Under the pieces are notes generated by a model. It ran no database searches and was not told the DNA's origin. It worked only from the letters and a program-made list of their open reading frames with translations. DNA of 64,000 nucleotides from Podarcis pityusensis (taxonomy: Eukaryota): assembly GCA_964106645.2 (NCBI GenBank), contig OZ067045.1; one strand, written 5' to 3'. The position numbers and the translations under genes were made by a program. Shown here piece after piece: positions 1-64,000 of this stretch. The stretch's first letter is position 1. Each line of letters starts with the position of its first letter.

Positions 1-103
1 CTTGGTTGCAGTGCCTTGAAAGGAGGAAGAAATGTCTTTTTTTCCCCTGGGGTAGAGGACGGCGATGAGGCTGTAAGGCCCCTGTAGCATCTTTGAATGC
101 TGT

Positions 104-105
104 GA

Positions 106-140
<35 letters not shown>
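104..140. repeat. (GAAA)n microsatellite
   Basis: Perfect tetranucleotide tandem array. Confidence 0.95.
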
Positions 141-141
<1 letters not shown>

Positions 142-320
142 GGAGGGAAGGAGGGAAACCTAACATGAACATCCAGATGAAGCAGCCACTTCTATTTTCT
201 TTGAGAGGTGTGAGTAGCCTCCAGGAGGGCTAGGGAATGTTTAAACCCACACACCATCCCCCCATCTTTCATTTCATTTCATTTCATTTCATTCATTTGT
301 TGCATTTATATCCCACCCTT

Positions 321-409
321 TTGATGTATCACAGTATTTTAATATTCTTTTGGAAGCCGCCCAGAGTGGCTGGGGAAACCCAGCCAGATGGGCGGGGTAT
401 AAATAATAA

Positions 410-457
<48 letters not shown>
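321..457 (+). mobile_element. L2-clade LINE 3' end fragment with (ATT)n tail
   Basis: GGAAGCCGCCCAGAGTGGCTGGGGAAACCCAGCCAGATGGGCGGGGTATAAAT + (ATT)n; same 3' UTR as the L2 at 35810-36146. Confidence 0.8.
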
Positions 458-508
458 TTCCCCCGAGCTGCTCAAAGCCGCATACATTGTTCTCCATCTC
501 CTCATTTA

Positions 509-711
509 CCGTATTGGCCCAAATATAACCTGCACCCCCCCCCAATTCGCTTATATTCGCGACCTTATGGTATGCAGCCAGGAACGTGGGGCAAACAACG
601 GTGCCCGTCCCGCACATAGTCTCCCGTCCTCTCTGCCAAGGCCGGGAAGGGAGAGAGCGAGGAAGCGGAAAGGCTTATATTCTGGTGCAGCTTATATTCG
701 GGTCAATACAG
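509..711. mobile_element. Tc1/mariner (Tc2/pogo-type, CCGTA-ended) MITE
   Basis: 28-bp TIR CCGTATTGGCCCAAATATAACCTGCACC matching the other end at 24/28; TA on both flanks. Confidence 0.85.
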
Positions 712-2494
712 TAACTCCCACAACAATCCTGCAAGTTAGGTTAGGCTGAGGAGTGGTGACTGGCCCAAGACCACTCAGTGAGCTTCGTGGCTGAGTGGAG
801 ATTTGAACCCTGGTCCCCTCAGGTCCTGGTCCAACACTCTAACCACTACCCCATGACTGGTGACAGTTTAATTCGTAGTCCACAATCCTAAGCAAACTTA
901 AGACAGCCTTACTGAACTCAGAAGGGGGGGGGGGGAATCTGCAGCAATAATGCATATATGTTGTTTGTTTTTAAGATATCAGCTCCTGGGTCATCGGGGA
1001 TGTGGCTAGAGGGCCTTTGAGGTCCCTACCAACTCTTCAATTCTGTAATTCTAGGAACTCTGCATAGCAGGTTATGTTGGAAGATACCAAGGTCACCTTG
1101 ACAGACAAGCGATGTTTTGGGGTGTGAGTGTCGAGCCAATGGCTCAGGGGTTCAGGGGAAGACACCCAAATTGCAAGGCCTGTAAAGTACGGAGGAACAG
1201 ACATTATTAGAATTGCGAGTTTAGAGGAGAGATCTGAAAGATTGTTGTTTGGGTTGATGCAGTAAAAATAATAATAATAGTGCAAAGAATTTCACAAGTG
1301 CAAAAGTGTGCAAATGACAAAGAGCTGTCTTGTGGCAGCTCAAGGTGTTGCGTTCAGTATACACTGCACCAGCGCTTTGTTTTATTTTTCGTATTATTAT
1401 TTCTAAAAAAACTTGGCTGAAACTTTGCAAGAACTCTCTCTCTTTTTTATCAGGTTTCACAGCCAGGCCACTTGAGTGAAGAAATGTCTGGTGGGTTGAG
1501 ATTCTGACACATACTTTAAGCAACGACCATGTGAGGAGTGCCAGCATTCATTTAAAGGAGGGGGAAGGGGAGGGGGAACGCAACCTCTTTAATATCAATA
1601 TCCACACATTCTTCTGGGGCTTTTGGTGCAACAAATTGCAACCTTTCAAGCAAAGCACTTGCTAGAGTGACGATCATTTGCTTGCACATTATCTGGGTGT
1701 GCACGAGCTGTTTGTGTGTGTGATTCTTTATTTTAAGAAGAAGTAGTTTGACTTAAACAAAGCACTCCTAACTAGCTAGTTTGCTCCGCCAAGGCGAGGG
1801 TTAAGAAACCCTGCCGCGCTTGACAAGTACAAGGTGAAGTGGGTGGTCAGCGAAGTCTGAAAGGCACCCTTAACCCCTCTTGGCTGAGAATCCAGGCTCT
1901 TGTTCTTTCTGCTGAACCCGCACATCATCACTTGGTGATAGGAATCAGAATGAGGCGGCTGGAGCCGGCCAAAGCTTTCCTTCTTAAAGAGACAGCCGCT
2001 TCAGGCAGACTCTTTCATCCAAGGAGAGAAAGAAATAAAGGAAGGAAGAAACAGTGCTTCCATATTCTTCTGCCCCGCATTCCCCTTCCCCTGAAACTGG
2101 AAAGATTCACCAGTATAGCACCAGGCTTCTGATAAAGGCCCAGGAGTGAGGGCTGCGGCTTAGAGGTTTGCATGCCAAAAGTCCCAGGGTCCAAACTCCA
2201 GCATCTCTAGGTAAGCCGGGAGATGCTGCCTCCAAAAAACCCTTGAGATCCTCTGCAGCCAGTATGGATAATACTGAGGACCAGTGGTCTGACAACACAG
2301 GAAGGCAAGAGTGTTCACTGGTTAAAAGACATGAGTGTACAATCAATGCATTTGTGGTTGAATTTGGAACATTTTTCTTGCAAAGCAGATGCTCTGTCAA
2401 TAACCTACAGTGCTTTCCTAATTCCTGAAAAACTGAGTGTTCTTAATATCTTCTTTTAAGCCTCGATTTAAGGGCTGATGTTGCACATGCACAC

Positions 2495-2750
2495 ATTATT
2501 ACTATTATTATTATTATTATTATTATAATTTATATATCGCCCTTCATCATAAGATGTCAGGACGGTTCACAGAATAAAATACAAGACACAAACACAAGTA
2601 AACAATTAAAACAACACAGTAAAACAATAACCGCCCCCGTCCCACAGACACATTTAAAAGGATGTAGAAAATTAATCAGCTGAAGGTCTGGCTAAAGAGG
2701 AATGTTTTTGCCTGGTGCCTAAAAATTTATAATGAAGGTGCCAGGCGAAC
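2495..2750 (-). mobile_element. L2-clade LINE 3' fragment
   Basis: Reverse complement of the subfamily at 50355-50683; (ATT)n tail at left end. Confidence 0.7.
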
Positions 2751-3234
2751 ACAAAATCCTGTGCAGGGATTTGCTTGAGTTAATTGCCAATAATGTTCAT
2801 AGTTCAATCCCAAAACTTTTTTTTTTTGTAAAGGGGGAGGCGGAAGGACATTAACAAATTAAGATTGGTTGAAGCAAGATTTGAACTGGTGTCTTTTTGG
2901 TTGACCACTCACGCTTTCCATAAACTTACTCAAAGGCCTTCTGCAAAGCGCTACCCTTTCAGCTTCAATGTCTGCAATATGGGGATAGTGATTCTGGCCT
3001 ACCTTACAAGGTTGTAAAATTTGCCAAGCTACGGTAACATAGGAAGTTGCCTTAAACAAGACAGACTCTGTGACTACTTTGTCCAAAGATTCTTCTAGGA
3101 ATCTCAAGCGGAGCAAATCCTCTCCCCAGCAAGTCCTCTCCCCACTGTTTTCTGATCCTTTCAGCCTGAGATACTATGGATTGAACCTGAGATTGTTTGC
3201 ATGCTAAGCATATGCTCTACCACTGATCTGTGGC

Positions 3235-3580
3235 TAGGGATGTGCAGGGGGAGAGAGAAATCCCAGTCAGTTTGCATTCAAAGGCATACCTATGTGATTC
3301 ACACAGTCTAAAACAACACAAGAACTGAAAAACACCAATCTTTAGAAAGTTGCACTTCTCTGAATTTTGCAGTGAAGTTCTGCAGCCAAGTAATGTCTAC
3401 GAAGATGCATATACTGGGGTAAAGTGTGCATAAAAATGGACACATTCGTAAAATTAATATGTGAAAATGCACTATATAAAGCAAAACTGTTTTGCAAAAA
3501 AAGTATGCGTTGGACAAAATTGCATGTGAACTTGTGTATATTATTAGATCCACACTAAAATGCTGATCAATTTTCATGTG

Positions 3581-3616
<36 letters not shown>

Positions 3617-3716
3617 ATATATTTGCAGAATGATGTGGAAATGCAGAGAACGGAACTTAAGATAGGAAAAACGAGGAGGATTCAATTTGGAAGATTCAAA
3701 GATTCGCCCATCGTTA
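3235..3716 (+). mobile_element. Old AT-rich hAT-like non-autonomous element (TAGGGATG...CATCCCTA family)
   Basis: Starts TAGGGATG, degenerate right end. Homologous fragments at ~19230-19570, 23010-24857, 30870-31032, 35745-36722, 45050-45208, 48757-49070, 54188-54545, 59667-60150, 61945-62295. Confidence 0.65.
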
Positions 3717-4333
3717 ACTGTATCCACTCTAAAGCACCACTGTGTCACATTAAAAAATGTCTGCACTGTATTCCCTACTGCCAGTGTGGGCTGCAAATCA
3801 CAATAATGCAATCCCAGCAACAACTAACAGTAATTAAGACTATGAAGCGCCTACATAAATCCTATCCATCCCGTTCAACACTGGAGAGTCCGGGCCGCAG
3901 ACAGACTGTAAAGGTGGCTCCGAGATGAGTTGGAACGGCAACTGTGTGGGCTTGACGATTGCTTCTTGACCTCTTTGGAACGATTAGGCGTCTCGCTCCA
4001 GCTTTGCTGCATGACATGAAAGCTTTTCTCCTTCCTTCTGCCTTCTGAATTGAGCGGGTGGGTGGGAGGGCAGGAAGCAAAGAGCTGACAGGGCACAGTC
4101 ATCACTGGATTGTTCTGGGAGGTACCTCATTTGCAACAGAGGCACGGTGGGCACGCATTTCGCATTTGGTGGGCCTTTGAACTTTCGAGGCAGCTTCGCC
4201 TGCATGTTCCCGTCTTTGTTTTCATCGCTGATCCGACTACCAGGGGAAAGCTGTGTGTGTATGTATGTGTGTGCGCGCATAAAGGCTCACAGCAGGCAAG
4301 TAGTGGGTGAGAGGGAAAGGTAGACATTTGGAG

Positions 4334-4445
4334 TCATAGAATCAAAGAATTGTAGAGCTGGAAGGGACCACAAGGATCATCTAGTCCGATCCCTTGCTAT
4401 TCAGGAATCTTTTGCCCAACATAGGGCTCAGGTTCTACCAGCTAA
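4334..4445 (-). mobile_element. SINE: truncated tRNA-Lys-like head + CR1-type 3' tail
   Basis: Same junction (GGAATCTTTTGCCCAA) as the copy at 51978-52116. Confidence 0.7.
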
Positions 4446-4499
4446 CTCTGGCTTCCGCCCTTTGCTTCACCTTTGAAGGAAACCAGCAGAGAAGATCTT

Positions 4500-4860
4500 C
4501 ATGTTGAACGCAAGGAAAGCACAGCAGCTGTATCAGGCTGCAGACCCATCTAGTTCAGCACACTGTTCTCCCAGTCGTTGACCGGATGTACGTGGGAACC
4601 CTGAAAGCTTGACATGAGTGCAACAGCACTCCACCCACATGCAATACCCAGAAACTGCTGGTCAGAGGTGTAATGCCTTTGATGGGGGAGGCAGAACACC
4701 TTTGTCCTCCATGAATTTATCTAATCCTCTTTTGATGGCCATCTGTCATGGATGCTTTAGTTGAGATTCCTGCATTGCAGGGGGTTGGACTAGATGAACC
4801 TTGGGCTCCCATCCAACTCTACAATTCCATGATTCTTTAAATCCATCTGAGCTGGTGGCC
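4500..4860 (-). mobile_element. Degraded CR1 3' fragment containing an opposite-strand CR1-type tail (~4746-4835)
   Basis: Similarity to 25053-25460; the insert ends in CAATTCCATGATTCT. Confidence 0.6.
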
Positions 4861-5459
4861 GGACCTGCAGAGGCCTTGAGGGTGTCCATTTAGCACCAGT
4901 GGCACAAAGGTCATCTTAGCACCTTCTCCTCCACACTGGTGAGGTGCTAGCCATTTCCATTTGAATGATAGGGCAGTTCTAAGCAACCTGTGGATGTTGA
5001 GAGGCCATTTTGCACCATACAGACGTGTGTATGCACATTTCTGTTTTCCCCAGGGTGGGGTTAACCCCGTGGATTTGCTTTGGATAAAGCTCTTCTCTGA
5101 AACTTTATGCCTTACTTTCCACCCTCTCTTGCTCTACCAAGAACCCATCCTTCCTGGCTTCTTCCCCACCTGACAGCATCAATGCTCAGGTTATAAGCCA
5201 GGATTTCAGAGATCTGATATGCCAGCTATCAGTAACATGATCAGCTTGGAGGTCAAATAACTTAAAGTCAGGCTAAACAGACTATTACTATAATAGGCCT
5301 ATCTCTAAGTACACTGCCTATCCCTATCTGTGCACAGCCTCAATGGAAAAGTCTAAGCATCATTATTTGTACAGCAGGAGCAAAGGCAGAGAGGTGGACG
5401 GGAAGCTAATTCTCCATAAGTAGGAAATGGGCAGGTAAAGAAAGTTAGCTGATGATACA

Positions 5460-5594
5460 AAGTGCTATTTTTCTAGCAAAAGAGGAGCCAGAACTCACCA
5501 TGAACATCTCCCTTGTTCTCTTGCAATGGCAATGGCGCCCACCTGGGAGGTGCCGGAACTGAGTTCTGGAGAGTTCGGGCTGCAAAAAGCCCTG
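5460..5594. mobile_element. hAT (Tip100-like) MITE
   Basis: Ends AAAAAGCCCTG; 8-bp TSD ATGATACA/ATGAAACA; paralog at 11522-11649. Confidence 0.8.
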
Positions 5595-6113
5595 ATGAAA
5601 CATGCTCAATGCAATATTAAGGCCACTTTAGCTCAGGCAGAGAGGGCTTTCGCATTTGTTGGACCCTGGGGATGGAACTCTCCCCTCAAGGAGACTCCTC
5701 ACTGCATTATTGTTCAGGATTTTCCATTGTTTTCCCCAACAGTTTGGTGGTTTGTCTCGCTGGTTAAGACAGCTGAGACACAGTGTTCCTTCCTGGGGAT
5801 TGCAGGTGGAGAGTTGCTGTTGTACTCAGATCCTGCTTGTGGGCTTCTCAGAGGCATCCAGTTGGCCAATGGGAGAAGAGAATGCTGGACTAGATGGACC
5901 TTTGGCCTGCCCCTGTGGCCAGGATCTCCTTATGCCCTTAGATATTTTTTAAAGATAATAATAATGGCCCCCTCATCATCCTGGGCTCCTGCATTTCTCC
6001 TGTTACTGGTGTCCAACTGACTTTGTTCTTTTTTTAAAAAAATCAAACATAAAGTTCTGGAGCAGTTGAATTCCACACAGAAGACCACACTCTGCTCTCC
6101 TCCATGCTCTGTA

Positions 6114-6355
6114 CAGTGGTACCTTGGGTTACATATGCTTCAGGTTACATACACTTCAGGTTACAGACTCCGCTAACCCAGAAATGGTGCTTCAGGTTAA
6201 GAACTTTGCTTCAGGATGAGAACAGAAATTGCGCTCCAGCGGTGCGGCGGCAGCAGGAGGCCCCATTAGCTAAAGTGGTGCTTCCGGTTAAGAACAGTTT
6301 CAGGTTAAGAAAGGACCTCCAGAACGAATTAAGTACTTAACCTGAGGTACCACTG
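6114..6355 (+). mobile_element. pogo/Tigger-type MITE (CAGTGGTACC TIR family), copy 1
   Basis: TIR CAGTGGTACCT...AGGTACCACTG, TA duplication, near-identical to 14724-14965 and 37352-37593. Confidence 0.93.
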
Positions 6356-6366
6356 TATATACTATC

Positions 6367-6563
6367 GGGAAGTATCATGGCTTAGTGGCAGAGCCTCTGT
6401 TTTGCATGCAGAAGGTCCCATGTTCAATCTCTGGCTTCTCCAGGTGGGGCTGGGAGAGATTGCCATCTGAAACCTTGGAGAATGACTGCCAGCCAGTGGA
6501 GGCAATACTGAGCGAGACATACCAAGGGTTTGACTCAATGTAAGGCAATTCCCAGTGTTCCTA
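6367..6563 (+). mobile_element. tRNA(Cys/Ala-like)-headed SINE
   Basis: A/B-box-like head (TGGCTTAGTGG...GTTCAATCT) with TTGCA loop; many degraded paralogs (e.g. 20314, 22315, 28120, 29790, 51780). Confidence 0.75.
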
Positions 6564-7215
6564 CAGCATCTCAGCACATGCACCGGCCTACAGCTCTGTT
6601 AATCAATAGCCTGAACTGAATTTCATGCTTGGCTTGAAACATAGCTCATTAGAAAGGAAACAGAAAGGTTGGCCCATCCATGCAAGACACATTTGTACAT
6701 ACCACCCAGTTCAGGGATTGCAGGGGTGGTGGGGGCAGAAATTTGCCCAATTCACATTTTAATGCAAAGCTGCCTGTACTGTGATAGATCCAGTCTTGTG
6801 ATAGATCTCCAGCCCCAAAATGTGTGGACTGGGGAAAGTACACACAAAAACCATGTACAGAATTTACGTCTTCTCCCAGACTTTTGGGGGCTATTGGTGT
6901 TTTTGCTGCTGTCACATTGAACTAAGTTTCAGTCAGGGCAGACCTATTAAAATTAAGTTAGTTATGTTCATTAGTTCCAATGGGTCTACTCTGCGTAGTA
7001 CTAACATTGGATGCAATCCGTGTAAGAAGAGCCTGCCTACTCCAATGTCATGTTTTCACAGTGGCCAACCAGATACCTTTAACACATTTTATGTTTTCTA
7101 ACTTATCTAATGCCATACTTTATGCTTTTTAAAAATTTCGTCAGTCACCTGGAGATTCATTATATGTTGAGCAACTAATAATTATAACAGTATTGAAATC
7201 AGTGTTCAACTAACT

Positions 7216-7427
7216 CATGGGTGGGCAAACTAAGGCCCGGGGGCTGGATCCAGCCTAATCACCTTCTAAATCTGGCCCATGGACAGTCTGGGAATCAGCA
7301 TCTCTGGGTTATTTGCGGGGCATAGGAATTTGTTCATCCCCCCCCCCAAAAAAAAAATATAGTCTGGCCCCTCACAAGGTCTGAGGGACAGTGGACCGCC
7401 CCCCCTGAAAAAGTTTGCTGACCCCAG
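7216..7427. mobile_element. hAT (Charlie-like) MITE
   Basis: CATGGGTGGGCAAACT...AGTTTGCTGACCCCAG termini; 8-bp TSD AACTAACT/TACTAACT. Confidence 0.85.
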
Positions 7428-9469
7428 TACTAACTGAACTAATACATTTTTGCCCATTTTGGTCTACTCTGAGCAAAATTTCATTGGTCTCGAGCCAATA
7501 TTATACGGGAAACGCAAACAAAAATGCTATTTATTTTTTAAAAAACAAAGAAAGAAATGCAAACGGCTATGAAAATAGGGGCTGCAGACTAAACATAAGG
7601 CTGAAACAATAAGACAGAGAAATGGAGAGAAGTAGAAACTAACAGATTCACCCATCCTTACTCTCCTTACAGAACTTGCAACGCCACGTGCAAGGGGCTA
7701 ATTTATTTGACGGTTTCCACATGGAGAGGGCAACAGCCACCACCACCACCACCACTGCCCAATTCTCCCATCTCCTCAATGATAACAGGTAGGTTATCTG
7801 CAGAACAGCCTGAAGACCAGGCCTCCCATAATGGGAGAAGCCCTGGTGGCTTGACTGAAACCTGATTCCTGTCAAAAGCTATTTTCTCTGGGAGACAGAG
7901 GAGACATTGTAACCCCCTCAGTGCTCGAGTGTGGCCTTGGCTACTGCCAAAAGACCACCTTTCCTCCCCCTTCCTTCCCTGAGACAAAACAGAAACAACC
8001 CGCCCCCCCAACCCACACCCACCCCGGCTGTCAGTCTTATCGAGAGCTGTTGAAAGGAGGTGTATAAACCCAGTAGCGCAGCTGAGGAGATAACTGTCAA
8101 ACGGCATGAAAAGCCATGCCTATCTTCTCAGCAAGAGGAACTGGGGCACCAGCAAAATTGTAGCGTGAGGCCAAACACTCCTCGGCATCTGTGAGGTCCT
8201 GCTTTAATTTTAATTTTAAATTTCTTTTAAAGTCAATTCCTTAGTACCGCTGTAAAAGAAAATGGCGGGCGGTATCAATGGAACTCATGTGTTTCCAAGC
8301 CATGTGTGAGAGAGGAGGCCGACTGACTCATTTGAGGGCAAGGGAAGTAGGCCTGGGTTTTTATTTTTTATATTTGGAGCGGGGAGAATACATGAACCAA
8401 CCCTATTTTGTGTGTGTTTGTGTTTAATTTTTATCTTTAAAGCAAGACAGAGAAGAAGCAAAAGGAGGGAAACTCAGAAACATGCCATGTAGGGAGTGCC
8501 GGAGGCTTCTGACGAAAACAGAAACGGGAGGAGAAATTGCCAATGTTAGCAAATATGGTTGATATCCACTGTTGTTATTTTCAGTCTGCAAATGGTATGT
8601 ACTTATTACATCCATGCCCCCACATTTGTACTGTTTCATTTGCAACGAAATGAATGCGGTGGAATAGCATGACAACAATGTGATTTACGTAACAAGCTAT
8701 GCAAAACCCATAATGTACATTATGTAATTTCACCATAACAGATAGTGAGATGAAAGGGGTCTTTTTTAGCAGAAGGTGAACTGCAGCAGAATGGAAGCAG
8801 TGCTGCATGTGATGAACAGAGTGCAGAACAAAAAAAGATGCCTTCTGACATCCCTACTAGAGTGTCAACACACAATGGATTTGTGTCCAATTCCTCAGTC
8901 ACCAGCCAGTCAGGCCAGAGGATGGACCTGCCTTTGAAAGCCACATTTGTCCCTTGGCCTGAAGTTCCCCAACTCCTGCAACTAGGTAGACAACAGGAAA
9001 CTATTACGCATACTTGTGAATGACCCTTGCCTGAAAACAGTACAGAGCTGGAAGGCTCCAATGGTCTGTCTCGGAATAACCCTCTGTTCCTAAATTCACA
9101 TTGGATCGAAATCCATAGGTTAGGTGCAGCCTCAACAGACCCCAAATCCACCACCTGAGATGGCTGTGTCCCTGCCGCATGGAAGAACCCTACTGTAAAA
9201 GAAACCACAATGGTAACTGCTGTTGGATCAGATCAAAAGCCCACCAACTCCAACATCTTAAAGTGCCAGTCACTGTAGAGAAAATACAGAGCCAGATGAA
9301 CCAGTGGTCTGACTTAGTATAAAATTATTATGTTTCATTTTGCCCCATCTACAGAGAGCTCTAGTGAGGGAAGGGAACCATAGAGCTGTAAAGTCCTAAA
9401 ACTCATCTTTCCAACCCCAACAGTGACAAATAAAAATAAAGATAAATCTCTCACCTTGGTTTTAGAGTC

Positions 9470-9590
9470 TTGGTGTTGTCTCCAGTGGAAGTCCTATTTA
9501 GAGCAGACCCACTTAATGTACCCAAGTTAGACATGTCTATTAACTTAAATGGGTCTACTCTGTGTAAGACCAGCACTGGATGCAAACCCC
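9470..9590. mobile_element. Short palindromic dispersed repeat (probable PIF/Harbinger-type MITE)
   Basis: Inverted AGACCC...GGGTCTACTCTG arms; paralogs at ~6915-7020, 15228-15335, 28960-29065, 36722-36822, 37205-37320, 43669-43772. Confidence 0.6.
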
Positions 9591-10054
9591 TGGAGTTTCC
9601 CCAAGAAAAGGCTTTCCCTACATTTCCACATCTGAAGACTTTCCTGGAGCTTCCCCCTTCCCCTTCTCCATCTTTCTGCTTCACTGAAGTGATTTATGGG
9701 AATAGGCCATAAATCTAGATAATTTATATGCCTCGTGCCTGCATGGGCCCTCTTCCTCCTATGCCCCTTTCCAAGGACTCAGCGAGTGCAATTTGAAAGC
9801 AATTCAACAGACAGAGGCCCTGATCCAAGAACAACCTTTGAGCAGAAGGAAGTCCCTGAGAACCAGCAGGATGCTAACAAGGACCTGGGACAGACTGCCC
9901 AGGAGTGGCAGTCGCTGGGAGCAGCCTTCATGCGACCAACCATCAATGCTACATAGCTCTGCTTTGCTATGATGCAAAGTGCTCTCTAAGCACTGGGGGC
10001 AGGAAATTTGAAGAGAGGTCAGTGAGGTGTAGCAGCTGGAATGGTGGACTAGGA

Positions 10055-10788
10055 CAGGGGTGGTGAACTTCATGCCCAGGGGCCAAATGTGGCCCTCCAT
10101 ACCTCTCTTTCTGCCCCTCTGAACTCTCTCCAGAACCCCCCTCACTGGCCCTGTTTCACAATCCAACCTTCTTCTTCTTTTTTTGCCTCGGTGGCATGTG
10201 TCCTAAAGGTAAAGGTAAAGGGACCCCTGACCATTAGGTCCAGTTGTGGCCGACCCTGGGGTTGCGGCGCTCATCTTGCTTTATTGGCCGAGGGAGCCAG
10301 CGTACGGCTTCTGGGTCATGTGGCCAGCATGACTAAGCCGCTTCTGGCGAACTAGAGCAGCACACGGAAACACCGTTTACCTTCCCGCCGGAGCGGTACC
10401 TATTTATCTACTTGCACTTTGACATGCTTTCAAACTGCTAGGTTGGCAGGAGCAGGGACTGAGCAACGGGAGTTCACCCTGTCGTGGGGATTCGAACCGC
10501 TGACCTTCTGATCAGCAAGTCCTAGGCTCTATGGTTTAACCCACAGCGCCACCCGCGTCCCTGGCATGTGTCCTAGAAAGCTAATAATGTCTCTTGCTTG
10601 TATGGAAGGCAGACACAAGATGGGCGTTTGTGTATATGTGGAAACTCTCCTTCTGTAGCAGGATAAAATGTATACTTGTTGCTCCACCCATCTTTGCCTC
10701 TGGCCTCTCCCACTTCCTGGCATGTGGCCCTTGGAAGGCTGACCAGAAGGGGATGTAGCCCCCATGCAGGAAAAGGTTTGGTACCCAG
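10055..10788 (+). mobile_element. Degraded hAT (Charlie-like) element split by a Sauria SINE
   Basis: CAGGGGTGGTGAAC start, TGGCCC subterminal motifs; related 3' piece at ~47670-47777. Confidence 0.55.
10206..10561 (-). mobile_element. Sauria SINE (Squam1), full length
   Basis: tRNA-like head (GGGACGCGGGTGGCGCTGTGGGTTAAACC...GGTTCGAATCCC on minus strand), (ACCTTT)n tail, 14-bp TSD TGGCATGTGTCCTA. Confidence 0.95.
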
Positions 10789-11029
10789 GGAAACCAATCT
10801 CTATTCAACCATGAAGCTCATTGGATGATCTTGGGCCACTCATTCTGGAATTTCACCACCATTCTGACTTTGACAACCTGCCCTGGGGATCTGGTGGCAA
10901 AAACACACACACAAAAAACCATGTTTCCCCAAGCTCTACCCTGTCCCAGATCTTAGGGGTTTGCTTAATTCATTTTCCAGTCCAGAATCTGGACTGATAA
11001 AACTTCGCTGCCTTCCTGCTCCGAATATT

Positions 11030-11440
11030 CATTTATAGGATTTCTGACCTGCCATTCATTATAAGGTCCCAGGGCAGTTTGCAACAATATAGCAATCAGT
11101 TAAACCAATATACAAGCAGAAGGATAGGGTGGCTCGTCAATATCTCTATCTATAGATCAGCTGTCAAAGGCCAGGGTCAAGAGGTTCGTGACCAGGCTAT
11201 GTAAGAGATGTACAAAACGAAGGTGGCCAGCCCGCTACTGTGAAGAGGGAATTCCACAGTTTAGGGGGTTGCCACAGAGAAGACCCCACCAAACTTCTAA
11301 GGTGGTGGAATTCCCAAGAACCACCCCCCTCTACTGATTTTAACACCCAAGAGGGTCAGTACCGAAGGAGGAGCTTTCAGATTTTGGGGGCCTACCATGT
11401 TTAGGGCTTGATGCACTAATGTGGTCACTTTGAATTGGTT
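11030..11440 (-). mobile_element. Degraded L2-clade LINE fragment
   Basis: Similarity to other L2 ORF2 C-terminal/3' UTR pieces in the window. Confidence 0.5.
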
Positions 11441-11521
11441 CCGGTCCTCCTAAATCTCGCTGGTGTTGTGGCTCTCCCCACACACATCTGAGGAAAGGCG
11501 AAGGAGTATAGACCTGTTATC

Positions 11522-11649
11522 CAGGACCATCTTTCTAGAAAAAGAGGTGTTGAAACTTACCATGAACTCTTCCCTTGTTCTCTTATAAAGATGCTGGTGC
11601 CCACCTGAGAGGTGCCAGAATTGATTTCCAGCAGGGGAAAAAAGCCCTG
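11522..11649. mobile_element. hAT (Tip100-like) MITE
   Basis: CAGG...AAAGCCCTG termini; perfect 8-bp TSD CTGTTATC. Confidence 0.88.
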
Positions 11650-11769
11650 CTGTTATCATGTCCTGTGTCCACCATGACCATTGGGCAGGGGTGTGTGTCT
11701 TTCTCCTGCCCCCCTTCTTGCAGATTTAAGGAACCCCTAATAGGCCGGGCCACCTCTGGGATTGCTGAC

Positions 11770-12510
11770 ACGCATTGTATTATCCTGCTATTCAAATACG
11801 GCTGAGGAAAGAAATCAAATTTAATTCCCCATTCCCCTCAGATGGGAGACTTTAAAATGAAATTAATGAGCACTGCCTCAAGCTGCTGAACAATCAAGCT
11901 GTTTTCTTTTATCCTCACCCCCTCCCCTTAAAAAAAAAAAAAATTAAACCCTTGGAGTCAAGAGAGGCTATAAATTTTACAATAAGCCCAGAGAAGCTGC
12001 CCTTTCCTTGGGCTTCATTTTAAATAAAATAAAATAAATAATAGCCTCGGCCTGCGTGTCTTTGATCAGAAATATTACTGAAGGGGAGGAGGTGACGGTG
12101 CTGGGTGGGGGGTTGACTGGGAAGGAGAATGGCTGTGAATGTGTGAATAAATGGCTCTACAAGTTGACAGCCAAGCCAGGAAGCCAGCTATTTAAGCTAA
12201 AGCCCTGCGATATGTACGCAGGGAGTGTTATCTCAACCGCTAGGATGACTATAAAATATCTTAACAGTTTTTGGCTGCTTGGCTGGAGGGCGGGGGGCTC
12301 CCCGACTATCTGAGGCGAACCGGGCCCGTCCGTCGTTGTGAAAGGAGACTCTGTGCTGGGAGTCTGCTGGGTCTGGAAGCCGAGGGGTCCCCCTCAGAAG
12401 CTCTCAATTGTTTTTAAATTCTGTTTTTACAAGGAGAGGGAGATTTATAGGCTCTTGAGGGGAAGAAAATGATGTAACCTGAGTAAATCAACAGGCCATT
12501 TATTCCTGGC
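11770..12510. promoter_or_regulatory. Candidate conserved non-coding element / enhancer
   Basis: Repeat-free; AACAAT (SOX, 11889), CTTTGAT (TCF/LEF, 12060), TGACAG (MEIS, 12165), local CpG retention ~12280-12385; conservation not tested. Confidence 0.4.
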
Positions 12511-13993
12511 CCTGTTTCCTCTCTGTCACTAAAGTTCTCGAATTAGCCCCCAGTACTCTGTCTTTTAAAAAACACACACACACACCCGCAGACATCTTGC
12601 AGAGATAATTGAAGGTATGGATTCTCTTCCTATTGCCCCCCGCCATGCCCACCCCCCGCAAAGCAGGGACCAAAATGAAGCCCTGCAAGTTACGTGGGCC
12701 TTTGCCAGAACCAACAGTTCAGCAACAGAAACGACGTCTAAATGGGCCAAATTCTGATCTGAATATCACTGTGCAGACCCAGTCATTTGTCTCTCTGCCA
12801 TAGGAACCAGTGACATAATGGGTGCTGTGGATGTTTTGGTGTGTGGCATCAGGGCCACAAAATGGTGTTTGCATGTCCCCTCCATCCCCCATCTCAGGTG
12901 GGGTGAAACATGTACACCACCCATCAGCACAATTAGAGGGACACTCTTTGCACCTCTCCTCTGTTCCGAATGGATGCAAAATTGGACGTAGGGACACATT
13001 TAAGGAGGCATGGCCAATGTAGGAGAGGCAGAGCCAGCGTAAACAGGGAATGAGCAGGGAGCGCAGTGGACTTATGATGGAATATTTACTGAGGTCTTTT
13101 GTGTCCCGTGAGATTCTGTCGGCCACAGCGCTACCAACGGGTGTCACGTCGATGACCCATGTTCCAAAGCGTTGCAGGGAATTAAAACAGCAACTCCTGG
13201 ACCCAGGGACTTTTTTTCCAAAGGGAGCACAGCTAGCTCCCACTGGTTCTTATTTGCAGCTGATAGATACCATGTTGCCTGCATTGTGGAAGCCTAAATC
13301 TGTATGCGAGGTGCCACTCTGTTAGGGCATCAATGTTCTTTTGCATTCTCTTCTGCAAAAAAGAAGAAGTTCAAAACACTTGCTATTCTCTTGCTATTCT
13401 CTCCAAGCTCAGCCGGCTCTGATGTTTCTCTGCCTCTTCCCCCAGATATTTTTTTTTTAGGAAAAAAACAAAAAACCAACTCTCAAGGAGAGGGAGTGCC
13501 AAAAGGGGCTGCAAATTAGGAGAGCGTTTTAACCTTTGCCCTAACTAAACCGCAGGACTTGTTGTCGGCATTGAACCTGGCCCTAAAATCTCTGTTCAGA
13601 GGAGGGAGATCTTTACAAACGTAATTTGGATTGAAATGCACTCCAAGCAGAGTCCGTTCTTCATACTCCCCCCCCCCAAGAATTCAAATGCAGAAGATAT
13701 AACAGCAATTGTGCTGACATCTTGCAGCCATTGAGTCAAAAGAAAACCAATGCAGGAAATGAGGCATTTTTGAAGATTTCGGGGAGTGAGAAGCACTGAC
13801 CTCTCACCTTTCGATATTGATATAAAGATTCTGCCATTACTGTTTATGCCCAGGAAGGTCAGGGCTGGTGGGGAAATCCTTTAGCTTGACATTTATCTTA
13901 ATTCAATGGTGGTTTCGTTCATTTCAGGGTTTCCATGTCTGCAATTGCCAGCCAAATTTAGTGAGGATATGACAGAGGGATATATTTCTACAA

Positions 13994-13999
13994 CACACA

Positions 14000-14053
<54 letters not shown>
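13994..14053. repeat. (CA)n(GA)n compound microsatellite
   Basis: Direct inspection. Confidence 0.95.
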
Positions 14054-14056
<3 letters not shown>

Positions 14057-14723
14057 GCTATTAAAATGCAAACCTTCCTCTTTTGCCAAAATCAAAGGGG
14101 TCTGTGTGTAGAAACCTTGCACAACTTAAAAATCTCAGGCGGAACAGTCAAGCTTCCCCCTCAACTTAGAATGTAAACGGTCTTACATAATTTCTTTTGA
14201 GTACAGTAGCACATTAACATCTTTCTTTTTTTGCAGTTGGAAGGCATTCAAAAGTTAAAACAATAACCTCAGACCAATTTAAAAACAAAAAAAGGCCAAC
14301 CAAACCCTGACTGGTAGCGATTCTAAAATGAGAAGTTAAATCTGCAATGCTACAGCTGCTTTGTAGAAGTAAAAGATCCGTTCAAATCAGTAGGACTTGC
14401 TCCAAGAAAATGCACCGGCGATCAGGCTTTAAGGCATTTGCAATTTGTAATTCTCTGCATGTTTACTAGGAAGCAAATTCCACTGAGTTTAGTAGTGTTT
14501 ACTTCCAGGTCAGCGTGCATGGGAGAGTAGCCTTAGGCAATGGGGGTGAAGATTTTCCCTTTCCCTGCCTAAGCACACACTTTGAATACATGAGGGGGCA
14601 GGCCTGTACCCAATCGCTCCCTGAAGGTGACACATATGACCCCCCCCCCCAAAAAAAATGGCTTTGAGTTTTGCATTAATGTGTTTGAATCTGGTTAGCC
14701 AGTCCCAGGTAAAACCCCAAATA

Positions 14724-14965
14724 CAGTGGTACCTCAGGTTACATACGCTTCAGGTTACATATGCTTCAGGTTACAGACTCCGCTAACCCAGAAAAAGTGC
14801 TTCAGGTTAAGAACTTTGCTTCAGGATGAGAACAGAAATCGTGCTCCAGTGGTGCGGCGGCAGCAGGAGGCCCCATTAGCTAAAGTGGTGCTTCAGGTTA
14901 AGAACAGTTTCAGGTTAAGAACGGACCTCCGGAATGAATTAACTACTTAACCCAAGGTACCACTG
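14724..14965 (+). mobile_element. pogo/Tigger-type MITE, copy 2
   Basis: TA-CAGTGGTACCT...AGGTACCACTG-TA. Confidence 0.93.
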
Positions 14966-15048
14966 TAGATCCCGCAAGTCTGAAATCCACCTATCTCTTC
15001 CCTGAGGGAAGGCAAGATTAGAAGAGGAGGGGCAGGGAATGAGGACAA

Positions 15049-15235
15049 AAGCCCCATCTGCACTATCCATTTAAAGCAGGATCATACCGCTTTAAACAGG
15101 CATGACTCCTCCCCCAAGAATTACGGAAACTGCAGTTTGTCAAAGCTTTGAGTGTTGTAATGAAACCTCTATTCTCCTCACAGAGCTACAATTCCCCAAG
15201 TGGTTTAACAACCAACTCTCTGAGAGTTGTAGCCA
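15049..15235. mobile_element. Half of a long palindromic (Harbinger-like) MITE
   Basis: Homologous to the arms of 31175-31661. Confidence 0.55.
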
Positions 15236-16439
15236 ATGTTAGCCCTATTTGAAGAAGACCCCTTGAAATGAATGGACATGGTGAACATAGGTCCATTAAT
15301 TTCAATTGGTCTACTCTGAGTAGGGCTTTCTTGAACGAAAGCTGAAGAGAGTAATTTAAGGATTGCTGTGTACATCTCTCTTGCTGTATATACCTCTATT
15401 GCTGTTTATACTTTTGGTCTCTGATACTCTACCCAGAACTGGTGGATCAAATCTTCATAGTGCAAATGAATCAATCTCTGTATTATTGACAGTGTCCTAC
15501 CATTTCTCCATCTGCCATTTGGACTGCCAGTGAAAGGTTTCCCCCCCTTCCCACCCATTTTTTTTTTTAAATGATTCTGATAAAATGACTTATTCTTCCT
15601 AGCCATTGATTTTTTTTCTCCCAGTGCGCAGTGTGGCTGGAGTCACCACCATCGCCACCAATACTAAACCACCCCCCATGCAAAAAAAAAAAAAAAAAAA
15701 AGCAACAACCCAAAATTCAACCCTTGCAGTTGAAAAAAAAAAAAGGAAAGAAAAAGCCAAGGGTATAATTTTCTTCAATCAACTGCAGCTCATGACTGCA
15801 ATTATCCAAAATCTTTCCGAACCTTGCTGTGATATGCGAGGGACAGGTCTTGGAGCCTCAGTGGGTGGCTCCCTTTCATCTGGCTTCTCAAACTGTTCTT
15901 TATTGTATGGTTTCAAATTAGTGCTAGCAGCAATGAGCAAATTTGATAATTCAATCTCAAATTAGTTAATGTAACGGGCCAGGAACCACTAACTAGCGGC
16001 CTTGCCTTGCAGGATGAAAAACGCATCTTTACCATAGTTAGGGAGACAAAAGTTAACCAACCTGTCCTTTCAGGACTCTGCATAGGCGTTCGCATGTGTG
16101 TGTGTGTGTTGTTAAGAAAGGACAGATGAGCCTAGTCCCTTTTCTTGTCACATGTTCAGCCATGAATAGCTTTCCATCCCATTTTCTGCAGAAAATGTGC
16201 AGCATTTAAGTCATTTACGTCTCTCCCCTAACTTGACTTGGCTACTGTACTCCATGCTCTGGTAATTTCCAGATTGGATTATTGCAATGCGCTCCATGTG
16301 GGGCTGCCCTTGAAGGCAACTAGGAAACTTCGATTGGTCCAAAATGCAATGGTCTGATTACTGGGCTGGGTTTCCTTTCTGATCTCACATAAATTAGGCT
16401 GGCATGCCCTCCAACATTTCTCCAATGAAAATAGGGACA

Positions 16440-16476
<37 letters not shown>

Positions 16477-16544
16477 CCCTGCTCATCTGACTGGGCAGCT
16501 TCCAATATATATATGAAAACATAGTAAAACAAATCTTCCCTGTG

Positions 16545-16770
16545 CAGTGGTACCTCGGGTTACATATGCTTCAGGTTACAGACTCCGCTAACCCGGAAGT
16601 AGTACCTCGGGTTAAGAACTTTGCTTCAGGATGAGAACAGAAATTGTGCAGCGGCGGCGTGGCAGCAGCGGGAGGCCCCATTAGCTAAAGTGGTACCTCA
16701 GGTTAAGAACAGTTTCAGGTTAAGAACAGAGCTCCAGAATGAATTAAGTTCTTAACCTGAGGTACCACTG
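16545..16770 (+). mobile_element. pogo/Tigger-type MITE, copy 3
   Basis: CAGTGGTACCTC...GAGGTACCACTG; flanks TG/TA. Confidence 0.92.
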
Positions 16771-16879
16771 TACATGACTGCCTTCACATGCCTTCTAAAG
16801 GTTGCATATTTACTTATCTCTTTGGCTCGGGGGTTGCAATAACTCCATACCCTCCAACATTTCTCCGATGAAAATAGGG

Positions 16880-17134
16880 ACAGATCCTGAAGCTGAGGCT
16901 CCAATACTTTGGCCACCTCATGAGAAGAGAAGACTCCCTGGAAAAAACCTCTGATGTTGGGTAAGATTGAGGGCACAAGGAGAAGGGGATGAAAGAAGAC
17001 AAGATGGTTGGGCAGTGTTCTCGAAGCTACGAACATGAGTTTGACCAAACTGCGGGAGGCAGTGGAAGACAGGCGTGCTCTGGTCCATGGGGTCACGTAG
17101 AGTCGGACACGACTAATCGACTAAACAACAACAA
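16880..17134 (+). mobile_element. BovB (RTE clade) LINE 3' end
   Basis: Encodes QILKLRLQYFGHLMRREDSLEK (frameshifted afterwards); ends GGGGTCACGTAGAGTCGGACACGACT..(CAA)n. Confidence 0.92.
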
Positions 17135-17369
17135 TAAAGGAAAAGTGGGACATTCTGGGATCAAATCAGAAACTGGGATAGTTTTGTAAATCCAGGACTG
17201 GTCCTGGAAAATAGGGACACTTGGAGGGTCTGGCCCAGTTGCCAGTTTGTTTCCAGGCCTAATTGAAGGTGCTTATGTTAAGTACTGAAAGCCCTAAACA
17301 ACTCAGGTCCCAAATATCTGAGAGACCACCTCCTTCTGTGCTGGCCCTCTCAGCTGCCATGATCGGCAG

Positions 17370-17620
17370 AGAAGAAGAGGAGGAGTTTGGATTTGATATC
17401 CTGCTTTATCACTACCCAAAGGAGTCTCAAAGCGGCTAACATTCTCCTTTCCCTTCCTCCCCCACAACAAACACTCTGTGAGGTGAGTGGGGCTGAGAGA
17501 CTTCAAAGAAGTGTGACTAGCCCAAGGTCACCCAGCAGCTGCATGTGGAGGAGCGGAGACGCGAACCCGGTTCACCAGATTACGAGTCCACCGCTCTTAA
17601 CCACTACACCACACTGGCTC
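17370..17620 (-). mobile_element. Young Squam3-type (MIR/Ther1-derived) SINE
   Basis: Head GAGCCAGTGTGGTGTAGTGGTTAAGAG...GGTTCGCGTCT on minus strand; (CTT/CCT)n tail. Confidence 0.85.
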
Positions 17621-18468
17621 CTCAAAGGCTCAGGTGTGGGGGGCAGCCCAGGAGAGGGCCTTCTCTGTGGCTGCCCATAAGCTGTGGAACTCCCTCCCCA
17701 CGGAAATATGCCTGGCATCTTCATTGTGCCTCCTTTAGAGGACAGCTAAATACACATCTCTTTACCCTGCCTTTGACACCTGAGGTATCTATTTTTAGAA
17801 CCCACCTTATTTTTTTATGATCGGCGGTTGTTTGATTACTGCTTTTAATATTTTAATATTTTTTAACTATTGTTGTGTTAATGTTTGTGTACAGGCATGG
17901 TCCTCACAATAAACGGATTTGAGAATTTGAGATTACTGCTTTTAATGTTGCGTTTTAATGTTGCAACCCACTATGGGACCTTGGCAATAAATTGTAATAA
18001 TGAAATAATAACCACACTCCTCAATTTGCCACACTTATTGTCTGGATAGAAACAACATATTGAAAGCATTTGCTTGCACCCAAAGACTCTTCAGCAATGC
18101 AGTCAATTAAGGATACTGGGAACTGTAGCCCAGCGAGGGGTAAGCCGCTGTTTCCAGGATGAAATTCACAGTGTGGACGCAGCCACTGAGCAGAACTGGC
18201 CTCGGTGAATGCTCTAAAGGCTGCGTGGAGAATTTATCTGCATGTGGCACTGACAGCGGCATGGTGCCTGGTGCCAGGGGCTGTATAAGCACACACAACT
18301 CCTTGGTCAGTCCTCTTTAGTTTACCTCACAGTGTAAAACTAGTTGGATTCATTCAGGCCAGCTAGGACCTATATAGTTAACGCACTGCTCACAATTTAA
18401 AGGAGGCGTTTCTGTTTACGCTATACTGTTGCCCCGGGACAAGGTTTGTTAGTCCTTATTTCGTATTA

Positions 18469-18949
18469 CAGTGGTATCTTGGTTCTCAAACGCCTTGGTA
18501 CTCAAACTACTTTGAACCCAAACACTGCAAACCCGGAAGTGTTCAGGTTTGCGAATGCTTTTCGGAAGCCAAACGTGCTCTGCTTTGAGTGTTACGCTTC
18601 CGTTTTGAGTGTTACGCTGAGGTCTGTCTGTTTTTGCTATTTATTTTGCGGTTTTGTTTTTGTGCCTCTTTTTTTTGTTTTTGTGACTGTGTGGAACCCA
18701 GTTCGGCTACTGATTGATTGACTGTGTGACTGCAGTACATTGTTTATTGCTTTCATTTTATGGATCAATGGTCTCTTCAGATAGTAAAGTTTATGTTAAA
18801 TTGCTGCTTTAGGGGTTGTTTTTAAAAGTCTGGCACAGATTAATCCATTTTGCATAACTTTCTATGGGAAAGCGCGCCTTGGTTTTGGAACGCTTTGGTT
18901 TTGGAACGGATTTCAGAACGGATTAAGTTTGAGAACCAAGGTACTACTG
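18469..18949. mobile_element. Tigger-like non-autonomous DNA transposon
   Basis: TIR CAGTGGTATCTTGGTTCTCAAAC / GTTTGAGAACCAAGGTACTACTG; TA flanks. Confidence 0.9.
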
Positions 18950-19599
18950 TATATTTGTGTGCTTGTTTTATTTTATTTTCATTTTTTATTTTTTTAATGT
19001 ATTTTTCTTAAAGATTTCTTGGTTTACAAAAGTATGTGCAGTGTCTCTTTTTTTTCAAGTTAAGTTTTCTACAGCTGACACAAAACACATACACTAAGTA
19101 GAATAGAAGCATTGCCACCCGACCCCACCCCCAATCACTGTGCTTGTTTTTGTTTTTAGGGATGGAAAGTCTATTTCTGTTCCATGTCAACTTCTCATGT
19201 GCCAAATCATCAGTACAACCTATCCAGTCTTCTTTCTTTCTTTTCTTTTTAATACAGAAAAAACCAACATATACTGATATGCATTTCCTCCTAAATTGTG
19301 GCGTGTTTTTTTTGGGGGGGGTATGCAATTTCCCTTAAAACACATCTCAGTACACATTCAACTCCCAAATTGCACATTGCTGAATGTGTTTGCATTTTAC
19401 CCTAAAGTTGGCATTTTTGTATGGATTTCCCCCCTAAATGCACTTTTTGGAAGCAAAACTGTGTTGTAAAATTTAGAGAAATGCACAGTGCAAATGATGA
19501 CTGTGTGCTGATCCATGGATTAGTCTAGGAACTGCAAATTAGGTTAGTTTGCTTAAAAACGCACACCAAATGCATATGGCTATATTTTTGACATTGAAC

Positions 19600-19601
<2 letters not shown>

Positions 19602-19638
<37 letters not shown>
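19602..19638. repeat. (TG)n microsatellite
   Basis: Direct inspection. Confidence 0.95.
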
Positions 19639-19642
<4 letters not shown>

Positions 19643-20218
19643 GTGGAGAAAATTTCCTATTTCCCTCCCCCTGTGCATATGAGTGATTTGGGTTTTTTTT
19701 TTAAAAAAAATGCCCACAACGGCCAGTTGTAATGGCAACAATGGATGCAATCTATCAAATACAGCTTCTCTTTATTTCAATGGAAAGTTGCGTGGGAATA
19801 ACCCTTGATGGAATACGCTGAATACTTTCAAGTCATTGGCAATCCTGCATGAATTTTGGTCAGTGCGGTGCTGTGCCAACCCCAGATAAGATGTGAGATG
19901 AGTAGGAATCAGGAGGCTGACCATTTGCGACGAGACTTGGGTTTGGGTAACAGGTTGTGATGCAGCAGGAAGAGGAGAAATGCAGATTTTGGGTGCTTCA
20001 GCAAAGGATGACAGCAAGGTCACAGAAAAAGAGAAGGTTGCTTTTTCCAGAGTCAGCCCATTAGTCTACCCGGCTCAGTTTTGCTGGTAGAAGCTTTCCT
20101 GGGTTTCAGACCGGAAATTTTCCTAGCCCTACTTAGAGATGCTGGGAATTGAACCAGGGACCTTTTGCCTGCATGCCACATGGCTCTACCTCTGAGATAC
20201 ACTTCATACTTTAAGACT

Positions 20219-20612
20219 TAGGAACCTAGGAAGCTGCCTTTCACTGAGCCAGGCAACTGGCCCATCTTGTTCAGTCCTGTCCATACCAACTGAATGGTGG
20301 CTCTCCAGAATTAGGGAAGGGGCTGTAGCACAGGGGGGAGAGCATCCGCTTTGCATGCAGAAGATACAAAGTTCGATCCCCGGCTTCTCCGGGTAGGACT
20401 GGGAATGTTCCCTGCCTTTGAACCCTGGCCAGCTGCTGCCAGTCAGTGTGGACAATGCTGAGCTAGATGGCCAATGGCTTGACTCAGTATGAGGCCAATG
20501 GTCTGGTCAGAATATCAGACAGGAATCCTTCCTAGCCCCCACTGTAGATGTCGGAGTCTGAGCTTGGATTTTTTATTTTTTTGCAGAAAAGGAATGTGCT
20601 AACCACTGAGCT
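20219..20612 (-). mobile_element. tRNA-headed SINE interrupted by an opposite-strand copy of the same family (~20314-20510, +)
   Basis: Tail half at 20219-20310, head half at ~20515-20612; the inserted copy has a GGTAG-like/GTTCGATCC head. Confidence 0.65.
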
Positions 20613-23222
20613 ATTCTGTCTAATAAGAAAGAGGGGTGTTTTTAATTGAGTGGGGTGGGGCAGAGGGTATAGCACACACCTTCCTTGGTAATATAGAATA
20701 AAGAAAAGAGAAATCCATTTTTTTTCTGCAAGAAAATTATAATCAAGACTTCTGATTTTCCCCACCCCCAACTATAAATATATATATTTTTAAAAGATGC
20801 TTAAATACATTTTGGCCCTTCTGTCCGAGCATCCAATCCCCAACATTAAAAGCCAGAAAACACAGGCACTAGACAATGAATCAGTAAAGAAAGGGCTGGA
20901 GCACAACTAATGCTTGCGAAGCACGGTTCATCCTTTCTTGGGAATGAGAATGCTATCAGTAATATATGAATGCCAGGCGGTTTGCTTCAAATTCTGGGAA
21001 GCTGTGAAGTTGAGATGAAGAGAAGGATTGGAGAGAGGCTTTCAAAAGCGCCAGTGTTGTGTTGAACTCTCTACTTTAATCAGAGCTGAAAGGCCTCCGG
21101 CCTGGAGCCGAGTGACAGATGATTCTCCCCTGAAAATGTTTTCAAATGGAACAGAAAACGCTGTTTATCTGTGTGGTCTGAGCTCATTTACTCCAATAGG
21201 AACCTTCAACTCCTCTCTGACTGAAAGCCAGGTCTTGTTCTCCCATCTGATGGATGAATTGAATCTGGAAGTTTGATCCCGTCCCCTGAGATGTCATTTA
21301 AGTCCACAGATACGTCCGACAAGCAGAGGGACGCGTCAGTCCCTTGGCTCATCTCTCTCTCTCCCTCCCCGCCTGCCCCCACCTCCTTCATTCACTATAA
21401 GATCCTCTCTATTCACTACTCTCCCCTCACCCTTCGCTTTTCTGATTTTCTTTTTTTAAATTAAGTGTCGTATTCTTGCACTGCAGGGCTTATTAGACTT
21501 GTATGCAGCACACATCGTGACACACTAAGATGCTTCTCTTTTTGGAGGGGGGAGAATAAATTAAATGTACAATTTTTGAACTCTGAAATGCTCAGCTTTT
21601 GACTTTTCGGGACATGAAATCTAACTCAATCTGAATAATAAAAAATGAATGAATGAATGAATTCAGCTAAAGTTATTTGCTGGTGTGGATGCGTTGCCCA
21701 GGTCTGGCTGTTCCCTAGCTAGCAGCCACACAGCTCCCAGAAAAACAAATGTACCCACAGGACTCTCCATCCGTGTTGCCTTCATGAATGGGAGCAGACC
21801 CACCCACCCCGAGGGAGTGTGTTTCTGCAATCCTGATGTTCCCACAAGGTGAGAGAGTGCTGCAGGTGAGCTTACCACACCTTGTCTCTAAAAGCTTGGC
21901 AGTGGGGGCATGGAAACTTGTTGGGGCATCTTCGCAACTTCCGTTTGGTTCTGAACTTCTTTTTGAAATCCTGAATCATGACTCCGGAGCTCTGTGGCTG
22001 AGTTGCCCAATGACTGGGGCCCTTAGGGGAACCACAGAGCTTTGGATCCAATGGATTTTTATTTTATTTTTTTCTAAAAAAGCTTATTTGGAGTTTTTCT
22101 CTCTCTAGGCTGCATTTAGCAATAACTTCCTACCTGACTGGGAGCCACTCCGGTCTCTGCTGCAGCAAAGAGAGTGCCACATGCCATCTGATTCCCCAAC
22201 CATTACACAACAACCTTCCTGTACAAGCTACAGCTCTAGACTGTGCCCTTTCCTAATATTACCAAAGGCTAACATTAAACCACTTGTTGTGGGCTTAGGA
22301 CTGCACTGTAGATGGACGCAGGAAGCTACCTTAGGCCAAGTCCGAACTGGTCCATTGAGTTCAGTATTGTCTGCACTAACTGACAGTAGCTCTCCAGGGT
22401 TTCAGGTGGGGCACAATTCTTAGCCTTGGCTGGAGATGCCAGGGTTTGAACCTGGGAATGCAAAGCAGGTCGTGACCCTTCCCCTTTTGGTCTTACCACT
22501 TTTTCCCCTTTGGGTGTCCCAAGCCCTGATTATCTGTAGCCAAGGCTTCTGCTTGGCTGGTATTTAAATCTGCATACTTATCTGACAATCATAGCCTGCA
22601 TGGTATGACTCTTCCTATCCATTTCCCTTAGTTCCGGCTTCTGTTCTCTGTTGCTTCTTGCCCTACTCCTGAACTGCCTCTTTGAAACTTGACTCACTTA
22701 ACCCACAGACATGGGCTCACCAGCAATGGACTGGTAACGGATGCCACCGATCTTGCTCATCTGCCAGCTGGTGGCTCCCTCCTTCCCTCCAACATTTGAC
22801 AGCAGAAAAAGGACACACTTGCCAGTTTCATTGTCAGATAAGTAAAGGATTCACCATACGATAGCGAGGAAGGGAGATGAATAAGAGGCTTCGGTCGAGC
22901 CTTACGGTATTCTTTGCCTGTATTAATTTCTCATAAACGCCAAAGGCACTGATGGCATGTGTGTCCCCTAAAAATATACAGACATTTCAGAGCTCTAAAA
23001 ATTCAGAGCTAAGGATGTGGGAGAAATTGGATTCAGTTCACGTTTACCTAATCTGCATTTCCCGAAACAGTATGCAAACTGAAACACAACACACACAAAC
23101 CCACTTCAGAATGCACACTTCTACAAACTTTTGCAGTCAAGTCCTTCCATCAAATGATGTGAACAAAGATGCATATACTAGGGGAAAGTGTGCATAAATG
23201 CGCAAATTAAAAAATATATAAC

Positions 23223-23672
23223 TGTCAGGTGCTGGTGTGGTTGCTCGAGAGCAAACAGGCAAGACTCTGACCTGTCTTTTTCAGGCTTTATTATTAGTGC
23301 AAACTATTTGCAGTGAAGAGCATCGCAAGTTCATGTCTGGCTCACTTGCTAGCAGAATCTGGGAGTGGACAGTCCTTATACCTCCTCTAGCATAACAGTT
23401 GTGTGACCCCCAACCTTTTCCTCCCTTCCCTGCACCTAAACCTACTGCGCAGCATGGGTGCTGGCAAAGGGGTACTTCCCTCCCCTCCGGTTTGCTCAGG
23501 CTCAGTGTTGAGGCTCTCCCAAGCATCCCCTGCTCCCACCACTTCCTCTCCACTGGAGGTGGGGCTTCCCTCCTCGCCAGAAGAGAAACTGCTTCACAAG
23601 ATTTTCAGAGGTTCCCTATAACACAACTGCCCTTCCACCTCTCACCTCTGAGCTGATGACAGTTCCCTGACA
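23223..23672 (-). mobile_element. Solo LTR (450 bp)
   Basis: TGTCAGG...CCTGACA inverted termini, perfect 5-bp TSD ATAAC, AATAAA on minus strand (~23287). Confidence 0.9.
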
Positions 23673-23728
23673 ATAACATTAAAAAATGCATTTTATTAAG
23701 GGGACCAGCTTGCAAAAAATATGCCTAC

Positions 23729-24233
23729 TGTTGCATGCCACCCCAATCTCTGAGCCGTGCAAGATTCCAGGGGTTGCAAGCACTTACCCAGGGTTTGTGT
23801 TTCCTTTTGGGAATGAGGCACATTGTCTTTAGGATATATGATTTATTTGCACATACATACAACCCGAGCCTGTGGTGGAAGGGTGCACAGCGTTAACAGT
23901 CTAAAAGGGTCGTTTCTCCCATAGCCGCAGCCTTGGATTCAAACAAGAAATGAAACCTTGTGCTCTGCCTCTCTGTCTTTTTAGCCTGCAGCTTTTACAC
24001 CTCCAGCTTCTCGCTCACGTAACATCTAACTCTCAAATTTGGCTTAATTCCTCTTCACTATATCTGTGAATCGAGAGAGGGGCCCCATCCAGTTGCCGTT
24101 TCCCACAGGGCCCCTTCCTTTGCTCTCCTTACACCTCACCAGGAGGCTAGTCTGGCTATTTCCCAAAATTTGAAGGCTTGATTAGCTGACTGGGTCCAGG
24201 GATTAGGTGCCTGGCACCCACAAACGCGTAACA
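23729..24233 (-). mobile_element. Second, unrelated solo LTR (505 bp)
   Basis: TGTT...AACA termini, 4-bp TSD CTAC/ATAC, AATAAA on minus strand (~23844). Confidence 0.65.
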
Positions 24234-24236
24234 ATA

Positions 24237-24672
24237 CAGTACAGTTGCAATTTGCACACATTTAACATGCACAATTTTAACTTTACGCGGCCGAAGGCTG
24301 ACCAGTTGAAACCACACAGTTTAAGGCAGAGAGCTTAAAAGCTCTTTTTGCACAGGGCTTTCCCAGCATGTAAAGAGCTTTTAAGCTCTCCGTCTTGCTT
24401 ACCAGACTCTGGGATACTCTCACACAAGACTCTGGGATACCCTTGAAAGATCTTGCAGGAACTTGGACAGCCCTGCGAGATCTTGCAAGGGCATCCCAGA
24501 GTCCAGTAAGCAAGGCAGAGAACTTTTAAGTTTTCTGTCTTGCTTTGGGCGAGGTTGCCAGGGCTGCTTGAGGCGCCTGCTCCGGAAAGGTCAGGAGTGG
24601 TTCAGTATACCCATTTTTGCATATACATGCCATCTCCTGAACATAACCTCCATGTAATACACAATCGTACTA
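24237..24672. mobile_element. Degraded Tigger-like element
   Basis: TA-CAGTAC...GTACTA-TA termini; internal AGAGCTT..AAGCTCT palindromes. Confidence 0.55.
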
Positions 24673-25052
24673 TACTGAGCAAAAAATAAAATTAAAATGC
24701 CTACAGAAATTTGTGTATTAGGAGAAATGTGCCCTAAAAGGCTGATGAATTTCCATACATACTTTTGAAAATTTGCAAAATTATGTGGGCATGTGGAGAA
24801 CTGAACATTAGATTGAGGAGCTGAGAGAACTAAAACTGAAAGAATCCTCCATCCCTAGAAGCAGGTGATGTGGAAAACCCCGGAGAGCCCTACTATTATG
24901 GGTTAGATGAACCAATGGTCTAACCTAGTATAAAGCAGCTATACATTTCGTTGGACAACAATTGTGTGTAATACCTGCATGTCTGAACTACGAGGATCAG
25001 ATATGTGAAAGAAGTTCCGATCTCCACCACACACACACACATACACACACAC

Positions 25053-26020
25053 GAACATAAGATGATCTTGCAGGATCAGGCCAATGGTCCACCTAGTCCA
25101 ACATCAGGTTCTCAGAGTGACCAAGCAGATGACAGAAGGAAGCCTGCAAGCAGGGCATGGGTGCAACAGCACTCTCCCTTCTTGCTGTTTCCAGCAGCTG
25201 GGATTCAGCAGCATCTGACAGTGTTGGCAGAGCATAGCCATTTGGCTAGTAGCTATTGACAGCCTTGCTCTCCATGATTCTGCACAATCCTCTTTTAAAG
25301 CCATCCAAGTTGGTGGCCATCTCTGCCTCTTATGGGGGCAAGTGATGCTCTGTGTGAGCATCTTTTACCTGTCCTGGATCTCTCAACATTCAGCCTCATC
25401 GGGTGTGTGCTATGAGTGCATTTTCTCTATCCACTTTCTCTGTGCTGTGCTCAGTTTAATATACCGTATTTTTTGCTCTATAAGATGCACCCGACCATAA
25501 GACATACCTAGTTTTAGAGGAGGAGAACAAGAAAAAAAATATTCTCCCCCTCTCTGCGCAGTGCCTCTTCAGCACTGAAGAGGTGCTGCGCAGAGAGGGA
25601 AAGCTGTGCAGCGCCTCTCCAGCGAAGCCAACTCAGAACAGCAAGAGGGATCGCTGTGCAGTGAAAGCAGTGGTCCCTCTTGCTGTTCTGGCTTCTGGGA
25701 TAGCTGTGCCCGTTGCCCTGAAGAGGCTTTGCATAGCTATCCCGGAAGCCAGAACAGCAAGAGGGAGCGCTGCTTTCACTGCGCACTGATCCCTCTTGCT
25801 CTCCTGGCTTCCGGGATAACCGCGCAGCCTGCATTCGCTCCATAAGACACACACACATTTACCCTTACTTTTTAGGAGGGGGAAAGTGCGTCTTATAGAG
25901 CAAAAAATACGGTACTTGCATCATGTAGTCTCTCACTTCCCTCTTCTCGAACCAAAATGTCCCAAGTCCTGCAACTTCTCTTCACTCCCTTGATAATTGT
26001 GGTTGCCCTTTTCTGAACCC
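25053..26020 (-). mobile_element. CR1 LINE 3' fragment split by a Tc2-type MITE
   Basis: Minus-strand peptide VQKRATTIIKG (CR1 ORF2 motif); 3' end CTTATGTTC. Confidence 0.82.
25464..25912. mobile_element. Tc1/mariner (Tc2/pogo-type) MITE
   Basis: 27-bp TIR CCGTATTTTTTGCTCTATAAGA(T/C)GCAC, 26/27 match; TA flanks. Confidence 0.93.
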
Positions 26021-27039
26021 CTCTATCGACACACTCTGTGTCAGAAGCATCTGCCGTAACCAGGTGTAGCACACATTTTTTCAGCCTAACCAACCTCGCA
26101 GGGTTGTTGTGAAGTTAAATGGAGATGGGGGTAGAACCATGTATACCACCTTGAGCTCCTTGGAAAGAAGCTGGGATAGAAATAACTAATTTGACAGGCG
26201 GCATGTCTTACCTAGGAAACTCTTATGGCCAGACTGGGAGTGCATCACAACTCCCAATGACTTAGCTGCACTAGGACTGAGGCACGCAGCCAAAAATATT
26301 TGCTAACAATTCTGAAGGCGGTGTTAGTGTGTGAAATGTTTGCATTGTGCATGCAAGGCTAGTGTGATTTCAAATTGTTTGTTGTTGCACATTTGGCACC
26401 GTATGCCGACGATGTGTTGATGGCTCGGTGTAATGTTGCAAGAGAGGAGAAGCTTTATATAAGAAGCTCTCTCGGGAAATGCTGGGAATGGACTCGCCTT
26501 CCTTAGGGAGGCTGTGTGATTGTAATCGCGCTCCAGATAAATTCTTTACAGTTGCTTGATCCAATTTAATGAAAACCTCACTGAACACCCATACATTAAA
26601 CATGAGCCATCAAGCCCTGCTTGTAACGCATCTCAAAAATATTTGCCATGAAAACAAAAGCAGACCAGAAATTTCAGGCACAGCCAAAGGGAAAAAAGAA
26701 AGAGAAAAAGTTGAGTTTCGGTGATTTGCAAGGAACATGCACTGGTGTTCATGTCTAAGGGTTTGCTTGCACAGACTCTATCCTGAAATAACCTCCTAAC
26801 TCTCCTTGTGTCTCAGTCTTAGAGGTAGGGAACCTTTTTCATCCCAAGGCCTGCATTTCCTTCTAGACCACCTCCCAAGAGCCACAAGTCTCTCGAGCAA
26901 ATAGGTGATGCTGGACATGACCATTGTGCAGAAAGGAGGTTCCCGGGGCATAGGCAAATGTTTAAACTGGGATAAGGGAGCTTTCCCATCAACTAAGCAT
27001 GACAGATAAATAGGAGGAGATTTGATGGGTGCTTTGAGA

Positions 27040-27074
<35 letters not shown>

Positions 27075-27164
27075 ACAGACAAGATCACGTGCAGCTTAGG
27101 AGATACTTAAAAGCCTGACAGGTGAGAGGTCCACTGTGTCCAGCAGTTAAGGGGTTAATGACCA

Positions 27165-27175
27165 ACACACACACA

Positions 27176-27228
<53 letters not shown>
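27165..27228. repeat. (CA)n(GA)n microsatellite; a (CT)n array lies at 27040-27073
   Basis: Direct inspection. Confidence 0.93.
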
Positions 27229-27231
<3 letters not shown>

Positions 27232-27918
27232 GAGCATACAGTCCAGTGCTGAAATTCGGCCCATTGCTGGTCTCTAATGAAAGCCAGATTGCTGTTCAAC
27301 AATCGTTCCACTGTTATGAGACACTCTTCCTGGGCTAACAGGCACATGGTCGCCTGTGTACTCATGAAAATGCACATGTACCCCATGTGCCCAGCTTAGA
27401 AGGGTTTTGAAACCCTGTTTTACATTCTGGTGATGGAGTGGAAGGTGAGGAGGGGGGTGGGGTCATGCCAGCAGACTGCAGCACTCCTAATTCCACATTC
27501 TCTAAACAAATGGCAGCAGGCATCTGTTAAATACTTTTCCCTCTGCTGGCTTAAAAATGCTTGGCATAGCCCTTTCAGAGCAAACAGGACTCACCGTCAC
27601 AAGTGCCAAATAATTATTTGGAATTCCTGCTAAATGCATGTTTCTTGCAACCAGCAGTGATGGTCAGGGTTTGGAAAAGTGGGAACAGGTCTTGTGGAAG
27701 CACCAACCTAGGTTCAGATTCAGGTTCTTCACTTCCTTGACTCTTCTGCCTAGCAACAACAGAGCTGTAACGCAACCTGTGTTGATGCTGTTGTGGATTT
27801 GGTAATGGAAGAAATTTAGAAGAGCCCTCCTGAGACAGAAGAAGTGTCCATCTAGCCCAGGTTCCTGCTCTGTCAGTAGACAATGAGATGACTCCAGGCA
27901 TGGATAAATGAGTCTATT

Positions 27919-28078
27919 CAGCAATAAAACTGCTGGCACATTTGCAAAGCTAAGCAGGATCCAGTATGGTTTAAAATTGGATGGGAGACCATGTGTTGAG
28001 ATTCCTGTATTGTAGGGGGCTTAACTAGACAACCCTTAGGGTCCCTTTCTTAGGGTCTACAATTCTATGATTCTATGA
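27919..28078 (+). mobile_element. SINE-like element: 5S rRNA-derived head + CR1-type 3' tail
   Basis: 27947-27990 matches the vertebrate 5S internal control region at about 35/44 by eye, followed by GAGATTCCTG...(ATTCTATG)2; possible TSD AGTCTATT/AGTCTGTT. Confidence 0.75.
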
Positions 28079-29096
28079 AGTCTGTTAGGAAGGACTTTAA
28101 TCCCTTTAACTCCATATTGCCGACTACACTGACTGGCAGCAACTCTCAGGGAGGAATCTTTCCTAGTCCTACCTGGAAATGCTGGTAGGAACTGAACCTG
28201 GGACCTTCTGCATGCAAAGCAGATGTTCTACCACCAATCCCATCCTGCCCAGTTTCTACATCCCTCTCCGGTTTTCGCGCATTTGAAAAAGCATTTCAAT
28301 ATCCAGAACCTATTTTCTGTCAAATGTAACTTGAGATGTTGCAACAGTTTTGTCTGTCCGGAATCGGTGAAAGGCTGAAATGTGAGCTTTAAGTTTTCAA
28401 TTTGAAGAAATCCCAGAGCATTCTTCTCCAATCTCCTTCCCTCTGGATGTTACTGGACTACATTTCCCATTGTTTTCTGAGGCTGTTGGGAACTGGAGTC
28501 CAACAAATCTGGAAGGCATCGAGTTGGAGAAGACTAGACGAATCCAACATCCTTTAGCACAGACGTTTCTACTACGTTATCCCTGAAACTGGAACTTTAG
28601 ATGTTACCCAGAATCCTGTGCTAGGAAGCACTAATGTGAGCCACATTATCTCTCCCCAAACTGTGTTTTGCTACCTATAATAGAGGCTCATTTCCATAAT
28701 GCATAGAATTTGGCTACTGAAAACACAGTAAATGGTTTTGTGAGTCAAGTCTGATGAATTCCAAATGTGCTAATGTACCATCTATTGTGTACAGTATGTC
28801 CTGGAAAGAATTTAGCCTGTTCCTACACAGTATGACTGTGTTGAGAATTTGTGAGTTCAAACATTTTTCAACTGACATACATTCCCACTCTCTCTCTCAC
28901 ACACACTCTCGTTGAAACAAAATACACACACAGCACGCTCCTCTGATCTGAAACAGTAGGTGGCATCCAACTGATTTCTACTTAGAGTAGACTGACCTGA
29001 GATGACTGGATCCAAGTTAGCCATGTTCATTACTTCTAATGGATCTACTCTGCTGAATACAACCCAGGCTGCCTCCCACAGAATCATCAAACATAT

Positions 29097-29285
29097 CTGG
29101 GGGTGCCAACTTGAATGAAATATTGGGGGGCAGGTAAGTCCCATCCTACATAATTGATCACAAGTCGTGGTGCAGGCACACTGTTTGAATGGCAATGCCC
29201 ACCAAATTTCGGGGGACTTGGCTACGTCAAATATTTTATTGGGGGAGGGGCAAAAGCACCTCATCCCCAAGGAGTTGGCTTTATG
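29097..29285 (+). mobile_element. hAT MITE (CAGGGGTGCCAAC...GTTGGCTCCTATG family), copy 1
   Basis: Homologous to 34428-34616, 36255-36452 and 37775-37965; TSD eroded. Confidence 0.75.
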
Positions 29286-29347
29286 TGCAATAAAACTGAC
29301 TGAGACTGAGACATTCCCCATAAACTCAGCCATTTACACAGACAAGC

Positions 29348-29698
29348 CAGACATGCACTCCGGTTTCTGATTCGATCCTGAAATGTCCCACTTTTCCTTA
29401 GGGCATCCATATTTTCATCAGAGAAATATTGGAGGCTGTGGTAGGACGTCCCTATTTTCATCAGAGAAATGTTGGAGGGTATGGAGTTATGTGACCCCCC
29501 CCCCCCAAGCCAAGGAGATAAGTAACTATGCAATCTTTAGAAGACATCTGAAGGCAGCCCTATATAGGGAAGTTTTAAAAAATGTTTAATGTTTCATTAT
29601 GTTTTTATGTATGTTGGAAGCCGCCCAGAGTGGCTGGGGCAACTCAGTCAATAATGGAATAGGACGACCCTATTTTCATTGGAGAAATGTTGGAAGGT
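29348..29698 (+). mobile_element. Composite CA...TG MITE with L2 cargo, copy B (internally deleted)
   Basis: CAGAC start, three copies of the right terminus, cargo peptide KEISNYAIFRRHLKAALY; flanks ACAAGC/ACAAGT. Confidence 0.8.
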
Positions 29699-31174
29699 AC
29701 AAGTTCCTGAGCCATAATATAAATATACTGGTCCTTTCCCTTTGGTCTTCTGCCATTTCCTCCTCCTCCTTCAATGAAAGGGTCACAGTTCAGTTCCTTA
29801 CACTCAGAAGCCCCCAGGTTCCATCCCTGATGTCTCCAAGTAGGTCTGGGTAAGATTCTGGCCCAAGACCAGTTGGAGCTACTGCCAGTCAGTGTAGGCA
29901 ATAATGAGCTAGATGGGCCAATTGAAGCATCCCATGTTCCCATGAACATCTTTCCCTGTCTTAGACCTCAGTTTCTTAACTTCATCAGCCACTGCATCCG
30001 CAAGCCAAACTGGAGACTGAGTCCACCAGATCTTAACACATCAGAGCAATGCCAGCCTGCTCCACCGCTGGACTGCCATTTCGCTTAATATATTACTGGC
30101 TGCCTTTACCCACAAAAGTGCCCCTGGCCGATTCTGTGAGTGGGTGGATCAAAGAATGGTGGTTAAAGCAGACATTTAAAAATAAGGCAAGATGGGCAGA
30201 GCTCCTCAATTAAATTCTGCAAAGGCAAACACAAAAGTTCGGAGGCATCTTATCAGCTGAGACCCTCCCATTGTCCCACAGCCAATAGAACCCGTAAGAT
30301 TTAGTGCACACTTATTACCCTGCGATCAGCACTTTGTGGCTTGGCAACCCGAAACCTTTTATTTATGGAAGAATAATGAAATTATATTTTAACCGCCTCA
30401 CATCAAAGTTCAGTGCTTCCGATAAGTTTCCACTACAGCTTCGCCCCAGGGCAATGCAATCCCTTTTATTAATACTTTGTCCTGGTTCATAGATGGATGA
30501 ATCACTACATGGATATCAATACAACCTTTAGCCACAGACTATTATCAAAATCAGCATCCATGGCGATTTTAGAAGGTTTCATTACACCTCCGTGGGCAAG
30601 CACACTGCAGAGATGCAAATCTTTCAGGCACTGATTACAATAATTTTGTAGCTGAGAGCCCAGAATACCACAGTCCCAATTTATTATATTTTATTTTAAC
30701 TGCCATCCTAACATGGAGGACAGAAACTTTGTTGGAAAATATCCACATTTACTATCACAATTTTTTTGGGGGGGATCTATTATTTTCAATAAGGCTCATT
30801 TAAATTAATAGACCAAATGTCACTGACTTCAGTGAGTAGGATTAGCATTCAGTGCTACACCTTTATCATATATGACAAACCTGTATGCAAAACTGTGCAT
30901 GCAATGAGAAATGTGCGTGAAAATGCTGGCAAGTTTTCATTAGGTCTTTTAAAAAAAGAATAGCGAACTGATGCAGAAATGGGGCAAACACGTGAAGAGG
31001 AGAAACAAAAAGTGTCAGATTTGTCCATCCTTAATGCAGACAGGCAGGCAGGCACACACCACATGTTCCAATCTTGTCTGTTCCCATGTCCACTTAGGTT
31101 CTCTAAGGACATCAGAGGAACCCAGCTAGACTTGAACCAAAGGTCCATCTATTCCATTTCCTAAGCCATATTCT

Positions 31175-31661
31175 AAATCATATTCACACTATGACTTTAA
31201 AGCAGTGTTTCCCCAAACTTGGGTCTCCAGCTCTTTTTGGACCACAACTCCCATCATCCTTAGCTAGCAGGACCAGTGGTCAGGGATGATGAGAACAGTA
31301 GTCCAAAAACAGTTGGAGACTTGTGTTTGGGAAACACTGTTTTAAAGCAATATGATGCCTCTTTAAGTCATAATCCCCTCCAAAAAAATACTAATTCTGG
31401 GGTCTGTAGTTTGTTAAGGGTGCTGAAAGTTGTTAAGAGAACCTCTATTTGCAGAGCTATAGTTTTCAGAGTTCCCCACGAAAAAGGATTGGTTGTTAAA
31501 CCACACTGGGAACTGCAGCACTGTGAGGGGACTGGGGGGGGGGGGTCTCCTAATAATTCTCAACCGTATTAACAAGCTACAGCTCCCAGAATTCTTTGGG
31601 GAAAGCCATGGCTACTCAAAGGGATATCATGGTGCCTTAAATGTGTGGTGTGAATGTAGCC
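31175..31661. mobile_element. Long palindromic (Harbinger-like) MITE with a nested hAT MITE
   Basis: ATTCACAC...GTGTGAATGTAGCC termini; inverted TGTAGTTTGTTAA/TTAACAAGCTACA arms. Confidence 0.65.
31203..31339. mobile_element. Palindromic hAT MITE (ACAACTCCCATCATC core)
   Basis: CAGTGTTTCCC...GGGAAACACTG; 8-bp TSD CTTTAAAG/TTTTAAAG; relatives at ~28430-28535, 31775-31900, 48350-48465. Confidence 0.88.
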
Positions 31662-32004
31662 ACAGTCTTCAGCTTGAGGCATCTGGGAAGCCCAGCATGA
31701 AGGCAGCAGTGCAGCCCCCTTGTTTGTCCCAAAATTATTCAGACGGGAAATGGACAGGTCCATCCATCCCCACCTGGGATGGAGAACCTGATGCCTGTCA
31801 GATGGACTTTGTGTGCAACTCCCATCATTCATGACCATTGGCCATGGCTCATGGGAGTTGCAGTCCAACAACATCATGAGGGCACCAGTTTGGGAAGGCT
31901 GAACAAGCAGACCCTCCAAGTGTCCCTATTTTCCAGGGACACCCCAAATTTACAGAAGCCGTCCCAGTTTTTGATTTGATCCTAGAAGGTCCCACTTTTC
32001 CTTA

Positions 32005-32237
32005 AAGGTAAAGGTAAAGGGACCCCTGACCATTAGGTCCAGTCTTGACCAACTCTGGGGTTGCGACGCTCATCTCGCTCTATAGGCCGAGGGAGCCGGC
32101 GTACAGCTTCTGGGTCATGTGGCCAGCATGACTAAGCTGCTTCTGGCGAACCAGAGCAGCGCACAGAAACGCCGTTTACCTTCCCGCTGGGACGGTACCT
32201 ATTTATCTACTTGCACTTTGACGTGCTTTCAAACTGC
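32005..32237 (-). mobile_element. Sauria SINE, 5'-truncated
   Basis: Matches the tail-side ~230 bp of 10206-10561; TSD CTTTTCCTTA. Confidence 0.93.
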
Positions 32238-32357
32238 TTTTCCTTAGGATGTCCCTATTTTCATTGGAGAAATGTTGGAGGGTATGGAGTTATGTGACCC
32301 CCAGAGCCAAGGAGACAAGTAACTATACAACCGTTAGAAGATACCTGAAGGCAGCCC

Positions 32358-32505
32358 TATAATAATAATGATAAATAATAAAATTTTATTTATATCCCGC
32401 CCTCCCCAGCCGAAGTCGGGCTCAGAGCGGCTAAGAACAATAAAATGATACAACATTCTAAAATCATTTCATTATAAAATCAATTCAAATCAGATTAATA
32501 AAACT
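32358..32505 (-). mobile_element. LINE (L2-like) 3' tail of another subfamily
   Basis: TTTATTTATATCCCGCCCTCCCCAGCC...GGGCTCAGAGCGGCT with AAT-rich tail; absent from the other composite copies. Confidence 0.6.
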
Positions 32506-32686
32506 ATATAGTTTTATTACGTTTTTATATGTGTTGGAAGCCGCCCAGAGTATGATGATGATGATGATCATTATTATGGAATAGGATGTCCCTATTTTCA
32601 TGGGAGAAATATTGGAAGGTATGAGCAAGGAGATCTACTGAAGACTGCCACCACCCTCAACTTCATAGGCCTAAGCCATGTTTATA

Positions 32687-32938
32687 CAGTGGTACCTCTA
32701 GATATGTACGGGATCCGTTCCGGAGCCCCATTCACATCTAGAGGTAAACGTAACTAGCGATGGCACGTCTGCGCACCCGTGCGTCGCTTTTCGCCACTTC
32801 TGCACACGCACGTGACATAATTTTGAGCGTATGCGCATGTGCAAGTGGTGAAACCCGGAAGTAACGCACTCCATGGAAGTGGAAGTAACGCACTTGAATG
32901 CGCTCAACTCGAAGCGTACTTAACCTGAAGTATGACTG
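32687..32938. mobile_element. pogo/Tigger-type MITE (different subfamily)
   Basis: TA-CAGTGGTACCTC...GAAGTATGACTG-TA; CpG-rich interior. Confidence 0.8.
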
Positions 32939-33999
32939 TAGCTCCTTTGCTACAAGATGCATTTCGAAAACAAGCAAGCAAGCAATACCCAGTATAGACC
33001 ATAACCTTGTTCTTACTGAGATGGTTACTCTGTGACCTGGTTGTGCTAATTTCTGGACTCAGGCTGGAGCTCATGTGATTCAACGGTCCTCCATAAAATA
33101 AACAAATCCCAGCACATAGAAAGCTAGGGTGAAAAGCCTTCTCCCTGACATAGTAGCCTTCTGTAGGCAGGGACTTTTTCTGTCATTCCTACAGGCCAGA
33201 CACAGCTTCACTATCTCATTGAGAGCTGAGCGCTTGAGGCAGCCACTCTTGGAAACGATGCTCTTCCGTGCTCTCCACCAGGTCTCAAGTTGCATTCTTC
33301 AACTCCTTCAAGGCCAACGCAACAAGGAACATTCCTTGCCTTTCTCCGTGTCATTATAAGATAATCTAATACAAAAAGGTCTCCTATTTTCATCTAGGCA
33401 TTAAACTATCTACAGACAGTGCAGTCAAGAGTGAAGGTTATTTATGTCATGCTTGTTAAAGAAGTACCCCTTTCAACACACGAGGAACACAGTTCAACTG
33501 GAGAGATAAGGAAACAGCCAGAAATGTCCCTTTTCTTTTTCCACGAATTATCTCTTCACTCCCTCTTAAGGTGGAGAGGCCAGGCAGAGCTAGCTAGCTT
33601 TGAAAGCTAGTGGAAATGGTTGTGCTCAGAATCAAATGGCTTTCATTCTGATGGTGATTCACAGAAATAAAAGTGGCTGTTCCAGAATGGGAAATAATAA
33701 TTTTTTAAAATGCATTTTTCAAGGTCAGATTGAAGACACCAGCCTTGTAAGAAGATGGAAGTCTCAAATGCAGCAGTATTTTTTATAAACAATAACAAGA
33801 AAAACCTATATGTCCCCCATCCCACCCCACTGTTTGTCATTTTCTGGATCACTGGGGGCAGATTACGCTGCAAGGCTCCACAGGACTTCCACAAAACACA
33901 CATGGAGGCAGGCAGTTCCAACACCGTATGGTATATTGAGGGCTACAGTACCAGGTAAGGTTACTGCAGCCCTTACCTCAGAGGTTTCCAACACATGGC

Positions 34000-34384
34000 C
34001 ATATCCTCCAACATTTCTCTAATGAAAATCGGGGTGTCTTCTTCTTCTTCTTCTTCTTCTTCTTCTTCTTCTTCTTCTTCTTCTTCTTCTTCTTCTTCTT
34101 CTTCTTCTTCTCCTGCCCACTCTGGGCAGCTTACAACTCATATAAAAACATAAAAAAATTAAACATAAAAAACGGCCTTCAGGTGTCTTCTTAAGGTTGC
34201 GTAGTTATTTATCTCCTTGGCTCGGGGGGGGGGGGTTGCATAACTCGATACCTTCCAAAATTTATCCTATCAAAATAGGGATGTCCTAAGGAAAAATGGG
34301 ACATTCCAAGATCAAATAAAAAAACAGGATGGCTTCTGGAAATCCAGGACTGTCCCTTGAAAATAGGGACACTTGGAGGGTCTG
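34000..34384 (-). mobile_element. Composite CA...TG MITE with L2 cargo, copy D
   Basis: CATATCCTCCAAC...TTGGAGGGTCTG; 6-bp flanks CATGGC/CATGGG; (TTC)n at 34037-34111. Confidence 0.88.
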
Positions 34385-34427
34385 CATGGGCAGCAGTCTG
34401 TCCACCAGAACCTCTGACAGGGCACAA

Positions 34428-34616
34428 CATAGAAGCCAACTCCTAGGGGGTGAGGGGTCTTTGCCCCCCCCCATAAAATATTTCAGGGGGCCGAGTCCGC
34501 CCCCCAAGTTGATTGGCATTGCCATTCAAATGGTGTGCATGCACTGTGTCATGTGACTATGTGGGGCAGGGCATACCTGCCCCCTCTCCAATATTTAATT
34601 CAAGTTGGCCCTCCTG
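34428..34616 (-). mobile_element. hAT MITE (CAGGGGTGCCAAC family), copy 2
   Basis: 8-bp TSD GGGCACAA/GGGCACAC. Confidence 0.85.
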
Positions 34617-35287
34617 GGGCACACAGAAGGCCTCCATAAATCTCCCTTCAAAAATCCATGGTGCATCATGGACTCTTTGCAGTTCCTGTTTGGACTCACT
34701 TGGTAATGTTGCTGGAGAGCTCTTAGCAATATGTCCTTGGGGTATGTCTATTGAAAATACGTGATCTCTCCAGGACTGGTGCTCAAAACACGAGCTAAGT
34801 CCCAGTAATCAATGTACTAAACTTCAGCCACTAGAACGAAGTTCCACCTTAACAGCCATGCCGAAGATCCCCGAAGCATCACTTTTTCTACATCTGTGGG
34901 TCTGAAGAAGCCCTTTTGCAGCTGCCCATGTCACTAGGCTGGGCCCACTCCTCATAACATCGCTAAGACAGCTAATAAGGCTCCCGATGAATGATTAGTA
35001 TGAATTTCTGCACTGCTAATTTCCGTAACTATCACTCTCTGAAAGACAGCTCAAGGGATTTTCGGGTGCGGGGTTTGCCTCTTGTCCCTGAAAACAGAGG
35101 GCTGCATTATTTGACAGAGCTCAAATCGGCGTGTCCGGTTTCAGTGGCCTAATGTGGGCTGCATTTTAAAATGATACAATATTTTGAAATGTGCAACTGC
35201 CTCGCTGATGCCTCCTGCTTCGTGACAGGCCCTCGGGGACTCTGCTTCCCGACTGAACGAGGCACCTGATGTGATGCCTCACTCTGG

Positions 35288-35680
35288 ACATAAGAAGAGC
35301 CCGGCTGGATCATAGAAATCATAGAACTGTAGAGTTGGAAGGGACCCTGAGGATCATCTAGTCCAACCCCCTGCAATGCAGAAATACACAGCTATCCCAA
35401 ACAGGGATCAAACTTGCAACCTTGGCATTATCAGCACCACGCTCTAACCAACTGAGCTGATAGTCCATAGGCCCATTGTAGTTCAGCATTTTGCTCTTAC
35501 ATTAGCCAGCCAGACACCCCTGGGCAACAGCATCTCTCCCCCCTTGTGATTCTCAGTGACTTGTCATCAGAAGAATGATGCCTCTGAAAGTGGACGGAGA
35601 ACGCAGCCATTGTGGTTACTGGCCACTGAAAACCTTCTCCTCCATTAACATCTTGAGTCCCCTTTTAAAGCCATTGAATA
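35288..35680 (-). mobile_element. Degraded CR1 3' fragment interrupted by a SINE
   Basis: ACATAAGAAGAGCC start; collinear with 25053-25310. Confidence 0.6.
35309..35458 (-). mobile_element. SINE: tRNA-Ile-like head + CR1-type 3' tail
   Basis: Minus strand AGCTCAGTTGGTTAGAGCGTGGTGCTGATAATGCCAAGGTTGCAAGTTTGATCCC followed by CTGCATTGCAGGGGGTTGGACTAGATGA...TTCTATGA. Confidence 0.82.
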
Positions 35681-35809
35681 AGATTTCAGCGATTAAGAGC
35701 AGAAGTCCAACATTCTGCTCTTACACTGGCCAACCAGAGGTCCGGCTCCAGAGTTGCCATATTAAGGACGAATCTACCAGATGCACAGTCCCTGAAACAT
35801 GTAAACTGA

Positions 35810-35857
<48 letters not shown>

Positions 35858-36146
35858 TCATTTATTATTTATACCCCGCCCATCTGTCTGGGTTTCCCCA
35901 GCCACTCTGGGCAGCTTCCAGCAAAATATTAAAATACAATAATTAATCAAATATTAAAAGCTTCCCCAAACAGTGCTGCCTTCAGATGTCTTCTAAAAGT
36001 CCGATAGTTGTTTTTCTCTTTGACATCTGATGGGAGGGCGTTCCACAGGGTGGGCACCACTACTGAGAAGGCCCTCTGCCTGTTTCCCTGTAACTTCACT
36101 TCTCGCAATGAAGGAACCGCCATAAGGCCCTTGGCGCTGGACCTCA
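35810..36146 (-). mobile_element. Young L2-clade LINE 3' end
   Basis: Open ORF2 C-terminus RQRAFSVVVPTLWNALPSDVKEKNNYRTFRRHLKAALF, 3' UTR and (ATT)n tail. Confidence 0.9.
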
Positions 36147-36254
36147 CACCCATCCTTGAAAATTCACATTTCTCAATCTTGCAATGCAGTTCTGCAATCA
36201 AGCATGTTCAAAATACAAAGACTCATAGAACTGTAGATTGGAAGGGATCCCATG

Positions 36255-36452
36255 CATAGCAACCCACCCCTAGGGGACAAGGGAGTCTCTCCCCCCCCCC
36301 CAATAAAATATTTGAAGGGGCCAGGGGGCTCCAAAGTTGATGGGAACTGCCATTCAAATGGGGTGTGGGTGTGTGCCGTGTCATGTGATCCATTATATGG
36401 GGCAGGGTTTATCTGCTCCCCCCCAAATATTTTATTCAAGATGGCACCCCTG
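36255..36452 (-). mobile_element. hAT MITE (CAGGGGTGCCAAC family), copy 3, inside a CR1-type tail
   Basis: TSD ATCCCATG/ATTCCAAG (6/8). Confidence 0.8.
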
Positions 36453-37351
36453 ATTCCAAGGGTCAGCTAGTCCAATTCTCTGCAAAGCAGAGATCCCTGA
36501 CAGATGGCCATCCAACTTGGTAAAAATAACACACCAAAGGGAAATTGCTTTGCAAGAAGAAGTGGTGTATATTAGGAGGAACATAACACTAAAATGCTGA
36601 TGAATTTTCATTCTTGGGGAGGGAGGAGAAAAAGGGAAACCAATGTGGAAACATGGAGAACGGACCTGAAGAATGGAAGAAGGAAAAAATGAGAGAAACC
36701 TACACTGACAGGTTCACCATTAGCCTTACTCAGAGTAGACTCTCTGAAATCAAGAGATGCAGGCAACTTATGACCACTAATGTTGATGGATCTACTCTGA
36801 ATAGTACGTGGTTGGCTTCATCCTGAAGATACACACCTCTTGTGTAGCCTTGAGAGCGATCTGTCTGGAAGCAAAGGACACCTGGAACTTCAAACAGTGT
36901 TCAAACCCCTGTCAGACTGGAATGTAATTAGAGCAAGTTCAACAGCATCCTGAAGCAGCGGAGGTCAGAGAGCAAGAGAGAGAGAGAGATCTGGCAGAAG
37001 GACTGAGCTGGGTCATTACTATGAGAGTGGGGGGTAGGACATGTACGACAAACCTTTAAGTCCCTTAATGACCGTGAACATTTCAGTTTGGGTTCCTCGT
37101 TGGGGACAATCCGCCCTCAACTGCAATAGAAACCACCTCAAACTTAGAACCTCTAGCTTTGATGCTTTGATAGAAGCCAGCTTTGTGCGATGCTCGATTT
37201 AGAGAGCGGCAGCCAGTGCTAGCCCTACTCAGAATAGATCCATTGAAGTTAATGGGGGTGGCTAACAAAGGTCCCCTAATTTCAATGGGTCTAATTTGAG
37301 TTGAAGTTAGTTGGATACAAAGAATATTTCTGCAAGCAATTTCACCTAATA

Positions 37352-37593
37352 CAGTGGTGCCTCAGGTTACATACGCTTCAGGTTACATACGCTTCAGGTT
37401 ACAGACTCCGCTAACCCAGAAATAGTGCCTCAGGTTAAGAACTTTGCTTCAGGATGAGAACAGAAATCGTGCTCCGGCGGCGCGACAGCAGCAGGAGGCC
37501 CCATTAGCTAAAGTGATGCTTCAGGTTAAGAACAGTTTCAGGTTAAGTACGGACCTCCGGAACGAATTAAGTACTTAACCTAAGGTACCACTG
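37352..37593 (+). mobile_element. pogo/Tigger-type MITE, copy 4
   Basis: TA-CAGTGGTGCCT...AGGTACCACTG-TA. Confidence 0.93.
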
Positions 37594-37697
37594 TATACAC
37601 TTTTTTAAAAAATGTACATCTTCCTATTATATATGGATTTTTGCATTGGATTGTGGGGAAGGGGTAAAAACAGGGCAAGTGAATGTTTGGTGAGGGT

Positions 37698-37698
<1 letters not shown>

Positions 37699-37743
<45 letters not shown>
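37699..37743. repeat. (CT)n microsatellite
   Basis: Direct inspection. Confidence 0.95.
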
Positions 37744-37749
<6 letters not shown>

Positions 37750-37774
37750 CAAGTGACAACAATGGAGTTGTGAC

Positions 37775-37965
37775 CAAGGGTGCCAACGCAAGTAAAATGT
37801 TGGTGGGGGGCAGGTAAGCCTTGCCTCACATCATCCATCACAAGACACAACACACACACACACCATTTGAATGGCAATGCCTATTAACTTTCGGGGGCCC
37901 GGCCCCCACAAATACTTTATTGGGGAGGGGTGAGGGCACCTCAGCCTTAGGTGTTGGCTCCTACG
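37775..37965 (+). mobile_element. hAT MITE (CAGGGGTGCCAAC family), copy 4
   Basis: 8-bp TSD GTTGTGAC/GTTGCGAC. Confidence 0.87.
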
Positions 37966-38439
37966 GTTGCGACATTTTGCTGAATTCTCTCTGTGGTGTG
38001 TGCATAAAATTCTCCAACTCTTTAGAAAGAAAATTCTCAGGAAATCAATCTGAACATCTCTTTTGAGAGATTTCAGCCCAGCCAGCCACAGTCGCCTCTG
38101 AAGACAGAACCGCTTTGAGAAATCGGCTGCACGCAATCTCAATATTCAGCCAGGTTTGTGCTGGAGCACCTGAACTAGAAACCTTAATGACGCTTAACTG
38201 TGATGAATTACTATATGATAACACCATAAATAATAAACAAACCAATTTATGTCGTAGGTACATTAGAATATTTGTAACTTGCCAAGGGCTCCCTGGGGCG
38301 GCTGACAAAATTGTAAAGCAGGTGCATAATGAAAGCAACAATTAAAACATAATTGCCCCCAGAAGCAATCAATTAAGTAAAAAAAAAAAAAAAAAGATAA
38401 CAAGGCCAGCAGGGGTTTTTGTTAAAGGAATCTGTATAG

Positions 38440-38577
38440 AAGGTCTGAGGAACTCATAGCCCTTCAGGTGTTGCTGAACTACAACTCCCATCATCCTTGG
38501 CCATAGGCCATTCTAGCAGGGGCTGATGGGAGTCGGAGTCCAACAGCACCTGGAAGGCCAAAGGTTTCCCACCCCTG
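38440..38577. mobile_element. Palindromic hAT MITE (ACTACAACTCCC core)
   Basis: Inverted arms; flanks CTGTATAG/ATGAATAG. Confidence 0.72.
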
Positions 38578-38593
38578 ATGAATAGCATACTGA

Positions 38594-38656
38594 ATTATTA
38601 TTATTATTATTGAATAGGACATTCCTATTTTCATCAGAGAAATGTTGGAGGGTATG
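38594..38656 (+). mobile_element. Isolated right terminus of the composite CA...TG MITE
   Basis: (ATT)n-GAATAGGACATTCCTATTTTCATCAGAGAAATGTTGGAGGGTATG. Confidence 0.8.
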
Positions 38657-40016
38657 AAACAGGATGCTGGACTAGGTCCTGATCCAGGAGGGCTCTTCTT
38701 ACTTGCAAGTGGTGAATCAAAGCATCAGTACACATGGAAATAGTGTAGGTAGCAGATTAATATGCCAGATCTACATCCAAGACTGCTGACTCAGTTATTT
38801 TAAAACTCCAGTAATTGACTTTGTTGGGGGTTTTTTGTTTTTGTTTCTTAAAATGGCATTAGCATTTAAATGGTAACAGCATTATAAAGGTGAAGGTTCA
38901 GCAGAATATGATCAATGTATTGAAATTTGCAAATGTTCCCTTTGAGTGTGTGTGCGTGCCTGCGATAGGCACACCGAGACAGCTTTTCACGCTGCTGGGA
39001 TTTTATTTGGTGTTATGTCAGGAAAAAAGTGTATAGCATCAAGTAGCACTCTTGAGTCGGCAGCTGCTAGGTGGAGACAAGTAAGAATTTTACCCTTCAA
39101 TTTCTCACCCTCCTTCCAAAGCTTCATTTCCTTCAAAGCTAGTCCCGTGATTATAAAAAAAAAACCACCCAGAGCTGATCTATTTGCAAAAATGTGGGGA
39201 GGTTTATCCCCCATTGATCCACTGCCATGAGAATTATTAGTATGCAATTATACAAGCATATTCGTATACACTTACTAGTATGCAATTGTGGTTTTTTCAA
39301 CAGAGCATTGGACATATTTGACACAAGAATGCAGTTGCATTGGTTATTATTATATTTTATGTCCTGCTTAAATGATGTCAAATTGGCTTCTGAGCCATGT
39401 ACAAGTATAAAAACCAATGGCATAAACATCCAAATATAAAGACCCATGATAAAAATGCACAATAAAGCAATTGCCTGAGAACATTAACATATAAACATGC
39501 ATTATTAGGATATGCAAAAAAAAAAGCAAAAAAAAAAGCAGCAATCCCATCAAAAGGAAGCAGCAGAAGACTAGGACCTGAGTTTTCCACAATTCATGGT
39601 CTTGACCAGATGGACTAATCTCAACACCCTTTGGGGTTTATGGACAGCATCACATGAGAAGAAGCGTGGTGCAGTGGTCGGAGTGTGGACTAAGGCTGCG
39701 GAGACCCGAGTTCAAAGCCCTGTGAAGTTCACTGAACAAAGAATGCCTCAATATGTATCTGTTTTTTCCCCTCGGGGAAATGGGCAAGAATCAACCCTTT
39801 CAATACAACAAAATCGTCTCACTGAGCAAAAGCTCCAGCCAGGAATGGTGGATCGGAATTAAGCAGCAGAACTAAAACCCCATCCCTTGTGCCTCCTGCA
39901 ATGGAAGGCTTAAAACTGGTGGTTATGTCCAACATTTTTCCACGGGACCATCTCCAGGCTGGTGCAGAACAGGGGTTAGGATCCTGGCTCTCCATGGGAC
40001 ATGGTCCAGCTTTGGA

Positions 40017-40637
40017 TAGGGTTGCCATATTTCAAGATGTAAAATTCTTGACATCCACAAAGTTGTTGTTGAGGGGTTTTTTTTGGGGGGGGTTAAGGAA
40101 ACCACCCAAATTGTTGATAAAATAGTGGTTTTAAGCTTTTGGAGCTGTTTCCGCTGTTTTCTTCCATCACGTTGCCATACATCTGGGTTTTCCCTGACAT
40201 TTTTTTTTTTTTTTACGATACGATAATCTTTATTGTCATTGTCCCATACAGAACAACGAAACTGAAAAAATCTACACCAGACATTCAAAAACCAACAAGC
40301 CTGCTATCCCAGCTATCCCAGCCTGGGTAACCCCCTAAAAACTCTGATACCCCATAATTAAATACAATATACTACCATAGAGACTACCTTACACTGCATT
40401 TAAAACCAAAATTGCATTTGGATAGAAATTGTTTCTCAGGCGGCTAGTCCTAGTCTTTATAACCCTGTACCTTCTCCCAGAAGGCAGAAGCTGAAAGAGA
40501 TCATTTCTGGGGTGCGCACTATCCTGCACTATCTCTGCAGCTTTCATATGACAAAATCCACACACACACACCCCATGCCATTTTTGCACCAGAAAAACAG
40601 GACATGTCAGGAATTTTCCTGATGTATGGCAAGCCTA
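40017..40637. mobile_element. hAT (Blackjack-like) non-autonomous element with a Rex1 insertion
   Basis: TIR TAGGGTTGCCATA / TATGGCAAGCCTA; 8-bp TSD GCTTTGGA/GCTTGGGA. Confidence 0.87.
40215..40545 (-). mobile_element. Rex1/Babar LINE 3' end
   Basis: Peptide IVQDSAHPRNDLFQLLPSGRRYRVIKTRTSRLRNNFYPNAILVLN* (Rex1 C-terminal signature); 3' end ATGACAATAAAG + (TATCG)n. Confidence 0.88.
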
Positions 40638-40742
40638 GCTTGGGATCCAGCAGATTTGTGCTGGACCTGCTCTCCCTCCCCAGTGCTCCTCTGAGAGCTG
40701 CCAATGGAGATAGCACACACTCTCCTGTACTTTCAGTGATTG

Positions 40743-40977
40743 TAGGGTTGCCATATCTTGAAGAGCAGAAAAAGAGGACAGCCTGAGCCACTGCCAGCCT
40801 GAGCCCGGGAAAGAAGGGCACAGGTATGCGGGGCCACTGGCTTGGACTGGCAGCAGCTGCGGTGTGCAGAGCTGCCTGTGCCCCTTGCCCCCTCCCAAAC
40901 CCTAGACATTTCCTTTAAAATGTGGAAACCCCCCCTGGATTGGCATTTTGGCCCCCCAAAAGAGGACATATGGCAAC
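40743..40977. mobile_element. Second Blackjack-like hAT MITE
   Basis: TAGGGTTGCCATAT...ATATGGCAAC; AGAGGACA subterminal motifs; no TSD found. Confidence 0.65.
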
Positions 40978-42959
40978 AGGAGCCCTGCATAAGAGGAGCC
41001 TGGCCCATGCGTGGAGAGACGCTTCCAGCTCATCCTCGCCCCTTCCAGCAGTGTGGGACAGTGGTTAGGGTTGCTCTGCTCAGTCCTGGGAATTACATAC
41101 TAGATCAATAATTGCAAGAGTTATGGTTCTATGCACAATTTTTCTGAAAAGGGAGATTTTTTTAAAAAGCAAGTTTGGCCCAATGGAGAAGCAAAATTAA
41201 ATAGGTACATTGCGTATGTTTGTGTGGCTGATAATTTTGCAAAGATACGAATTTCTTCATTTGGTAAGGCTAGAATTTCACTAAAGAAAACGAAACAGGA
41301 GGCACGCTCCTTATTCCAGAATGTCACACATGCATTCAAATGCTTAAAAAAAAATTAAATGCTTAGTTTGAAATATAATTTAGGTCACATTTTTTTAAAA
41401 AATGATTTTTTTAAAAAATGCATAATTTTAAGGGAAAGCAAGACAGGGAACATATTAAAATATTTATTCCCAACAATCATGAAGTGCCTCATCTTGCAAA
41501 GCAAATCAGAAATGGTGTTTCTTGACTGGATAATCCAGAGTTAGGCATTTAGTTTGCAATCCTCCAAATGCTTACCTGGCAGTAAGTCTCACTGAATTCA
41601 ATGGGACTTACCTCTGGGTAGATATGGCTAGGTTTCCACCAAGGTAAAGTTTCATTTGGAGTTTTAAATTTTAAAAGGCTTATGTCTCATAAATCGCTGG
41701 ATGAGACTGTGCTCTGCCCACTACGTCCCTGCCCGGCTTTCAAATGTGGGGCCAATTCCGTTTAAAGAAAAGTCCCAACAATATGTCACAACCCAAATGT
41801 CTAAGTCTTTTGTTTTGTTTTTAAAGCCACTCCTAATCTGGTTTGGAGCATTCATCTTTTGTCACTTGGGAGTTAAGAGAGATCCACACGGCCTGTAAAC
41901 AAGGCAAACGACGTTCTGCCTTAACCACAAAATTAGAACCCATCTCAACTTTCTTTAAAAAAATAATAATAATAAAGTAACAACAACCTCTGGACTGTTT
42001 CCTGAATCGGAGAAGCTCTTAATATCGCAAAGAATCCATCTCAAACTTCTGAAACATTTGTCGCTACCAGAAGTGCCAGCAATTTTTTATGAGCCTGATG
42101 TTTTCTCGTCTTTACTGCAGCCTCCTCTGCCAGGAAATCTTTCCAGCTTCGGCTCATGTTAGCAGAGGCCCAGGGACCGTGCCAAAAATTAACTCAAAGT
42201 GTATCCTCCCCTCTGTTCAAGGAAGGTTCATTAGCGGCCAATTACACTATACAAGGGACTTGCTATCATATAAAGCTATGTCAACGATCCAAGCCGGCAG
42301 ATTTTGTGAAGGCTTTTCTCGGCATTTCCCCAGGAAGGGGGAGACACGCCCGCAAGAGGAACACTCAGTAGCACTTAATAAACTTGGTCATCTGAGCAAA
42401 ATGTAGCCAAAATATAGTGTGCATGCACTCACACACCCTTGCGAATTGCGTGCCCTTGAAAAAGTTTGCAGCTGGGAAAAGGGGCATGCGCATAACAGCC
42501 TTATATTCTCATACCAGGGATCACTGCCCACGCTCAGCCTATCCTAGGATTTTATTTATTCTGCAACAGCCAGTTATTCTGCAACAGCCAGTCCTCAGGC
42601 CTATATACTAGTAGGGAACACATTCTCTGGATTCCGATCTGTGCATAGTTAAAACAGCATCATCCGCACACGAGTGGGAAGATCCTGGCATACTTGTGGG
42701 ACACACAATACATTTTCAGACGTATGGAATTTCTTTGGGAGGGGGAAATCCTAAAGGAAGGGGAGGACGAAACAGCTCAATTATTGCTGAGCATGTTTGG
42801 TGAAGTCAGAATGCTGAATGGTTGTTGCAGGGAGGGGGCAATGGAACACTGGGGAGGGGAAATGGAATGGAGTATTCTGGAAATGTGCATGGCTGGCTGA
42901 AAACTTGATGCCAGGCTGCAATGTTGCACAAGATCATGTTTCATTTTATTTTCCTTTTG

Positions 42960-43044
42960 GAGATAGATAGATAGATAGATGATAGATAGATAGACAGACA
43001 GACAGATAGTCTTAGATCCTCATAAAATGAAATATAATAATAAC

Positions 43045-43083
<39 letters not shown>
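42960..43083. repeat. (GATA/GACA)n and (AAT)n microsatellites
   Basis: Direct inspection. Confidence 0.92.
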
Positions 43084-43084
43084 T

Positions 43085-43450
43085 TGTCATTTTACTCAAA
43101 AGAATAACTGAAAGCAATTTACAAATACAACGGAAATGTCAAAATCAATTACAATAAATGTAATCAGTAAAACACTTACAAGCACAAATGCGTACAAACA
43201 AAAGGCAAGTCTACTGTTCCATCAGAAGAGGTCACGAATATTTGAAACCCTTTGAATTAAGGGCCAAAAACCTGTGTGAAAACAAAAGTTTTTGCCTGGT
43301 GCCCCAAATGAGACAAAGGTGGTGCCAGGCAAGCCTCCCTGGGGCCGGGCATTGCACAAGCTGGGAGCCACCACCGAAAAGGCCTGTTCCCATGTTACCA
43401 GGCCTCCAGTAGAGGGAGGGCACACATAGAAGGGCCAGGTCAGTTCATAT
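43085..43450 (-). mobile_element. Degraded L2-clade LINE 3' fragment
   Basis: Peptide EQAFSVVAPSLCNA on minus strand. Confidence 0.7.
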
Positions 43451-45724
43451 GGAAGGGAAGTTCATGGAAGGAAAGCTTCCTGTTCCCCTCCTCTCTGAAC
43501 CAGCCCCCATTGTTCAGGAGAGACCTTCAACTGTTCAAAGAGGCATTTTGGGGTGTGGAGGGTACAGATGGTCCCAGAGGATGTGAAACTTTCATTGGCT
43601 TCCTTATCTTATCCCAAGGATCTAAGGCGTTATCACTCACGCATCCAACAATGATTTAAATAAATGAAGGATTGCATCCAACATTAGTCTGACGCTGAAA
43701 TTAATGGACGTGATTGAGGTCCATTAATTTAAATGGGTCTGCTTCAAGCAGAACTTAGTTTGATACAATCCAGGGACTTCTTGGCTGAACAGGGATAACA
43801 GAACTGCATGGGGTTATTTAAAGCTTTCATTTCCCCTTCCTTTTACATTTTTCAAAGAACAGAACAGAAATAGCTTGGGTGTGGAAGGGAAGACACTGAA
43901 AATGAGAAATCATCAATATGCATATTCCTTTAGCTACTGTACAGCCTTTTGTCCAAATTGTGCACAAAACTATGTCAGCAGTGTTGAATATCAGAATGAC
44001 TGGAATGCATATTTTACAGCTTATTATCATTTTTTAAAAAATGCTATGTTCTTTTATCTAGTTTCCACTGTATTTTCTCGATGGGTACATTTTCTGGTTC
44101 TTTTAAACCGTCTTTATTAACTTTCCCAGAAGAATCTTATATATTTCTGCTGCTTAATGCTCACTAGCCAGCCAGAAATCACAAGTGTTTGACTTTCTTT
44201 TCTTTTTTTGAGAGATTCAGCAAATATTTGGCATCTTTCAAGTATCGTTTTTCAACAGAGGAGCACGGGGGAGGCAGAACCATCATCTCAACCACACAGA
44301 TTTAATCCAGAAGGCCATCTCTATTAGAGGCTGCAGAACCAACTTTCAACAACAGAGGGCACCTTTATACAGTCGTTATGTTGCATTTCAAATGACTATA
44401 CTTAAAAGATACATGATAATCAAAACACGTTCTGGACCATCAACGAAACCCTTTTTAAAAATCCTGTTTTTAAAACTCGCTCTCTGATTATAATATGAAT
44501 ATGCTATATGTTCTACTGTTAGGAAGATTTTTTAGAGTTGATTTTTTAAAGAAAAGTTGGCTTAAAATAAAAACCTGGCGATGAAGAATTAAACACTGAT
44601 TTTAAGGGCAGGGGAAAGATATTTACATGCATATTCAATTCTGGATAACTTACTTTCCTTTTTCTTGATCTTACAAAGAAAACGCCATCTTTAAATCAAA
44701 CATGCAGAATAAAGGGCATAAAATATCCTACCCAAATACCAGCCCTAATTGGTGCACCTTCCTGGAACAAATCTGTGTCTGCACTTGCGATTCTAAAGCA
44801 ACAACTATTGTGACTTTCCAATACTGCCACATCTGGCTGTTCAGGACTCCCCAAGTCAGGATTTGATGGATACCATTCTCACTGAAAGTTTGTTCACTGT
44901 TTTCTCGGCCTTTCCCCTTGATACCTCGAAATTATGATGATATGGAAAATCATTATTTTTTAAACAGAGGGCATTTGAATGCAACGCCTCATCTAACCAT
45001 GACTATGTAGTTCAAGCCAATCTAATTTCCTTTACAGCTCCTGCATTCGCTTTCCTTGGCTGGAGAATTGCATCGCAGAATTCGGAAGATTGCAATTTTC
45101 AAAGAGCCGCTGTGTTTCAGTTTGCGTAGTGTTTTGCCTCACACAAATCACACAGATTTGGAAGATTTGCCCTAAAATATAAAGTGAATCAATTCTCTCC
45201 CCATCCCTAATTAAGATGCATGTGCATACACACGTGTGTGAGCCCGCACACAAACACACAACTCCTCCATCCCTCATACTACATGCATGTTAGCCCTTCT
45301 CACCCACCAGCTAAGCCCAACTGCCTCATTGAATCATGTCCTGTGTAATTCTTTTTGTCGCGTTTGTATGTGGACTACCAACATGGCTTATTCTGAAGAA
45401 TGGGTTTCCTGAAAACCCAGAATGAACCAATGGTGGTCTTCCGGTATGCTGCTCTACAAAACCTTCAGCCCCCATGACTGTTTGCATTGGATTGGATGGG
45501 ACAATGTACACACACGGAGGGCTTTTCTAAAGAGAAGTGTTCAGAATAACCTTCATTCATGAGGAGTTTGTACAGGTGTGAAAATGACAGTCATTCCATC
45601 ACATCAAATGCCCGGACAAGTTCTATTTGAGAAGAGCGGAGACTTTCCCCCTTTCCTTGTCAGCTTGAACACAGAAACCATTTGAAAGAGAAAAATGAGG
45701 GGTGGGTGGGATTCCTAAACTATA

Positions 45725-45955
45725 CAGTGGTACCTCAGGTTAAAAGCTTAATTCATTGCAGAGGTCCGTTCTTAACCAGAAACTGTTCTTAACCTGAAGC
45801 ACCACTTTAGCTAATGGGGCCTCCTGCCGCTGCCACACAATTTCTGTTCTTATCCTGAATCAAAGTTCTTAACCTGAGGTACTATTTCTGGGTTAGCGGA
45901 GTCTGTAACCTGAAGCGTCTGTAACCTGAAGCATATGTAACCCGAGTTACCCCTC
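45725..45955 (-). mobile_element. pogo/Tigger-type MITE, copy 5 (opposite orientation)
   Basis: Reverse complement of 6114-6355; TA flanks; right TIR degraded. Confidence 0.9.
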
Positions 45956-46965
45956 TAGTTCTTGTGCGATAGGGGACTAATAATTGCTGAAAAAAAATGA
46001 AAAATAAACCCCATGGATCATATCTAAACTCACTTTGAAATGCTGTTCTGTAGATGTAAATGAAAAGCAGGCCTGTAGACAGTCCTACAGCTGGTTTCAT
46101 GGAAGTAACTCAATGGACATACTTCTGAGTAGACAAACCTAAGATTGCCCTGTTCAGCTCAGTGCTCCTCCAAATTATAGAAAGTTCTCTTCCCATGCAA
46201 AAGAGGCTCCTCCTCTTCTGTCTAATTCACAATACAAATTTAAAATATATCGATGGTTTTAGTGGGTGTGTGGTTGAACCTTCCTACTTGCTGTGAGCTG
46301 GCTGAAGGTGACATGCCACTAAACTTTTTTTTCCAGCACTCTGCATCCTCCCTACACTTCCCGATCTGAAAGGGGCCAACTGGAGAAGCTGCCTCCCCAA
46401 ACCAACTCTGCCGTAGCCTGGAGCTGACTGTGTGCAGTGCAGCTAACATGGGACAAAGTGGGATTGCAATAGTGGGCAGCCAGCGGATGCCCCATCAACC
46501 TTGGTGCCTGCCTAGGAAAGCAAGCCTAGAAAGGGAGACTAAAGTTCTGTCAGCAGGTTCTAGGAACCTCATAATCTCTTTGTTGTAAGATTTCAGGGAT
46601 GGTATGTGAGTTTGTTTGGGTCTTTGGAAGAGTCAGGAGGCTGAGAGATGTCAAGTGGAAGAAGGAATATATGTCAGCATTTATTTCTTAGTAATTTGCA
46701 TTCCGGGTATTATTGTGTTTGTTTGTAATATTTGTTGTGGTGGTGGTTTATATGTATAGAAATGGTCTAAATATATAAACAAGATTAATAATTTCCCTGG
46801 TTTTTAACTGAGGAATGGGAAGCCAGGGAGTCTGGTTTAACCAGTGCCTGAGATTGGCCTTTTATCTTAAAATAAAGTTGTTGGGTTTTTGTTTTTGTTT
46901 AAAAAAGGCTTAACAAATAAACAATAAGCCGTTGTCAAGAGTATGACACTTGGTGAGACCAATGA

Positions 46966-47657
46966 CAGACCCTATTTTCCAGGGATGTTCCTGATTTAGA
47001 GAAACCATCCCACTTTCTGATTTGATCCTGGAAGGTCCCGCTTTTCTTTAGGATGTTCCCATTTTCATTGTTGGAGGGTATGGAGTTATTCACCCCCTGA
47101 GCCACCTGAAGGCAATCCTGTATAGGGAAGTTTTTTAAAAATGTCTAATGTTTTATTACGTTTTCATATATGTTGAAGGCTGCCCAGATTGTCTGGGGAA
47201 ACCCAAGAATATGTGGGGGGTATGAATAGCAAAATTATCATTATGGAATAAAGGTAAAGGTAAAGGGACCCCTGACCCTTAGGTCCAGTCGTGACCGACT
47301 CTGGGGTTGCGTCGCTCATCTCGCTTTATTGGCCGAGGGAGCCAGCGTACAGCTTCCGGGTCATGTGGCCAGCATGACTAAGCCACTTCTTGCAAACCAG
47401 AGCAGCGCACGGAAACGCCGTTTACCTTCCTGCCAGAGCAGTACCTATTTATCTACTTGCACTTTGACGTGCTTTCAAACTGCTAGGTTGGCAGGAGCAG
47501 GGACCAAGCAATGGGAGCTCACCCTGTTGTGGGGATTCGAACCGCCGACCTTGTGATTGGCAAGTCCTAGGCTCTGTGTTTAACCAACAGTGCCACCCAC
47601 GTCCCCATTATGGAATGGGACGTCTCTATTTTCATCACAGAAATGTTGGAGGGTATG
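46966..47657 (+). mobile_element. Composite CA...TG MITE with L2 cargo, copy E (nested Sauria SINE)
   Basis: CAGACCCT...TTGGAGGGTATG; perfect 6-bp TSD CAATGA. Confidence 0.9.
47250..47605 (-). mobile_element. Sauria SINE, full length
   Basis: Highly similar to 10206-10561; TSD CATTATGGAAT. Confidence 0.95.
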
Positions 47658-48167
47658 CAATGAATTACAGATCTGTAAACCTTTGGCTTCTGGCCCCACT
47701 CACCACTGGTATGTGGCCTCTGGAAAGTTGCCCATGAGAGAATGTGGCCCTCAGGCTACAAAAGGTTCTCCTCCCCAGATGGACAAGCTCCTCCAGTGAT
47801 GGGAGAAACATCTATTGCTAAGTAGGTACTACAAAAAGGCCCACTTCAAGCTTCAGACCTGGCAACTCCACCTCTCTGAAGACATCCAGGAACCAGTTCC
47901 TGAAGTCTTTCTCTTTGGTGCATTTGTGTTTCTGCGTGGTTTTGTTTTGTTTTTTCCCTCAAAGGGAAAAGGAAACTCCAGAGACCACCAAGTGCATTAC
48001 TATTCTTCTGGTTCCCGAGGTGAGATCATGGCTTGGTATCACATGCAGGCAGCTCATTAGCTGTCTCCTGGAATTGTTTCTTTGCCCAAGCCAGTTCCTT
48101 GCTATTATTATCCTCAACTGAAGGCAGGAGATTTCAGCTGGTTCCCTTGTTTGCCTAGTGATTTTTG

Positions 48168-48170
<3 letters not shown>

Positions 48171-48200
<30 letters not shown>
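48171..48200. repeat. (AC)n microsatellite
   Basis: Direct inspection. Confidence 0.95.
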
Positions 48201-48202
<2 letters not shown>

Positions 48203-48489
48203 CTTTCTTCTTGCTTGCTTGCCTGGGAGCCAGATGCTATTTCCCTTTCACCTAATCTATTCCTCTCACATCTCCCAATACTCAGAACATAGGAAACTGC
48301 TCAACAGTGAGTCAGACCATTGCTCCGTCTAGCTCAGTCTTGTCTGCAATCCTATGAACCACCAGATATTCTTGGATTACAACTCCCGTTCTCCCTGAAC
48401 ACTGGGCACCCTGGCTGGGGCTGATGGGAGTTCAACAACATTGTGGAAGGGGGAGTACCAGGCTCTCCAAGCCTAGTTTAAGTTCATTG

Positions 48490-48745
48490 GGGGTGGATGT
48501 TCAGCCTCTGTTTGAAGACCTCAAGCAAGGGAGAACCCACCACCCCTCTAGGGGATGCACAAACTGTTGTCAAACTGCCCTCGGCATCAAGACGTTTTCC
48601 CTGAATGTTCAGTGAAAACCTGTCCTCCTTAAGCTTAAGCCCATAAAATACAGTCTTGCATTTTCCATCGGCTCTGCCCTCTTCTATCTGGCAGCTCTTC
48701 AGGAATTTGATGAGTACACTCATATCCTCCCCAGGTCTTCTCCTC
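48490..48745 (-). mobile_element. CR1 LINE ORF2 C-terminal fragment
   Basis: Peptide GLKLKEDRFSLNI...PRGVVGSPLLEVFKQRL. Confidence 0.8.
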
Positions 48746-50354
48746 GTCAGGCATAGCTAGGGTTGGAGGATAAATTCATCCGGTCCACTTTTTACAGCAG
48801 AACGATCTGAATAATCAATCTTGGGCTTAACCTGCTGGTTTTGAATGGAACTGTCAATCAGATTATGCACACCTCCAGATTTTACAGTGAAGTTTCAGTC
48901 CCCCTCGAAATTGCACACATTGAAATGTGCAGTTTGGTACTTTTCTTTTTAATGTACAAAAAAAATGCACATTTTAGGGTAAACTGCACTTGAGAAAGAG
49001 ACAAAGATGCATGTTTTAGGAGGGATATGTACAAAATGAACACACAATGTGTCCAGTTTTAAACATAAAAATTGTCATGGGGGTGTCGGTGCACAGATAC
49101 CTAATCTTTATTTGCTAAACAACATCTACAGACACTTGCAACAGGTCCTCAGTCTATTTCAGCCAATTTCTGCATCAAATTTATAGATTAAAAATTCCAT
49201 TTTGATACACATTACATTCTATAACCACACATTTGCAAGCAATTTCTGTAGGTTATTTTCAGACTATATCTGTGTGTCTAATGCCTGCTCCCCCTCCTTA
49301 AAGTTCTTTAACTTTAAACCAAATAGACACCTCCTTCAAATAGAGGACACCTAAGTCACCCTTGCTAAAGCGTTTTCTAAGCTTGCCACACAACCCAGGG
49401 CTAATTTATCTCAGGGAGTCGCTGTCAAAAGGAGATGCAAAAGGGATATACAAAAAGAGGAGACGCAGTTTATTGGATATTAGTGCTCTAAATGTTTTTG
49501 TTGTTGGAGATCTGTTCCATTTAAGCACATGGATAAGACAGACACCTTTTAAAGGAGTATTTGAACTCTTCTGGGGAGGAAAGAAAACGTATGGCTTTAT
49601 TTTATTTTTCCAGCATCAAGAACTTGAAAGCTTGGCTGTGAGGTTCTTTGGATAACCTTGGCTCTGAATGAAAGCTTGCTCTTATTTTTAAAAGCTCGCT
49701 CTGTTTTAAGCAGAAACACCCTCCCCACCCCCACCCCAAAGTAAGGGATTCCCTCCTCCTGAGTCGTTCAGCACAGACAGTGATACAGAGAGGGCAGGCT
49801 GCCCTCTGAAGTGGGAGAAAGAAACTCAGCCGTGAATCTGGGCATTCATGCTCACTTTGGGTGGACAGGGTTGAAAGCACAGAGCCACCCAATGTTGTCT
49901 TCTCCTGCAAAAGGGCTCCCCCACTTATTCTCTCTCTCTCTGAAGCAGCGTCCGCTAACCTCCAGTGAGAAAACTACCTTGCAGACTCCCATCCCTTAAC
50001 CACAGCTGCAGGCCTAAAACACTGCCAGCCTTTATTCTGCCACGCATCCCGTGGCCTCCTGTCCTCTGAACATCCTGTTCACTCAGAGCTTTGATCCAAC
50101 CACATTTGCCAACACACCCCAATCCACACAACCACCCTGCTCAAACAAACCCTGCTCCATGCTCCTCAAGGGAGCCCAAACTCAGAGATATGTCAGTATC
50201 TCCGGGGACAATTGGAAGCTTTTGCACAGTGATTCCAAGTGCTCAGGGGGTTTCACATACAGAAACTCGGTGGTTCTTACTACATCTGGGCAAGGCGAAT
50301 CAGTAATATGTCCTTAAGTTAGGTGGGGGGTGAGGAGACGGGAGAGAAGAGGTC

Positions 50355-50683
50355 TGGAGGGTGGCAACACGAGAATGGGCCTTTTCTGTAGTGGCCCCCC
50401 ATTTGTGAAATGCTCCCCACAGGGAGGTTCAACTGGCGCCTTCATTATATATTTTTAGGCTCCAGGCGAAAATTTTCTTCTTCAATCAAGTCTTTGGCTG
50501 ATTAATATCCTACAGCTTTTAAAACGTATCTGTGGAAAGTGTGTGTGTGTATTGTTTTGTGGTTTGATTATTTACTTGTGTTTTATCTTGTATTTTATTC
50601 TGGGAACCACCCTAAGATCTTTTCATGAAGGGTGGTATATAAATTAAACAAACAAACAAACAAACAAACAAACAAACAAACAA
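50355..50683 (+). mobile_element. L2-clade LINE 3' end with (AAAC)n tail
   Basis: GCCTTTTCTGTAGTGGCCCCCCATTTGTGAAAT (AFSVVAPHL motif), 3' UTR and tetranucleotide tail. Confidence 0.78.
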
Positions 50684-50689
50684 AGAGAA

Positions 50690-50998
50690 CATTTTTGGAC
50701 AGACGAAAGGAAGTACTTCTTCACACATCCTGTAGTTAACGTGTGGAATTTGTGACCACAATATAAAGTGACAGCTGCCAATCTGGATGGCTTTCAGTAG
50801 AGACTGGAAAAATAGAATATCAGTGGCTACTAGTCATGATAGCTATATACTACTTGCTAGGGAGCAATAGTGGAGAGACTGCTTCCATGTCCTGCTTGGT
50901 GGCTTCCCATGGCCATCAACTTGGCCCCTGTGCGAACAGGATGCTGGACTAGATGAGCCACTGGCCTGATCCAGCTGCAGGTCTCTGCTTATGTTCTT
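50690..50998 (+). mobile_element. CR1 LINE 3' fragment
   Basis: TDERKYFFTH..VNVWN motif; ends CTTATGTTCTT. Confidence 0.8.
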
Positions 50999-51977
50999 CT
51001 GACTTCCCAGAAGCTACCTGATGTTGAAAGCCCTGAGCTGGATTCAGTGGTCTTATCCAGCAAAGCAATTGGGAAACACGTGGGCAGTGAATTCAAAGTT
51101 CTTAGAATCATTTTCCAACTGCTGAATGGACACAGCCAGGCCTCTAATGGCTTGTGCAATGAAAATACACAGCTGATCCATCGTAATTGTGGGATTTCCC
51201 TTACTCATTCGATGGAGTCTTGAACCACTACTACAATCTATGAGTTTTCCATAATGGCTTTTAAGCTTTGTATTTCAGGCTGTTTATGACACACTTGTGC
51301 TTGCCTTAGAGATTTGTTTTAATGCTGTTGGTGTTATTTAGAGAGGGATTAAATTCAAACAGCTTTATGGGTGCTAATAAATGTCTCTTATTATTACAGG
51401 CATTTTGATATAAAAACCTCATACAGGTACTTTCCCTGTGAACTATGCAGATTTGATTGATTAGGCCGTGTGTGCAACACAGTGGTTTATTTTACACTTC
51501 AGTGGGCATTAAATCTTTCGTTAAGATTAAAACTGTACTTCCTACAAGAAAGAAATCACTTTGCAGTTATTGGAAGGGAAAGTTGTTTCACCCAAGATCC
51601 AATGGAAAGGGGAGAAAAACTCAGGACAAAAAAAGAAGGAGGAGGAAACTGAGATGGTGGTTTTCAATGATGTTATTCAAGAGCTTTTGTCAATGGTTAT
51701 TAGATTGTGTCTGTCATCCCTAATATCTAGCCTGGAATAAACTCGCATAACATCATTGGCAACTCCAGTTAAAGAGGATCAGGTAGCAGGTCTGCTTGAG
51801 ATTCTGGAGAGCTGCTGCCAGTCAGAGCAGACAGTGCTGGTCTAGATGGACAAATGATCTGACCTGGTGTAAGGAAGTGTCCTGCGATCCTCTATAGCCT
51901 ATGCTTTGTATTTAAGCATTTGCAGGTTCCGTTCCCAACATTGCCATCCAAAAGATTTCAAGAATAGAACCACAGCG

Positions 51978-52116
51978 TCTTAGAATTGTAGAGTTTGAAA
52001 GGACCATGAGGGTTATCTGGTCCAACCCCCTGCAATGCAGGAATCTTTTGCCCAATGTAGAGCTCAAACTCACAACCCTGAGATGAAGATTCTCATGCTC
52101 TACCGACTGAGCTGTC
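51978..52116 (-). mobile_element. SINE: tRNA-Lys(CTT)-derived head + CR1-type 3' tail
   Basis: Minus strand AGCTCAGTCGGTAGAGCATGAGAATCTTCATCTCAGGGTTGTGAGTTTGAGCTCTACATTGGGC then AAAAGATTCCTGCATTGCAGGGGGTTGGAC. Confidence 0.85.
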
Positions 52117-52701
52117 TACCAGTGGCCCCACCAACCTCAGTTATTATTTTTATGTATTACAGAACCAAAAGATCAACAGCCACTCCCACCCATAAGATGG
52201 AGTTCGTATAATATAGTAAAGTCATGGTCCACCTCAAAATCTCAGTCTCAGTTATCCACAAAAGGAGAAGCAAATCATGCCAAAAGTAGACAAAAGACTT
52301 TGCTTCTTTACTCATATCCAGTCCAGGGTGTGGCCCTCCATAAGCCTCCACCTTAAGTCTGGGTCTTGCCCTTGTAGAACTCAGCAGGCAGGAGCGTGAG
52401 GCCAGGATTATTTGGCTCTGGTTGTCAATGGCTCTGGCTCCACCTACTGTGGGGCTCACTGTTTTCTGGCCCACCAGTCCCAATGGACAACAGTCACCAA
52501 CAATACCAATACTGGCAACAGTGGTGCTTTCTCAAGCAGATCAGGAGGCTCATTCCTATATAGACGTCACCTGACATCTGCTGATGCTAATGGGGCTGCG
52601 CTGAAGAGACCATCACAATAATGTCCTTCCAGAAGGTTGTCATTGTTGGCACTGAAATACTTCCTAGATGTAGGCTGAAACCAGAATAGAACCTAGTAAA
52701 A

Positions 52702-52839
52702 CAGGACTATGAAACCTTTGGCCCTTCAGATGTTGCTGAGCTACAACTCCTATTATCCTTGACCACCGGCCAGCCTGCCTGAGGTTGGTAGTAATTGACA
52801 TCTAACAGCATCTAGGAGTCCACAGGTTCCCTACTCCTG
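52702..52839. mobile_element. Palindromic hAT MITE (CTACAACTCC core), degraded
   Basis: CAGG...CCTG termini, inverted arms. Confidence 0.65.
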
Positions 52840-52947
52840 CAGCAGAACCTAATCCAGTGTCTGTCAATTCCTCCTACTAACTGCAGACTCTGTGGCTTCA
52901 ACACCAGCTAACATTTAATATTCCTGTCCCCTCACATTTGCTCCATA

Positions 52948-53082
52948 CAGAGTTTCCCAAACTTGGGTCTCCAGCTGCTGTTGGGCTACAACTCCCTCAT
53001 CTCTGGGTAGCAGGACCAGTGGTCTGGGATGATGGGAATTGTAGTACAAAAACAGCTGCAGACACATGTTTGGGAAACCCTG
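52948..53082. mobile_element. Palindromic hAT MITE, paralog of 31203-31339
   Basis: CAGAGTTTCCCAAAC...GTTTGGGAAACCCTG. Confidence 0.82.
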
Positions 53083-54935
53083 ATTTAGCATGATGGAGGA
53101 TTCTGTGGAATTCAGATGCACGCTCATTTTGAGTCAGTCCCTATGAAAGCATTGTCCTACGATGGATTTTGGAGCCACCTAAAGCGAAGTTTCTCCTCAG
53201 TCAAAATATTTGAGGAATGTCACGTGAAGCCCAAAGAATTTCATCAAGGCTAGCAGACTTCCACAACGGGTCAAGTCAGGCATTCCTTCAGCTGGGTCAC
53301 ATCTTAAAGCCATTTTATCAGAATTTAAAATACAGCATTTGTGCTTGGGAGTTTTGATTCAGCCAAGGAGTCAGTTAATTACTGTGCTTCTTGCCTAAGC
53401 GCCTTGCGGAGCCTTGAAACTGTTCCCACGAGCAAGCCTCTTGGCTCAGGCAGAATGGACAGGCCGGCCGGCCTGCCTCGCAGCCTTCAGACAGGCCACC
53501 ACCAGGGAACACATTGATGAATGGCCGGTTTATAAGGCTGTCATGCCACTTTTGCCCTCTGGGAAATGCGGGAGTCTCTCAAAACAGCTTATTACCAACC
53601 TGTGGCCAAGGCAATGATCAATCACGCTGATCAGATATGGCAAACATAGCAACTGATACAAAGAAGATGCCCGGCTGCTTTGGCTTGAGGTTAACATGAC
53701 AAATGATAGCGGGGAACAAGAATAACTAAAGTGTGTGTGTTTGGGAGGGGGGCTGGAGGGAGGTCAGGCTGGAGTGGAGCCCAACTGGCAAACCATTGTA
53801 GAGCAACGACACCACGAGTTAACAGCAACGCCTCAGCCCCCAGCCCCCATGCACAAATATTTCTTGCTTTGCTTCTATCAAAACAACCTACAAAGTATTC
53901 ACTACAATTCATGAGGTGTGCAAGGGTTTTCTTTTTAAAAGAACAACAACACCAAAACAAAAGAAAACCCGTGGGTAGCCCTTGGACCTTGGCTTCATTA
54001 TGTGCATTTTGGAGATGACATAGTTTCATTGCTGAACTTGATAACCTCCCCACCACCCAGGGCCACCACCATTGCTGACCAACAATTCCAACTAATCCAA
54101 GTGAGCTGAGTGAATTTGCACGCTCTTGCTTCTGGAAAACATGTAAGGAATCTCCAGAGAGTTTTAACAAAGGTGGGGCCAGAACCAGAGATGAGGAAAG
54201 GGATCGATTAATCTGTCATTTTTTGTTTCTCTCAGCTTCTCATTTTCCCAGCCCTAAATTCAGTTCTCCACATCAGGTTGCTCTTCTTCTTTTTAAGCCT
54301 GCATGGAAAATTCATCAGCCTTTCAGTGCAAATTTCTCCTAATATAGACAATTTCACATTCAGTTTTGCCTAATATGCTTTTTTAAACAATTTCCCCCTC
54401 ACATTAACACGTTTTGTTTCTTGTTTCCACTAACATATGCATTTTCATGCAAATTTCCCCCCTCATTTATGCATTGCTGTACACAGTATTTGGGCTGGAG
54501 AAAGGCGCTGCAAAATTCAGAGAAGTGTGAATTTCAAAGGACGGCTGGGCTGCAAGCCTTACTATATACATACACACTTGATTTTCTTTGTAGGCCACAT
54601 TTCCACAGTTCAAGGTGGCTTACAAAATAAAAAAAATACATAACTACAACATAACAAAAGTAGTCACAAAAAATAAATAAAACATTAAAAATACACAACC
54701 AAACCGAATCATTTCCACATAAATCACAAGATCTAAAATAAAAATGAGGGGCAGCAATAACCGCCCCTCGCAATAAAACCCCAAATGCCCAAATCCAAGT
54801 CTGTTCAGAATCCTCAGCTTTTGTAGCTGGAGTCAGTCAGGGCCCTACCTTCCCAGGCCAGGTGGGAAAAGGCCTGCAAGGCAGGGAGCAGTTGTTCCAG
54901 GACTCACCGAGGTCGTTCCACAACATCACAATACA

Positions 54936-55052
54936 TGAAGGCAGTCCTGTTTAGGGAAGTTTTTAATGACTGATGTTTTAATGTATTTTTAATCTTTTGT
55001 TGGAAGCTGCCCAGAGTGGCTGGATAAACCCAGCCAGATGGGCAGGGTATAA

Positions 55053-55082
<30 letters not shown>
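54936..55082 (+). mobile_element. L2 3' end (same subfamily as 35810-36146) with (ATT)n tail
   Basis: GAAGGCAGTCCTGTTTAGGGAAG...GGGCAGGGTATAAATTATT. Confidence 0.82.
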
Positions 55083-55083
<1 letters not shown>

Positions 55084-55973
55084 GCTACCTTAGACCAAGT
55101 CAGGCCATTTTGCTCAGTGCTATTTACATTGCCTGGCAGTTGCAGTAGAGGGTGCAGAATAGCAAAAGAAAAAAATAACACCTTCCCAGTGGCAGGGCAG
55201 GGTTCCTTAAGCAGATCCTTGGAACTAAGCAGGTCTGGACCTGGCCAGAATATAGACTGAGCAGTGGTTGCAGTGGGGTGGGGTGGAGAGATTTGCACGT
55301 AGACTTGCTTTGACTAGGGATGCTGGGCAATTTCATCTGGCCCATATTTTTAAGCCATTTGACTTAATTTGCACATTATATTTGTATACTGCTCTACGCC
55401 TGCAGACCTCAGACTCCTCCTCCTCGTTTGTTCCATTTTTCACAAAAGTGTCCCAAATAATCGAAACATTAACACCACTTATAAAACCCAAAACAAAGCA
55501 AAATCCTAAAAAGCGCAACCCTAACATGTCGCTGAGGTGGAGCTTTCTCTTCACAACCTTCCTGGCCCCTCCCAAAGCATTGAGCCCCACCTCTGGATTG
55601 GTCTCCAGTCTCTCATCCCATTCCTCCTCCCACTCTGACCAGCCCTGCCAAGAAGTCTCTATGGGGCTCATGACACCCACTTCCTGGTCCTTTGAGATGG
55701 AGATGCAAAGAGTTGAACCCAGGGCATTCGACAGGCACAGCAGCTGTCTGTTACCGAGCTAGTGTCCCTCCACTCTGCAATTCGAATTATTCCTTGTACA
55801 CCAAACAAACCAAGCAAATTCTCTCGCTGAAGTTCTTACGTTGTAAAAATGAAGTCCAAAGCTTGGTTTATCAGCCATTTCACATATTACAAAATTCAGA
55901 GGTTGCCAGTCTTTATAGACCCCTGAGTAGATTTGGATTTTTGAATGAGTGCCATGGGTGCTGCCCCATCTGG

Positions 55974-55977
<4 letters not shown>

Positions 55978-56016
<39 letters not shown>
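55978..56016. repeat. (CT)n microsatellite
   Basis: Direct inspection. Confidence 0.95.
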
Positions 56017-56021
<5 letters not shown>

Positions 56022-56479
56022 CCATCCTGTACCCCCAATAGATCAGTCTACCCCCAAGAAACAGAAAGACAGAATATACATATGCACACACAAGTCATAT
56101 CTAATAAAATTAACCTGAGCCTTGAAAAGTACATAGAGCTGAAAGATGAAGTGGGCAAGAGTGTCACTTTTCCAACTTCCTCCTTCAACCCTATGTTTCC
56201 TTCAAGGGAGAAAAAGGTAACTACTTATCATCACTTCATGAATAAGGAGGCAGTAAGTACACGGGTGGGAGGGCTCAGAAGCTTGTGGGCACTAGGGGAA
56301 GACCTCAAGTGCACCCTACAAGTGCCACACTGGCCATCTCCACCAACGATAGCAAATCTGAGTTTGCCACCACGTTTACACTTGACAGGGAGCTGAGCCA
56401 AACCCAGCTCTCTGCTATATTTAGATGTATTCATTCCGACACATTTCCCATCCTGCCATCCCATTAAGCATTTCCAAGG

Positions 56480-56715
56480 TGACATGTGAGATTGATAAAA
56501 GAAGAATAAAACCAAACAATCTAATACAAAAAGCAAAACAATAGAACAGCAGAGAGCAGTCATAAGAGCAAAGCCATCTGCAGGTGTCAAACAGCGTAGT
56601 CTAAAATACAATGTCATCACCTGGTGCCTGAAACTCATAAAGGCAAGTGCCGGGTGAACACCCCTGTGGAGGGCATTCCAGACTGGAACACCTCCACAGT
56701 TGCCACATTCTCCAA
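56480..56715 (-). mobile_element. Degraded L2 3' fragment
   Basis: Peptide VPVWNAL...SFRHQVMTLYF. Confidence 0.55.
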
Positions 56716-58101
56716 ACATTTCGGACCTTTCCAAATGATAACAAGCTTGTGTGGGAGCACACACTCCTTAACGCACCAACATCCCAAACCCAGATTTGAC
56801 TCATTCGTACACCACACTCCTAACTGTAGACTTTGGAAGAGGAGGGGATCTTGGGTAACCTAGGACTTCAAGATGCAAACCCAACAGTCCATCTACACTG
56901 GATCTCTATGTGGCTTCCTAAATATTTGGGCAATTGTGGTATGGGCCCTGCTAGAATCTCGATTTCCTTGTGATTAATAAGCAGCGGCATTGCTTGTTAT
57001 GAAACGACAAGGTATTTAAGAGGAGCTCTGCTGAGATGCACTTCACTCGATGTATTTACTAAGTACATCTAAATACACATGTACGTGTGTGCGCGCGCTT
57101 GTGTGTGTGTGTGCATTCAAAGTTAAGAGATCTAAATTGTCAAGCTGCAGGTGAGCAGGTATAATGGGCCCAAATTCCAACTCTCAAGGGCGTGGAAAGT
57201 GTGGACACCGCAGTGCAACAACGCCAGACAAGCTCTGTCGATCTGCATTGTTGGGTTTTTTCTGGTGCTTTTAAATGGCAGGATCCATTTCACGGAATTG
57301 TAAAATCACAGGGCTGAGAAGGAAGCAGAGTCAATTTGCCGGGAGAGTTCTCTGTTTGGACTTCATTGGGAGTGTAATCTCCTGTTTAACAACAGCAGAG
57401 GAGCAGGGGGGAGTGATGACCGTTATCTTCTTTACGCCTGGAGGAGGACACATTCATCACTTTATCATTGGATGTATCTCGGTTGTTAACTCTCCGACAC
57501 TTGTTAGAGGAGTCTTTTTTGTGCCTGTAGCTAAGAACTGATGCTTTTCTCTTTTTTCTTTTGGTTGAGTGGCTTCATTGGGGGGGGGGAGAGGGAGGGC
57601 GAGCTTGTTTGTGAGCAAAATTAACGAGCAAAAGAAGGTCCTCAATGAGACAATAATTTATTACTTCTGGAATTGGCAGGTTTTGACAGTGGAACTCATT
57701 GGATAATATATTTCAATTGAGAAAAAAGGACGGGTGAAGAAGGGTTCTTTTTCTAGAAAGACTGAAAACGTTGTGGGTTGGTTTACTTAACATTCAGAAC
57801 ATGACACTTGGGCACCAAGTCTTGTTTTAAATAAAGCCTGAAAACCCCTCAAAAGTTTACATTAAAATTGCATTATTATTATTATCATCGTCATCACCAC
57901 CACCACCATCATTATAAATTTAAAAACATGCAAAATTCAATTCTGCAGCTACATGGCACCCCAGAAATGGAAAACAGGAAAGCCAAAATAATTTGCTAAT
58001 TGTTTGTGTATCTCAACTTGGCTTAGGATCATGCATGCCATTCAGATAAACGGATAGATACAATATTGTTTCATATATTTATACCAGGGGAGTCTAAACA
58101 G

Positions 58102-58163
58102 TATCTATATCTATATCTGTATCTGTAGCTTTATCTGTATCTGTATCTGTATCTGTATTTATC
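58102..58163. repeat. (TATCTR)n hexamer-like degenerate repeat
   Basis: Direct inspection. Confidence 0.8.
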
Positions 58164-59376
58164 TATATAGCTATAGCTATATCTCACAATGAACAATGAA
58201 ACCTAAAATGCCAAATAAAGCAATAACATACCCCCAAAGGACATATTTTACACCTACTCAGAATTTCCCAGCTCCAGAAACCCAAATTAAGTAGCCTCCA
58301 CTAAACATCCAAAATCACTCATCCCATTGTACATCCACCAACACCCCACCCAATCGCTGCAATATCTCCAATGTCAATATGCAATGGATGGGATGACAAA
58401 ATAAAATGTAGGTTTGCCATGGGGTGCTGCATCCTTGCTTCAGCGGCAAACATTTTCCCCTTTGCATATGCCAGTGAGGAGCTGTGCACTGGTGCGTGTG
58501 TGTGGCGGGTGGGCGGGGGGGAACGATGCACGCAAAATGTATCAGGGGAAGGAGGAGGAAAAAAGCTCTGCCTAATGGCTACCAGACTTGCAGAGTGTCA
58601 GTTCTAGTGTTTTCTACAGATAGATTTTCAACTCTATAATAATCATGCAGCTAAGATACAAGGTTCCTCGTTGGCAGTAACCTACATGACATGACTCAGA
58701 AGGCAGGTGTTATTCTAATTAGCTATTGTTGGGTTATCAAAAGTCAGAGCTGATTAAAGCCACTAAGTACAAGCGCAGTATTTTATTTCAAAGAATATTA
58801 TAAACTCCATGCTGGGACCCTTTCAGTACGGACCTACCTTCCGGAGTCAGCTAAGAGCCCATGCCAGCAGTAATCAAAACTGAAATCTGCATAAACCTTC
58901 GGGGTTTTTTAATTCAAGCAGAGTCATTTCATTAGAAATATGTTACTTTATGAAATCTGTTCGCCAGCAAGGGGAGAAAAATGTGACTTCTTAAGAAAAG
59001 TGAATGGCATCTCTTTAGTGATTAAACCAAGATTAATGGAGGCTCCCACTGGTGGGCCTAAGTCCATTTTATTGCTAATTCATTTAGGTACTATTTCAGA
59101 TGTACTTGATGAAAGTCACCTGCTAGGAAGTCATGTTTTGGCAAGTAAGGATAGCCATTATGGTTGAAATCCCAAATAGATTTTTTTTATTATTATTAAA
59201 GAAGCTTTGAAAAGTGTCTTGAATTAGGCAGTCTTCTCGGGGATGTATTATTTAATGTACTCAATTAGTTAAAAAAAATAAAACGAGAAAGAGAGGGATA
59301 TTTGGGTCACTGATGAACAATGCACAAAGCCATTGAGTACATTTCCATCTACCCACTCCAGGATAAGCGTGGACAA

Positions 59377-59515
59377 CAAGGAGGGGAAAACTGTGGCCCT
59401 CCAAGTGTTGTTGGACACCAGCTCTCATCAGCATCAGCCAGCATGCCCCATGGTCTCAAGGGTTGATGGGAGTTGTAGTCCAGCAACAACTGGAAGGACA
59501 GGCTGCTCATTCCTG
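59377..59515. mobile_element. Palindromic hAT MITE, degraded
   Basis: GATGGGAGTTGTAGTCC core with an inverted partner arm. Confidence 0.65.
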
Positions 59516-61416
59516 ATGCAGAACACAGGGCGATCCAACATCTGGAAGAACCTTGAGCATCCCTGGTCTACTCTAAGCAAGGAGTCTGTTTTGAGAAACA
59601 TGGTGCAATAGTTGGGGGAAATGGATCCTACTTTCCCCGTAAGGTATTGGAGACAGTGGCATATGGCTAGGGGTGTGAATTTTTGACATAAATATAGTGG
59701 GCTAAGGGCTGGTGGCAGTGCAGAACTGGTGTAATGCAGACAGAATCTGAAACGCATTGGTTCTCTCGAGCCCAGTAATAGTTACCTAACAGAATTGGAG
59801 AGCTGATCTTTGCAAATTATGAGATGAACTAACCTTATTTGCACCTCTTGAATGGATGTGTGGATCGGAACTTAAGTTATCCATGGGCTTCTGCACTTTC
59901 CAAATGTTCCAAAGTAGCTCTTTGCTCAAAAGGCATTAAATGGCAATTTTAAAAGGGCATATATTTGAGAGAAAATGCACATAGAAATACACATTCTCAG
60001 AGAAAAGAACGTTTTGAAGTATGTTTCTAGAAGTGCACCGTTTGTGTTTGCAAATTTTATTCATTTTGCACGTTCATACAGAAACAGGATTGAAGAGATT
60101 TATGGTGAACTAATGCAAAAGTGACACAGGCACATGGTCTGATTTCCCAATCCCACACAGGTCTTTTTTAAAAAAAAGAAAAAAAAAATAACAGTTACCC
60201 CAATCTAATTCATGGCTAGCTGGCCACCTCAAAGTTCAGCCAGCAGTCTTTATTCAAAGCCCATCTAGGTGTCCTGATGCTGAAATCTTGAGATCCAGGG
60301 AGTGGAGCTAAAGAACCAAAGTTTTGGCAGATCAGGAAACGGTAGTGGAAATTGCCAGCGTGTTTCATGTGTCCCTTGTCCATAATGAAAATAAACCAGT
60401 CTTTGCTGTAGTTTTTAGTCTGCAAACAAAACATAATTGATGACAGGCTTCCCACCCCACCTTGTTTGCATTGTGTATCCTTTGCATTGAAATAAATGGT
60501 GTGGCATAATGTAATTAATTGTGTAAAATCCCACCACAGTTGCACAAATAATAACGTTTTTGTTGGAGGCCGAAATGCAGCAGTACGGAAACAGTGCTGC
60601 TTGCCAAAAACACAAGCAAGAGCAGAAATCATTGCCTACTGGTAAGGGAAAGATGGCAATCAGCAGTTGGGTAAGAGCTCAAGTGTACCATTTGCCTCCC
60701 GGTAGAGCCTGATTGATTGACTCATGGAGCATATTTATTCATTTTTATTAACCACATTTATTGTACACTTTTCACCATGAAGCTCAAGATAATATACATG
60801 GTTCTTCTTCCCCACATTTTATTCTCACAACACCCCGGGGATTGAACCTGCATGCAAACGTGTTCTGCCACTGAGCTATGGATGCACCTGACAAATAATA
60901 ACAATATTGAATTTGCATGCTGTTCTTTAGTGTAGGCTCTCAAAGCAGCTAATAGATCATAAAACCAAAACCAAAACACACCGACAAAAAGTTAGAAGGA
61001 GACTTAAATATTTACTTTAGCTAGAAACATCAGCCTTAAGACACATACCCCAAGTTGCATCAAGGTTTTGCGGCAAAACACCCCAAAAACAGAATGTGTA
61101 TCATTTTCCCCCCAAAATGCCTATATTCCAATTTCAAGGATTGCTCTTAAAACTAAACATTCTTGCTGATATAGTTTTCCTTAGAACTTATTAACTACTA
61201 TAACTAGAAGTGGAAAACAAACAAACATCGAAATGCTATATACCTGCAAGTGAATTCACAACATGAAGTTTAACTTCAGATCTGTTTTCTTCTTCCACAT
61301 TTAATTTATTATTTCTGTTTTAGACCACTTACTAGCAGATAAAATAAAATAAAGTCCAGAGTGATTTACAAAAAATATAGTAGGAAAGCACAAAATGAAA
61401 GCCAAGTCATTTAAGC

Positions 61417-61824
61417 CAGTGTTTTTCAACTGGGGGCCATATGGCCCCAGGATATTCCAAGGGGGCCACAGGTGAAAATCGTATAAATGAGGGGCCATGA
61501 CACAAAATTTGGGGGCCACAGAGGGAAGTGAGAAATGACGAAAACAGAGAAGTGACCGAGAAAAGAAAACAGAAAAGAAGAAAGAAAACAGAGAAGTGAA
61601 GAAAATAGAAAACAGAATAGTAGAGTGAACAGAGAAGTGACCATGCCTCTGAGTGAATTTATAAAAAAAATATAAATAAAAAATTATAAATAAAAAATAA
61701 ATAAAACATGTCCTATCTGCAAGCAATTTAAATAGCTACATTTCTACTGGTAGGGCAGGCGGGGCCACAAGAAGGAAACAAAGTCGGAAGGGGGCCATGG
61801 TCAGAAAAAGGTTGAGAAACACTG
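61417..61824. mobile_element. hAT non-autonomous element
   Basis: TIR CAGTGTTT(T/C)TCAAC 13/14; perfect 8-bp TSD ATTTAAGC; six GGGGCCA subterminal repeats. Confidence 0.93.
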
Positions 61825-63958
61825 ATTTAAGCCATAATAATCAAGATTCCACATGAGTCTTTTACAGAGGTTGGCTAGGAAAATGCGATGCTGCTGAGAA
61901 ACAAAGCATCAAAGGACATCGACACAAACTACTTTCTCCCTCCCGGGAATAGAGAACAGATATGATTTGGTTCACACTTAAAAGCAATTTGAGCTGATTC
62001 ACACTTTCCAAAACAGTATGTTAACTGAAGCACAATCGCCCTTTGGAATTCACACTCCTCAAAATTTTGCAATGCAGTTCTCTAAACAAATAACGTGTTC
62101 ACTGTGTAAAGTGTGCATCTATCTATCTATCTATCTATCTAAGCAAAGATATCATATAAAAATGCATTATGTTAGGGAAAACTGCATACACACACAAAAA
62201 TGTGCAATATGCACGAAAATGCTGACAGATTTTCCAGAGGTGAACTTGCAACCAGAAAACCGAAAGAAGCCAAAACTGGCAGATTTTGCCCGTCTCTACT
62301 GGTCGCCACGGACCAACTTTTGAAATGAATTATGCAGGAAGAAGGGGGAGAGGATTCCCTTCCCACGCTGACAAAGTTCCCTGAAATCAGATTTGGATTC
62401 CTTGGGTGTGCAGAGACATGCGAAGACAAATCTCATCCTCCTCCTGTTTGACTCTGTTGGTTCACCCCCTTGGCCTTCCAGTGATTCAGTCTCTCTTTAC
62501 TATCCCGGAATGCCCTTGTTTTACAGTTCCTTTTAAATGCATGTGTTAATTATCTTGCCACTGCTGTAATTTCTCCCTGTAGTCCATTAATTAAGAGGTC
62601 ACAATTTAAGAGCATGTTTACCCAATAAGCTTTCTTTTTTAATTATCTTAATTGCTTGGATAATGACAAAGACTCTGTCCTCCCCTCCTCCCTTTCTCCT
62701 TCATTGGATTAGCAAACAGCATTTGGGGAGGGGGGGGTGAAGCTTACAAGAATGGGTTTGTTAAATGTATAGGGACGTCTACCCTTGCCATGTCTTATGG
62801 CTCAAGGATCAATATAAAAGGGCTTTTTATTCCGGGTGTAGGATAGGGAAACCCAGAAAACTTCAAGAGGTTTGTCTCATGCTTTATCAGTAGATAATTA
62901 ATTAAGGATGTCATTTATACTGTCCTTTTGCAGAGGGGGACAGGAAACAAAAATAAATGTGTTTGGGGGAAATTGTATTTGGAACCATCATTTTCTGTAT
63001 TCGATTCTGATGATACAGTGCAGTCTTCTGTTCAGAACCACCAGTCGGGTTTAATAGCTTCTCACCTCCTTTGCAAAAAAGGAGCCAAACAAAATTTCCA
63101 AGCTTATTTGAAGGATTCATAAAAGGGTTTTCTGAAATTGAAGAGAAGGTGTGGGGCACCAAGTAGAAATTTAATTGTTAAGTGGGAGGGAGGAACTGCG
63201 TGCAGAGAAAAAATTCCTGCCCCCCCCCCCAACATCATATAGGACAATATTTGACATGCAGACAAAAGGCGATTCCTTGGGTGGCTCCCCCCCCCCCCCA
63301 ATTTTAATAAAGCGAAGGCTTCGTTCAGATTAGCTATCTTGGGGAGCTGTCTAATCTAAAAGTAATATAAATTAATTAGAAGCCACTTAGGGGGAGCATG
63401 ATTGATGCATGGAAAAATAGATGTGTGTCCCCCCCCCCCCACATTTTTTTGTTTCTCTGACGGATTACGGATAAGTGTTTAAGAGTTCGTTTGACCAGCC
63501 TGTCCACGTGTTTTGTCGATTGTGGCGGTGCCAGTCCGCACCAGTGGCTCCTTGGTAGTTAAAGACTCTTTAATAAAGATTAAGATGTCAAAGGGCCCTG
63601 CACTGAACAAAATCCCAAGTTTATTAACTTCTCATTATCAGCTTGAAATATGAAGGGCATTTTCTGCCCGCCCCCTTCTTGCCACCATCCTTGCTAATAC
63701 TAAAATATCCCCTTGCAGTGGGAGCATGACTAGGCAATGTGTGTTTTGGAGGAGACAAAACAGCTAGCCGTTGACGCCGACGTTTCCCCTGTTGGCTTCA
63801 GTGGGGCTGCCTTCACAAGATTACACATTTGTGGACAACTTTTCCAACTCCGTGGCTGCTTTCGGCACCATAAGAAACAAAAACGTGTGCCAAGAAATCT
63901 GAATTCTGTTAAGCATATTTGCAGAATTGCTGTAATTACATATCCTGGAGCTTTGTAC

Positions 63959-64000
63959 CAGGGATGGGGAGCCAGTGGCCCTCCAGAGGTTGCTGGACTA
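63959..64000. mobile_element. Left end of a palindromic hAT MITE (cut by the window edge)
   Basis: CAGGGATGGGGA...GGCCCTCCAGAGGTTGCTGGACTA. Confidence 0.6.

Follow-up and report, generated by a model that had tools for sequence, protein, structure and literature searches.

A MITE-like DNA transposon family of Podarcis pityusensis carrying an L2 LINE 3' end between tandem right ends

Non-autonomous hAT families that carry other transposable elements are known in the lizard Anolis carolinensis, where families hobo-N1 to N15_AC have common ends and contain fragments of Penelope, SINE, CR1 and Chapaev elements (PMC3014272). Subfamilies there arose by partial deletion of the cargo, sequences were shuffled between families, and the copy number of the carried elements was raised; the cargo of the autonomous hobo element was attributed by its authors to captured genomic DNA. 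Pack-TIRs and Pack-MULEs also hold foreign DNA between terminal repeats and amplify it with new target duplications, but their cargo derives from host loci with a parental copy, and the copies are few in the account given in PMC8277862. Insertions of L2-clade LINEs are accompanied by duplications of 3–5 bp, and roughly half of the ZfL2-2 copies bear additional bases at the 5' junction (PMC4245944).

Nested transposable element cargo in the Anolis hobo-N families is the closest precedent for the composite family described here, which is therefore a fresh example of a phenomenon in print since 2010. The hobo-N elements, as characterized in PMC3014272, differ in their termini, have 8-bp duplications, measure 1.3–3.4 kb, are about 1% diverged and number from tens to hundreds of copies, whereas the composite has a 6-bp duplication, a length of 344–386 bp, a divergence of about 7–11% and about 10,000 copies; moreover, its cargo lies between tandem right ends and bears the signature of an L2 insertion. 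A Pack-type label, as given in the sequence-only reading, is appropriate insofar as foreign sequence lies between TIR ends and was moved by transposition, but the cargo is itself a mobile element, with no host parental locus: it represents the 3' terminus of a LINE subfamily with many copies, for which a unique parental locus was not found, and it is present in thousands of copies.

In the window (the whole 64,000-nucleotide stretch analyzed), five copies were found at the places where they had first been noticed, with one architecture: a left end, a first right end, a spacer, an L2 3' end and a second right end (Table 1). The layout is common to all five, but they are not uniform, since copy c5 belongs to a short subfamily, c2 contains an additional right end in tandem, and c1, c3 and c5 bear later insertions. 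Translation of positions 29512–29592 in copy c2 gave KEISNYAIFRRHLKAALY, and that of the free L2 element at 35810–36146 gave KEKNNYRTFRRHLKAALF.

Table 1. Composite copies and related features in the window
Feature	Position	Strand	Remarks
Copy c1, long-L2	16403..17232	-	First right end ends at 16846; L2 piece from 16824
Copy c1, later insertions	~16883-17136 and 16545-16770		Copy on -
Copy c2, long-L2 with extra 43-bp right-end unit	29348..29700	+	
Copy c2, right ends	29440, 29483, ~29700	+	Left end damaged, partly deleted
Copy c3, long-L2	31908..32623	+	First right end ends at 32286
Copy c3, later insertions	SINE 32003-32238; another ~32360-32495		Copy on +
Copy c4, long-L2	34000..34384	-	First right end ends at 34247; AAG run in place of tail
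Copy c5, short-L2 (34-bp deletion)	46966..47657	+	First right end ends at 47082
Copy c5, later insertion	SINE 47249-47605		Copy on +
Sixth fragment, remnant: L2-type ATT tail and second right end only	38594..38656	+	
Free 5'-truncated L2-type LINE, separate from composite	35810..36146	-	130/157 identical to cargo

The 33-bp left end and the junction of the right end with the cargo had 795 and 1,394 exact matches in the genome, respectively, and reversed controls had none, so that the family is real and far above chance; extrapolation from the exact junction matches gives roughly 10,000 composites genome-wide. The long-L2 subfamily is 386 bp long and the short-L2 subfamily 344 bp, the latter having 34 bp of the L2 piece deleted and being devoid of the KEISNY codons. 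The termini form a 12-bp terminal inverted repeat with one mismatch, which is perfect in older relatives. The composite is short, non-coding and dispersed, contains no transposase, and is a non-autonomous TIR (MITE-like) DNA transposon family. An extra 43-bp right-end unit (127 exact matches) precedes long-L2, short-L2, MITE-cargo and bare ends alike, which indicates that modules were repeatedly shuffled or duplicated.

The composite moved as a single-unit cut-and-paste DNA transposon, as had been claimed: a 6-bp duplication was found at the outer ends of 28 of the 47 two-ended composites (11 of them perfect; 1.1% after shuffling), compared with 1/47 at the inner right end, and duplications of 3–5 and 7–10 bp were at background level only in the same 47. 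In a second sample, with ends placed automatically, the duplication was found in 19/47. Target duplications had been ascribed to all five window copies; the 6-bp duplication is visible in three of them, namely, c5 (6/6 positions), c3 (5/6) and c4 (5/6), but not in c1 (3/6) or in c2, where it could not be assigned. Two loci, L363 and L376, begin at the spacer and retain the second right end, the layout expected after excision of the inner unit, and a search of their flanks for a matching 6-bp duplication found none.

The 6-bp duplication fits hAT6, the hAT group with a target duplication of this length (PMC12730594), and the family is likely, although unproven, of hAT6 type; the likeness consists in duplication length and a short terminal inverted repeat. 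A canonical hAT origin was rejected (8-bp duplication in 0/47), as was IS3EU, whose 6-bp duplication fits but whose termini (TAYGG..CCRTA) and TIR length (>30 bp) do not. No transposase with the ends of the family was found in the 50 loci examined of 80 PF05699 matches (287 candidates, 150 scored; flanks of 1.5–4 kb), and the search for an autonomous partner through these loci and longer relatives yielded nothing but non-coding relatives, with lengths of about 250, 630 and 850 bp.

Cargo-free forms, the existence of which the sequence-only reading had left to be checked, were found. The relative of about 850 bp has the left 96 bp of the composite and one right end, and L111 is a single-ended 138-bp copy with a perfect 6-bp duplication. 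The empty tandem right-end junction had 94 exact matches (16 of these within one array), making empty forms about 15-fold rarer than composites (94 vs. 1,394), and right-end arrays reach about 27 units. L2 was present in 0/62 of the examined loci with this empty junction, and 23/44 of those with two ends had the 6-bp duplication; thus, L2-free tandem-ended forms and longer arrays exist and have transposed. In 15/62 loci, a hAT-type MITE with an 8-bp duplication is found at a single fixed position within the empty form, as a second cargo. The short-subfamily form of the empty junction occurred once, and clean loss of L2 was accordingly not recurrent. It should be noted that the non-CpG divergence of the long-L2, short-L2, empty and MITE-cargo forms was 7.0%, 6.7%, 7.1% and 6.9%, respectively (p = 0.63–0.94), so that age cannot order the forms.

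The L2 breakpoint is common to the copies, which have one spacer and two discrete lengths differing by the 34-bp deletion. The cargo includes a complete L2 3' UTR and tail and ends exactly at the tail. We assign it to the 3' end of an L2-clade element from the C-terminus translated from its longer relatives, which we take to be of L2 type; Pfam detected no family above the cut-off in these relatives. The donor appears to be a somewhat older L2 subfamily, identical to the cargo at 148/156 positions and with a divergence of 12.3% vs. 10.5% for the cargo. The free L2 element of the window, at first regarded as the same family, represents a sister subfamily and was ruled out as the donor (130/157 vs. 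148/156). In the tandem junction, the L2 piece is accompanied by a 3–6-bp duplication and 18 extra 5' bases. The two bases past the first right end are those of the empty form in 49/50 composites, and 30/37 have a G immediately before the second right end, as does the empty form, whereas 16/22 parent ends have an A there; the second right end retains three parent bases absent from the first. Alignment of the 18-nt spacer to L2 gave no match (p = 0.6), leaving its interpretation as degraded L2 unsupported, and no convincing source was found among the examined loci.

We consider it likely that the family is a cut-and-paste one with a 6-bp duplication, probably of hAT6 type, which received L2 through one ordinary insertion into a tandem-ended master. 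A relative of the 850-bp type would have lost internal sequence and had its last 45 bp duplicated, which would have produced a 183-bp empty form; next, an L2 copy truncated at its 5' end, from a slightly older subfamily, may have inserted where the two right ends meet, with duplication of 3–6 bp and addition of the 18 extra 5' bases. The 386-bp product was amplified, a 34-bp deletion giving the 344-bp subfamily. Transposase supplied in trans would have cut the outermost right end, so that anything between the right-end repeats was carried along, with the L2 tail as passive cargo. The 5' truncation, a short duplication and extra 5' junction bases are also features of ZfL2-1 and ZfL2-2 insertions (3–5-bp duplications in the data of PMC4245944), whereas here a single L2 insertion would have become a permanent part of a transposon master copy, to be multiplied through DNA transposition. 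The repeated shuffling of modules weakens the parsimony argument for this insertion model.

A more far-reaching reading, which we put forward tentatively and regard as rather unlikely, is that the outermost of 1 to ~27 tandem right ends was cut while intact inner termini were skipped, the gap between the repeats acting as a cargo bay filled twice independently (by the L2 tail and by the hAT MITE), and that the L2 form is about 15-fold ahead because double ends make a better substrate when spaced. If true, outermost-end cutting would be a general route for MITEs to capture and spread other elements via tandem terminal repeats.

The origin first proposed, in which a MITE adopted a downstream duplicate terminus, is probably wrong and is disfavored by cargo-free tandem-ended elements with their own duplications and by junction bases that fit an L2 insertion. 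In this scenario, a 138-bp single-ended MITE with the 3' end of an L2 and a stray right end for neighbors would have moved with them as a compound unit by end bypass, the empty tandem form being a later deletion; empty forms could indeed go back to a single early deletion through the same short repeat in a composite master. Although the perfect duplication of the single-ended L111, the excess of composites over empty forms, the inseparable ages and the three parent bases confined to the second right end (which allow for a separate parent-type copy) are consistent with it, the matches at both junctions would have to be due to chance (for three bases, odds of about 1 in 64 by our estimate), the parent differs in the base that precedes the second right end, the spacer matches neither parent nor L2, and the empty form also founded the second cargo family and the arrays. 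We therefore judge it improbable.

Less probable still is that repair of a broken tandem-ended element copied in a genomic L2 by template switching (gap filling or FoSTeST), with no retrotransposition. Such capture has been described, FoSTeST having been proposed for Pack-TIRs (PMC8277862, PMC3014272), related families contain filler of genomic appearance, and module shuffling in the composite family implies that the process is frequent; however, the exact end at the L2 tail, the 5' truncation, the short duplication and the extra 5' bases are typical of L2 insertion, and fresh L2 insertions are present within single copies (L118 and L120). The possibility that the composite spread at least partly in a SINE-like manner via L2 reverse transcriptase, as once suggested, is very remote: the complete 3' UTR and tail are considered to be required by L2-clade enzymes (PMC4245944) and in about 6/66 copies the sequence stops in the tail and no second right end follows within 1.3–2 kb, but 52/66 run on to the second right end, 60/66 have the left end, only one (L345, without an ATT run) is both 5'-truncated and tail-ended, and the breaks in other copies are scattered on either side.

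No description of the composite family was found in the literature searched, although the supplementary repeat libraries of lacertid genome papers could hold one. The copies of the family form a natural, well-sampled series in which terminal repeats vary in number and spacing, and the 6-bp duplication is of a kind rarely reported. Without a library entry of its own, the composite biases L2 counts and age profiles in squamates. As had been anticipated, it adds to L2 counts: a 600-kb sample contained four composites vs. about 29 free L2 3' ends, so that DNA transposition accounts for the spread of approximately one-eighth of the 3' ends of this lineage in the sample.

The composite family, in which an L2 3' end (the cargo) and an 18-nt spacer lie between an inner and an outer right end, is real and abundant. 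The genome around it looks lizard-type by its repeats. In the genome (1.515 Gb; the window lies at G000:C8:68324001-68388000), 795 exact matches were found for the 33-bp left end, 1,394 for the junction of the first right end with the spacer and 378 for that of the spacer with the long L2 cargo, against 0 for each reversed control. Sixty 10-kb stretches evenly spaced over contigs C1-C15, at round and not formally random positions, contained eight family copies, with L2 cargo certain in four, versus about 29 free L2 3' ends (hand count of matches of at least 50 bp). Extrapolation from these sixty stretches gives approximately 20,000 family copies (Poisson 95%, ~9,000-40,000) and 10,000 composites (~3,000-26,000) in the whole genome. 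One truncated copy and its flank occurred three times in 140 kb (L348, L349 and L350; G000:C1:22.86-23.00 Mb), representing a segmental duplication.

All five window copies named in the sequence-only reading were present and aligned part by part in the claimed order; the layout, however, was not uniform, as c2 and c5 deviated from it (see table) and three copies carried later insertions. The claimed translation of the cargo was reproduced from the window sequence, and the flanking target duplications were found in c3, c4 and c5 only. Two other repeats were observed in the window. One, of ~190 bp, has a similar terminal word; two of its copies precede c2 and c4 by 40-60 bp, each oriented like the composite it precedes, and the DNA in between differs. 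The other is a ~250-bp MITE, presumably Tc1/Mariner-like.

Coordinates of the composite copies and associated elements (window positions unless a genome locus, L, or contig, G000:C, is given)
Feature	Position	Strand	Remark
Composite c1	16403-17232	-	contains one ~250-bp MITE
Composite c2	29348-29700	+	three right ends
Composite c3	31908-32623	+	
Composite c4	34000-34384	-	
Composite c5	46966-47657	+	34 bp of L2 piece missing
Remnant	38594-38656		tail plus right end only
~250-bp MITE, five copies	6112-6360, 14722-14970, 16545-16775, 37350-37601, 45721-45957		identity 85-94%
~190-bp repeat, four copies	29100-29290, 34427-34616, 36255-36452, 37769-37963		
Copies starting at the spacer	L363:1490-1741, L376:1362-1540		second right end kept
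Right-end array	L144 (G000:C3:104048675-104051698)		~27 tandem 45-bp units
Second-cargo loci	L122, L123, L128, L129, L133, L136, L137, L142, L143, L254, L258, L259, L268, L280, L287		~135-bp MITE
Related families	L076:6676-8134, L206:2651-2885, L221-L250, L412-L471		~250, 630, 850 bp
Young hAT family	L204-L209, L211, L213 (e.g., G000:C13:30950102-30953332)		

Among 70 copies chosen by the left end alone (the first 30 left-end match loci and 40 more C1 positions), 58 contained L2 cargo, 10 had none and 2 lacked a right end. When the six bases preceding the left end were compared with the six following the right end (at most one mismatch), a duplication was found at the outer right end in 28 of 47 two-right-ended copies (11 perfect) and at the inner one in 1 of 47, with 1.1% for shuffled flank pairs; in these copies, other duplication lengths were at background level. 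Since the duplication flanks the outer and not the inner end, the composite moved whole as a DNA transposon, as had been proposed. Most unusual are the varying tandem right ends together with near-constant use of the outermost terminus; the sole clear single-right-ended copy with a duplication among the 70 was L111. L363 and L376 appear as though the inner unit had departed, and no matching duplication was found in their flanks. Spread by L2 reverse transcriptase, also suggested in that reading, received no support from 66 unique copies (70 picked by an internal junction, 4 duplicates dropped), because the left end was kept in 60 and the outer right end in 52, and of about six copies stopping in the L2 tail only one was also 5'-truncated; with ends placed automatically, 19/47 had the 6-bp duplication.

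Of the two majority composite forms, one is 386 bp and carries the long L2, and the other, of 344 bp, has a 34-bp deletion and diagnostic changes. Both have an identical spacer and hence a common L2 breakpoint; therefore, the cargo is of single origin. A cargo-free form exists: its junction had 94 exact matches (16 in one array), and L2 was present in 0 of 62 loci examined, after removal of one second match within the same element, six further array matches and one near-duplicate locus. The 6-bp duplication flanked 23 of 44 cargo-free loci having both ends, and right-end units of 45, 43 and 35 bp were repeated 2 to 8 times; the L144 element, still flanked by a perfect 6-bp duplication, carries its right-end array as a transposon-end minisatellite. 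The short-subfamily cargo-free junction occurred once in the genome. In fifteen of the 62 loci (25 flagged by a loose motif, 10 unconfirmed), the second right end is interrupted, always at the same position, by a different MITE accompanied by an 8-bp duplication; this MITE was also found inside a free L2 (L294).

A ~850-bp relative (375 candidates) shares the left 96 bp with the family and has one right end holding the full 45-bp unit, with 6-bp duplications in 8 of 17 two-ended copies; older relatives of 250 and 630 bp have the same ends. At least three related non-autonomous families with these termini and 6-bp duplications were observed, and in L076 a composite is nested in a 630-bp-type copy. 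In sequence, the composite corresponds to the empty tandem form plus an insertion at the junction: the two bases after the first right end agree with the empty form in 49/50 composites, and the base before the second is G in 30/37 composites versus A in 16/22 parent ends. These bases may be read as a 3 to 6 bp duplication, depending on the share supplied by the L2 tail; according to PMC4245944, L2-clade elements produce 3-5 bp duplications, and roughly half of the ZfL2-2 copies carry additional bases at the 5' side. An L2 origin of the spacer was not supported (p = 0.6). The cargo matched the free window L2, its supposed family, at only 130/157 positions, versus 148/156 for another free subfamily, the likely donor (135 exact genome matches), whose divergence slightly exceeds that of the cargo (12.3% vs. 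10.5%). We infer that a single insertion of an L2 brought the cargo into a master copy with tandem right ends; however, the equal ages of all forms, the minority status of empty forms relative to composites and module shuffling count against certainty, the order of forms being blurred because the 43-bp unit (127 genome matches) accompanies every cargo type.

Non-autonomous hAT families of Anolis are known to carry fragments of other transposable elements, increasing their copy number, to split via partial cargo deletion and to recombine (PMC3014272); the present family is a further example of this known kind. It is probably uncatalogued as far as the papers searched go, the literature search, whose scope was papers without supplements, Dfam or Repbase, having yielded no account of it; Pack-TIRs are treated in the accessible part of PMC8277862, and that of PMC10702118, on SINE-derived tandem repeats, has no bearing on it. 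Assignment to hAT6 is somewhat favoured: in the excerpted text of PMC12730594, both hAT6 and IS3EU produce 6-bp duplications, but IS3EU has long TIRs and different termini, whereas the short TIR of the family suits hAT6 better. No transposase with the family's ends was found in the 50 of 80 PF05699 matches examined. In a young hAT family with sharp shared ends, three near-identical copies contain an open frame of 841 residues; the termini of this hAT family are unlike those of the composite family.
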